A DNA stretch of 64,000 nucleotides from Haliotis rufescens (GCF_023055435.1 NW_025964024.1:1984001-2048000), one strand, 5' to 3'. Shown: positions 1 to 64,000, counted from the first letter of the stretch. Notes: generated from the letters alone by a model not told the origin. Numbers and translations are program-made.

Positions 1-1577
1 GCTGAGTGCGGCGTCAGACCACAAACAAGCTTCATCAGGATGGTGTTCATTAAATGATTTGGACACGTTGTGAGTGGATGTGGGTGGTGATGGAGCTGTT
101 AGGGAGGGTGGGGAAGTGGTAATAATTTATGAGAGTACCTCTGCGCGTTACAATTATATGGATTTATACATCGTGTATGATGAAAGTCTGCAATTTATAA
201 ACACACATTGATTATTCTATATCCCGTAAGCATAGCTCTTGTATAAACGTTATATTTCCACTCTTATCATCTGTTTCCAGATATAGGCATTTAGTTATGA
301 TCCCTGGTGAATTAGAAGAAAAAACGTAGATTTTTTTATGATAAATCTTAAATATTGAATGGGTTTCTGGTATGATGCGGTGGACGATATTGACATACTT
401 GATGACGTCACCTATTGGCGTCGACTATTTATTTCCAAAGATTAATAATGTTTGATAAAAGATGAATAATTATGATATCAATAATATCAATGAAAGGTGA
501 TCAGCCCACTTAACATATTTGTGTCATGCTGAGTGATCAGAGTTGAAATTGACCCTTAAAATACACGTTAATGCAGCTAAATAAATCAAATTTTCAAGTG
601 TAAACATTCTTTTGCCCGGCATGCTATTTTTGTAAAACGTGTCACGGAAGCATATACATGTATGTGTTATGTGTTATAATGTTTAGATATTACTGTGTCA
701 TGTACTTGCATACACCGCCAGTCTTTTTTGTCTTTTTTTTACGAAGAGGCATTTCCAGATTAAACTAAACCAAATGTAGTTTCATTGATTCCATATGAAA
801 ACAGCAGGAGAAAAAATATAATTATTTTAAAGAACTGTTTTCATTGACTAAGCGTTACTCTGGGAGATTCCAAGTTGAAAGAAGTACGCCATATCGTACA
901 GGCCACAACAGTGGGTCGATGTATAATTTGTTTGATAGTTTACCCTCAACGGCGTCAGTTATTGCACGTGTTATCAGCCATTGGTTTGTCAGATCTGATT
1001 ATTACCAGGGCACCACGACATGGCTGCGAATACAATAAAACACTCTCCCCAAACATCCATAACTGTCTCTGCGATTTCTCCCAATGACGCTACCTTTACT
1101 CTGAACTCAATTATTTTTCGGAATTTATTATCTTCCGAGTTAAATATAAAATATGTTATTAATACCATTTATACTCCTTATTTAAAGATAAACTAATACA
1201 TTTTAACTTAATTCACAACATAAACTATTATTGCATATAAGTGTTTACTTCTAAATCAAGATGACGCATTTGTATGTGTGACAAGTACGTTATCGCTGTC
1301 CTGCTGTAGATGCGCGAGATGGTAACAAAGTGACAATGAATCCCACACCAACAATTGTAGTGTTTTTTTCCACTTAAAAAGACGTAGAGCCAGGGCCTAA
1401 ATAAAAACAAAACTGCAATAATATATTTTCGGAATATCTTAGTCGAATGTTTAGTTCGAATGAATTAATTCAAATGAAACGCGCTGCATGAAATGTTTTC
1501 TCTTATTAAAACGTTCACAAGTTTCAGTTTATATTGCCTATGATTATTTCATGAATCAGATTAATTCGACTTTCGTT

Positions 1578-1817
1578 AAATAGTGGGTCGGTAGGGTTGT
1601 GAAATAGTGGGTCGGTATGGTTGTGAAATAGTGGGTCGGCAGGGTTGTGAAATAGTGGGTCGGCAGGGTTGTGAAATAGTGGGTCGGCAGGGTTGTGAAA
1701 TAGTGGGTCGGCAGGGTTGTGAAATAGTGGGTCGGTAGGGTTGTGAAATAGTGGGTCGGTAGGGTTGTGAAATAGTGGGTCGGCAGGGTTGTGAAATAGT
1801 GGGTCGGTAGGGTTGTG
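1578..1817. repeat. 24-bp minisatellite (AAATAGTGGGTCGGYAGGGTTGTG) x10
   Basis: Ten consecutive near-perfect units; they explain the repetitive ORFs 1524..1859 and 1576..1869. Confidence 0.97.
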
Positions 1818-2129
1818 GAATCCGTATATCAATTGGTAACAATGTATAAAACAACCCAAGTGAAAACACTCGTCCGGCCTGTTTCAGTAAATCTTCCTCA
1901 AAGATAAAACAAATTTCTCTTTTTCACCGATTTACACCTTTTATGAACAAAACCTATCTTTAAAAAACGGAACAGAAAGTCCCGTTACACACACAATTGT
2001 CTTTCCTTTCGGTCAGAATAATATGGTTTCAAAAAAATGCGACAAAAATGTTACATACTCATAAGAATTCTCTGCCAAAAGCAGAGTCGATTGTTCGATT
2101 CTGATTATATCATGAGCATGTGTTTATGA

Positions 2130-2530
2130 ATCAATATGATACCAGGTGTTCGCCCAAGGTGCCGTTCACCTGGTAAATACACGGAAACATAAGGTTGAAG
2201 TCAAAATAGGTAATTGCATCGGGCATCACTTCTGTCACTGACGCATCAAACTTGGAATGTCCTCCACATGTCTGCCATAAAGCTTTTTGAAGCTTTACTG
2301 AGGCGTTGAATATAACCCTGATCAAACAACTTTTGAACAAGAGTCTTATGGCGCTCTTTGGAATTTTCGTTGAAAGAGCATGCTTGAAAGGGCATGTAGG
2401 TGCTGGAATATTTCTCAATATAAAGGGGAGGTTTATTGTTTGAAAGTTGAAGTCATAGTTAGAAACATTTGTTGTCTCTCATGGAAGTCCTGTATTGACT
2501 GTGGAGATTCAGAATGATGACGACTATATG
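2130..2530 (-). mobile_element. Degenerate Penelope-like retroelement RT fragment
   Basis: Minus strand reads YDFNFQTINLPFILRNIPA, resembling the PLE RT C-terminal motif (DDFNFxIVNFPFLxSNIP). Similar to the fragment at ~28.6-28.9 kb. Confidence 0.6.
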
Positions 2531-3038
2531 CCCAGCACAGACTTGAGAGTCATCCCATTAACACGGATTCGACATTCATTGACATTTGAATAACGTGTGC
2601 ATAATTATTATCGATTAAAATGAAATATAAAAAAAACGCATATTTAACAAAATATAATGTAAGTTTATTCTGCACAGTATCAAAATAACAATAAAATTTT
2701 ATAACAATCAGGCACAAAATACATACCATTATATACATTCACAACTGATAAAACATCATGAAACTCATTTCCTCTAGAACGTCACGAAGAGAAGGTCAAT
2801 CTAGGCACTAGTTGGCAACTTTTACAGTTTATCGCTTTAAAGTGTTCATTGTGTAACGAAACCGCCGACGTCTACGACGCATCAGCCCATGAAACAACAC
2901 AACGTACTCACTGAACGCCTCGTTGTTGCTGGTTCGCCTTACACAGCTTGTGAATCAACGTCCTTGACGTTATTCAACGTCATCACTTTAGGACATTTTA
3001 CTCATAATAAAATAGCGTCTAATAAACGTACTCCAGTC

Positions 3039-3728
3039 TCAAGACTTCCATCCCTCCTTGGTATGACGGTGGGGTTGTGGGTGGGGGTGAGGCTTCACTT
3101 GACACTCGGGGCACGCACAGGGGAATCCCGGGACCCCAGGGGCCTGGAAAGCTGCTGTCGGCAGGGTGAGGTGTGGGTGGTGGTAGGGCGATGCTAACAC
3201 GTGGCGGGCGGGGTCCACCGTGGGGGTGAAGTGAGGGGGGATCCCGAGGGGTGGTGCACTTCTCTGCAGAGACAGGTCTTGAACGAGTTTCCTCATCTCC
3301 TCCAGTGAACGCGTCAACATCACGATGTAGTTCCTCGCAAGCAACAACGTCGACATCTTCGACAGCTTCTTCACCGTGGGGCCATGTGAGTATGGCATCA
3401 CTTGCCGCAGACTGTCTAACGCCGAGTTGAGGTCGTGCATTCGCTCACGTTCCCGGCTGTTGATGCGGAGACGAACATCCTCGGGAACACGTGACCTGGA
3501 TGCGTTCATGAAGGATTCATTCGACAGCGGCAGCGTCAAACCCTCCGCCTTCGCTTCCAACATCTCCAACGTGATATTGTGATCATACGCCGATCTGGTA
3601 GTCTTATCCGTGTTCATATCTTGATTGTGAAACTCCACGTCTATAGACGAGTCGGACAGATCGCCGGATCTATCCTCACTGGGTTCGAACCTGTCGACCG
3701 ACTGAGCAACAACCTTCGCAGAAGACAT
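3039..3728 (-). CDS. Olig: Olig-family bHLH transcription factor, single exon, 229 aa from the first ATG
   Basis: b[67 protein letters not shown] has Olig1/2/3-type residues (INSRER, MPY.HGP, LARNYI.ML), plus a C-terminal PCACPECQ like the Olig PCPCxxCQ motif. The ORF track starts at a TTG (3734); the first ATG is at 3728. Candidate AATAAA on minus at 2664-2669. Confidence 0.9.
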
Positions 3729-3899
3729 GATCAAGATGTGTACAGTGGAGTCTCTAGCAGTGTTCTGACGGGGAAAACAGTCGGGACTGCTCTTATCTCC
3801 TCATTCGAAGCCTCCTAATGACCGGAACAATGGTCTCCCGTGATGCACCTCTCAATTCTGACTTCTTCACGGTCTCTTGATCTGATGCGCCAACGCGCC

Positions 3900-3907
3900 T
3901 TTTAAAA
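3900..3907 (-). promoter_or_regulatory. Possible TATA-like box of the Olig gene
   Basis: TTTTAAAA followed by GGCGCG on the minus strand, ~175 nt upstream of the ATG. Confidence 0.35.
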
Positions 3908-6278
3908 CTCGCATCATAATACCTGTCAATCGCAGATAATTGCTTCTCCCTCAGGCTGCAAACAAACCTGCACAATGGGCGCTCCCCAGTGCCTTCTGGG
4001 AGGCAACATGATCCAAGTACACCTCCCCCGTGAGAACAGCGATCCTTCCTTCACGGAATAACTAGACAATATTGATAAAGTCTGCACATATCACTTCGAA
4101 AATTGGCATTAATTATAACCAATATTCATAGACAGGCAAACTTGAGCCTGGGTGGCCGAGCGTCAAAAACGTCCAACGTCAGATCTAAATATCAATCTGT
4201 AGCCAGTTGATATCGAATTATTTGTATCGGAACAAGAGAGAAAAATAACAACCGGCTTCAGAGCAAGCGATAAATGAGCTTTAGAAATTCATACTGTAAA
4301 ACTGACTGACAAGTTGAGAAGAGAGCGAGTAACAGCACGTAGTGATCAACAAAACATGGTGGGATTTGCCGAACGGTTCCCACCCCAATCAATTTCATTG
4401 CTTTTTTGTGGATTTTGCCTTTGCACGTTTTATTGACTCAAATAAAAAATGTCTTAAAAAAAACAAATCTTGAGTGACAGATATATATTTGTGAACTTAT
4501 GAACTTATGAGTTATATAAAGACATTATTTATATATTTTCTGTACAGATTTGATTTCAGAACCATATCGGATGTGGTCAAAATATCCAAAAAAATGTTTC
4601 ATGTAGTTTTAAATAATCTCTTAAAATTGGGGATGGTCGTTAAATAAAAATGAATACGTGACAAGTCATTACATTTCTTCTCTTCACTCCGCCGTGATCT
4701 TGCTCGAATATTGCTAAAAGCGGCGTAAAACCATACTCATTCATTTCCCTTTACTTTGATGGGTTTTTTTTATTGATATGAGGTGTGAGGAGCAGAAAAC
4801 GTTTTTTAAAACAATCTAAGAAATGTCTCTCGTTAACGTGCCTCTTAATATAATATGTATTCCAAGCTTACTTTTATGTCGAGTGGTGTGTTCGTCGATG
4901 TACTCTTTAAGTATATGCATTATATGGTATGTCGAACCACGATGGTCACACATCTTTTATTGCACTGTAATAACAAGATTATTTTTAAAAGAGCCGCATA
5001 TATACTTAATATACTAAATTACTATAATATGACATTTGTAATTTTCCTTAAACATAATAACTAATTTTCACATCTTCAATGAGGGTTTTATATGGGTTTT
5101 TTCTGTTTTTCTTTTTTTATTAATGACTTTTATAAAAAAACGGAAATAGTGTTCCAAAATAATTATTCTATAAAAAATGTATTTTTACGATATTTTTCGT
5201 GTCGCATAAGCCAGTGATGGCTGGATAGTGTTTTATATTGTATTTTATATATTGGTTTATTTTTAGTGTACACTTGTGACACGTTCATAAACTATATCTT
5301 ATCTTATCGTATCTTACCAGTATAGGTGATGACGGGCATCTTCATCAGCTTCCTCATCACCCACCAGCTTCTCCTATTTCGGTTTTGGGGAATTACAGGT
5401 AAGATCAAATTTTAACGCTATTGAAGTTTCATGTTAGCTTATTAAATAAATACTTTGGTCATATACGTAGACATAACATACGATTTTATGTTAAATAATA
5501 ATTGGGAGATACGAATGATTCTCGTGTATGAGGGTTTACTATCAGAGTGTTTGTGTTCTTAACGTTAGACGGGGTGAGGTATGATAGTGTTAAAGCGGTT
5601 GGGTTTGGGTGGGGGGTGGGGGGTGGAAGGGTGCTGTAATCAGCTAGGGGTAGAACTGAGAAAACGAAAGTTTAAAGAAGGCGATTGGCAAAAGCAGAAG
5701 CCGAAACTGTCATCAATTTGTTTAAATCACAAAATCAGAATAAGATACGAACTGCGTGCTAAACTGTCAGTGTCAGCAAAGAAAAGACATCCGTCTAGTA
5801 AACAACACATGATGTTAAATCAATACCAAGGCGTAAGGTGACAATACATTCTAATATCCGTTGTCTACAAATATTGATAACATACCTCTATTCAGTATTA
5901 TATCTTCGCTAATTAGTTTGCCTTCTCTACGACATTCAACAGCCTACAAAGTTGCCGGGGGTGCTATCTGAACCTAAGAATCAGTTTTAGGGACAATGCC
6001 AACAGCATCGAGAAGTATGAGGGGACGGACAGATGGCCACCTACCCCCCAGGCTCTGTGACAGACATCACTGATCTATATCGCGTGCGGATGTTTAATTT
6101 CTGCGTGTGATGAGTTATTTAGTAACAGTTTATTTTTTTATAAGTAGGATGAAACAAATTAAAATGTTCTACTTACAGTAAGTAGCTATGTATTGAAGCG
6201 ATAGTTATGGTTACTTTTCTTTCTATTTGCTGTGATTTTATTGAAAGATTTTTTTATCTGAACAGTTATGCTGCGGAA

Positions 6279-6545
6279 GTTTGTTTGTTTGTTTGTTTGT
6301 TTGTTGTTTAACGCCGCATTCACCAATATCCCAGCTATATGACGGCGGTCTGTAAATAATCGAGTCTGGGCCAGAAAATCAAGTTATTGATATCATGAGC
6401 ATCGATCCACGATGCGATGACATGCATCAACCAAGTCCGCGAGCCTGGCCATCCGATCCCTTTAGTCGCCTCTTACGACAAGCATAGTCTCCTTTTACGG
6501 CAAGCATGGGTTGCTGAAGACCTATTCTATCCCGGATCTTCACGG
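6279..6545 (-). mobile_element. SINE family C (GTCGTAAGAGGCGACTAA core, CAAA-repeat tail)
   Basis: Homologous to copies at 29934-30086, 31200-31430, 53597-53748, 59142-59340 and 62001-62166; tail ...GCGGCGTTAAACAACAAACAAAC. Confidence 0.8.
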
Positions 6546-6720
6546 TCTCTTTTTTATGGAATCAAATAAGACATATTACAAAGTCAGGGATATATATTAA
6601 AATTCATGATTTCCTTGTAATTTACTTTACTTTATATCATATCATGTAAAAAAGGCAGTCACGTGTCAACTGCCGTGCAAAAGAAAGTATACACTTGAAA
6701 ATTGGATCTTACCAAACTAT

Positions 6721-7955
6721 TCAAGTTCAAGTTCATTTATTCTCAAAAACCACGTTTGGTGGTACAAGAGCATATAAAGTATACAAAGACAAATGAAAAA
6801 TTAAATAATACACAATGATGAAATGCAGAATTAATAAATACAAGATATTATACAAGATGGCTGGAGTTAAGATTCTTCTGTTCTTGTAAGAGATAATACC
6901 TTCGAGAGGTATTTTGATAGATTAAAAATTTCTTTGGCGCCTTTGGTTGTAAATAATTTAACAAAGTTTGGTATACTTGGATATTTTGTTATGAGAGATG
7001 GTAAGTACATTTTTCTTGCTCCACAGAGAGTTTTACAGTAAAATATGTAATGAAATTCATCAGCAATAAAAAAAGATTTACAAAGATTGCAAGTTCTCTC
7101 ACATCGTGGTAGGTTCTCCCAGCGGCCAGTTTCTATCGGTAGATTATGGTTAGATGTAATAAATCTTAGTAAAGGAATATAGAATCGCTTTGGAAAAGAT
7201 AGATATGCGTCATATAATGGATACGTCTTGAGATATTTACAATACAGTCCTTTTGAGCTCGAGGCAACATCATTTCTCCACTTTTGGATAAATTGATCTT
7301 TAAGTATTTGTTCCACCTGTGAAGCTAGCCATTGGGTAGTACATGAGCTCGGGCTATTGAATACATACGTCAAACCAGTTCCATCTAAAATGTCTTTAAC
7401 CTTTAACAACCTGGGTTTTTCTAGTTTTTCATTATTCAAGGTCAAGTAAATAAAGACAAGGTTTGAAAGTTTATTTACACCGTTATGGTAGGTTAATTTA
7501 TGCCAAAAGGAAATGAGACGTTTGTACATCTTTATCGTGATAGGGAATCTGCCGAGTTCACCATAGAGCATAAAACGAGGGGTCGAGTTCCTTAATCCTG
7601 TAACAAGTCGAAGAAATTTTAGGTGGATTTTTTCCAGATATTCAACATTTTCAAAACACCAAATTTCGGACCCATAAATTAGAATAGGTAATATCATTGT
7701 ATCAAAGGAATACAGTAAACAATCCAATGGCAAATCGATATTTCGTGATTTTTTCAACAGGCTGAACATAGCTTTTGTAGCACTATCAGCGAGATCTTTA
7801 ATACTTGTAACTAGTCTTCTATTCCTATGAAATGTTATGCCTAGGTAGTTATATGTGTCAACTATATCAAGTCTTTTGTTGTTATAATAAAAATTTAATT
7901 TTGATGTGTTTGCTGGTCCACTCTCAAAGATAAGAATTTTAGTTTTGTTTTCAAT
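6721..7955 (-). mobile_element. 5'-truncated non-LTR retrotransposon (RTE-X-like ORF2 C-terminus)
   Basis: The frame is open from ~7950 (KTKILIF...IVDTYNYLGI) through ORF 6867..7769, with YGSEIW, LYGELGRFP and HNLPIETGRW...CNLC...DEFHYIFYC. It ends in AATAAA plus a TGAACT-repeat tail. Confidence 0.85.
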
Positions 7956-9387
7956 ACGTTCCTTATCTGAAACACTGCATACTTCAGGCCCAAAACACAG
8001 CTATGATACCCGTATCAAATGCATCACCGTCGAACAACCAGTTCTTGATTATTTTCTCTATTTAGTCACCATCAAACATGGGTGTATAACCCCCTGTCCG
8101 GCAGTTTATTAGAAAAGTACTAAAGAAAGCATTTTGCGGGATAAAACCTGAAATGAATGATATATGTTTTCGATGTCACATTAACAGAGTCTTGTTTCTC
8201 GTCATAAAAAAACAGATTGATTACGTAGAGATAATGTTTATTTTATTGTAATGAATAATCTGACAACATGCCATTGCACAAGATGACACGCGAGTTATGT
8301 TATACATGCATGTGATCCACAGATTTTATGTTTAAATCAAATTGAAAACGAAGTTTATTTCTATAAAATACAGGGTCGGATGTTGATGAGAAACGAGATT
8401 ATTTTATGTGTTCTTATGTCGTATGATAAAGTGGAACACGAACAAAATAACATTTTGAAAAAAATGTATTGTCATAGAAGAAAATAACAATACTTGGTTT
8501 CTTTCAGACCGAATCAGAAAACACAACGTTAACAAAACCGATTAATTCTAAGACAGAAATTAGATTTTCTTAACTGAACTGAACCACATTTGTACTTAGG
8601 CCGAAAAGCGACAATAGAGATAATAAAAAGTGTTGATTATACAAAGCTATGAACACGAAAACAATGTTACAATCTCATAAACATGTAATTCATAAACAGA
8701 TATCGGATCAGGTTAACAACACAAATTCATAAAATTTGTGCAAACATTTATATATTCTTTCCAGGTTTAAACTATATCAATGACATGATTATTACACAAC
8801 ATAGATGCCAGTAGTTTTCTTCATGTTCCTAAATCGTGGATCTTTAAAAAGCAATTTTATTTTAAACGAGTTAGGTTTAATAAAATAATGTTAATATTTA
8901 TGAATCAGTTGTTTCATATTGTTTAACCCAGGTAGCATGTATCCAACTGGTGAACAATTGTTTCATCGCACCGCTATATTCAACAGTTATAATCACTGAA
9001 GCAATTGTTCTAATATCAGCCGCGGTAAGCGCTTTCAAAAATTCGTCGTTGATTTTCTACATTATTATACGTTTTGTACTGTTATCAACCTCTCTGTGTT
9101 AACGTTTATTAACAAACATGCAACATACAACGTTTCTATGTCTGTCGTCGTTTTCATAAAATCTTTCAGAATGTCATTTCGTTACTTTAAAATCGCCGGG
9201 CAAAAGAAAGTACACGCTTGAAAATTGAATTTGACCAAAATATTACAAACGCTATCAAAACGTTACTTGGCTGACAACATTCGCCGAAACACTGCAGATT
9301 TAAGGTCCAAAACACAACCATCACATATATCCCCTTCGAATGACAATTTCTTATTTGTCTCATTTTTAGACACCATCAAACATGGAG

Positions 9388-9559
9388 GAGTGAGTGAGTG
9401 AGTGAGTATGGTTTTACGCCGCTTTTAGCAATATTCCAGCAATATCACGGCGGGGGACACCAGAAATGGGCTTCACACATTGTACCCATGTCGGGAATCG
9501 AACCCGGGTCTTAGCCGTGACGTGCGAACGCTTTAACCACTAGGCTACCCGACCGCCCC
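9388..9559 (-). mobile_element. tRNA-derived SINE family A, full length
   Basis: A/B-box head, (CACT)n tail, 11-bp TSD CAAACATGGAG at 9377-9387 and 9560-9570. Confidence 0.92.
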
Positions 9560-11141
9560 CAAACATGGAGAAATACTTTCTTTTACCCGAAAGTTTAGTT
9601 CAAAACTGCCATAATCATATCTCACTTCGATTTTCCTTTGCCGACAGGCATGCATGACATAATGTCTGAATCCTGCCTGGATGAAAAGTGGTAGTGACTT
9701 GCTTGTCATCAGTGTGTTCTTAATAGTTTTCCCTTTCCTGATTCAAACACATTTTCACTTTGACATTTAACTGACATTAATGAAACGCCACTTGGAGACA
9801 GAGTTCATTTGGAAGAAAGGTACTTTACAAATGAATCAGAAAAGAAAATTCCATCGGTCAGGCAATTACATTGACCTTCTGGAACGTAGGCTAAGTGCGA
9901 CACGCATTCGTTCCTTAATACCAGCAGATTTACCTTAATTACCCGCTGACAAATGATAGGTTGTATTGCAGTGGTTTCCTGTTTAATTCCGAGGGAATTA
10001 AGTCGATTGTTAGGTTACGGCATGTGGAGTATCTGTATTAACCCTGTCCCCAGGTGGCGCTACGAGACAAACATATCCAGGACATACGGCGCGCGCACGT
10101 CAACAGATCTACACCAGGTACAGTAATTACCTGCTCGCGAGATTGGCCCGTTTACATCTGTTTGTCTGCCTCAGTGGGAGCGCCGCAACATGTCATCAAA
10201 ATGATTCTCGTAATTATAGTGCATGTATAATCGATACCTCCAGTAACGAGTTTCACTTTCACGGGTATTAGTTATTTGACGCCTCGGTGGCCCGGGACCC
10301 ACTTAGCCTTGACTTTTGCCCCGGGTCATGAGTCAGGGTCACGGTCACGGTCGTTCTCACACCTTTGGATCAGAACTCAATTTACTCTGTAATGAGGTGG
10401 TGATAGTATCGCGCCTCAACCAACTGGTCACCGAATGTTTGCTTAGATTAATATCTTACATCCACATGTCCACGGTCTTTCTTACTACAGATCTACCGAT
10501 GGACAGACTGAGAGGACGTTTGTGACTTAAGACAGGTAATTTGTGTCGGCCATTACAGAAGACGGGGAGAATGGGTCGTTGTTGACGTTGACGTAAGCAT
10601 CCTTGACACGGCTTGTGTCACACATCTTCCCTTGTGGGAACAGAGACGACCAACACGGTCCTAGCATCAGACATACACACAAAAGATTGCCGCGCCTCTG
10701 CTGTAAGTCGGCTGAACGTATGTCACACATGGCGTAAAGATTAGCAGTTGTCTAAAGCTGTCGTCTGCACCGTCGGGAGTTATCGTCTGCTTGCACGTGT
10801 ATTGCAGACGATATGGCGGGAGAGTTCATTGTCACCGCGGGGTGTTATTGATAAATCTTGGCACATGATGGTTAATCCGATTTGTAAACCGTTCTCCCTT
10901 TACTCATCTCCGTAAAACGCGCACTGCACCGAATCACATATTGTAGCGAACGTTCTGTAGCTTTAATTATCACTGTTCGAAAGTAAGTATATAAAGTTTA
11001 AATATATTCAGTTGACAGCAAAAACATGTGTGGTGTTTCAGCACTCCTCATCGAGATTCTCCAGTCAATTGGATTGTCTAGTCCAGACTTGATTATTTAC
11101 AGATCTAGGTGTTTGGCATGCCTACAAGGTCTGTGGTGTGT

Positions 11142-11315
11142 AGGGGCGGTCGGGTAGCCTAGTGGTTAAAGCGTTCGCTCGTCACGCCGAAGGCCCGGTT
11201 CGATTCCCGACATGGGTACAATGTGTGAAGCCCATTTCTGGTGCCCCCCGCCGTGAAATTGCTGGAATATTGCTAAAAGCGGCGTAAAACCATACTCACT
11301 CACTCCCTCACTCAC
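11142..11315 (+). mobile_element. tRNA-derived SINE family A, full length
   Basis: GGGGCGGTCGGGTAGCCTAGTGG...GGTTCGATTCCC...(CACT)n; 12-bp TSD TCTGTGGTGTGT. Confidence 0.92.
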
Positions 11316-11519
11316 TCTGTGGTGTGTCCAGATATGTGACACGGTAACCAGATTGTTTGTGTTGCATCCAGAGATTTGGTATTATGACTTGTTTTTGCTG
11401 CCATATATCTGTCATTTTGTTTAAACAAACTGTGACGGTGGCATTGTATCACGTTTTTGACATTGTATCTCGGTATCTAAAACAGAGTCGTAAATTTGAG
11501 TTTGAGGCGTTAAACGGTA

Positions 11520-11660
11520 TTTCAGTGTAAGTTTGGCGTATGAGGGAATCCGAAGTGATACAGGTCTTTTTAGACATGCGAAACATGATCAGGACGAAAC
11601 TGGGATTCGAACCCACGACCATAGGTTGCTGGTTGGCCTAACGGACGCAACTCTGCCCGC
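11520..11660 (-). mobile_element. Degenerate tRNA-like SINE (family D)
   Basis: B box CGTGGGTTCGAATCCC on minus; similar to 46685-46870 (+). Confidence 0.5.
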
Positions 11661-11957
11661 TTGAATCATAACAAAACCTGTTTGGTAATGTATGTATTAT
11701 TTGATATCATATCTCCGGTGTTTGGCATTACACATCGGTGTTTAGAACATTATTCATTCAGATAAACTGTGGCGATGTCGTACTAGCCAGTTTGACAGAT
11801 AATCACACAGTGAGGAACACTGGAATTGTCTGGCTTATAACAAGTTCATTTTGGCATTATTAACAGGATCTGTATGTTCTTGCTGTAAACAAACATGTTG
11901 GCGTTATCAAGAAGATTGGAAGCAATATATCCGGATTTTAAATCCCCACATGACGTG

Positions 11958-12613
11958 CACACACATAAAGATAGACAAACACACATACACACAAACTGTG
12001 AGCCAACACACACACACGCGCGCGCACATGCATGCATACAGACAGACAGACAGACAGACACATATATACACACGTACTCACACAGTGGACCAACACACAC
12101 ATCGTGAACATGCACATNNNNNNNNNNNNNNNNNNNNNNNNNNNNNNNNNNNNNNNNNNNNNNNNNNNNNNNNNNNNNNNNNNNNNNNNNNNNNNNNNNN
12201 NNNNNNNNNNNNNNNNNNNNNNNNNNNNNNNNNNNNNNNNNNNNNNNNNNNNNNNNNNNNNNNNNNNNNNNNNNNNNNNNNNNNNNNNNCACTGACAAAC
12301 AAGCATACAATCACACAGTCAAACACACATACACACACACCACAAACACGTATTTATACACACACGACAGACAAACACACATATTCAGACGCCACAGACA
12401 AACACACACACACATACACACACACTACAGGCAAAACACATACATACACACACCACAGACAAACAAACATACATACACACACCCCAGACAAACACACATA
12501 CATACACACACACCACAGACAAACACACATACACACACACACCACAAACACACATACACAAACACCACAGACGAACACACACATACACACACACCACAGA
12601 CAAGGACACACAA

Positions 12614-12656
<43 letters not shown>

Positions 12657-12690
12657 ATAGACAAACACATACACACTACACAGACAATAA
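11958..12690. repeat. CA-rich compound microsatellite containing an assembly gap (N 12118-12289)
   Basis: (CA)n and CACCACAGACAAA units are visible directly. Confidence 0.95.
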
Positions 12691-13104
12691 TTCAAGTGTA
12701 CATATGAAAGTAAATTAGGTCAACTCATAAATCGTCTGTAATCAACGAAAGCAGATAGCAAAAAATACATACAATGTCCTTCTGTGTAGGTGCTAGTGAA
12801 CAGTAACGGTTATGGCATGTTTTGATTGATGTGTAGCCTGCAAATATGAACAAACTTTGAGACAACCAACACAAATTGTATCCAAGTGCTAAAATCAACA
12901 CGACATAAAGTGTTGTGATCTCTTCCAAGCAAACAGTTCAACATTGCAGTGCCATCCCGGTCACAAAAGTTAAGAAAATAGTTTATATGTAGCACTGAAG
13001 AAAGTTTATCGCACATCTGATTTCCCTGTTGTATGAGTCCTCCACAGTCAATGATGACATGTTTTGTACAGTCCGGTACTATGGTGTGGCATAATTAAAC
13101 TATG

Positions 13105-13550
13105 AACCAACACACATCGTGAACATGCACACACTATGGACATGCACACGAGCACACACCTTGAACATACACACAGACACAAACACCACAGTCAAACACA
13201 CATAAATACACACACAGACACGCACACACACGCACACACACTTACCACAGACAACCACACATACACACACGCCGCAGACAAGCAAACACACAAACACACA
13301 CACCACAGAANNNNNNNNNNNNNNNNNNNNNNNNNNNNNNNNNNNNNNNNNNNNNNNNNNNNNNNNNNNNNNNNNNNNNNNNNNNNNNNNNNNNNNNNNN
13401 NNNNNNNNNNNNNNNNNNNNNNNNNNNNNNNNNNNNNNNNNNNNNNNNNNNNNNNNNNNNNNNNNNNNNNNNNNNNNNNNNNCACACACACCACAGGCAA
13501 ACACACACTACACAAACATAAACACACCACTGACAAATATAAACACACCA
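13105..13550. repeat. CA-rich compound microsatellite containing an assembly gap (N 13311-13482)
   Basis: Seen directly; same unit family as the neighbouring arrays. Confidence 0.93.
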
Positions 13551-14084
13551 AAGGCAAAAGATTTAAACATATTTTATTGCGGAAAACCAAATGGATTAGG
13601 CACAAGTGACACACTTACGAGGCCTTCTCCTATATACATTTCATTACATTGTGGTATGTGAATTCTGTGGTGCAGAATAAATGTACAGTGCATAGGAATT
13701 ACAAGTAATGAGAAAATATATACATATATTCATATATATACAGTATTACACACAAACACATATAGCTACATACACTCACACATACATCTACATATATACA
13801 TATGATGAATTTACATTTTTGGAAAACAATGGTACATGATATGTTTATAAAATAACACAGTATTTGATAAACTAAACTACATGTAATAGACATTTTAAAT
13901 TTATGTGAAGGGCGGGAAATCTATAATGTAACTAAGCTTTGATAGTTACAGTGAATGCTATTGTTTTACATCAAAATCAGAGTGTTGAAACAACCATGTA
14001 ATATATGTGCCAGTCACATCCAGATAATTTGAAAGTAGCTCGTGAAATATAATTCTCGTTATTATTCTTGTTGTATTAGGATCA

Positions 14085-14650
14085 ATACACACTACACAAA
14101 CATACACACCCACCACAGACAAATATACACACACACCACAGACAAATATACATACAGACAGACACACCACAGACAAACACACATACATACACACACCACA
14201 GACAAACACACACACCACAGACAAATATACACACACACCACAGGCAAACACACACTACACAAACATACACACACCACAGGCACATATATACAATACACAC
14301 ACCATTGGCAAAAACACACTACACAAACATACACACACCACAGACAAATATACACACACACCGCAGGCTACACGCATTACACAAACATACACACACCACT
14401 GACAAACACACATACATATACACACACCACACACACACACACTACACAAATACACACACACACAAACACCACAAAAATACACACACCACTGATAAACACA
14501 CACACCACAGACACACGCACACACAGACACACACCACACAAACACCCTCACACCAGACACACGCAGACGCATTGAACATGAACACACACATATCTTGAAC
14601 ATGAACACACACACATGGTGGACATACACACAAGGACAGACTCACACACC
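14085..14650. repeat. CA-rich compound micro/minisatellite
   Basis: Repeated ACACACCACAGACAAA units. Confidence 0.95.
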
Positions 14651-14989
14651 ATAGTCAAGCCAAATATTTTATCAGCTGCAGTATATTTCAAAAACTGTCA
14701 CTCATCGTTGTTTACTTGACAGTTACTGGATGCACCAAATCGTAGCATTAAAATATAAGATCTATGTTTATGTTACAAATGTTCATTTTTTTCACAACTT
14801 GCATATAGAATATCAAATGTGGATCGAATTTCCTGTCTTGGGCAGGGGGTGTTATTTGTGTCATTTGTGCACAGCTGCTGATATTAGATTAAGGTAACCA
14901 AATGTTTCACCAGAAACTTCAACAGTAACGTAAAATAAAAAAATTATAAAAAATTCTGAATATAATATAATAATAATTGTGTAATAATT

Positions 14990-15390
14990 TCAGACTTGCT
15001 GTTGAACTGTGGTGTCACAACAACATCCCATATAATGAACGTGTCTGCACTTTCTGTTTTTCGAAGGGACATAACCATGTTGAAGATGAATTCCATGTTG
15101 TTATGATTTGTGACCAGTTTTCTAGAGCAAGGAGAAACTCTTTTCCCAAGCGTCTCGTTACCCCTCCCTCTATTGAGAATTTTATAAGACTTGTGTCAGC
15201 TGAAAACAAACAAATTATAAAAAAGGTAAATTTCTCTTCCAAGTCATGAACATTCGAACGGAATTAAAAGTGTTGAACGGTAAATCATTATTAAATCTAC
15301 TCAACATGCAAATATATATACAGTATATTTTCACTGTATTATGGGCCGGTGGCCTGAAGTACCGAATAAATTTGTCTGTCTGTCTGTCTG
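14990..15390 (+). mobile_element. LINE 3' fragment (RTE-X-like C-terminal zinc-binding motif)
   Basis: RLAVELW...ERVCTFC...VEDEFHVVMIC, then AATAAA and a (TGTC)n tail near 15366-15390. Confidence 0.7.
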
Positions 15391-17671
15391 TCATTTCATG
15401 TACATGAGTGCTCAGACTCATTTTATAACAACGGTAAAATTACAAAGTATCGCTGGTTGCATGATCATCAAAACTATTCTATGTACAAGGTGTTAAACCG
15501 ACCAAAGTGCTGCCCCAAATGGCTTTCACTTGAAATTATCTGTGGCTCATAGAGCATAACTGGTGATATTAAAGAACTTTACGTCTCTCGGTGGAAGGCC
15601 ATGTGTCGTGCTGTTTACTTGATGGTTGTTGATATTTTTTTTAAACATCCAAAAATTACACAGCATCTTATTGTCATGACTTAATGGGTGTGTATACACA
15701 ATGTCCTCCATCAATGGTGAATTCATACGGCCGTAGTAGTGACACGTGTCCATTTGTTGGTCAAGGTAATGAAATGAGACCGTTAATAACTCATGGACGC
15801 CAAATAAACCCTACTGCGTGCCCGAACATTGTCCAACCCAACCATTGCCAGAAATCGAGGCAGTGCGCAGCGCAGACGGCAAAAGCTGCACGTCCAGCAA
15901 GAAACGTAACCGTTGGTCAGATGTAACCTGTACGCTCATTGGTCAGCAAGCACGCACTGGCTTCCCTCTCGCTGGAACTAGGACTTTGCCTGATTCGTTG
16001 GTTTTGATAGCACCTATCGCAAAGCCGCCCTATGTAATAAAGAATTGACTTTCACTTTGTGTGAGATCATTCGAGTATGAACCTTCATTGAGTGAGGGCC
16101 AAACTGTATGAAATGTCGGAGCTTGCGAAAATAAATTCTTATAATAATAAATCACTTCCTCGAAGGATGTAGATCAACATCTATGCATAATTTTACTTAG
16201 TACGTGTGACTTCATGTTTACACTGACAGCCATACAACAACCAGCTGTATCGCGGAATAAAATAGTTCCTCAAAGTGAGTGAGTGAATAGTTATAGTCAC
16301 ACTTCAGCCGTATCGAGACTAAATCAAGTTAAACAGTAATAATACATACATTTAGATTATAAAACCAGTCGTCAATGGAGAGTAAAACAAGTAGATTATC
16401 ACAGATTTATAATTTAAAACTAGTATGGAACTATAGAAGGTTATCACTGTAAATAACAATACATTACAAAAACGGGCTAGAGATAGTTCCTCATAAGGAG
16501 ATGTGACAAGAGGGTATGTATGCTTACATTGTTCTACAGTGACATATTTTGTAGTTTGTTCACAACAAATATATTCCAATAATATCATTAGATGAGAAAG
16601 GTATGTTACGAACTACCCGGAGTAAGTAAGTCCCAATGACAGCGCGTCGTAATACATTCACGTCAAGACGTCAAAATGGCCGAAGTTGTTAACGAACCTG
16701 TGTCAATTACAAGTGTCCGTCATCATTCATCTACTGGCCGATCATTGAAAGGTGATTACAAAGAGGTGTTAAATAAATGCTATGTTAAATTCATGGATTG
16801 CTGTAGACTGTCACAAGACACGGATCGGGTAGTACGACGATAGCTTGAATGTGCATTTCTTCGGGTTTGTTCACTAGGTTGGTCGGTTGGTTGGTTGGTT
16901 GGTTGGTTGGTTCTTCACTAGGATAGGCCGTTGCGAGGATATTCGTGATAAATCATGCAGTCAAACTCGCTGACATTTTTACTGTTTGCTAAAACACTGA
17001 GTTGAAAATTAAAGGGTTTAAATTATCAGAAACAACGCTTCTGTGTGTATTCGTTAGAGGGGTTTTCCTAGAGTTTTCCCCGGGAATGTAGAAGTAGTCC
17101 GTCAGTGTTTACGTCACTTCAAGCAAACAATCTCGTGAAAAACTTTTGAACGTCAAACTGTGTCGTTCATACCTTAATTTGTCTGGCCTCTCGTATATAA
17201 AAGCCGTATATCGTGTAAACTTCACATTTAAAAAATGTCCACAGGTGATGGTGGAATCGTATCAATCATCATACCTGTCGCATGCTAGTCGTAAAACTGG
17301 TTCTGATAATTAACGAGTGGGGGGGATACTCTATTGGCGGAAAATATGTGAAGCGAGCGGATCCTACACTTGATGCAAAGCGTGCAACCATTGCGATCGC
17401 CTGTCCGACAAATGAATAATGTTGACCATTCATGTTGAATTTATTCATATATTTATACAAATAAATATACATATCTGCGTTCGTGTTTACACGACATGTC
17501 TCATCCAACTAAAAGTCGCCATTCCGAACAACGAAACTTTGACTCAGTAACTGATAAGCATATGTACAAAGACTTCATGGATATTTATCCATTTCAGCCA
17601 GAGACAGAAACCTGTACAAACATTGATATAGATTTAACTAGCACTTTAATATCAGGACAGAAAAAGATAGT

Positions 17672-18334
17672 TCAGTGCATGGTTCTCTTGAGCTTGGCAC
17701 GTGCATTCTGGAACCACACTTGGGCCACTCTTCTGGGAAGACCCGCCTCTTCTGCGATCATCCCGAGGTCACTTCCGGTTGGGTTGGTGTCAAGGTCGAA
17801 GTACTTCTGGAAAACAGCTACCTGGTCCTCGTTGAAGGCTGTTCGGAATCTCTTGGATTTGGGTCGGCAGGTGACACTCTCGTCGTCGGGGTTGAGGACG
17901 TGGACTCGGCAAAGTACGCGGCTGTCGTGGATGGCGAAGTCTTCTCCTGTGGAAAGCTGTCTTTGACACATGCTGCATGAGAAACATGCAAGGTGGTACA
18001 TGTTCTCTCCAGCCGATCTGACCCAATCTCCGGACTCGATGTTACGTAGACAGGAACTACACTTGGTCTCTTGAACGCGGGCGAAGTCTCTCTGACAGAA
18101 TATGTTACCGTCCCTAACGAAGCAAGAAGAATGTCCACCAAGCGTCACCTGACACACACAGCAACGCAGACAGTGCTCGTGCCACACGTGATTCCCAGCA
18201 CGTAGATAGTACTGGTCAGTGATCACGTCACAACACGTGAAACACAAGGGGTCAGCGATGTTGAAACTGAGAGCGATGAAGTCTGCGGTCTCTTCCAAGT
18301 CTGAAGACAGGAGGTCATATGACATATCCGACAT
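17672..18334 (-). CDS. LIM-homeobox protein, Lhx6/8 (Arrowhead)-like, intronless, copy 1
   Basis: Two complete LIM zinc-finger domains (LIM2 DWVR...YHLACFSC..CQRQLSTGEDFA is Awh/Lhx6/8-like) and homeodomain SKRFRTAF...VWFQNARAK. TATA at 18430-18435; AATAAA at 17440-17445. Confidence 0.93.
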   Translation of the reverse strand: MSDMSYDLLSSDLEETADFIALSFNIADPLCFTCCDVITDQYYLRAGNHVWHEHCLRCCVCQVTLGGHSSCFVRDGNIFCQRDFARVQETKCSSCLRNIESGDWVRSAGENMYHLACFSCSMCQRQLSTGEDFAIHDSRVLCRVHVLNPDDESVTCRPKSKRFRTAFNEDQVAVFQKYFDLDTNPTGSDLGMIAEEAGLPRRVAQVWFQNARAKLKRTMH

Positions 18335-20142
18335 TGTAAAGGTATACAGGAGGAGCTAGAGGAAGACTTATGACGACGATAACGTGACGTGATGCTGAAA
18401 TGTATGATGGAAAATGATAAGCAGCCATTATTATATGCTAAGTTGACAGTTCAGAGTGAACGCGTATGCTTTGGTGACGCGTGATGACCGCTTTGACACG
18501 CTGTGACGTCAGAGCGCGTGACACAGCAACACTTGCTGAGTGATAAGTAATCACATTGTTTTCCTCTGATGGTTAATTGATCACTTGACGATGAAGTGAT
18601 TTTAAGCTTAGAACTTTCCAGGCTTGGAAGGTGCAGTCAGCCGTATCATAGCCAGCTAACAGTATGTTTACAGAAAGCCGTTTGTGAAAGAATTATCTCA
18701 TGATTGAAGTATTGACCTGATCTATCCCCAATGGCATCGATAAAACTCAACTGAATGAAAAGTATAGTATCATACACCCTGTCCTTACTGCAGTGAAGTC
18801 CCATACATTATGTATATACTACTCAAAAGAAGTTAAAGAACAACCTATTTTTGTATATTACTGCAGTAAAATTGTCATGGCATCACAGATTAAATATTGT
18901 TCATGAAATATAAAAAAATACCTCTTCATCGTTATCTTTATTCAGCATGTATATAGGCCATCGGCAACTGAGGTTACATGCACTTACGGTCTTTGAATAG
19001 CACATTAACACTATTGTTTCTTAATTGCATTGCATGCTACAAGCATTGTCAGATGTCTAAATTTCAACATACATCAGCATAATATATTTCTGTAAATAGT
19101 ATTTAGTGATTAGTATTTCTTGTGGAAATCTGCATAAACTTCACAAAGAAGCAAAATGTGGTACTAATTTTATCCATGGTTACAAACTTTACAAAACTTT
19201 GCAAAATCTTTCTTATCTTTTCTTATCTTGGTTTTGTTTTTATATTATATATAGTATTGATTGATTACAATGAGCATAATGATAGGTGGTTAATCTAATA
19301 GTTCCACATATAACTCAGATTGCCTGTATGTCTATTTACAATTTAGATATTGAAATTATATAATTTCCCCGACAGTACCACCTTACTGTCTGAAAAGCAC
19401 TTAAGTGACATGAACAAATGATAAAATAATATACAAAACAACTTTCTGTTAAGTATTTTGTGTATCCAGCCCAAACTACATGTATATTTATGGTAAACAT
19501 TGACATGTAAGTCTAATCATGTATATGATTACAGTGCAATTAGACCATTTATTCGTTCAATGTCACTATTTGCATAAGAAACATACCGTAAAGCAATACA
19601 GTATACCTAGACAAGGAGAAATAAACTACAATAATGGCATCGGCACAGAATCACGATTTTCTCAACAGATCCGTGATATGCCAAGACAAAAGACGCCAAC
19701 TCAATAAAACAGCTTTATTACAAATAAATAGCGACAAATTGTTTTATTGTTTTCTCACACAGAAATCTTCTTAAAATATTGTAGAAATTCAGTGGTAATA
19801 AAATGTTTTAGTTGAACACTTGTTATCACATCAATCAGCGGGTAATCAAGTTGTTATACACATATGACTTCTTGCAACGGGGCCTCTGTCAAGGCCTTGA
19901 TTGTCAATGATTGTTGATGTTTTCATGTTACAATGAAATGTGATCAGCTTGATTAGCCATCATCGGATTACGACACACGCTTATCACTGTGGTGTCAAAG
20001 CAAATGCCATCATGACGCTCTCGTTCACTCTGACGTGCCAACCTCACCATATTAACCGAGCAAGTGGACACGATGTTGTATTTTTCTTCTCTTGACTATT
20101 TCCACACAAGGCTTCCTCTAGTTCCTTCTACGCAGCTTTAGA

Positions 20143-20805
20143 ATGTCGGACATGTCATATGACCTCCTCTCCTCGGACTTGGAAGAGTCCGCAGACTTCA
20201 TCGCTCTTAGTTTCAACATCGCTGACCCCTTGTGTTTCACGTGTTGTGACGTCATCACTGACCAATACTATCTACGTGCTGGGGATCACGTGTGGCACGA
20301 GCACTGTCTGCGTTGCTGTGTGTGTCAGGTGACGCTTGGTGGACATTCTTCCTGCTTCGTCAAGGACGGAAACATATTCTGTCAGAGAGACTTCACCAAC
20401 ATTCACGAGACCAAGTGTAGCTCCTGTCTACGTCCCATCGAGTCCGGAGATTGGGTCAGATCGGCCGGAGAGAACATGTACCACCTTGCATGTTTCTCAT
20501 GCAGCATGTGTCAAAGACAACTCTCCACAGGAGAAGACTTCGCCATCCTAGACGACCGCGTACTTTGCCGAGTCCACGTCCTCAACCCCGACGACGAGAG
20601 TGTCACCTGTCGACCAAAGTCCAAGAGATTCCGAACAGCCTTCAACGAGGACCAGGTAGCTGTTTTACAGAAGTACTTCGACATTGACATCAACCCAACC
20701 GGAAGTGACCTCGGAATGATCGCAGAAGAGGCGGGTCTTCCCAGAAGAGTAGCCCAAGTGTGGTTCCAGAATGCACGAGCTAAACTCAAGAGAACCATGC
20801 ACTGA
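20143..20805 (+). CDS. LIM-homeobox protein, Lhx6/8-like, intronless, copy 2
   Basis: Intact 220-aa ORF, LIM-LIM-HD; AATAAA at 20926-20931. Confidence 0.93.
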   Translation: MSDMSYDLLSSDLEESADFIALSFNIADPLCFTCCDVITDQYYLRAGDHVWHEHCLRCCVCQVTLGGHSSCFVKDGNIFCQRDFTNIHETKCSSCLRPIESGDWVRSAGENMYHLACFSCSMCQRQLSTGEDFAILDDRVLCRVHVLNPDDESVTCRPKSKRFRTAFNEDQVAVLQKYFDIDINPTGSDLGMIAEEAGLPRRVAQVWFQNARAKLKRTMH

Positions 20806-21117
20806 ACTTTCAAGTCCCTGTTTCAACTAGTGCTCAATATGTGTCCTGACATGACTCCTGGTTATTTGTAATTATAGTAGAAGTCTGTCATATATATTTA
20901 TTTTATCCATTGCATTCTACATACAAATAAATGATAATGAAATAGCCATTTTGTTTATTTTATGGTATGTCGGTCATTCTTGGTTGCAGACTGTTTCCTG
21001 TTTACAGAGCCTGGGCGGATTAGTCTGATGTATAATCAGCCACAACTATTTATCTATTGTACATACAAAGATATAAATGATACATGAAATGTTCACTTCC
21101 TTCATGATCTGTCGATC

Positions 21118-21350
21118 TGACCTCGGGATGATCGCAGAAGAGGCGGGTCTTCCCAGAGGAATGGCCCAAGTGTGGTTCCAGAATGCGCGTGCTAAAGCTC
21201 AAGAGAACCATGCACTGAACTTTCGAGTCACTATGTTAGCTACTGCTTCATGTGTATGTTGTGATGAATCCCGGTTATTTGTATTCAATGTAGAAGTCAG
21301 CCACATCTAATTATCTATTGATTTTACATACATACAAATCAATGAAACAT
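21118..21350 (+). pseudogene. 3' fragment of the LIM-homeobox gene (homeobox helix 2-3 plus 3' UTR) with a frameshift
   Basis: DLGMIAEEAGLPRGMAQVWFQNARAK followed by a 1-nt insertion (GCTAAAGCTCAAG); the downstream sequence resembles the 3' UTR of copies 2-4. Confidence 0.85.
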
Positions 21351-23752
21351 GATGTATTCCCTTTTTTGTCCGTCTTACCTTGGTAGTTCCCGTGTGCACG
21401 TGATACTCACAAAATAACAAACCAGTTAACCTGTTAACCGCAATATATGATAATCAGGTTTTGTAGTTGCCTGTTGATGCATACAAATATATATGTTCTG
21501 CTCCAACATGTAGTCTTTGTAAATATTGAATGAAGCCGACAAACAACTATGTGTTGTCCCATTTAGTATCGACTCTGTGATCTGTCAGTAGATTTTTAAT
21601 TCTCTTTAAACATTAATGTACTTTGTATTTCACACGTCTGTGTGTCTTGTTTTTATGTCATACATATATTTATTGTTTATAAAAAATGTAATCCTGCTAA
21701 ATAGTCTTCGTCGTGTGGGAGTGAGACAGGTTTCACGCCGCTTTCAGCAATATTCCCGCAATATTACGACAGGGGTCACCAAAAATGGGCTCCGCGTGTC
21801 GTATTCGTGTGGGCAATCGACCCAGAGCCCTCGGTGAGTTTGACAATGTTTTTTGTTATTGTATAGGTCATTACCGTGTATCCTGTTTGTATGCCAATTT
21901 ATATTGCCTTTTAAATATAATTATTTAAAGTTATGGCAACTTTTCTTCCTCTTCACACAAATGCTCAGCTACGTCACAACCAACAACAGTACAACAGCAA
22001 CGTCAACGTTGCCACCCTCGTCATTCCAACGTTCTGTGTCATAAGAACGCGTTGTCTCCGTCACATTGGCGCCGAACAATGACATATTAAGATATGTCAT
22101 ATGTTATATTATTCATATTGATATACAATGAAATACAAGTGATTCTATGGCATTTGATTGGAAAAAGAAGCAACATTCTTAGTAAACATCCTTATTTGTT
22201 TATGTTTTCATGAACTGAAAAAGCATTAGTGCACGCCAACAAACGGACTATCGTTTCTTGATTGGTTATTAATAGAACAGGGGAGCTTGTGTTGCATTAT
22301 TGTTTTAGAACGAAGTCGCTGATTTCGCATTGTTGAGTTTGTTTGTGTTAATTATTAAATAAGCACTCTTGAAGTTAATTTCGGTGACATATTTACTTTA
22401 ATTTCTTTTTGTGTTGTTGATGGAGTTGGAGTGGATTGCAGTCTCCACCCAGCTTTGTACGTTTATACTTCACCACACGCAAAAATTGTGAAGTTCATTC
22501 TTGAATTAAGCAAAGATCGTGCCCCAACACTGTCATACACCAACATTGATAGGTGAAGCAAAACACTGTTACTGCACTTCAGAGGATTTAGTTCAAGGAT
22601 TTATTCCAGTCATGGTNNNNNNNNNNNNNNNNNNNNNNNNNNNNNNNNNNNNNNNNNNNNNNNNNNNNNNNNNNNNNNNNNNNNNNNNNNNNNNNNNNNN
22701 NNNNNNNNNNNNNNNNNNNNNNNNNNNNNNNNNNNNNNNNNNNNNNNNNNNNNNNNNNNNNNNNNNNNNNNNNNNNNNNNNNNNNNNNNNNNNNNNNNNN
22801 NNNNNNGCGGGATTAGTGTTGTGACAAGCTCATCACAATGATTAGCACTTACCTGGTTGCTGACATTGTTTTATCAAACGTTACAGCGCTTTCATCACAG
22901 TGAGCAATGACTATGTTTACGTTGAAGTTTTCGAATGGATGAACTTTATTCAGAAAAAGAGCGTCCACTTCACAAATATTATATGACATATTCACAGATG
23001 GATTGAATAATTAGCCTCCATTGATTTGATTATTTCTCTTTAAATGGGATTTATTAAATTCAGATTGAAATGGTGATAATTTCGTCGTTTCTCTCCCAAT
23101 TACATGTAGTTTTTTACAGGATGCATAGTTCTTGTTTTTAAATAAACAATAGGATCTATTTGTCACATTCTGGAACATAAGGTGAATGGCTTTGATATTA
23201 CAATTACCATAGACAGAAAATGAAATCACTTTGAGAACATGATTGTATTTCGTCTACAGCGTTCCGCGGGTTATCAACATATGTTCATCATTAACCTGTC
23301 AGAAAGCATTTAACAGTTATACTTACACAGTAGTCAGCTGAGGTTTAACTCGTGATCGCTGAAGTAACAGAAGATTAAACTCATCTTATCAAAATACCAA
23401 ATGATCATTATATGTTACTTTCAAATAAGGACATGATATTGTCTGTTAATTGATTGCTCTTCATTGGACTTGTCTGTTCAGTGATCTGTGATCACATTGT
23501 CTTAGTGACCAATCAGCACTAACAAAACAACAACATGTTCATCACGTGATTGTTACGGCGACACCTGCTAAATACGTCGCCGTCATCATGAGTACCTAGA
23601 CACGCGATTGCGCGTCATCATGACACTCTCGTTCACTCAAAGTTGCCAAGCCAACATATAAATCACAAGCTGTTTTGTGCCGTCGACATTCCATCTTTCA
23701 TCAAGTCACAACATTACAAGTCTTCCGCTAGCTCCTCTTGACTATCTCTGCA

Positions 23753-24415
23753 ATGTCGGACATGTCATATGACCTCCTCTCCTCGGAGTTGGAAGAGTCC
23801 GCAGACTTCATCGCTCTCAGTTTCAACATCGCTGACCCCTTGTGTTTCACGTGTTGTGACGTGATCACTGACCAGTACTATCTACGTGCTGGGGATCACG
23901 TGTGGCACGAACACTGTCTGCGTTGCTGTGTGTGTCAGGTGACGCTTGGTGGACATTCTTCTTGCTTCGTCAGGGACGGTAACATATTCTGTCAGAGAGA
24001 CTTCGCCAACATTCACGAGACCAAGTGTTGTTCTTGTCTACGTAACATCGAGTCCGGAGATTGGGTCAGATCGGCCGGAGAGAACATGTACCACCTTGCA
24101 TGTTTCTCATGCAGCATGTGTCAAAGACAGCTTTCCACAGGAGAAGACTTCGCCACCCTAGACGACCGCGTACTTTGCCGAGTCCACGTCCTCAACCCCG
24201 ACGACGAGAGTGTCACCTGTCGACCAAAGTCCAAGAGATTCCGAACAGCCTTCAACGAGGACCAGGTAGCTGTTTTACAGAAGTACTTCGACACTGACAC
24301 CAACCCAACCGGAAGTGACCTCGGAATGATCGCAGAAGAGGCGGGTCTTCCCAGAAGAGTAGCCCAAGTGTGGTTCCAGAATGCACGAGCTAAACTCAAG
24401 AGAGCCATGCACTGA
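23753..24415 (+). CDS. LIM-homeobox protein, Lhx6/8-like, intronless, copy 3
   Basis: The ATG equivalent to the other copies is at 23753 (the track start 23738 is TTG); intact 220 aa; TATAAAT at 23657. Confidence 0.93.
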   Translation: MSDMSYDLLSSELEESADFIALSFNIADPLCFTCCDVITDQYYLRAGDHVWHEHCLRCCVCQVTLGGHSSCFVRDGNIFCQRDFANIHETKCCSCLRNIESGDWVRSAGENMYHLACFSCSMCQRQLSTGEDFATLDDRVLCRVHVLNPDDESVTCRPKSKRFRTAFNEDQVAVLQKYFDTDTNPTGSDLGMIAEEAGLPRRVAQVWFQNARAKLKRAMH

Positions 24416-24727
24416 ACTTTCAAGTCCCTGTTTCAGCTAGTGCTCAATATGTATGCTGTGATGAATCCTGGTTATTTGTAATTATTGTAGAAGTCTGTCA
24501 TATATATTTATATTATTTATTGCATTCTACATACAAATAAATGATAATGAAATAGCCATTTTGTTTATTTTATGGTATGTCGGTCATTCTTGGTTGCAGA
24601 CTGTTCCCTGTTTACAGAGCCTGGGCGGATTAGTCTGATGGATAGTCAGCCACAACTATTTATCTATTGTACATACAAAGATATAAATGATACATGAAAT
24701 GTTCACTTCCTTCATGATCTGTCGATC

Positions 24728-24960
24728 TGACCTCGGGATGATCGTAGAAGAGGCGGGTCTTCCCAGAGGAGTGGCCCAAGTGTGGTTCCAGAATGCGCGT
24801 GCTAAAGCTCAAGAGAACCATGCACTGAACTTTCGAGTCACTATTTTAGCTACTGCTTCATGTGTATGTTGTGATGAATCCCGGTTATTTGTATTCACTG
24901 TAGAAGTCAGCCACATCTATTTATCTATTGATTTTACATACATACAAATCAATGAAACAT
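24728..24960 (+). pseudogene. 3' fragment of the LIM-homeobox gene, duplicate of 21118-21350
   Basis: Same fragment and frameshift in the second 3.6-kb unit. Confidence 0.85.
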
Positions 24961-27330
24961 GATGTATTCCCTTTTTTGTCCGTCTTACCTTGGTAGTTCC
25001 CGTGTGCACGTGATACTCACAAAATAACAAACCAGTTAACCTGTTAACCGCAATATATGATAATCAGGTTTTGTAGTTGTCTGTTGATGCATACAAATAT
25101 GTTCTGCTCCAACATGTAGTCTTTGTAAATATTGAATGAAGCCGACGAACAACTATGTGTTGTCCCATTTAGTATCGACTCTGTGATCTGTCAGTAGATT
25201 ATTAATTCTCTTTAAACATTAATGTACTTTGTATTTCACATGTCTGTGTGTTTTGTTTTTATGTCATACATATATTTATTGTTTATAAAAAATATAATCC
25301 TGCTAAATAGTCTTCGTCATGTGTGAGTGAGACAGGTTTCACGCCGCTTTCAGCAACATTCCCGCAATATTACGACAGGGGTCACCAAAAATGGGCTCCG
25401 CGTGTCGTATTCGTGTGGGCAATCGACCCAGAGCCCTCGGTGAGTTTGACAATGTTTTTTGTTGTATATGTCATTACCATGTATCATGTTTGTATGCCAA
25501 TTTATATTGCCTTTTAAATATAATTATATAAAGTTATGGCAACTTTTCTTCCTCTTCACACAAATGCTCAGCCACGTCACAACCAACAACAGTACAACAG
25601 CTACGGCAACGTTGCCACCCTCGTCATTCCAACGTTCTGTGTCATAAGAACGCGTTGTCTCCGCCACATTGGCGCCGAACAATGACATATTAAGATATGT
25701 CATATGTTATGATATTCATATTGATATACAATGAATTACAAATGATTCTATGGCATTTGATTGGAAAAAGAAGCAACATTCTTTAGTAAAAATTCTTATT
25801 TGTTTATGTTTTCATGACCTGAAAAAGCATTAGTGCACGCCAACTAACGGACTATCGTTTCTTGATTGGTTATTGATAGAACAGGGGAGCTTGTGTTGCA
25901 TTATTGTTGCAGAACGAAGTCGCTGATTTCTTATTGTTGAGTTTGTTTGTGTTAATTATTAAATAAGCACTCTTGAAGTTGCTTTCGGTGACATATTTAT
26001 TTGTAAGAATTTACTTTAATTTCTTTTTGTGTTGTTGATGGAGTTGGAGTGGATTGCAGTCTCCACCCAGCTTTGTACGTTTATACTTCACCACACGCAA
26101 AAATAGTGAAGTTCATTCTTGAATTAAGCAAAGATCGTGCCCCAACACTGTCATACACCAACATTGATAGGTGAAGCAAAACACTGTTACTGCACTTCAG
26201 AGGATTTAGTTCAAGGATTTATTCCAGTCATGGTGTACATCACACCCAATGTGGTGTGTGTGTGAGGGGAGAGGAAAGTGGAGGGAACGAGTGTATCACG
26301 AGGACGCGTGATTAGTGTTGTGACAAGCTCATCACAATGATAAGCAATTACCTGGTTGCTGACATTGTTTTATCAAACGTTACCGCGCTCTCATCACAGT
26401 GAGCAATGACTATGTTTACACGGGTGATTACAGGTCTCGCCCGACGTTTTAATCAAGGAAAAACGTTAGACATGCATAAGGAAAGAACGTTGAAGTTTTC
26501 GATTGGATGAACTTTATTCAGAAAAAGAGCGTCCACTTCACAAATATTATATGACATATTCACAGATGGATTGAATAGTTAGCCTCCATTGATTTGATTA
26601 TTTCTCTTTAAATGGGATTTATTAAAGTCAGATTGAAATGGTGATAATTTCGTCGTTTCTCTCCCAATTACATGTAGTTTTTTTACAGGATGCATAGTTC
26701 TTGTTTTTAAATAAACAATAGGATTTATTTGTCTCATTCTGGAACATAAGGTGAATGCCTTTTCTATTACAATTATCATAGACAGAAGATGAAATGACTT
26801 TGAGAACATGATTGTATTTCGTCTACAGCGTTCCGCGGGTTATCAACATATGTTCATCATTAATCTGTCAGAAAGCATTTAATAGTTATACTTACACAGT
26901 AGTCAGCTGAGGTTTAACTAGTGATCGCTGAAGTAACAGAAGATTAAACTCATCTTATCAAAATACCAAATGATCATTGTATGTTTCTTTCAAATAAGGA
27001 CATGATATTGTCTGTCAATTGATTGCTCTTCATTGGACTTGTCTGTTCAGTGAGCTGTGATCACATTGTCTTAGTGACCAATCAGCACTAACAAAACAAC
27101 AACATGTTCATCACGTGATTGTTACGGCGACACCTGCTAAATACGTCGCCGTCATCATGAGTACCTAGACACGCGATTGCGCGTCATCATGACACTCTCG
27201 TTCACTCAAAGTTGCCAAGCCAACGTATAAATCACAAGCTGTTTTGTGCCGTCGACATTCCATCTTTCATCATCTTCATCAAGTCACAACATCAAAAGTC
27301 TTCCTCTAGCTCCCCCTGTCCACCTTCACA

Positions 27331-27993
27331 ATGTCGGACATGTCATATGACCTCCTCTCCTCGGAGTTGGAAGAGTCCGCAGACTTCATCGCTCTTAGTT
27401 TCAACATAGCTGACCCCTTGTGTTTCGCGTGTTGTGAGGTCATCACTGACCAGTACTATCTACGTGCTGGGGATCACGTGTGGCACGAACACTGTCTGCG
27501 TTGCTGTGTGTGTCAGGTGACGCTTGGTGGACATTCTTCTTGCTTCGTCAAGGACGGTAACATATTCTGTCAGAGAGACTTCACCAACATTCACGAGACC
27601 AAGTGTTGTTCCTGTCTACGTAACATCGAGTCCGGAGATTGGGTCAGATCGGCTGGAGAGAACATGTACCACCTGGCATGTTTCTCATGCAGCATGTGTC
27701 AAAGACAGCTTTCCACAGGAGAAGACTTCGCCACCCTAGACGACCGCGTACTTTGCCGAGTCCACGTCCTCAACCCCGACGACGAGAGTGTCACCTGTCG
27801 ACCAAAGTCCAAGAGATTCCGAACAGCCTTCAACGAGGACCAGGTAGCTGTTTTACAGAAGTACTTCGACACTGACACCAACCCAACCGGAAGTGACCTC
27901 GGAATGATCGCAGAAGAGGCGGGTCTTCCCAGAAGAGTAGCCCAAGTGTGGTTCCAGAATGCACGAGCTAAACTCAAGAGAGCCATGCACTGA
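27331..27993 (+). CDS. LIM-homeobox protein, Lhx6/8-like, intronless, copy 4
   Basis: Intact 220-aa ORF; TATAAAT at 27226. Confidence 0.93.
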   Translation: MSDMSYDLLSSELEESADFIALSFNIADPLCFACCEVITDQYYLRAGDHVWHEHCLRCCVCQVTLGGHSSCFVKDGNIFCQRDFTNIHETKCCSCLRNIESGDWVRSAGENMYHLACFSCSMCQRQLSTGEDFATLDDRVLCRVHVLNPDDESVTCRPKSKRFRTAFNEDQVAVLQKYFDTDTNPTGSDLGMIAEEAGLPRRVAQVWFQNARAKLKRAMH

Positions 27994-28549
27994 ACTTTCA
28001 AGTCCCTGTTTCAGCTAGTGCTCAATATGTATGCTGTGATGAATCCTGGTTATTTGTAATTACTGTCATATATATTTATATTATTTATTGCATTCTACAT
28101 ACAAATAAATGATAATGAAATAGCCATTTTGTTTATTTTATGGTATGTCGGTCATTCTTGGTTGCAGACTGTTCCCTGTTTACAGAGCCTGGGCGGATTA
28201 GTCTGATGGATAGTCAGACACATCTATTAATCTCTTTTATCATACAAAACTGGCTCCCACAGGACATATCGCTTAGGTGAAATCAAGCTATATCTACATT
28301 GTAGATGTCACTGCAATGAAATTGCATCACAATGCTTTGCAGACCATTGTGATGTCATTGGGTACCAATACTTTCTGGTACTACATGTTATTAAATATAA
28401 GCGGCAAACCAATTTTCATAATTCAAAAAAATCCCTGTTAGAATATTTTCTGGTACCACACCTAGTCTTTGTGAATAATGAATAAATATAAACGAGCCTA
28501 TTGTACGATTGCGACTATGTAATGAGAATGTGTAAATGAATCACTATAT

Positions 28550-29870
28550 GACGATACCAGGTGTTCACGAAAAGGTAAACATTTACTGCCCCATGCATGC
28601 AAAGGCAAGTCAACTAATCACCTGAAAAAGCAGGGGAACAAATAATATAAGTCAAAATAGAGAATTGCATCGGACACCATTTTTGTTGCTTATGAGCACA
28701 ATTTGAAACAACATGTCCATCATAAAACCTTTTGAATGTTTTACTAAGGCCTTGAATGTTCTAACCTTGATCAGCCTTTGAGCAAAAGTCGTATAACGCT
28801 CCATGAAATCTTCGTAGAAAGAGTATGCTCGATTGTACGTCAAAGGTTCAAAACGCCAAAGGCTGGAGTAGCTGGAATACTGCTCGCCAAAGGAAAGTTG
28901 ACTATTGAAAGGTTGAAGTCATGCCTCTTGTTATACTATCTCGTGGGTAGTTTCTTGTCCCTCCGAATCTGTATGCATTTATAATCGAGATATGAAACAG
29001 ATGAGGCATGTTTACTGGTCCCTTTCATTTCTAGCTAAGGTGAGTAAATCAGTGGAAGGGAAATGGATATTTGACCATTATCGAACGATGTCAAATCATC
29101 GATATACCTAAGCTTAAGCTCTTGGCCAAATTCCATTGTTTTGTTTTTTTGGTTTTGCCGATCCAAGTTAATATTTATTCACAACCGCCATCATCAGTTG
29201 CCGGATTGGCGAGTTCCGGAATATGTTTGTTGTCGTGTTCTCAATGTTCTGTGTACATCATGATTTGCTGAATTGATCTTTTTAAATCAGCTGCGATATT
29301 TTCACTTAAATACATTGCTGTACGGCCCGAAGGTATAAATTATAAATAAAGTTGATATTTCTTGTGGGTGTGGGGGATGGTAGTGTAAGGAATATCCCGG
29401 AGAACGTGTTCTCGTGGATAGGCCATTCAATTAAGCCAATTATCACTTGTTCAGCTCTGCTTTATATATTTTGCGCAGTAAATGAAGTACAATATAATGA
29501 TTTTGATGTTGTGTTTATACAGTTGGCCAAATATTCTTCAAAATAGATTCGCGGGCACAGGACCATAATATTTTATGTCATGATGTTCGTTTTGGAACTC
29601 TCTCGAGCATGACGATCAGGAAACAGCGCATGATAACAAATGTGTAAATATAAGTTCAGTGATTTTTCTATGCAACTGTGACTTCAGATGCAGACTTTGA
29701 AAGATAATGTGTTTTGGGACCATTGAAATAACATTTTTCAGTTTAGGGATTGCGTGTGTTGTGGAAACAGGATCACCTTCAACGGGAACTGAATCAGTTA
29801 GATTAAGAAATTTACACCTTAATGTTCTTTCACTTCTCTCAATTGATTTCAAACTCAAACGTAAATTGAT
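28550..29870 (-). mobile_element. Degenerate Penelope-like retroelement remnant
   Basis: Minus strand reads YNKRHDFNLSIVNFPLASSIPATPAFGV and YNRAYSFYEDFMER, with many stops and frameshifts. The right boundary is approximate. Confidence 0.65.
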
Positions 29871-29933
29871 TTATTTCAATGCATCTCCCGTCGACAAAAT
29901 CTATCACTGGTCTTATTTGATATAGTCTTTCTC

Positions 29934-30086
29934 TGTTGTTTAACGCCGCATTCAGCAATGTTCCAATCGAAAACAATCGAGTCTGGACCAGCCAATCCAG
30001 TGATCAACATCATGAGCATCGATCTACGTAATTGGGATACGAAGACATGCATCAACCAAGTCAGCGTGTGTGACCATCCGATCCCG
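29934..30086 (-). mobile_element. SINE family C, 3' part
   Basis: Homology to 6279-6545. Confidence 0.75.
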
Positions 30087-31199
30087 TGCAAGCAAGTATT
30101 ATCATTAGTGATTTGATACCCGTGATCACTAATATGCTATTTTTCTACTTTAATTATTCGAGTAAATATCCAATATTTAGATTTCTAAACACACCGTGAG
30201 TAAATAACACCGTGAATTGTGATTTGGCTAGATTTACAATGTACCTAATTTTTTAGAAGTCACTTTCACTAATTTTGCTTTGCCTAAAATGACAGCAAAT
30301 GATAAACAGAAGAGTGAATTCAACTGCGCAGTGTATTTGTTTGCGTGGTGTTTTTTATTTCGACTTCGAAGTGGGGGTTGAAGAGGAGGGACATATGTGT
30401 CGCTGTGGCATCCAGGGGGTTTACACTTTAAAAAATCATAACGTTGACATAACAGCAGATTATGTAACTGATAATACTAACAATCAAACTCGCAGACGAG
30501 GACGGAGGACTTGTTTGTTTTTTATTATTATCAATTATTACACGGTCCCGTGGTTCAACATAGACGTAGGTGAACATTCGACTGAAGCACGACCAACTTA
30601 TCAATGACCTACAATCAGAAAAGTAGTCCATCATCATCTGACCTCAGGTCATCACCATGGAGTAGCCAATCACGGGTCTGGAATTCGATCTCACACATGT
30701 GTTCGATACCAGTTATCTCAAATGGGTTTCTCACCCACAGGTGTGTAAGAAAACCTATTCTAACCCGGATCTTCACGGGTGGTATTTGATAGTGATTCAT
30801 AGACACATGAATATTATATAGTCGGAATCATACAATGATTATGGAAATGGTTTGTAAATGCACAATTTATCTTTTGCACATTAATATATGCACAATTGTA
30901 GTAATTGATTCCGCTTTGTTGATAAATTCATGTATGAATAATAATCGTTGTACGCAAACGCCACTGTGGGTGAGTAGTGTTACAACATAAAATAGAACTC
31001 CAGAATGTCACATGTAACAACTAAAGCCAACTAGATCGTATGTTGAAGAAATAAATTCTATAAAATCTATAAACTCATTTTTTATTATTCACGAAATGTC
31101 GTAGAAAGAGACGCCATGCAAGTACTGCATGAAATACATACAAAGGCAATTTGTGTTAACATAGAGCATATCACAGATTCGATACAATGACACATGACA

Positions 31200-31430
31200 C
31201 CCGTGAAGATGCGGGTTAGAATAGGTTTTCAGTCATCCATGCTTGTCGTAAGAGGCGACTAACAGGATCGGGTGGTCAGGCTCGCTGGCTTGGTTGATGC
31301 ACGTTATCGTATCCCAATTGCATGGTCCGATGCTCATGATATCAATCACTAAAATGGCTGGTTCAGACTTGATCTACAGGCCGCCATGATAAAGCTGGAA
31401 TATTGCTGAGTGCGTTCAACAACAAACAAA
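31200..31430 (+). mobile_element. SINE family C
   Basis: CCCGTGAAGATGCGGGTTAGAATAGG...GTCGTAAGAGGCGACTAA...AACAACAAACAAA. Confidence 0.8.
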
Positions 31431-31700
31431 TAGTGACACATAACAAGTTTTGTTCTATAGATGACATGGGAAATATATAAGAACTGCAAGAGATATTTGG
31501 TTATATCATTAACGTACTTTCACACACAAAATAAAATAATTTATAAGTCAACATATTCTTATAAGAATAGCGTATGCACATTGTGTCTAGTATTCAGTCA
31601 ACACAGTTATAACGAATTGTCGGACATTGCGAGAACACGCAGTACTCCAGGAAGTTGTCCACGTGATCATGCGAAAAAAGGAACTTCGTCGGTTATAGCG

Positions 31701-31856
31701 GAGTGGTTTTACGCCGCGTTTTAGCAACATTCCAGCAATATCACGGCGGGGGACACCAGAAATGGGCCTCGCACATAGTACCCATGTGGGGAATCGAACC
31801 TGGGTCTTAGGTGTGACGAGAGAATGCTTTAAACCACAAGGCTACCCCACCTCCCC
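31701..31856 (-). mobile_element. SINE family A nested in a degenerate MITE (~31594-31925)
   Basis: Family A sequence flanked by GTTATAGCG repeats; the surrounding DNA carries the GTTATAACGAA/GTTCGTTATA motifs of the MITE family. Confidence 0.8.
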
Positions 31857-32086
31857 TTCAGCTGTTATAGCGAACTGTGTATGTATAAGGTCCTTTGTAG
31901 TTCGTTATACACGTAATTGACTCGACAATGTATTAAGCTACATAGCACTTTTGACTGCTGTCCTAGAAGACATGGTTATTACTGCCAGGCGGATACATAG
32001 ATGCAGATGACTTCTCCAATATATACAAATGACCGGGACTCATACAGCATATATAGAGCACCAGCTGAAACAGAGACTCGAACAGT

Positions 32087-32749
32087 TTAGGGCATGGCTC
32101 TCTTGAGTTTAGCACGTGCATTCTGGAACCACACTTGGGCCACTCTTCTAGGAAGACCCGCCTCTTCTGCGATCATTCCGAGGTCATTTCCGGTTGGGTT
32201 GGTGTCAATGTCGAAGTACTTCTGTAAAACAGCTACCTGGTCCTCGTTGAAGGCTGTTCGGAATCTCTTCGACTTCGGTCGACAGGTGACATTCTCGTCG
32301 TCGGGGTTGAGGACGTGGACTCGGCAAAGTACGCGGTCGTCTAGGATGGCGAAGTCTTCTCCTGTGGAAAGCTGTCTTTGGCACATGCTGCACGAGAAAC
32401 ATGCCAGGTGGTACATGTTCTCTCCGGCCGATCTGACCCAATCTCCGGACTCGATGTTACGTAGACAGGAACCACACTTGGTCTTATGAACACGGGCGAA
32501 GTCTCTCTGACAGAATATGTTACCGTCCCTAACGAAGCAAGAAGAATGGCCATCAAGCGTCACCTGACACACACAGCAACGCAGACAGTGCTCGTGCCAC
32601 ACGTGTTCTCCAGCACGTAGATAGTACTGGTCAGTGATCACGTCACAACATGTGAAACACATGGGGTTAGCTATGTTGAAACTGAGGGCGATGAAGTCCC
32701 CAGACTCTTCCAAGTCCGAGGAGAGGAGGTCATATGACATATCCGACAT
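32087..32749 (-). CDS. LIM-homeobox protein, Lhx6/8-like, intronless, copy 5
   Basis: Intact 220-aa ORF; TATAAA on minus at 32827-32832. Confidence 0.93.
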   Translation of the reverse strand: MSDMSYDLLSSDLEESGDFIALSFNIANPMCFTCCDVITDQYYLRAGEHVWHEHCLRCCVCQVTLDGHSSCFVRDGNIFCQRDFARVHKTKCGSCLRNIESGDWVRSAGENMYHLACFSCSMCQRQLSTGEDFAILDDRVLCRVHVLNPDDENVTCRPKSKRFRTAFNEDQVAVLQKYFDIDTNPTGNDLGMIAEEAGLPRRVAQVWFQNARAKLKRAMP

Positions 32750-33570
32750 TGTGGATATATTCAGATAATGGAAGATGAAGTGTCTGTCGGCGACTTACTT
32801 ACTGGGGGCAACCTGGTTCTGTTAGCTTTATACCCTGGATTTGCAAGCTTGTATGTCGTGGTGACGAGTGACAAGTGTTGTGTCATGCTGCGACCGGTGT
32901 GTGGTCAGTTCTGGTCAATTCAGTAATTAACCAGTGATGAGCAGTGCCGTGATGGACATTGTCACTCAATTATGTCACACCGGTCAGTCGGTGATGATGT
33001 TTTGACAACTAATTAAATGTTACTGGTCAGCCATCAAGCCGTTGGCCCCACGAATATTGCCTCCTCTGACCGGCAATAAGATTGATAACCTGTTGATTCA
33101 CACTAAAGGCCTTCCCACACTAAACAAGTGCGTCGGCAACAAACAAATTGCTCTAGTTGTTTTAAGATAATAAACCTTAATTAACGCAGCGCAACGACAG
33201 CTCAACGGCAGAAACCTTTTATAATCGCTTTGGGAAAATCCCCTTTTTAAAAGAAAAAGAAAACACGTGGTTTGAAAAACACAGTCTATGTTGAAGTAAA
33301 TCCGATGCCCAAATCACAAATAATTGAAGAATTACAGAAACACCCGTGTAAATCAAAGCATTACAAAGACGCCAAAATGGTAAATAAGTCCTCGAGAAAT
33401 TGCGTTGAGAAATTGGTACTAATTGAGGGTTTTTTCGAGCTAGCTCTTGGAGTTTTGGGTTCAGTTTGTTTTACCACCTCATTCACAAGCCTTCAAATAA
33501 GCCCCGTTTGAGGCGCTCCTTAAAGATCCATGCTATATTCGTCGTGTTCTTGTTTTTTTCACAACAGTTT

Positions 33571-33895
33571 ACTATAATTTTTGAGTTCCTAATAATGTAA
33601 AGACAAAGAGTCTTAGTCAGTATTTCTTGGGCTTAAAACCATTTGTTTCACAGTACTTTCATTTCATGTTATTTCTATTATATCTATCATTTCTTTTAAT
33701 TTTATTATTTTACATGTTTCTGAAAACCAGCCTGATAATTGTTACTTCACAACTATAAATTTTGAGTTCCTAGTAATGTAAAGACAAATAGTCTTAGTCT
33801 GTATTTAATGGGCTTAAAACCGTTTGTTTCACAGTACTTTCATTTATTTATTATTTCTATGATGTTTATTTTTTCTTTTATTTTTATTATTTTAC
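33571..33895. repeat. Local tandem duplication, ~181-bp unit x ~2
   Basis: ACTATAA...GAGTTCCTA.TAATGTAAAGACAAA... occurs at 33571 and 33752. Confidence 0.85.
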
Positions 33896-35101
33896 ACACG
33901 ATCTATTTTATATTGAACGTAGTTGGAGCATGAAGGAAGTCACATCAAATTTATACATCAGACTGGCATTCCTTGTAAACAGTAATAATTATATAATTAT
34001 GCATTGGTTTTTGATGAGTATGTCCAATGGTAGGAGGTAGGAGGCGGTAAATATTTAATTTAATATCTGTAATGTGGATAAACCAAAATTGATATCACGC
34101 ATTCAACCCTTGCACAACAGTATCGAGAGTTTTTATACATAGAACTTATGACATACATGTACATCCAAATGTGCTCTCTATCTTCAGGTCATATACGTGA
34201 TAAGTGCTAACGATACAGTTGTAAATGTGACAAAAGTGAACAATGCCTACAACACTGATTGAGATTCGTGATAAATGTCGCCATATTTTTTGTCATGAAT
34301 GGAAATTTTTCTCAAAACTTGGAGTCGGAAACAAAACAGTTTCAATTAATTTTGTCGTTGTTTTTTTTGTTTTTTGTTGTGTTTTTTTGTCTTTTGTGAA
34401 AACAGATGGTCGGGAGGTAAACAATCTTTTTATTTTGTAATAATTCTATGTCATCATGGCCAAGATCCAGAACAATTATTTAAACTTGCTGTCAGTCTTC
34501 GTCTCGTCAGATGAAATAAAAAGAATGCTATAATTACATTTCATGTGATAAACTGGGATAAACCTTTATATCCTAAATTAATGGGGTTTTCAGACTCGGT
34601 GCCAATAACAAAACACTCTTGATTAAGAATTATGTTTTTTCTACTTTCTTTATTCTGATAGTAGGTGAATCAGTAAACTAATTAATAAAAAAACACACCT
34701 TAAATCATTCTGTTTGAAAATAATGACAGACGACTACGGGACACTCAGTGTATACAGATAATAAATAATATTAAGTTTAAATAATTAATTAATCATTATA
34801 GGATAGGGATTAAATACTACTTGGTAGTGAGAACTGATCACTTTGTCAAAGCTTGTTTGAACATTCAGTGATATCAAGCACACAATGCCATCGACCTGAT
34901 TGCCAATCAACTGATCGTTTGGTCGCCATGACGTGTCAAAACACTTATCATGCGTCATTATGACACGCTCGTTCACTCTAAGTTGTCAAACCAACATATA
35001 AATCTCGTGTTGTTCCCTGCTATCGTCATTCCATCCTTCCTCGTCTGTATCAAGTCATCAGCTCAAAAGTCTTCCTCTAGTTCATCCTGTCCACCTTCAC
35101 A

Positions 35102-35764
35102 ATGTCGGACATGTCATATGACCTCCTCTCCTCGGACTTGGAAGAGTCCGGGGACTTCATCGCTCTCAGTTTCAACATAGCTGACCCCTTGTGTTTCGCG
35201 TGTTGTGAGGTCATCACTGACCAGTACTATCTACGTGCTGGGGATCACGTGTGGCACGAGCACTGTCTGCGTTGCTGTGTGTGTCAGGTGACGCTTGGTG
35301 GACATTCTTCTTGCTTCGTCAGGGACGGTAACATATTCTGTCAGAGAGACTTCGCCAACATTCACGAGACCAAGTGTAGTTCCTGTCTACGTAACATCGA
35401 GTCCGGAGATTGGGTCAGATCGGCCGGAGAGAACATGTACCACCTGGCATGTTTCTCATGCAGCATGTGTCAAAGACAGCTTTCCACAGGAGAAGACTTC
35501 GCCATCCACGACGGCCGCGTACTTTGCCGAGTCCACGTCCTCAACCCCGACGACGAGAGTATCACCTGCCGACCCAAATCCAAGAGATTCCGAACAGCCT
35601 TCAACGAGGACCAGGTAGCTGTTTTCCAGAAGTACTTCGACTTTGACACCAACCCAACCGGAAATGACCTCGGGATGATCGCAGAAGAGGCGGGTCTTCC
35701 CAGAAGAGTAGCCCAAGTGTGGTTCCAGAATGCACGAGCTAAACTCAAGAGAGCCTTGCACTGA
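35102..35764 (+). CDS. LIM-homeobox protein, Lhx6/8-like, intronless, copy 6
   Basis: Intact 220-aa ORF; TATAAAT at 34997; AATAAA at 36013. Confidence 0.93.
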   Translation: MSDMSYDLLSSDLEESGDFIALSFNIADPLCFACCEVITDQYYLRAGDHVWHEHCLRCCVCQVTLGGHSSCFVRDGNIFCQRDFANIHETKCSSCLRNIESGDWVRSAGENMYHLACFSCSMCQRQLSTGEDFAIHDGRVLCRVHVLNPDDESITCRPKSKRFRTAFNEDQVAVFQKYFDFDTNPTGNDLGMIAEEAGLPRRVAQVWFQNARAKLKRALH

Positions 35765-36117
35765 ACTTGACATTATGTTGTTTGGTACTGACACATGTCG
35801 TAATTTCGGCAGACATTGATATTTGTGTAGCTGGTCTTTATTGCTGATGTAAGACAACCGGTGCAGCCCGAAGTGCTTTATCTCAACAAGGGTATCTGAT
35901 TGGAAAAATTGTATATTTTGTACAACTTGTTATTATTTATGTCATCAGTGACAAAATTGTACATTGGCAATGTTGGACGTGTAATTTATTTCATGTATAT
36001 ATATTGACCGTTAATAAATGATTCAATGCACAGTTTATCTTCTTGTAGATATATAAAAGTGAGGGGCGGAAGGGAAGATGATATGGTGAGGGACCGTGAG
36101 GCAGACAACATGAAATT

Positions 36118-39100
36118 CAGTGAAAGGATAGTCCCTTACACCTTAACCATATTTAATAGTGATTTAGGCGACATTTTACACTATCTTGCGAAAAGTATGA
36201 ATTAAAGCACTAAACTGACTTAACGACAATCAGTGAAAGGATAGTCCCTTACACCTTAACCATATTGAAAAGTGATTTAGGCGACATTTAACACTATCTT
36301 GCGATAAGTATTAATTAAAGCACTAAACTGACTTAACGACAATCAGTGAAAGGATAGTCCCTTACACCTTAACCATATTCAATAGTGATTTAGGCGACAT
36401 TTTACACTATCTTGCGAAAAGTATGAATTAAAGCACTAAACTGACTTAACGACAATCAGTGAAAGGATAGTCCCTTACACCTTAACCATATTTAATAGTG
36501 ATTTAGGCGACATTTTACACTATCTTGCGAAAAGTATGAATTAAAGCACTAAACTGACTTAACGACAATCAGTGAAAGGATAGTCCCTTACACCTTAACC
36601 ATATTTAATAGTGATTTAGGCGACATTTTACACTATCTTGCGAAAAGTATGAATTAAAGCACTAAACTGACTTAACGACAATCAGTGAGAGGATAGTCCC
36701 TGACATCTTAACCATATTTAATAGTGATTTAGGCGACATTTTACACTATCTTGCGAAAAGTATTAATTAAAGCACTAAACTGACTTAACGATAATCAGTG
36801 ATAGGATAGTCCCTGACATCTTAACCATATTTAATAGTGATTTAGGCGACATTTTACACTATCTTGCGAAAAGTATTAATTAAAGCACTAAACTGACTTA
36901 ACGACAATCAGTGAAAGGATAGTCCCTGACATCTTAACCATATTTAATAGTGATTTAGGCGACATTTTACACTATCTTGCGAAAAGTATGAATTAATGCA
37001 CTAAACTGACTTAACGACAATCAGTGAAAGGATAGTCCCTTACACCTTAACCATATTTAATAGTGATTTAGGCGACATTTTACACTATCTTGCGAAAAGT
37101 ATTAATTAAAGCACTAAACTGACTTAACGACAATCAGTGAAAGGATAGTCCCTGACATCTTAACCAATTTAATATTGATTTAGGCGACATTTTACACTAT
37201 CTTGCGAAAAGTATTAATTAATGCACTAAACTGACTTAACGACAATCAGTGAAAGGATAGTCCCTTACACCTTAACCATATTTAATAGTGATTTAGGCGA
37301 CATTTTACACTATCTTGCGAAAAGTATGAATTAAAGCACTAAACTGACTTAACGACAATCAGTGAAAGGATAGTCCCTTACACCTTAACCATATTTAATA
37401 GTGATTTAGGCGACATTTTACACTATCTTGCGAAAAGTATTAATTAAAGCACTAAACTGACTTAACGACAATCAGTGAAAGGATAGTCCCTTACACCTTA
37501 ACCATATTCAATATTGATTTAGGCGACATTTTACACTATCTTGCGAAAAGTATTAATTAATGCACTAAACTGACTTAACGACAATCAGTGAAAGGATAGT
37601 CCCTTACACCTTAACCATATTTAATAGTGATTTAGGCGACATTTTACACTATCTTGCGAAAAGTATGAATTAAAGCACTAAACTGACTTAACGACAATCA
37701 GTGAAAGGATAGTCCCTTACACCTTAACCATATTTAATAGTGATTTAGGCGACATTTTACACTATCTTGCGAAAAGTATGAATTAAAGCACTAAACTGAC
37801 TTAACGACAATCAGTGAAAGGATAGTCCCTTACACCTTAACCATATTTAATAGTGATTTAGGCGACATTTTACACATCTTGCGAAAAGTATGAATTAAAG
37901 CACTAAACTGACTTAACGACAATCAGTGAGAGGATAGTCCCTGACATCTTAACCATATTTAATAGTGATTTAGGCGACATTTTACACTATCTTGCGAAAA
38001 GTATTAATTAAAGCACTAAACTGACTTAACGACAATCAGTGAAAGGATAGTCCCTGACATCTTAACCATATTTAATAGTGGTTTAGGCGACATTTTACAC
38101 TATCTTGCGAAAAGTATTAATTAAAGCACTAAACTGACTTAACGACAATCAGTGAAAGGATAGTCCCTGACATCTTAACCATATTTAATAGTGATTTAGG
38201 CGACATTTTACACTATCTTGCGAAAAGTATGAATTAATGCACTAAACTGACTTAACGACAATCAGTGAAAGGATAGTCCCTTACACCTTAACCAGATTTA
38301 ATAGTGATTTAGGCGACATTTTACACTATCTTGCGAAAAGTATTAATCAAAGCACTAAACTGACTTAACGACAATCAGTGAAAGGATAGTCCCTGACATC
38401 TTAACCAATTTAATATTGATTTAGGCGACATTTTACACTATCTTACGAAAAGTATTAATTAATGCACTAAACTGACTTAACGACAATCAGTGAAAGGATA
38501 GTCCCTTACACCTTAACCATATTTAATAGTGATTTAGGCGACATTTTACACTATCTTGCGAAAAGTATGAATTAAAGCACTAAACTGACTTAACGACAAT
38601 CAGTGAAAGGATAGTCCCTTACACCTTAACCATATTTAATAGTGATTTAGGCGACATTTTACACTATCTTGCGAAAAGTATGAATTAAAGCACTAAACTG
38701 ACTTAACGACAATCAGTGAAAGGATAGTCCCTTACACCTTAACCATATTAAATAGTGATTTAGGCGACATTTTACACTATCTTGCGAAAAGTATTAATTA
38801 ATGCACTAAACTGACTTAACGACAATCAGTGAAAGGATAGTCCCTTACACCTTAACCATATTTAATAGTGATTTAGGCGACATTTTACACTATCTTGCGA
38901 AAAGTATGAATTAAAGCACTAAACTGACTTAGCGACAATCAGTGAAAGGATAGTCCCTTACACCTTAACCATATTTAATAGTGATTTAGGCGACATTTTA
39001 CACTATCTTGCGAAAAGTATGAATTAAAGCACTAAACTGACTTAACGACAATCAGTGAAAGGATAGTCCCTTACACCTTAACCATATTTAATAGTGATTT

Positions 39101-39613
39101 AGGCGACATTTTACACATCTTGCGAAAAGTATGAATTAAAGCACTAAACTGACTTAACGACAATCAGTGAGAGGATAGTCCCTGACATCTTAACCATATT
39201 TAATAGTGATTTAGGCGACATTTTACACTATCTTGCGAAAAGTATTAATTAAAGCACTAAACTGACTTAACGACAATCAGTGAAAGGATAGTCCCTGACA
39301 TCTTAACCATATTTAATAGTGATTTAGGCGACATTTTACACTATCTTGCGAAAAGTATTAATTAAAGCACTAAACTGACTTAACGACAATCAGTGATAGG
39401 ATAGTCCCTGACATCTTAACCATATTTAATAGTGATTTAGGCGACATTTTACACTATCTTGCGAAAAGTATTAATTAAAGCACTAAACTGACTTAACGAC
39501 AATCAGTGAAAGGATAGTCCCTGACATCTTAACCATATTTAATAGTGATTTAGGCGACATTTTACACCATCTTGCGATAAGTATTTATTAAAGCACTAAA
39601 CTGACTTAAGACA
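36118..39613. repeat. 113-bp satellite, ~31 monomers
   Basis: The monomer CAGTGAAAGGATAGTCCC...GACTTAACGACAAT starts at 36118, 36231, 36344 ... 39504. Confidence 0.98.
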
Positions 39614-40398
39614 AAAGTTCTCGCCCTGTTGGTATGCTTCGTACATTCCTTCTCTATGCAGGGGCGTCCCCGTTAAACTCAGAGAGTGAGCATGCGCAGT
39701 CTTTGCGGTGGCACCGGAGACAGCAAGAATATGAAGGTTTCAGTTTCTTGAACTTACAGTTCAAACGTCTGTACATTCTGCACCATCTTCGTGTTGGTAT
39801 GCCAAGTACGCTCGTTATATGCAGACTAAATACCCAACTCCTCTTGTAACGAAGTCGACATACGGAGCTGTAAATCCCAGAAGTTCTGTTTCGAATTTCG
39901 AATTCTGGAATTAAAACGGAATATATAGATCTTAGAATTTTGCTTTATCCCGAATTGACTGATCTACATTTGTCCTATTACAGAGCAACACAAATCTTTT
40001 GTTTATGTTAATTTGGGGGATGAAATAAACGCTGAAATAACTGTTCACTGAATATCCGGACAGAATTGTGTTTAGGGCCAAAATATATTGTTTTAACAAT
40101 TATTTTCTGATATCAGAAATATACAGTTTGACGTTGACACGTTTTCTGGAGATTCTATTCTTGAAATGACGTAAACAACGACGGACTACTTACACATTCC
40201 CGAGGAAAGCCCTTGGAATTCCCTATTACGAATAAATATTACGTTGTTCCTGATCATTTAGACTCTTTAAACTTGAATTTGACGTTTTAGCATACATTGT
40301 GATACGTCAGAGAGTTTGACTGAATGCCCTTTCACGAATATCCTCGTTTCGGCCCACTTTGTGAAAAGAATTAAGAAATGCACATTCAAACTATCGGC

Positions 40399-40562
40399 GG
40401 GCGGTCGGGTAGCCCAGTGGTTAAAGCGTTCGCTCGTCACGCCGAAGACCGGTTTCGATTCCTGACATGGGTACAATGTGTGAAGCCCATTCCTGGTGTC
40501 CCCCGCCGTGATATTGCTGGAACATTGCTAAAAGCGGCGTATAACCATACTCACTCACTCGC
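40399..40562 (+). mobile_element. SINE family A
   Basis: 13-bp TSD TCAAACTATCGGC at 40386-40398 and 40563-40575. Confidence 0.92.
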
Positions 40563-41022
40563 TCAAACTATCGGCTCTATCAGTGTCTAGACTGACAAGT
40601 GACAGTCTACAGAAATTAAATTTTTTTTTACCTCAGTATCCCTTTAACACATCTTTATAATCATTTTTCAATGATGACTATCACTTGCAATCGCCCACAT
40701 TTATGACCAACTTCGAAAAATCTCTCCCGTCACGTTTATCGTGTCGGCCATTTTGACTTCCTGTATTTGACATAACTGTATTACGACCTGCTGATTTGTT
40801 ATTACACTTGTACATACAACAAAATAAACTGTGCATTGAATCTTTTATTAACGTTTAATGTATATATACACATGAAATAAATTACACGTCCAACATTGGC
40901 TATGTACAATATAGTCACTGATGAAATAAATAATAACAATTCGTCCAAAATATACAAATTATCCATTCAGATTCCCTCCTTGAGACGAAGCACTTCAGGC
41001 TGCACCGGTTGTCTTCAAGAAG

Positions 41023-41184
41023 GAGTGAGTGAGTATGGTTTTACGCCGCTTTTAACAATCTTCCAGTAATATCACGGCGGGGGACACCAGAAATGGGCCT
41101 CACACATTGTGCCCATGTGGGAATCGAACCCGGGTCTTCAGCGTGACGAGCGAATGCTTTAACCGCTGGCTACCACACTGGCCC
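41023..41184 (-). mobile_element. SINE family A in the predicted 3' UTR of copy 7
   Basis: Family A sequence between the stop codon (41275) and AATAAA (40844-40849, minus). Confidence 0.88.
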
Positions 41185-41274
41185 TCAACAACAAGGACAA
41201 TTTATACAAATAGTATTATCTGCAATATCATAACTTATACACACGTATCAATACAAAGCACTGTAGAGTCAAGA

Positions 41275-41937
41275 TCACTGCATGGCTCGCTTGAGTTTAG
41301 CACGTGCATTCTGGAACCACACTTGGGCCACTCTTCTGGGAAGACCCGCCTCTTCTGCGATCATCCCGAGGTCATTTCCGGTGGGGTTGGTGTCAAAGTC
41401 GAAGTACTTCTGTAAAACAGCTACCTGGTCTTCGTTGAAGGCTGTTCGGAATCTCTTGGATTTGGGTCGGCAGGTGACATTCTCGTCGTCGGGGTTGAGG
41501 ACGTGGACTCGGCAAAGTACGCGGCCGTCGTGGATGGCGAAGTCTTCTCCTGTGGAAAGCTGTCTTTGACACATGCTGCACGAGAAACATGCCAGGTGGT
41601 ACATGTTCTCTCCGGCCGATCTGACCCAATCTCCGGACTCGATGTTACGTAGACAGGAACTACACTTGGTCTCTTGAACGCGGGCGAAGTCTCTCTGGCA
41701 GAATATGTTTCCGCCCCTAACGAAGCAAGAAGAATGTCCACCAAGCGTCACCTGACACACACAGCAACGCAGACAGTGCTCGTGCCACACGTGATCCCCA
41801 GCACGTAGATAGAACTGGTCAGTGATGACCTCACAACACGCGAAACACAAGGGGTCAGCTATGTTGAAACTGAGAGCGATGAAGTCCCCAGACTCTTCCA
41901 ACTCCGAGGAGAGGAGGTCATATGACATGTCCGACAT
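41275..41937 (-). CDS. LIM-homeobox protein, Lhx6/8-like, intronless, copy 7
   Basis: Intact 220-aa ORF; TATAAATA on minus at 42022-42029. Confidence 0.93.
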   Translation of the reverse strand: MSDMSYDLLSSELEESGDFIALSFNIADPLCFACCEVITDQFYLRAGDHVWHEHCLRCCVCQVTLGGHSSCFVRGGNIFCQRDFARVQETKCSSCLRNIESGDWVRSAGENMYHLACFSCSMCQRQLSTGEDFAIHDGRVLCRVHVLNPDDENVTCRPKSKRFRTAFNEDQVAVLQKYFDFDTNPTGNDLGMIAEEAGLPRRVAQVWFQNARAKLKRAMQ

Positions 41938-43270
41938 TGTGAAGGTGGACAGGAGAAGCTAGAGGAATTTTTTGTGGAGATCTGATTAAGGAAAGAATGA
42001 TGATTTCAGCAGACAACGGTCTATTTATACGCTAGGCCTGGCATCTTAGAGTGAACAAGAGTGTCATGATGACGCGAGATCAGTGTTTATACACGCTATG
42101 ACGTCAGGGTGATCCTCCGGGCCTTCATCACTTAATAATCATTTAATCATTGATACTTAGCGTTGCATTGTTTCCATGTCCTTGATGAGCTCGCTCACCA
42201 TGGTAGTTAACGATGCTTGAAGTATCACACAGACAACAAATATATGATTTCATCAAAATAATTCTCAAAATACACACTGACAGCGGCCATATTACATACA
42301 ATAGATAACATGTATTTGCCAGATGTAAACTAAAATATTACTCTGACAAGGTATTATGATGAACATATTTCAAGAGAACTTGTTTCAAATTAATTGACAC
42401 TGTTCCAAATATGTTTATTAGACAGTCATTGTATTACTGTACATACTGCACGCTACACATTTACGTCATACACCTCTGCCAAACAGTCAAACAAATCAAG
42501 TTGTTTGATGAAGGGATAAACCGATATAAACTAACGTGTTGCGTTTATTCCCTACATTATTCGCTACATTAAATGATTGGGCTCAGTTTGGCTCGGTCCA
42601 TGGTGAATTTTCAGTTCAGTTTTCAGAGTATCTCATATAAATTTTCATTATTTTAGACTCCTTCTATTATCATATTTGAAAAGCCATGTGGTGCTTTGAG
42701 GTCAAACAACTTATGAATCGCTCCCAAATCTATTAATAAAATATAAAAGTATTCGGTTCGAAGCAGATTGGCATATTTAACGCTCATTTAATCACGTGCA
42801 TTTTCAGTGTAAGCTGTTTTGTCTTTTTAAAACAATAACATCATCTCAGATACAGTCTGAATTGAACACGAGTTTTGTTTATTTTCCCACTTTTTTTCCT
42901 GAGATAGAACATAGAGAAACAACTAAAAAAATGCACTCAGTTGTCCTTCAGGTGAGATAGTTCAACAGTTATACCTTCCTCATTGGTTCATAAGGGGCCG
43001 GTCGTTTGATATTCTGTAGGGGCATGTGTTTGAAAAAGAAAAACAATAGCCTTATGTTTTCCACACATATAAACCATGCTGGATGTCCTTACAAGTGTTT
43101 GGCTCCTTGTGTCAGAGATATGTCTTGTATGGCCTGAAGTGCGGATTAATAAATATTCTGTCTCAAACAAGTACACGAAGCCACCTGGACTACTTAAGGT
43201 CGGACCGTTAGGCACATATGAGAATGTATTTGCTCATCTCATGTTGTGTTTTAATTGTAAACATGTAAAA

Positions 43271-43436
43271 GGGGCGGTCGGGGAGCCCAGTGGTTAAAGC
43301 GTTCGCTCGTCACGCCGAAGACCGGTTTCGATTCCCGACATGGGTACAATGTGTGAAGCCCATTCCTGGTGTCCCCCGACGTGATATTACTGGAAACTTG
43401 CTAAAAGCGGCATAAAATCAAACTCAATCACTCACT
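43271..43436 (+). mobile_element. SINE family A
   Basis: Family A sequence with an imperfect TSD, AAA(C/G)ATGTAAAA. Confidence 0.88.
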
Positions 43437-43959
43437 AAAGATGTAAAAGATGAAGCACATGCTTTGCTGCCATGCCCATTATATAGATGAATTATGGCCA
43501 CCCATGTAAATGTATGCTTTAAAGCATGAGCAAGTTTTTATTCGTTAACTGATAGTTAAATGTGTCCTTGATATTATTACCCTGGCTTGACCTCTTATGG
43601 TCCCAGAATCTTCTTAAGTATTTTAGAACACGGGCGCGATGTGTCATTTAAATAGACATGTATCATATTGTATCATATATAGTCTTGCATACACCGCCAA
43701 GTGACTGGTCTTAAATGTATGTATACTTTTAGTATGTACACTCTAAAAAAACAAATTTGATTTTTTTTTTGGTAACATTTGACACAAGAGCCATCAAATT
43801 ATGTTGTTCCGTGTATTTATGCATGATATAAACAAACACAGTAATGTCATTTTGTTACACAGTCATCATTCGTTGTCATGGGAGTAAATATTTTTTGTAA
43901 CAATCGTTTTCTGGCCCTTCACGTTAATGTTGAGTGTGAGTTACATTGTGTGTTAGAAT

Positions 43960-44470
43960 ACATGTTTTAAACATATTCATTTTCACAAAAATGTGAACAT
44001 GGATTGGTAAACAAGCGTAACGCTTATGTTAATACCGCTCCATTACACAGAAGGTTAGATGTAACAAATCAATTGTACATGCCAAGCTAGATGTGTGTAT
44101 ATATAATAAATATATTTGCAGTTTATATTAAACAATTCATTTAATTGAAAATCTGCCAGTTTTTAATATGAAGTTTTGAATAGAATCTAATGTTTGGATT
44201 TGCTCTTCCTTAATCAAATGCGAATTTCCGCACAGCACTGTTTGTAAAGAATAACCATGTTGGTAAAAATACATTTCGAGGAACATAGTAATTTGTACGC
44301 ACAAAAAAGAAGTGTAAAGCATCTTCGGTATGATATCCACAGGAACAAGTTTTTTTTGTATCAAAAATATATCTATCATACTGATCTGTGTTAAGATCGC
44401 TGCAGCCAAGCCTGAGGCGACTGTGAATAATTTGACATAATCTTTTTCCATAATTTAAATCCAAGTGTAT
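43960..44470 (-). mobile_element. CR1/L2-like LINE 3' fragment
   Basis: RLCQIIHSRLRLGCSDLN...CSCGYHTEDALHFFF is typical of the ORF2 C-terminus of invertebrate CR1-group LINEs; frameshifted. Confidence 0.7.
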
Positions 44471-44621
44471 AGCACTGAATACATGATAAAGTTTTTATTT
44501 ATTTGTATGTAATATTTAAGAGTGCGGCTATAATAAACCCTTCTGTTTGTCTAAGTGAATGAATAGTAGGCATTAAGAAACAATTGACTCGGAGTACTGC
44601 ACTAATTGATCAATCTGTTGG

Positions 44622-44946
44622 ACCGTAACTGTAGATATGACTCGTAAATACATCTCAAGCCTTAATCAGTCAATGATTGAACTACTGATAGAGTCAATCA
44701 AACCGCCGCGATGTGGTTCGTGACGGCGCGTGTCAACATGGCTGACACTGCCGTCACGCCCGAAGTCGTTCACTCAGTATGATGCACCGTAACTGGGAAT
44801 ATGACGCGTAAATACATCTCAAGCCTCAATCAGTCAGTGATTGAATATTGATGGAATCAGTCAATCCGCGGCGAGATTGTACGTGACGGCGCGTGTCACC
44901 ATGGCTGACAGTGCCGTCACTCCCGAAGTCATTCACTCAGTCTGAT
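44622..44946 (+). promoter_or_regulatory. Tandemly duplicated ~164-bp proximal promoter of copy 8
   Basis: Units start at 44622 and 44786 (ACCGTAACTG...TAAATACATCTCAAGC) and each ends in RTTCACTCAGT; TATATAA at 44958. Confidence 0.7.
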
Positions 44947-45045
44947 ATGCGTAGAAGTATATAACGTCATGGACGCACCGTCAGTCATCCTCATCCTCTC
45001 TCGTCACCTGAACAGCATCTACATCTGTAACGTCGTTCGTCCGCC

Positions 45046-45717
45046 ATGTCCCACTCGTCGTATATGTCCTCTTCAGCGTCGGATCTCGAGGATGAGATAC
45101 ATTCCTATCTCACCAGTCTCAGCCCGGACCCTCATATGCCCATCTGTTTCACGTGCTGTGACGTCATCACTGATCAGTACTATCTACGCGCTGGGGAACA
45201 TGTGTGGCACGAGCACTGTCTGCGTTGCTGTATGTGTCAGGTGACGCTTGGCGGACATTATTCTTGCTTCGTTAGGGACGGTAACATATTCTGCCAGAGA
45301 GACTTCGCCCACGTTCACGAGATCAAGTGTAGCTCCTGTCTACGTCCCATCGAGTCCGGAGATTGGGTCAGATCGGCCGGAGAGAACATGTACCACCTTG
45401 CATGTTTCTCATGCAGCGCGTGCCAAAGACAACTGTCCACAGGAGAGGACTTCGCCATCCACGACGACCGCATACTATGCCGAGTCCACGTCCTCAACCC
45501 CCACGACGACAACGTCACCTGTCAACCAAAGTCTAAGAGATTCCGAACAGCCTTCAACGAGGACCAGCTCGCCACTCTTCAGCGCCACTTCGAGATGGAC
45601 CCCAACCCAAATAGCCTTCACCTTGACCAGGTCGCCATGGACGCAGGTCTGACGAAGAAGGTGACAAAAGTCTGGTTCCAAAATGCACGTGCAAAACTGA
45701 GGAAGTTAAAGCACTAA
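45046..45717 (+). CDS. LIM-homeobox protein, Lhx6/8-like, intronless, divergent copy 8
   Basis: 223-aa ORF. LIM domains almost identical to copies 1-7; N-terminus and homeodomain helices 1-2 differ. AATAAA at 46085. Confidence 0.93.
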   Translation: MSHSSYMSSSASDLEDEIHSYLTSLSPDPHMPICFTCCDVITDQYYLRAGEHVWHEHCLRCCMCQVTLGGHYSCFVRDGNIFCQRDFAHVHEIKCSSCLRPIESGDWVRSAGENMYHLACFSCSACQRQLSTGEDFAIHDDRILCRVHVLNPHDDNVTCQPKSKRFRTAFNEDQLATLQRHFEMDPNPNSLHLDQVAMDAGLTKKVTKVWFQNARAKLRKLKH

Positions 45718-45781
45718 TTTCTGTTGCTCAAGATGTACTTACAACATGACAAAAAATCGGTTATGTTTAACATGCAATGTA

Positions 45782-45957
45782 CAGTAAAGTACGGTTATAA
45801 CGAACCCAAAGGGACTACTTATTTTAGTTCGTTATAACCGTAGTTCGTTATAAGCCTATATACAGCATAACTACAGCAAATAGTCGGGACCAAAAAAGTA
45901 AGTTCGTTATATCCGTCAGTTCGTTATAAGCGTGTTCGTTATAACCGTACTTTACTG
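45782..45957. mobile_element. MITE (Tc1/mariner-pogo type, TA target duplication)
   Basis: TIR CAGTAAAGTACGGTTATAACGAAC at both ends, flanked by TA; internal GTTCGTTATA repeats. Confidence 0.9.
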
Positions 45958-46179
45958 TACATACATCTTACAAAGCAGCGGTTCTGCTAGAATCGCTTGT
46001 TCATGGTGCTACCTGTGTACATATCTTCCCAGGCTTTGTGTTACATATTGTACTTTGTGTCCGTCTTCTATGTAGATGTATATAAATAAACAGTGAAATG
46101 AACTTCATGTCAGTCATATTTTTCCAGTAATTAGCATGTACCCACTTCGATAAATATACCCACTTGTTACCTTTCTAGA

Positions 46180-46344
46180 GGGGCGGTCGGGTAGTCCAGT
46201 GGTTAAAGCGCTCGCTCGTCACGCTTAAGACCCGGGTTCGATTCCCAGCATGGGTACAATGTGTGAAGCCCATTTCTGGGCCACCCGCCGTGATATTGCT
46301 GGAATATTGCTAAAAGCGGCGTAAAACCATACTAACTCACTCAC
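46180..46344 (+). mobile_element. SINE family A
   Basis: Family A sequence with a CCTTTCT repeat at both ends. Confidence 0.88.
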
Positions 46345-46684
46345 CTTTCTTGAGCCCACGTCTGGAAGGCAAGTGTTTCCTGACTGCATGTGTTCGGACT
46401 AACGTAATTTCAAAATATAGATTAAGTGAAGTCTTTCACGAATGTATACGTAAGAGGCGACTAATGGGACTTGGTTAATGTATGTCATTGTATCATTGGT
46501 AATGATGTCAATCACTAGATTATCCGACCCAGACTCGATTATTTACAGATAACGGTCTTATAGTTGGAATATTGGCGACAAACAAACGAATTTATACACC
46601 TTATTATGAGTACTGGTGTGTTTGGTGTAAAACGTTGGCTTCTACTTCAGAGGTTCCCGAATCTTTGACATTCCACAATATACT

Positions 46685-46870
46685 GGCGCGGGCTTGGATT
46701 GCACTGTGATCTTAGGCGCCGCAATTCGCTGTGCAGAGTTGTGTCTCTTGGGCACCCCAGAAACCTATGATCGTGGGTTCGAATTCCGGTTCGCCTGATG
46801 TTTCTAGGTTTGTTAGAATCGTGCTTGTGGGTTTCACCAAAGTAAACGTCTGAGACCTGCATCGTCTCAG
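46685..46870 (+). mobile_element. Degenerate tRNA-like SINE (family D)
   Basis: CCTATGATCGTGGGTTCGAATTCCGGTTCGCCTGAT matches 11585-11630 reversed. Confidence 0.5.
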
Positions 46871-47183
46871 GCTATCCATCCACATTATTTTTACACGCAG
46901 TGAAACAAATGGAACACTGTTAAAGCGGACTTAAACCCAACTCACTCACTCTGCATATGACAATAACAGTTAATTGTCGTCATCTTGAATGATACCGTCC
47001 TTCAGAAGCACCACACGCCATTTAACAGTTAAAATGATTGATGTAGAGACCAACTCCCACATACAAAAAACAGCAGGTTTCATACCAGTGTTCATACCAG
47101 AGTGCATACCACCGACAGACGACAAACATACACAGATATTCATTTGAACCAGCGACAATTCTTAAATAGTCTTAACTGTATCA

Positions 47184-47509
47184 AGCTCCTCCGTTTTGAT
47201 GAAATATCTAACGAGCAACAAAAGAATACTATCCTATACATTAATTATGGTTTACGACTTCGCAACCGTCTTTGTACAAATGATGTTTAATTATTCTTTA
47301 GGTTATTTGCCTTCATTAATCAAATGCTTTTATCTCTTCTTGTTGTGTTGTGTTGCGACTTATTTTTCACAAAATTGAACACGTGCACATCTCTGTGCAT
47401 ATAAGTCTGCATGTTTATACTTCTACATGTACAAAATTGTATATATATAATGTTACTGTATGTATATGGGCCTATGGCCAGAATACAATAAATGATGATG
47501 ATGATGATG
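47184..47509 (+). mobile_element. Short 5'-truncated LINE 3' end with a perfect 20-bp TSD
   Basis: AAATAGTCTTAACTGTATCA at 47164-47183 and 47510-47529; the insert ends in AATAAA(TGA)n. Confidence 0.85.
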
Positions 47510-47869
47510 AAATAGTCTTAACTGTATCACTGTAACACCGCTGTCAATATACCTGCTTTTTATATATCAATACGTGTGATCCATTTTACAAAACAGAAAT
47601 TTAACTTCTTTGAAGTTCTAAAATAAACTTTTAAGCCGCATATTGCATAGTTTACATATCCATGATCGGCAAATCCTGGCATCACAACAACAAAACAACA
47701 AAATAAAAATTAAAAAATCCTGGCATCACATGTACAGCCGATCACCGGATGATGATGTTTGATATTGTACGTGCGCTTCACGTGGAGCCAATTCCGCTCT
47801 CGCTGCATTACCTGTGTTGTTCTTAAATAAACTATTCTTATGTTTCGCAATCTGATGGATAGAGTCTGG

Positions 47870-48290
47870 CAGGAGGACGGAAGGTCGGTAGTTCGATCCC
47901 TGTACGCGTCATACCAAAATTCGTTAAAAGATGGTACTTGTTACCCCGCCTTGCGCTCAGCATAAGTGGATAAAACAAGGACTGGTAGGCTCGGAGTCGG
48001 TATAGTGAGTGAGGATGGTTTTAGCAATATCCCAGCAATATCACGGCGGGGGACACCAGAAATGGGCTTCACACATTGTACTCATGTCGGGAATCGAACC
48101 CGGGTAGTCGGTGTGACGAGCGAGCGCTTTAACCACTAGGCTACCCCACCGCCCCAACTGTGTTTGAGTGGAGTATTCATGTTAAAACGTACGGTAAGGT
48201 ATCGTAGGGGGCTAGCACAAGGAAACCGACAACAGTCTGGAATAGTGCAAGCAGTCACACACACATACATACACGTCATTATTTTAAAGA
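47870..48290 (+). mobile_element. SINE family B with a family A SINE (48004-48155, minus) inserted
   Basis: GTTCGATCCC...GATGGTACTTG...GGACTGGTAGGCTCGGAGTC matches the copies at 55400 and 60829 and resumes after 48155. Confidence 0.8.
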
Positions 48291-51200
48291 AATAATTGTA
48301 TTATACATATTGGGAGTCCAGTAACAGGAAATCTTCACTAGACAGCTAGACTAATCCAGCATGGTATAGAACCTCTGATCTCACATTACATCTCACATTA
48401 CATCAAGACCAGCTGCTGTGTAAAGATCATTCAACCCTGGCTATCCAACCTCGTCCTGTTTTGGCAGCTTGACGACTGTTGTTGCGAGCTGGATATTATG
48501 AAGAGGAGTTATTCTCCATTCTTTAAAAATAATGGAGCAGAGGCCCATTATTTTTAAGGGATGGAGAGTTACGAGGATATTCCCCTACTTAAAACTCCTC
48601 CCTACTTTAACACTTTGACAAAATATCTGTTGTGGAAAATATTTTAAAAATAAACCCGACCTCTTTGTTCACTGTATTTATACCTTGTGAATCGCCCTTG
48701 CGTCATGCACGAGGAACACGTTCTCTGTCGCTGTTTCTCGTGCACCAAGCTTCGTCGCGAGATGACATTTACAATGCATGGTACATGGCTCTTCATAATT
48801 TCGTTGGGTCCTAAACACATCCTAGGGAATAATAGGAAATATAGAGCCCCGAACAAGGATATATATTACCTCTAATTGCTATAAATATGAACATTGTTGT
48901 AGGTAACCTGCTCTAACACAAAATATAAACATATTATTTGGAGCTTTTAAGCATTATGTAAAATTATGAAAATATGTAATAGTCAATTTTACACCATACC
49001 TTCATGGACCGCCGTAGCTGAGGTTGACAATTGCACGTCCTCAAATCAAACGATGCGGGATCGAAACTCGCTGCCGACACATGAAATTAATCACTTGTCA
49101 ATAAATGAAAAAAAATAGTTCTGTCGATTCCAAGTGGAAATGACTTCATATGTTGGTTCAGGATAATGTATAGTTGAAAAACAACTCTCAATTATTGAAA
49201 AATAATGGAGCGTTCAAACAATAGAATGTGTTTTAATATCTCTAGTGCTATTACCAATGGCATTGTACTGCCACTATCTTCTACGGAAGCCTTCTAGGAC
49301 CTTTTTTTTATTATTTTCTTGAAATTCCAGCTAATCTATCTTGAAATTGAATACTAACTTGATAATTCAAGATGTTATGTAGAAATTTCAAAGTACATAC
49401 TAAGTTGAAACTTCAAGATAATGATCTTGAAATTTCAACTTATGTATCTTGACATTTCCACATAGCATCTTGAAATTTCTCAACTTAGCATCTTGAAACT
49501 CCAACACAGCATCTTGAAATTTCAACTTATTATCGTGTTTCAATGGAATGTTGGTATTATCATGCTAAAAGCTATTTAATGTTTAAGAAGTTGTAAAATA
49601 CGCAAATTTTAATGTAACTTATTATTTGCATAATTAATTAGGTACAAATTCACGTTGTTTCTATAAAATGTAAAATAAAGAAAGTCTTTCTCTCTGAAAC
49701 GGGTGACGAACGAAACTGTCTTCAAGTTCACTGTAAATCACGTGTGCATTTGATATGAGGCCATGCTGCCACACAAGCCCAATCCTACAGATCGGCAAAT
49801 CCTGACATCACGTTTCCAGCCGGTTGCCTGATTCTACCAGGCATCGTTGTGGTTTAATCATTGCTGACAATCACCTTCGCTGATCAGGCAAGTCTCCGCT
49901 ACCCGTGCCCCGGGCAATGGCAGTCTCCAAGGAGTCGTGTTATCGGTGACAAACCTCGCCGCGCCAGCCGTGGACAGATGTGTGAGGGAAGGGACATAAC
50001 TCCTGCTGGCTTCGTGCATTGTTTCACCTGACTGTCGACATAGGGAGTCCACTAACACACCTTGTGTGACGAGCTGTGATTGACAGTCAGCTGTGGGGAC
50101 AGATGTGGGACGGGACGTGATTTGGGGGATCTGCCTCACCTAGGACAACAGGTTAATTGGGCGGAAGGCAAGAGTAGAACTTGTTATTGTTAACGATCTC
50201 GTCTAATTCACCATTTTCCTGTGAGGGAAGTCATGTTTAGAATAAGAGATTGTTTATACATGTGTGTTCATTTCAACGAAAATTATTTTACTCTAATAGA
50301 TGATCAACTATATGTCTGTCTGTGATCCGGTTTGAGTAAACAGGTGAAATCACAAAATATCGACAGCTAGACCATCCCTTGTCCCACCAAACACGTCGTA
50401 CGTGTACTGTAGTGATGTTCCATAGTTCAACAATATATTATTCAAATGAATTTCTCAAAACGTTGGCAAGTTTTAATTCGATTTTAATCAGCTGAATGTA
50501 ATATGGCACTGTTTTTTAAGCATAGACGGCCACACGATTTAACCTTCAAACGCAGTATTTCCATGCCAAACAATATGAGTATGATTAAGGTGGAATGTAC
50601 ACGAAAGCATTTTAGGACCATTTTTTTATTGAAATTTCAAGATACTAAGTTGAAATTTGAAGACATATACGAAGTTAAAATTTCAAGATAATGATCTTGA
50701 AATTAAAAGATAATAAGTTGAAATTTTAACTGAGTATCTTGAAATTTCAACTCAGTATCTTGAAATTTTAAGAAAAAATGAAACAACAAATGGCCCTTCC
50801 GTAAATGTATCCTTTGTAATAAATTCATATCTTGGGTCATAACAAATATTGGCTTACGATCATGGAGACGATATTAGATGAGATGAGATGAGTTTGTATT
50901 ACAGATTAACTTATGTAGACATAATTACTTTAAATATTGGTGTGCAAAGGATAAGGTCGGAGTGGGCCTTCCCTTTACATACAGTATTGTAATCTAAGTC
51001 CAAAAACAAGCACGTGTTGAAATGAACGAAGTCTAGATTTCATTAATTTGAAGACATTTCATAACTTTCATAACTGTTCATTAATGCTCATTAAAATGGT
51101 CTTCAATTATGCAGATCCTGTTGGCAATGAGACCCTTATCATGTCCTTCAAAAATTGATTCATACGATCTGCGGAATATCATTATGAGACATTGTGTAAT

Positions 51201-51331
51201 AACTTAAAAAACAGGCTAGGTTCGAATAGCCTGGCTATGTTTTAAAAATATAAATAACGTCATGTTTACTCATTTCATATAAATGTATAAAACTATAATT
51301 AATTTGCAATTAAGGGAGAGAAAAAAGTATC

Positions 51332-51403
51332 CTCCCCGGCCGGGAATTGAACCCGGGTCTCCCGCGTGACAGGCGGGGATACTGACCACTATACTACCGA
51401 GGA
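51332..51403 (-). tRNA. tRNA-Asp (GTC)
   Basis: TCCTCGGTAGTATAGTGGTCAGTATCCCCGCCTGTCACGCGGGAGACCCGGGTTCAATTCCCGGCCGGGGAG, a 72-nt canonical cloverleaf; T6 Pol III terminator at 51321-51326. Confidence 0.97.
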
Positions 51404-53019
51404 TCTGATTGAGAGGGATGAAATTCTAATATTTAATCAGATTGAGATATTAGAGCGTGAGTAAATATGAAGCAGGTTGTTTCGTTGATTGAATGAAAAA
51501 CAAATTTATGCATACGAGTTTATAAATGTAACATGTCTACAACTTACGGTACTTCAACGCTACCGTATTGCGAAGGCAATGTCGTAAACTCCATGCAGGG
51601 GTAATAGCTTGTCTAAGCGCTGCGTGGTTGCATGTGGTGGCGTGGAGCTTGGATCCTCATTGTCGCATTCGAAGACTGGTTCGCCTGTCCTTAGAGCGCT
51701 TGCGCTCATCGACGCACTACTTTGTGCAGTAACAAGGACAGGGTACCAGTCTAACCGAATTCGCTTCTTTCCGTAAACAAGTCGGCTCTTAAATTATAAT
51801 TTCAATAATTTCGGCCATCCTCGCCCCTTTCCGTAACCGCAAAAAAGAATTCACGATATGTGTAGGCGTATCTTCATGTGTCTTGAAAATAAACAAAGAA
51901 TATGAACGTATCTTTCAAGCGAGTATTGTATTGTTAAAGTTAAGTGGCCTACTGGCGTCGTACCCAATACTGTTAAAATATTTAGTGAAACATATATTGT
52001 CAACGATATGATCATTAGACAGTTTTCCAGGTTAATCCGCTTATTTGTAACAAATCTGCACTCCTAAAATATGAGTGATATGTTCTCTTGTTCTTCTTCG
52101 TAGAGTGTACATGTCAACTAACTGCAATTTATCCATCTTTGGATTGTGAACAAGAGTTGAGAGAGCCAGTGTTTTAATAACTGTAATTGTTCCAATGACT
52201 GTTAATTTTTTCTTTCTCCAACTATATTTTATTTTTTAAATTCTTATGATTTTATTTGATTAGAATGGTGAAAAAATGTTGTAAGTTTGGTTACAATTAT
52301 AATTGCTACATCAAATACGTACAATAAAAAGAATTCTTTTCTTTTTTCAACTTGATAATGCTATATTATTATTTTTCTGGTGTTAATCGCCCACGAATCC
52401 TTTAGATATGCATTAATCTTTGTCCCTAATGATTCGAATTCTCAACATACCAGTCTTACTTTAAGTCTTCACATTGTTTCCTTTAACACACTGCCTTGGA
52501 ACCGATCCATGGGTATGGTCTTGTCTACATTCGTCTTAAAACCTGGCATTCTAAAGAATTTATTTAATACATCTGTAGAGGCACAGTGCCGTCTAAAATA
52601 CCTCTGTATCACAACCGATTTGTCCATATTTGTATGCAACATCATGTAGAATACAGAAAATAATTATTTTCTAGGCGTTGAATATTATATATTTAATGTA
52701 AACGCGCTCGAAATAAGGACAGGTATTCCGTCCAAACCTGGTTGGTTAGTTTGGTGATTTGTTTTCCTTAAAAAGTACACGTCATGTGTGCATTATGAAC
52801 ATTTTAGCAAGTACGTCATCTTTATGTTTAGATCTAGTGGTTGCAAACACATGGCGACATTCAAGTATATTGTGAACATTGAGAATACAAATAATACTCA
52901 TAGAATGTTGAACAGTTAAATTCTTTCATGTTACTATAGTGTTAGTCTGTCATGTCAAACAGATTAACTACAGTAACAGGAAATAATCGGGTGTTCTTTA
53001 ACTTCTTTGCCTAGTATAA

Positions 53020-53200
53020 GTCTGAATAAAATTATCAAATGTGACATTTGTGATATATAGCGTATATCGTGAAGAGTAGTATACGTCTGAATAAAATTAT
53101 CAAATGTGACATTAGTGATATATAGCGTATATCGTGCAGAGAAATATACGTCTGAATAAAATTATCAAATGTGACATTTGTGATATATAGTGTATATCGT
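53020..53200. repeat. 65-bp tandem repeat x ~3
   Basis: GTCTGAATAAAATTATCAAATGTGACATT... occurs at 53020, 53085 and 53150. Confidence 0.9.
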
Positions 53201-53596
53201 GCCGAGAAGGCCATGGCGTGTATATTTCGTATGCCCATACTTATCCACAGAAGAGTAACTGACTGTTTACTCTCAAGGTCAAGGACTGAGGGAGGCAGAC
53301 GATATTACAATAATAAACCTATGAAATTGATTTTACTGCACTTAAAATACAAGTTGTGTATTTTCATGATTTGAGTGCAGTTCTGAAATGTGTATTTTAA
53401 GGGCAAAAGGGCATGAATTTTATAAGTACAAGTTATATGGTATAAGTTCAAGTCATCATTTAATTGCCAAACTTTTATGGCTGCTTTTTATCCCTTTATC
53501 CGGTAGATGTCGATACAAACAACTATTAAGAAGTTGTTGTTATCTAGAAAATATTCATGTTGTCATCTTCTTTCAACTTTTAATTGTTAATCAAAG

Positions 53597-53748
53597 CTGA
53601 CTTGTCATCGATCCCAATTACGTGGATCGATGGATCGATGATCATGATGTCAATCACTGGATTGTGTGGTCCAGACTCGATTATTTTACAGACCGCCTTC
53701 ATATAGTTGGATTATTGCTGAGTGCGGCGTTAAACATCAAACAAACAA
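53597..53748 (+). mobile_element. SINE family C, 3' part
   Basis: Homology to the other family C copies. Confidence 0.75.
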
Positions 53749-54796
53749 CTTAATAAAATTTTGAATGATTGCCACATTCGTGAGTTATTTTATTAACGGC
53801 TCGCATACCACATGTCCACAGTAGAGTAGCCTCCCTTACACTGCCCCAATTTATCTTGCGTACGTGCAGGGCCGCATGTGTCATTTCATATAATGAGGTT
53901 CTGAGTGGAGTCGTCTGGCTTTCCCCTTAGCCTCTCTAAGGGGAATAGCAACGAAAGTAGACATCATGCTGTTGATCTAGATAGACTATACATATAGTAC
54001 ATTATGAGTTATCGAACGAGACAGATCATCATTGTTGGTACCGAGCGGGATGTCTTGCTTTCCTTGATGTTTTGCTGTGTAAAAAGGGCTAAGTCCAAAT
54101 TCCGTTTATGTTTCCTTTCTTACTTACTTTATGTTATATGGTAGTATTTATTTGATTTTGGAAAACAAATCCACATGTTTAGTTTATTAATGTAATAATG
54201 TAGCTTCCGCGTCTTAAACATGTTATTCCAAGCGCCCCCCGAATAAACATAAATTCAGAATTTACATAAAGGCGACGCAGCGCAAAGACTATCCAGACCC
54301 AGTCACTTGAGTGAGAATGAGTAAAAATATAACGTTGCATCGGGTATATTTCAGCTATATCAAGATTGTGAACACGTCAACGAAGGGCATAACCATAGAG
54401 AATAAATTAATATTGTATCTATCTCAAGTCTAGAATTATTTGGCAAGTCTAGATTGCCTCAGAGCTTTCTTGCTCTTAATAACAAGTGAAGACAATAGAT
54501 ACAGCTTGGATATTGTACAATGCTCTTCAGGCTGTCTTTTACAGGTTAGTTCACAGGCAATATCTGACGCACCACATACAGTACTTGACTGCTGTTATCA
54601 TTAAATAATACTGATTTTCGCCATGAACACTTATAGCGTCTCTTTTTGAGGTCTGGGTTCATACTTGCTTCCCTTCCACGACACTCATATAAACTTGAAG
54701 ACGTATTTTTCACAATGAAACGCGACGATTCAAAGCATTATCTGTGGTGTCACTTCAGTACTACATTTTATGTATGTGTTGTGCAGTCACGAATTA

Positions 54797-54969
54797 CAGT
54801 AAACTACGGTTATAACGAACTCAAAGGGACTACTTTCTAGTTCGTTATAACCGTAATTCGCTATAAGCATATATACAGCATACCTACAGCAAATAGTCGG
54901 GACTAAAAAGTTAGTTCGTTATATCCGTCAGTTCGTTATAAGCGTGTTCGTTATAACCGTAGTTTACTG
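54797..54969. mobile_element. MITE, same family as 45782-45957
   Basis: TIR CAGTAAACTACGGTTATAACGAAC at both ends. Confidence 0.9.
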
Positions 54970-55399
54970 AGACTTTGAGAACTGGAGTCAAATTTTCTTC
55001 AAGTCAAGTAGACTCCTCCTGTTTGAAGACAACCCGGAAACATCCCCACGTATGATGCAAATGCACCTTTTAGATTTGAGAGAAATATTCAATGATTTAG
55101 ATCTTCGTAGGTGTTTAAGTTAGATCATTGTGGACACGCCATAAGCTTCTGAAACATTGATGCGAAATTTGACTTAAACCAAATACACTGGAAACTCGGA
55201 CACAGTATACTGACTCTTTTAACGTCGAACCACCGATCTTCCTCTCCCCACGGAGACACTCATTAGCCCTAGACCAAGGAGAGTAAGGACGGTGAAACAG
55301 AAATATGAACGGCAGGGATTTGTTAGATTGCTACCCCAACTAATCATACACTGATTAAGGGAAACATATGTATATATTTTGGCAACACGTCATTGCAAG

Positions 55400-55695
55400 G
55401 CATCGGTTCAATCCCCGGCCGCGTCATACTAAAAGACGTTGAAAGATGGTACTTGCTGTTGACCTGTCTGGTGCTCGGCATTAAGGGGCTAAAACAAGGA
55501 CAGGTCGGCTCGGAGTCAGTGTACTTAGCTGGGTATTCATGTTAAACTGCGGCATGGTATCTCAGTGGGCTAGCACTAAAATTGGCATCAGTCCGGACTA
55601 GCACACACACACAGACACACACACACACACGTCGCTATATAAGTGAAATAATCTTGGACACGACGTTAAACCCTATTTAATCTCACTTCACCTCC
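55400..55695 (+). mobile_element. SINE family B (5'-truncated)
   Basis: Reverse-complement match to 60829-61180; internal (CA)n. Confidence 0.82.
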
Positions 55696-58633
55696 TATCC
55701 CACATCTGGCACTTGGGTGTCCAGGTTTGATAGTTCACAGCAACAGTATGCTGGTCGTAAGAGGCAGTCAGGCTCGGTAACCTGGTTGACAACAGCGTGG
55801 ATTGTTGCTCACAATATCGATCACTGGATTGCCTGGCCCAGACTCGATTATGTCCGGGCCGGATTCATAGAGACTGTAAGTTTGTTATCAGATCCTAAAC
55901 ACAAAAATAAGCGCGTAACTTGTCCCATCAGTTTTTACGCGTTTAGGGCCTGAACATGTGGGAATATTGCTTAGTGGCCTTAAGCAACAAACAAAAAACA
56001 TCTGGCACCTCTAATGAATGGTTCGTCCTGCTGAAAATGACCCAACAGTCTGTGGTGTCAACGCAATGACCTCAACCAACACTTGTCACAGTTTGAAGAA
56101 TTTGAGAGCATCATTCTTACACAATTTAGGTCAATAAATGATCAGTTCCATTAAATCAATACTGGTCTAAAAATGTATTCCAAGCATTCTTTAAATGAAT
56201 AGTTCTTCGAGGAATTCGAACGATACAATGGCTTTCGCGGGTCCTTCCCCTATTAGGCCGTCAGATGTGGCGTTCTGATATTAAGAGGGGCGTCGATAAA
56301 ACATCATGGCCAGGAATACATATGACAAGCAAGCTTTCATAATTGTAGATTTATTGTTTGAATTAGTGTAGACCTCTGCTGACTTGATTCTCGTCGCGGG
56401 ATCGATTTGTCACGTGACTATGACTCATGCGAACCGTTTCTGGTGGTAACGTCATTGGTTGCCCAGCAACAGAAACGGAAAACCAACTCGGGCGCCCTGA
56501 CAGCATGTCAATATTTTCCTCATCCGCAACTAAAACGTAGTCAAATATGAATGCGGAAAATGTATTTGTTTTCTTAGTGAATTCTGAAAACGAATGACCT
56601 TAGATGTATATACATATACACGCAGCGCGTCGTTGGCAGCAAACACATTGAGGAGGAAATTGTCGCACAATATTTTTTTTATGCAAGAGACAACACGTTC
56701 CACATGTTAACCCAGCATAGTTACGACACAATTAATGGGGAGACGAGAATTATCAAACATCCGGTATTTTTTCATCACTTTTATCATTTCTTTTTGACCT
56801 GCCATTTTATAATTACGTTATTTTAACAGAAATATCCATTTTGTCATAACAACTCGCCCTCATGGATAAATTCAATTGTAATCCTTGACTATTGACGCAA
56901 GGACCTAGATTATCGGTGTGTTGCTTGATGAAAGAAGACAGCATCGTCTCCCTCATCATCATCATCGTCATCATCATCATCATCATCATCGTCGTCGTCG
57001 TTTTTATGCTTTAAGATCGCTCACTACGTTACATGACAAACAATACACAAATCATGGCGGCAGTTTATATTCCCAAGTTTAGATATTGACGTAGAGTTTT
57101 AATATTATATATTTTGTTTTCTCTCTAATATCTGTGGTAATTTATCGAAATTGGCCCGAAGATGAAAATTGCCATTAACGTTTCTTTCTGCATCACATGC
57201 GTACAAAACCGTAAAGATATGCATCTCCAATACAGGCGTTACACAGCTGCGCGTATAAATATTCTCTCTGATCACAACAATATTATCCACAGCCATGTTT
57301 GACTGACATGATGGATGGTATGTTGTATTTCAGTTGTAAAGGGTGAAATACATTTAAACCTGAGTTTACCAAACTTTTCCTGGTTGTATTTATAACAGCT
57401 GATAGGTTCTACTAGATAAGGCAGTTATAAAAAGCCTCACTGGGGTTTAGTACAATACAAGTGTTATGACAGGTTTACTGACGAACACCTAGGAACGGCG
57501 TGTATCATGATTTACTACAGGTTCGCCATCGTTGTGGCGGGAGGGTAGCCTTGTGGTTCAGACGTTCGCCATTATCGCATAAGGCCTGGGTTCGAGGCCA
57601 CACATGGCCAGGGTGTGTGAAACTCATTTCTGATGTCACCCGCCTGTAATATTGTTGGAACAACTGTAAATGTGGCGTAAAACAAAAATTATAAACAAGT
57701 TTCATCCGAGGACATCATTCTGTATTGCATGTGACAATTTAGAGTTACCTCCCTTCGTCCGTACATCGACGACTTGCCGTAGGACTCCGGTAATGTCACA
57801 GCGTCACAGCAACACACAGATGGGCGGTGTTCAGTGAATGGATGCGATTCGCCGAACAAACATACCTTTGTTTGTCCAACCCTCCGAATTATGCCGTGTT
57901 GTTGTCACGACAACGGTAATAGTAGCTAACCCCAAACAGGAAGACATTTTCTGAATAATTATGCTGACATCATTTCAACAAAATTTAAATGGTTGAGATT
58001 TACATTACAATCGGTCATCATGTTTCTGTTTCTATTTTATGACTATTTCTCTGAATCGCAGGAGTCAATTGATGTTTCATGAGCATAATTCCATGTGTTG
58101 CCATGACGATATCTTATTCTTCACATAAATGTATGAGGTTGTCGGCAAAATAATTCGTTCAATACCAGCTTCAAGCGGAACTTTCTGTCGAGATACATAA
58201 CCCCATTAGCTACATTTATTCCTGATATTGAAGTCGTATTGATTCAGTAGATATCCATCATTAATATAACGCCGTCTTTATGTTGTAAACGTTCCAAGGC
58301 CTGCCATCATCGAATACTATTTGTATACTCTCCAAAAAGAGTACAGGATCATGAACTATTAATGTAGTGACAGGTCGTCGGAAGAAAGAGTGGCTTTGAA
58401 AAATGGCTGCAACAGAACCAAAACAAAACCTCACGCACCAAAACAACCGAAACTTGACACGTTGGCGATGCACTTCCTACATTGGGAGGGAGTCATTCTT
58501 GATTTTGACACTTCAATGAAATGTCGTCAAATAGCTCGGTGCCTTTTTACGAGTAATGATTTTTTTCATTATCCTAAGTAACATGTAAGCTCTCTAGTCT
58601 CCCTTTAATGCAGTATTTGTGATCAGATTGTGA

Positions 58634-58990
58634 ATGCATCGTCTACGTGATGAACGCCTAAGAGATATTTGCGTGCTTCATATGTTCACTGTGTCTCAGT
58701 CTGTGATTTGCAGACTTTGGAGCGGGTTTCTGCTGACCCAGAATCTGATCGGCTCTGCACAGCGCCCCCTAGGTCAACAACACCAGGATCGATTAATCGG
58801 AAATCAGGCTTTATGAAATCCAACCCAAGCAGTCAATCCTGTCGCTGTACACTTGCGCTGGGCCACCAGAGTGCAGGTTACTGACCAGATGATTTGAAAT
58901 CGTCTGCATGCTCGGCGACCACTTGTTGTACCACCGTTAACAAATCGACACATTCTCGCCGTTTTGCGGAATTGCAAAGCAAATTCGTGA
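58634..58990 (+). mobile_element. Degenerate Tc1-like transposase fragment (N-terminal HTH region)
   Basis: Across frames: VSQSVICRLW, PRSTT, RLHARRPLVVPPLTNRH. Confidence 0.6.
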
Positions 58991-59141
58991 ACACCTAAAA
59001 TTATTTGCTTAAACAACCCTTTGCGGAGCACAGGGAATGGTTAGATTATACACAGTCGTTGATCAGTTGATTTGCATCGTCACTCGATCTGAGGTATGGG
59101 TGTCAAGCTCTCCTTCTACTGTTCTTCGTCTACTGGCGACT

Positions 59142-59340
59142 ATGCTTGTCGTGAGAGGAGACTAACAGGATCGGGTTGTCAGGCTCGCTGACTTGGTTAA
59201 CGCATGTCATCGTATCCCAATTGCGTGGATCGATGCTCATGATGTCAATCACTGGATTGTGTGGTCCACACTTGATTATTTACAGACTGGCGTCATATAG
59301 CTGGAATATTGCTGAGTGCGGCGTTAAACAACAAACCAAA
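59142..59340 (+). mobile_element. SINE family C
   Basis: Homology to the other family C copies, with the tail intact. Confidence 0.8.
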
Positions 59341-59481
59341 CCTATTAAGTTGCCTTCGCTGTGCCCGTGGAAAGTCAGTCAAAGTGTGTTTCATACACGG
59401 AGTCACGCAGTCATGAATCGGTCTCTCACGTTGAATTTGCAATCTGACGTCGATTTCACATACCAAACACAAAGGTTAAGA

Positions 59482-59640
59482 TGAGTGAATGAGTATGGGT
59501 TTACGCCGCTTTGAGCATTATTCATGCATTTTCACGGCGGGGGACACCAGAAATGGACTTCACACATTGTACACATGTGAGGAATCGAACCCGGGTCTTC
59601 GGCGTGACCACGCTTTAACCACTAGGCTACCCCGCCGCCT
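59482..59640 (-). mobile_element. SINE family A
   Basis: Family A sequence; GGTTAAGAT on both flanks. Confidence 0.85.
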
Positions 59641-59899
59641 CTGGTTAAGATTAACGCTCTTACAATTCGAAATCTAATTGTTGGAATGGCCAGAGCTGGA
59701 ACAACATCAGTCGACAGTTCAACGACAGTGTGAGAACAGCCCAAAGATATGAAACAATCCTTTACAAATGACAATATTCGGTCACTCCCAAAAAGCGCCA
59801 AGACCGTCCTAAAAAGACCATAGTGCGCGATGCTCGTGCGTTGTACCGTCTTACAAGACGTAACGGACGTTTATCAGTATTTACACTGACGAACAGATG

Positions 59900-60370
59900 A
59901 GGAATTGATATTAACGTCAGATCTTACCGTCAAACAGTGAATCGCAGTTGGATTGCGAGGGAATCTGGGGTAAAACGCCCTGTCCGTCAACCGTTTTTGA
60001 CCATTTAACATACACGTTTGAGGTCACCGGAATGGGAGACTAAAACAATGGCGTCACGTCATCTTTACAGATGAATCACGTGGCCTGCTCCACAGGGTAC
60101 GCCGGGTGACTGGATGTTCAATGATGGTTGTGATGGAGGTCACGTCGCAGAGGCTGTGTCGTCGCGGACCTGTGGTTGCTTGGGGCGGAACCCATTATAA
60201 AGGCAAAGCAGTACTTTTTGTACTCAAGCACAGCGTCAATTAGCGGTCGTATACAGACGTGTTTGGGGGACACCTGTCTACCATATGCTCACGGGGTGTG
60301 TGGTAACCACTTCATTCTACAGGACGACAATGTTCGACCCCAAGAGCCAGGACTAGCCTTGCTCCATATC
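59900..60370 (+). mobile_element. Degenerate Tc1-like transposase fragment (catalytic region)
   Basis: WRHVIFTDES (~60049) and FILQDDNVRP (~60311) match the Tc1 DDE motifs 1 and 2. Confidence 0.7.
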
Positions 60371-60828
60371 TGTCCTGAATGATATAAGTCCATGGATGTA
60401 TGTTAATTCTATCCTTTTAGTAGGTCTAGGTCTATATATCCTGATAACTTATAAGTTTGGATGTTTTATGAGAGGACAACTTGTCCCTGTTATTCATATA
60501 ATCTACGAATTATTATTAAAGCTAAATAATAATTGTCTTAGTGACTTGTGCAAGTCTAAGTCAGGACCATTAATGACATTTAGTCTTTTTGCTAGTCGCT
60601 GAAATGAACATATTTTACAGATAAAAAAATAATTGTTGAATTATAGGTATGAAATATAATAAAAAGGAGCCAAGCGGCTTTCTTCATTCCCGATACTGCA
60701 GTTATCTAGACTTGCTAAATATTATAGACTTGCGTGGGTTGTATTGCATATATTTGTTTCAGGGTCTGTATGACAGATTAGCGGGCAGAGGGAGTTGACA
60801 CACCATGGCCCGCGTAAAACACTCATAT

Positions 60829-61180
60829 GAGGTGAGGTGAAATTGGTTTTAACGTCGCGTCCAAGATTATTGCACTTATATAGCGACGTTCATGCACGTG
60901 TGTGTGTGTGTGGCTGCTTGTACTAGTCCGGACTGATGCCGATTTATAGTGCTAGCTCACTGAGATACCATGCCGCAGTTTAACATGAATACCCCACTCA
61001 GACACAGTATACTGACTCCGAGCCGACCTGTCCTTGTTTTAGCCCCTTAATGCCGAGCGCCAGACAGGGTAACAACAAGTTCATCTTTTAACGTCTTTTG
61101 ATATGACGCGGCCGGGGATCAAACCCCGGACCTTCCGCTCTGCGGGCAGACGCTCTACCACTAGACCACGGAGGCGGTCA
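60829..61180 (-). mobile_element. SINE family B, full length
   Basis: tRNA-like head (GTGGTCTAGTGGTAGAGCG...GGGTTTGATCCCCGGCCGCGTC), internal (CA)n, (TCACC)n tail, and an imperfect ATATGAG-containing TSD. Confidence 0.85.
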
Positions 61181-61410
61181 CCCTTATATGAGTCCAATAT
61201 AGCATGCTTGTAGTTTGTACCGTCTTGAGCGTTCTGTCACGCAATACCAGAAAACAGTGTGGGCGATGATGCGCTGGGTCAGAGCATGAGACCAGATGGG
61301 CTTGTGACATGTTAGGCGCCTAATTGACAGTATGCCAAGACGGATCATCTCCCTTGTCGAGGCGCGTGATGGCGCAACACATTATTAAACTCTTTGATGC
61401 AGTAACTGAT

Positions 61411-61561
61411 GTGAGTGAGTATGGTTTTACGCCGCTTTTAGCAATATTCCAGAAATATCAAGGCGAGGGACACCAGCAATGGGCTTCACACATTGTACCC
61501 ATGTCGGGAATCGAACCCGGGTCTTCGGCGTGACGAGCGAACACTAGGCTACCCGACCGCC
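61411..61561 (-). mobile_element. SINE family A
   Basis: Family A sequence with a small internal deletion. Confidence 0.85.
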
Positions 61562-62000
61562 ACTAAATGAGGTAACTTCGCTGACTTCATCTGATTGTGA
61601 TCAGTGTAGACTGACTCATATTTTAATCATACACACAGCTTTCGACGTCTTCATTTATAAGGACAATAACTGTGGTTCGCGTTACTCAAACAATCTGTTT
61701 CGGGATTCATTGATAGTGTACATAGTTATTCTTGTGGAGCAGCTATTACAGCTATTTAGCAAACTCCCGTACAGAATGTATAGCCTTTAGTTGAATAAAT
61801 GTGTTGACGACAGGGCGTTGACGATTAATATCAAGCGATAATAGGATAGAAAAATATGATTTGTTTTTTATTCATAATGCTATGATTTAGGAACGGAATG
61901 TGTTCTAAATATATATCGACTAATATTAATGTTCAATACATTTTCTCTACACAGACGATCAGGATTTTGGTTTGGTTTGTTGTTGTACGCCGCACTATTC

Positions 62001-62166
62001 TTGTTGTAAGACGCGACTAACGTGATCGGGTGACTCGCTGACTTCGTATGTCATCGTATCCCATTTGCGTATATCGATGCTCATGATATCAATCACTGGA
62101 TTGTCTGGCCCAGACTCGATTATTTACAGACCGCCGTCATGTAGCTGGAATATTGCTGAGCAAACA
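62001..62166 (+). mobile_element. SINE family C, partial
   Basis: Homology to the other family C copies. Confidence 0.72.
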
Positions 62167-62381
62167 GCAAACGCACAAACAAAACCACTGTACTTAAGGA
62201 TTCGAACCTGGATTCTGTACGACGAGTGAACGCTCCACCATTGAGCTACCCCATTGCACCTTAATGTAAGAACAGTATCGATCTTCACTAAACCATCGGT
62301 GTACATTGGAAACTCGTCATCCTAACATGCCATGGCCTCTGATGACGGGAGGAAAGATGCGGCGGACATTGTAACACAGTA

Positions 62382-62556
62382 CAGTTAACTACGGTTATAA
62401 CGAACTCAAAGGGACTACTATCTTTAGTTCGTTATAACCGTAATTCGCTATAAGCATATATACAGTATAACTACAGCAAATAGTCGTGACTAAAAAGTTA
62501 GTTCGTTATATCCGTTAGTTCGTTATAAGCGTGTTCGTTATAACCGTAGTTTACTA
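62382..62556. mobile_element. MITE, same family as 45782-45957
   Basis: Same TIRs, each with one mismatch; TA flanks. Confidence 0.88.
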
Positions 62557-63251
62557 TATTCAAAAACATTGGTAAGTCAAAAAGGACGTCACATACATGG
62601 TATTTCAGTTGGTATCAAGTGTATGTCGGCGGCGGTGATGTCGTAACGCCGTCCATGCGGAGGATGTCATAATTAGTGCTGCCGTTATCCCCTTCTACGA
62701 ATTTCTCTACGTTGCTGTTTTGTCCCGGGTCGGGTGATGTTGCTACACCGTTAACGGAGACGTCATCTATTTCTGCCTATGTCAGATGAAACTGACCTTC
62801 AGGAGACATGATGACTCACGTTGATTGTGTCAGCCGGGGACATCTCCGAGGTCTGTGTGGGAGAGAGTCGCTATATCGATAAAATGCATTACTGGGTATT
62901 GACAAGAGGGAAAGTTGTCACGTCATCCTTGAATTGTTTGTCATACTTTCTTTACATGCAATTGGATCCCGTCGAGACTGACATAACTATATTTAGGTAT
63001 CATAGTTTCCTTATATGATTATTTTTCAATTTTTTTGTTACCTACTCGTGTCCTTTAAAAGAGGGTCGTCAGACGTCGGCACATGTTCGTGTAGTTGTCA
63101 GGATCGATATGTGGGAATATATGATATATTCCAGGATGTAATAACAAACGCACCCCGATACTGAGGGTTTTGTGGGTATGGTGACTCCATGTTCACACGA
63201 ACTGACGCTTCCCACCCTTCCCAGGTCTATACAAACGTCACACAGTGATCG

Positions 63252-63253
<2 letters not shown>

Positions 63254-63290
<37 letters not shown>
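63254..63290. repeat. (AG)n microsatellite
   Basis: Seen directly. Confidence 0.95.
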
Positions 63291-63292
<2 letters not shown>

Positions 63293-64000
63293 GGCGTGGG
63301 GGCGGGGGCCGGGGCAAGAATGGGTTTTTCTTTCTTCCAAATTGTTGAGAGATGCACGACTTAAGGTCCGGGGGGGACAAAACATTTGGGGCCGACCAAT
63401 TACCCTACCCGAGTTAAACTACTGTCAAAGCGAATTCGCCATGCAGGACACTTTCCCCTGACCGCATCAAACAACACCAATTACACGACGTAAGACTTCG
63501 GTGACTCGCACACAAATTACAAAAACGAGATGTATTGATACGTCGATGTAATTTTCCACGGTGTACGTGCCGAAGTCATCGTCGTCGCTTCAAGATCAGG
63601 TCAGTTCACCAACTCATCTCGGCCGCTCCGTCTTCGTGAAGAAACAAAATCGATGTCGCTCACTCGCACCGGCGTCATGGACGTCTACGACGTGTGCCAC
63701 ATGTACATGCGTCAATCCTATTGTACAAGTATGTTGAGGCCCAGCAATTAATCACATATCTGTAAAGAACTGCACACTAATGATAGTCATCTACCGTTAT
63801 CTGTTGCGAGAGCAAGGCGATATTTGCCACATGCCCCAGTCTACATAACAACCTTCCTTGTCGTGTGTACCCTCCGACCCCTTATCCTACGCCACACAGG
63901 CCATTGGGTACAATACATATCTATACTTATATCTTACATACATCACACTCCCGGTGCATCTGTCTGCGGTCGTGTCAAGTCGCCTTCATCCATCATCCCC

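What the first reader, a model, noticed from the sequence alone, without database searches (positions are those of the whole stretch)
17672..45717. Cluster of eight intact, intronless Lhx6/8 (Arrowhead)-type LIM-homeobox genes
Seen: eight uninterrupted LIM-LIM-homeodomain ORFs in 28 kb, all with their zinc ligands, WFQN and a TATA-like box, none with a stop or frameshift. Known: invertebrate LIM-HD families (Lhx1/5, 2/9, 3/4, 6/8, Islet, Lmx) are normally one or a few multi-exon genes each. Inference: a retrocopy of Lhx6/8 was amplified locally and kept functional. This would be a lineage-specific, high-dosage, rapidly transcribable TF array, comparable in layout to multicopy homeobox arrays such as the Dux retrogene arrays. 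This is the best candidate for an undescribed system in the window.
Basis: partly seen in the sequence, partly recalled or inferred. Interest (0 to 1): 0.92.

Follow-up and report, generated by a model that had tools for sequence, protein, structure and literature searches.

The report
Abalone array of intronless Awh-derived LIM-homeobox genes
An abalone genome carries eight intact, intron-free copies of a LIM-homeobox regulator gene side by side; they derive from the normal multi-exon Arrowhead/Lhx6/8 gene, occur in at least four abalone species, and are an undescribed expansion of a normally single-copy gene class.

Summary
Eight uninterrupted ORFs of 220-223 aa lie in 28 kb. Each has two LIM domains with all 16 zinc ligands, a WFQN homeodomain and a TATA-like box 83-105 bp upstream of the ATG. 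The N gap (22617-22806) is intergenic, but it sits inside a 3.6-kb tandem unit, so eight is a lower bound.

The genes fall in the Lhx6/8/Arrowhead clade. The canonical Awh gene, with five coding exons, lies on another contig, and all three of its introns within the shared region are absent here. This supports origin from a retrocopy.

The array is not recent or species-specific. Equivalent genes are annotated "Awh-like" in Haliotis rubra, H. asinina and H. cracherodii, and a ninth intronless paralog lies 190 kb away. Copies are under purifying selection (dN/dS 0.17-0.45). Their coding regions are far more alike than their promoters, which indicates gene conversion. Copy 8 is a mosaic with only its LIM region homogenised.

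Contigs from runs only guessed to be RNA, from related organisms, cover the coding regions but not unique spacer. Stage, tissue and function are unknown, and the Dux-like "high-dosage, rapid transcription" reading is untested. I found no paper describing the array.

An earlier scan note on this same window (s1-806708, copy 8 chimeric) is confirmed.

The parts
17672..18334 (-). copy 1, intronless LIM-LIM-HD gene, 220 aa
   Evidence: ORF; Pfam LIM x2 + Homeodomain; TATA-like TATAAT at 18430-18435
20143..20805 (+). copy 2, 220 aa; head-to-head with copy 1; first unit of the 3.6-kb tandem
   Evidence: the H. cracherodii protein P0134 is its sister in the tree, 100/89*; AATAAA 121 bp after the stop
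21113..21218 (+). relic: 3' end of a homeobox (aa ~187-220) with a 1-bp frameshift, followed by 3'UTR-like sequence
   Evidence: 3'UTR repeat at +414..560
22617..22806 (.). assembly gap (N), intergenic, at a breakpoint of the tandem unit; not filled
   Evidence: aligned blocks 20106-22616 / 23716-26234 and 22919-24679 / 26487-28248
23753..24415 (+). copy 3, 220 aa
   Evidence: 95.8% nt identity to the copy 2 unit, flanks included
24723..24815 (+). second relic of the homeobox 3' end
27331..27993 (+). copy 4, 220 aa; youngest pair with copy 3 (dS 0.044)
32087..32749 (-). copy 5, 220 aa
   Evidence: sister of H. cracherodii P0131, 100/97*
35102..35764 (+). copy 6, 220 aa; head-to-head with copy 5
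41275..41937 (-). copy 7, 220 aa
   Evidence: contigs of runs guessed RNA cover 41167-42001
45046..45717 (+). copy 8, 223 aa, divergent type with one ortholog in each of four species; head-to-head with copy 7
   Evidence: contigs of runs guessed RNA cover 45045-45783
45140..45570 (+). tract of copy 8 (LIM1, LIM2, linker, start of HD) homogenised with copies 1-7: mostly 87-96% nt identity (mean ~91%), against 44-64% at the 5' end and 51-73% at the 3' end
20106..28248 (+). regular head-to-tail tandem of ~3.6-kb units carrying copies 2, 3 and 4 (94-96% nt)
44622..44946 (+). 163-bp x2 duplication upstream of copy 8 that repeats its upstream CRE-like element

Best explanation
This is a family of small intronless transcription-factor genes found across the abalone genus and derived from Arrowhead/Lhx6/8. 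Inferred history: a spliced Awh mRNA was reverse-transcribed and inserted away from the parental locus. The copy gained a compact TATA promoter with CRE-like half-sites. It then multiplied by DNA-level tandem and inverted duplication that carried about 170 bp of promoter along. Shown here: the eight copies are intact and under purifying selection. Their coding regions are kept far more alike than their flanks, which points to gene conversion. In the divergent copy 8 the conversion covers only the LIM region, so the family has two homeodomain types with one common LIM type. Inferred mechanism: each gene encodes a minimal LIM1-LIM2-homeodomain protein with an acidic N-terminus, a short linker and no C-terminal tail. 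The protein binds TAAT-type sites through a Q50 homeodomain and recruits the Ldb/Chip cofactor through its LIM domains, adding to or competing with canonical LIM-HD complexes. The copies appear to be transcribed. Gonad or early-embryo expression is my favoured guess but is not shown.
For: Identity: Pfam LIM x2 + HD in all eight copies. All of the best 120 database hits are Awh/Lhx8. In the ML tree the whole family sits inside the Lhx6/8/Awh clade, 100/100* against Lmx1 and Lhx3/4. Retro-origin: canonical Awh (P0005, 100% match in its last two exons) has five coding exons at G000:C594, with introns after aa ~33, 94, ~164 and 260. The first three fall inside the region that is continuous in every copy. 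N-terminal homology to exon 1 is retained. The parent lies on a different contig. Promoter carried by DNA duplication: TATA and upstream motifs align in all copies. Selection: dN/dS 0.17-0.45; Fisher p from 5e-7 to 0.016 for independent pairs. Age and breadth: proteins of both types are annotated in H. rubra, H. asinina and H. cracherodii, with consecutive accession numbers. The copy 8 type has one ortholog per species and follows a species-like order. Conversion: upstream -1..-170 is 64-73% identical against 91-95% in the CDS, with dS 0.04-0.22. Among 595 pairs of informative sites, 333 fail the four-gamete test. For copy 8, dS is 0.22 in the LIM region against ~1.0 in the HD and >1.4 in the N-terminus. 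Lineage-specific LIM residues are shared between the two types within species groups. Transcription: contigs of small runs guessed to be RNA, from related organisms, cover the c7 and c8 coding regions at 95-98% identity and leave unique spacer uncovered. An 'Awh-like' gene is among the top genes up-regulated in maturing H. laevigata ovary. Cofactor: the model of LIM1-2 with this genome's own Ldb LID gave weak support only.
Against: No poly(A) remnant or target-site duplication is visible, so retroposition rests on intron absence and location alone. The tree places the family next to long-branched bivalve Awh rather than abalone Awh, with a long-branch warning, so the time of origin is open. 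The PHI test for recombination is not significant (p 0.17). The runs are only guessed to be RNA, are contigs and come from other organisms, so neither transcription in this species nor which copy is expressed is shown. The preprint does not say which 'Awh-like' gene it detected; it could be the canonical one. Only Lmx1 and Lhx3/4 served as outgroups; Lhx1/5, Lhx2/9 and Islet were not in the tree. DNA binding, Ldb binding and any biological role are untested.
Confidence: 0.75

Rival explanations
1. Birth-and-death without conversion. Each abalone lineage expanded its own copies recently and independently from one or two ancestral intronless genes, and the similarity of coding regions reflects youth rather than homogenisation.
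For: Copies of this genome and H. cracherodii form their own clade of 10, 100/99*, apart from H. rubra and H. asinina copies. c2-c3-c4 is a young tandem whose flanks (95-96% identity) agree with dS 0.04-0.075. The PHI test is not significant.
Against: For c1, c5, c6 and c7 the flanks are unalignable beyond about -170 and only 64-73% identical within it, while dS is 0.08-0.19. More than half of informative site pairs are incompatible with any single tree. Copy 8 has clean 1:1 orthologs in four species, yet its LIM region tracks the multi-copy genes of its own lineage.
Confidence: 0.15
2. The proteins act mainly as competitors rather than activators. Lacking the region after the homeodomain, they would titrate Ldb/Chip, and the DNA sites of canonical Awh and other LIM-HD factors, in the way LMO/Beadex proteins titrate Ldb.
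For: The proteins end 3 aa after the homeodomain, whereas canonical Awh continues for ~45 aa, and the LIM2-HD linker is shortened. All zinc ligands are conserved, and the LIM region is the part kept uniform across both types. The LIM-LID model gave weak support.
Against: The acidic N-terminus inherited from Awh exon 1 is retained and could activate. The homeodomain is under purifying selection too (mean dN 0.028), which a pure cofactor sponge would not need. No functional data exist.
Confidence: 0.3
3. The copies did not arise from a retrocopy. They are an old DNA-level paralog of Awh that lost its introns, or an ancient intronless paralog predating abalones.
For: No poly(A) tail or target-site duplications are seen. 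The tree puts the family outside the abalone + Gigantopelta Awh clade. Two ENA proteins of unknown organism (70% identity) branch inside the family.
Against: Three introns are missing at once and precisely, with the exon-1 N-terminus retained. This is the signature of a processed mRNA, and stepwise intron loss is rarer. No protein between 52% and 70% identity was found in 5.8 billion sequences outside Haliotis and those two ENA entries. A tree with the family as sister of abalone Awh is not rejected (AU p 0.139).
Confidence: 0.1
4. The array is an assembly artefact, or a set of dead retro-pseudogenes that merely happen to be open.
For: An assembly gap lies inside the tandem part. Two truncated relics show that decay does occur.
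Against: The eight copies differ by 4-9% in nucleotides and have unique flanks. Individual copies have sisters in the independent H. cracherodii assembly. Eight of eight ORFs are open with dN/dS well below 1. About seven multi-copy proteins per species are annotated in three other species.
Confidence: 0.03

Closest known systems
Arrowhead (Awh) / Lhx6 / Lhx8 LIM-homeodomain transcription factors
   Same: Same domain order (LIM1-LIM2-HD) with all zinc ligands. The homeodomain has V47, Q50, N51 and A54. The N-terminus is homologous to Awh exon 1. The family lies in the Lhx6/8 clade in the tree, and its best hits are exclusively Awh/Lhx8.
   Different: Only ~50% identical to this genome's own Awh. 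Intronless. Truncated right after the homeodomain, with a shorter LIM2-HD linker. WFQNARAK replaces WFQNSRAR. There are eight or nine copies instead of one. They are paralogs, not the ortholog, which sits on contig C594.
Dux / DUX4 retrogene arrays of placental mammals (PMC3004920, PMC13558733)
   Same: Intronless homeobox ORFs thought to derive from an intron-containing parent by retroposition and then amplified in tandem. Part of this array (c2-c4) is a regular 3.6-kb head-to-tail repeat.
   Different: LIM class rather than PRD-like double homeobox. Eight copies, not tens to hundreds. Irregular spacing with three head-to-head pairs. Each copy has its own diverged flanks. Expression at genome activation is not shown.
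Lineage-specific tandem homeobox expansions, from my own knowledge unless cited: Obox/Rhox in rodents, Shx in Lepidoptera, spiralian TALE (SPILE) genes (PMC8524836), novel oyster PRD/TALE genes
   Same: Clustered, fast-evolving, taxon-restricted duplicates of a conserved developmental regulator.
   Different: Those arose by DNA duplication of intron-bearing genes in the ANTP, PRD or TALE classes. To my knowledge and in the searches done here, no LIM-class expansion of this kind has been reported.
LMO / Beadex LIM-only proteins
   Same: Small proteins built around two LIM domains that bind the Ldb/Chip LID. This is a possible functional analogy if the copies act as competitors.
   Different: LMO proteins have no homeodomain. 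Here the homeodomain is intact and under selection.

Membership tests
LIM-homeodomain (LIM class) transcription factors | Two tandem LIM zinc fingers, each with eight zinc ligands | tested here: met
   Pfam LIM x2 in all eight copies; 16 ligand positions invariant
LIM-homeodomain (LIM class) transcription factors | A complete 60-aa homeodomain C-terminal to the LIM pair | tested here: met
   Pfam Homeodomain positions 1-57 of 57, E 2e-14 to 2e-16; WFQN and R53 invariant
Lhx6/8 / Arrowhead group | Groups with Lhx6, Lhx8 and Awh to the exclusion of other LIM-HD groups in a phylogeny | tested here: met
   100/100* against Lmx1 and Lhx3/4. In this genome each domain's best non-array match is the canonical Awh exon. 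Lhx1/5, Lhx2/9 and Islet were not in the tree.
Lhx6/8 / Arrowhead group | Being the ortholog of Awh (single-copy, multi-exon locus) | tested here: not met
   The ortholog is G000:C594:4253148-4260848, with five coding exons and 100% identity to P0005 in exons 4-5. The array genes are derived paralogs.
Retrogene (processed retrocopy) | All parental introns within the copied region are absent | tested here: met
   Parental introns after aa ~33, 94 and ~164; continuous ORFs in all copies
Retrogene (processed retrocopy) | An intron-bearing parent is retained at another locus | tested here: met
   Parent on contig C594, array on C246
Retrogene (processed retrocopy) | Poly(A) tract remnant and flanking target-site duplication | tested here: not met
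   No A-rich tract or direct repeat at the homology ends. This is expected to be erased in an old, re-duplicated copy, so it weakens the inference but does not exclude it.
Dux-like macrosatellite homeobox array | Uniform head-to-tail repeat unit, each with one intronless homeobox ORF | tested here: not met
   Only c2-c4 share a 3.6-kb unit. The other copies have unrelated spacers and mixed orientation.
Dux-like macrosatellite homeobox array | Burst of expression at zygotic genome activation | not testable with these tools
   Only coded contig runs of unknown tissue were available
Concertedly evolving gene family | Paralogs within a lineage are more alike than orthologs between lineages, with conversion tracts ending at defined borders | tested here: met
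   Tested on proteins only for the other species, because their DNA could not be fetched.

The most novel reading that the evidence does not exclude
The array is a germline or early-embryo regulator system peculiar to abalones. It would consist of a dosage-amplified pair of LIM-HD types (seven or more 'multi' copies plus one copy-8 type) that share one gene-conversion-maintained LIM interface for Ldb/Chip but carry two different homeodomains. It would be switched on from compact TATA/CRE promoters during oocyte maturation or at zygotic genome activation. That would make it a spiralian, LIM-class counterpart of the mammalian Dux/Obox systems.
Probability: 0.2. Interest if true: 0.75.

Novelty: new member of a known kind. 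Interest (0 to 1): 0.55.

Why it matters
LIM-homeobox genes are among the most conservative developmental regulators. Outside whole-genome duplications each of the six groups is usually one gene per genome. An eight-to-nine-gene intronless expansion, retained across the abalone species sampled and homogenised only in its cofactor-binding half, is a natural experiment. It shows how a retrocopy can acquire a promoter, multiply and split into DNA-binding variants while keeping a common protein interface. If the genes prove to act in oocytes or at genome activation, they would extend to molluscs, and to a new homeobox class, the pattern in which young tandem homeobox arrays take over the earliest developmental steps. 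Abalones are also farmed, so a gonad-maturation regulator would have practical interest.

Tried and rejected
All cross-species comparison is on proteins, and only 11 of the 20 named members of the main cluster could be listed.

The PHI test gave no significant distance dependence of incompatibility (p 0.17). I rely instead on the four-gamete count, on the flank versus coding contrast and on the copy 8 mosaic.

The upstream region of the ninth paralog shows no homology to the array promoters, so a shared acquired promoter is not supported.

No poly(A) tail or target-site duplication was found.

The AU test could not decide whether the family is sister to abalone Awh (p 0.139).

Seven literature searches found no description of the array. 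The Haliotis iris genome paper treats only Hox/ParaHox genes.

Runs with a record as RNA for this stretch were not available. Only 'guessed RNA' contig runs of coded organisms could be laid, so start sites, strand, level and tissue cannot be given.

Scan notes by words returned nothing.


Full report
WHAT IS THERE. Seven are 220 aa and copy 8 is 223 aa. Their order and orientation is c1(-) c2(+) c3(+) c4(+) c5(-) c6(+) c7(-) c8(+), so c1/c2, c5/c6 and c7/c8 are head-to-head pairs. Pfam finds two LIM domains and a full homeodomain in each. In the alignment all 16 zinc-ligand positions, WFQN and R53 are invariant. Copies 1-7 are 92-96% identical in protein and copy 8 is 73% identical to them. 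Every copy has a TATA-like hexamer 83-105 bp upstream of its ATG, with CGTCA/TGACG half-sites 30-50 bp further up; c1 and c7 have the full palindrome TGACGTCA. Most copies have AATAAA 110-370 bp after the stop.

THE GAP. The window has three N runs. The run inside the finding, 22617-22806, lies 1.8 kb after the stop of c2 and 0.95 kb before the ATG of c3. It interrupts no gene. The 101-aa 'ORF' 22519-22824 is an artefact of reading through N. The gap does sit at a breakpoint between aligned blocks of the c2-c3-c4 tandem (20106-22616 matches 23716-26234; 22919-24679 matches 26487-28248; 94-96% identity). The gap length is only estimated, so further 3.6-kb units could be hidden, and eight copies is a lower bound.

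WHOSE GENOME, AND IS THE FAMILY KNOWN. The window is G000:C246:1984001-2048000 of a 1.33-Gb assembly. The closest proteins are 'LIM/homeobox protein Awh-like' of Haliotis rubra (90%), H. asinina (83%) and H. cracherodii (75% for the copy 8 type). The window's own proteins are already in NCBI and UniRef, with names withheld by the tool. The canonical Awh protein P0005 is labelled H. rufescens / H. cracherodii. Its last two exons match this genome at 100%. By elimination the genome is probably red abalone, but this is an inference.

The 90% cluster of the multi-copy type has 27 members: 7 from the window and 20 named. The copy 8 type has exactly one member in each of the four species. Accession numbers run consecutively within each species (XP_046554330-337, XP_067674901-911, XP_071114906-915), which suggests clustering there too. 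Automatic annotation therefore knows the genes. Seven full-text searches found no paper describing the expansion. The only mention is an 'Awh-like' gene among the top 50 genes up-regulated in maturing ovary of H. laevigata, and which gene is meant is not stated.

WHICH LIM-HD GROUP. All of the best 120 of 488 hits are Awh, Lhx8 or LHX6_8 proteins. I built an IQ-TREE (LG+C20) of 53 proteins. The rows were the window copies, the other Haliotis copies, Awh of 15 animals, Lhx6, Lhx8 and, as outgroups, Lmx1 and Lhx3/4 taken. The tree puts the whole family inside the Lhx6/8/Awh clade with 100/100* support. However, within this genome the best non-array match of each domain is the canonical Awh exon (58%, 51% and 51%, against at most 47% for other LIM-HD loci).

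RETROCOPY ORIGIN. The canonical Awh lies on another contig. tblastn of P0005 on L043 gives five coding exons, with introns after about aa 33, 94, 164 and 260, spanning 7.7 kb. I mapped it exon by exon and did not build a joined model. The first three introns fall within the region homologous to the array genes, which is continuous in all eight. The array proteins even keep the exon-1 N-terminus: MSDMSY..DLEES compared with MSDMSVD..DYEDD. They stop three residues after the homeodomain and have a shorter LIM2-HD linker.

Loss of three introns at once, a retained parent and a different location are the classical marks of a processed retrocopy. A poly(A) remnant and target-site duplications are not visible, which is unsurprising for an old and re-duplicated locus but leaves the inference indirect.

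A ninth intronless LIM-LIM-HD gene (259 aa) lies 190 kb away on the same contig. It has a 97% ortholog in H. rubra. In the tree it joins the array genes (98/93*, with a long-branch warning). It shares WFQNARAK and a K-x-TM[HY] end with them. The family branches among long-branched bivalve Awh rather than next to abalone Awh, but the AU test does not reject the latter placement (p 0.139). The date of origin is therefore open. Two ENA proteins of unknown organism (70% identity) branch inside the family.

HOW IT GREW AND HOW IT IS KEPT. High nucleotide identity between copies (91-95%) is confined to the coding region plus about 40 bp of 5' leader. Further upstream, to about -170, the copies still align, including the TATA box and upstream motifs, but at only 64-73% identity. 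Beyond that nothing aligns apart from shared repeats. The promoter was therefore duplicated along with the gene. This means DNA-level duplication rather than repeated retroposition. The duplications are also much older than the coding similarity suggests, because dS among c1-c7 is only 0.04-0.22.

Three further observations point to gene conversion. (i) Of 595 pairs among 35 informative sites, 333 fail the four-gamete test, so the site pattern is a mosaic; the PHI test itself is not significant (p 0.17). (ii) Copies of this genome and H. cracherodii form their own clade (100/99*) apart from H. rubra and H. asinina copies, although individual window copies have H. cracherodii sisters (c5 with P0131, c2 with P0134). 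(iii) Copy 8 has clean 1:1 orthologs in four species, yet its dS to the other copies is 0.22 across the LIM region, about 1.0 in the linker plus homeodomain and above 1.4 in the N-terminus. Its homogenised tract runs from about 45140 to 45570. Lineage-specific LIM residues are shared between the two gene types within species groups.

By contrast c2-c3-c4 is a genuinely young tandem whose flanks and dS agree. Two 3' relics show that partial copies decay; the one after c2 is seen to carry a 1-bp frameshift. Selection is purifying throughout. Pairwise dN/dS is 0.17-0.45, and one-sided Fisher tests give 5e-7, 1e-5 and 0.016 for three independent pairs, 0.008 for the youngest pair and 5e-9 for c1 against c8.

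TRANSCRIPTION. No run on record as RNA holds the stretch. I laid four small contig runs that are guessed to be RNA, from organisms coded A, B and C, on 41000-46000. In X1, contigs cover the c7 gene (41167-42001) and the c8 gene (45045-45771) at about 95% identity. In X2 a 532-nt contig covers 45279-45783 at 98%. X4 behaves like X1. Most of the unique spacer has no cover (42336-43170, 43505-43838 and 44507-45007, apart from a trace in one bin of X4), while high-copy repeats have enormous depth.

This pattern fits transcriptomes of related abalones that contain mRNAs of both gene types. It is not proof. The kind of library is a guess, contigs show neither ends nor strand, and the organisms are not this one.

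LIKELY MECHANISM (inferred). The proteins are minimal LIM-HD factors. The homeodomain keeps V47, Q50, N51 and A54 as in Awh, so TAAT-type binding is expected from general knowledge of Q50 homeodomains. LIM pairs of LIM-HD proteins bind the LID of Ldb/Chip.

I modelled residues 28-150 of copy 2 with four zinc ions and the LID encoded in this genome (L044:1501-1623, found with PF17916). The verdict was weak support. The median score was 0.38 (runs 0.38, 0.63, 0.38) and the best control was 0.14. The mark was reached by 51 of 78 solved complexes and 2 of 108 mismatched pairs. At 0.60 or under, however, it was reached by only 5 of those 78 solved complexes and by all 4 mismatches that passed. The runs agree in at least 44% of their contacts, and the partner's pLDDT is at least 57. 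LIM-LID complexes of relatives are solved, so the pass may be from memory.

Whether the proteins activate through the retained acidic N-terminus or compete with other LIM-HD factors (they have no C-terminal tail) is open. The uniform LIM type combined with two homeodomain types suggests one cofactor interface and two DNA-binding flavours. I favour gonad or early-embryo expression, for three reasons: the ovary result for an 'Awh-like' gene; the known oocyte role of vertebrate Lhx8 (own knowledge); and the general habit of young tandem homeobox arrays. This is a guess.

VERDICT. The finding is real and biologically coherent. Its core reading, an Lhx6/8 retrocopy that was amplified and kept, is supported. 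Three corrections apply. The array is old and shared across the Haliotis species sampled. It evolves in concert. It is not a Dux-like macrosatellite. The genes are already predicted in public annotation, but I could not find the array described in the literature. I class it as a new member of the known kind 'lineage-specific tandem homeobox expansion, retrogene-derived'. To my knowledge it is the first in the LIM class.

Noticed in passing
G000:C246:1811527-1812303 (-), = L009:1198-1977; outside the window, 190 kb upstream: A ninth intronless LIM-LIM-HD gene of 259 aa. It is ~40% identical to the array copies and ~51% to canonical Awh, and has a 97% ortholog in H. rubra (P0140). Its promoter is unrelated to those of the array.
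   Followed up: partly
window 21113-21218 and 24723-24815 (+): Two truncated relics of the homeobox 3' end plus 3'UTR, ~310 bp downstream of copies 2 and 3. The first has a 1-bp frameshift.
   Followed up: yes
window 36117-39614: A 113-bp satellite, 31 copies, 97% matches, filling most of the spacer between copies 6 and 7.
   Followed up: no
window 3039-3734 (-): A single-exon bHLH ORF of 231 aa (Pfam HLH, E 1e-14). Its nearest ESM Atlas clusters are named 'oligodendrocyte transcription factor 2-like' (Olig family). It lies 14 kb from the array.
   Followed up: partly
window 41000-41166, 43171-43504, 45676-46000: Very high-copy repeats (summed contig depth 1e3-1e5 in all four runs). The loose ends contain a tRNA-like B-box (GGTTCGATTCCC), so these are probably tRNA-derived SINEs. 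Related copies lie downstream of c5, c7 and c8.
   Followed up: no
window 51332-51403 (-): A tRNA-Asp (GTC) gene, found by ARAGORN and by Rfam (61 bits).
   Followed up: no
window 12118-12289 and 13311-13482: Two further N runs of 172 letters each, next to long impure CA/AC microsatellites (12312-12686 and 14087-14562). They explain the strong GC and AT skew at 12-16 kb.
   Followed up: no
window 6867-7769 (-): A 300-aa ORF without a Pfam family. Its nearest ESM Atlas clusters are large sets of mollusc 'hypothetical proteins' (320 members), so it is possibly a repeat-borne ORF.
   Followed up: partly
G000:C594 (4.25, 4.84, 6.89, 6.90, 18.1, 25.8, 39.4 Mb): Most other LIM-HD loci of this genome, all split into exons, lie on the same contig as canonical Awh. 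One is only 0.6 Mb from it. This may reflect the ancient Lhx2/9-Lhx6/8 linkage (own knowledge, not tested).
   Followed up: no
window 43839-44506: Low-depth contigs of runs X1, X2 and X4 also cover part of the c7-c8 spacer, around a 104-aa ORF (44137-44451, -) that has no Pfam hit. This may be an unannotated transcript or a repeat.
   Followed up: no
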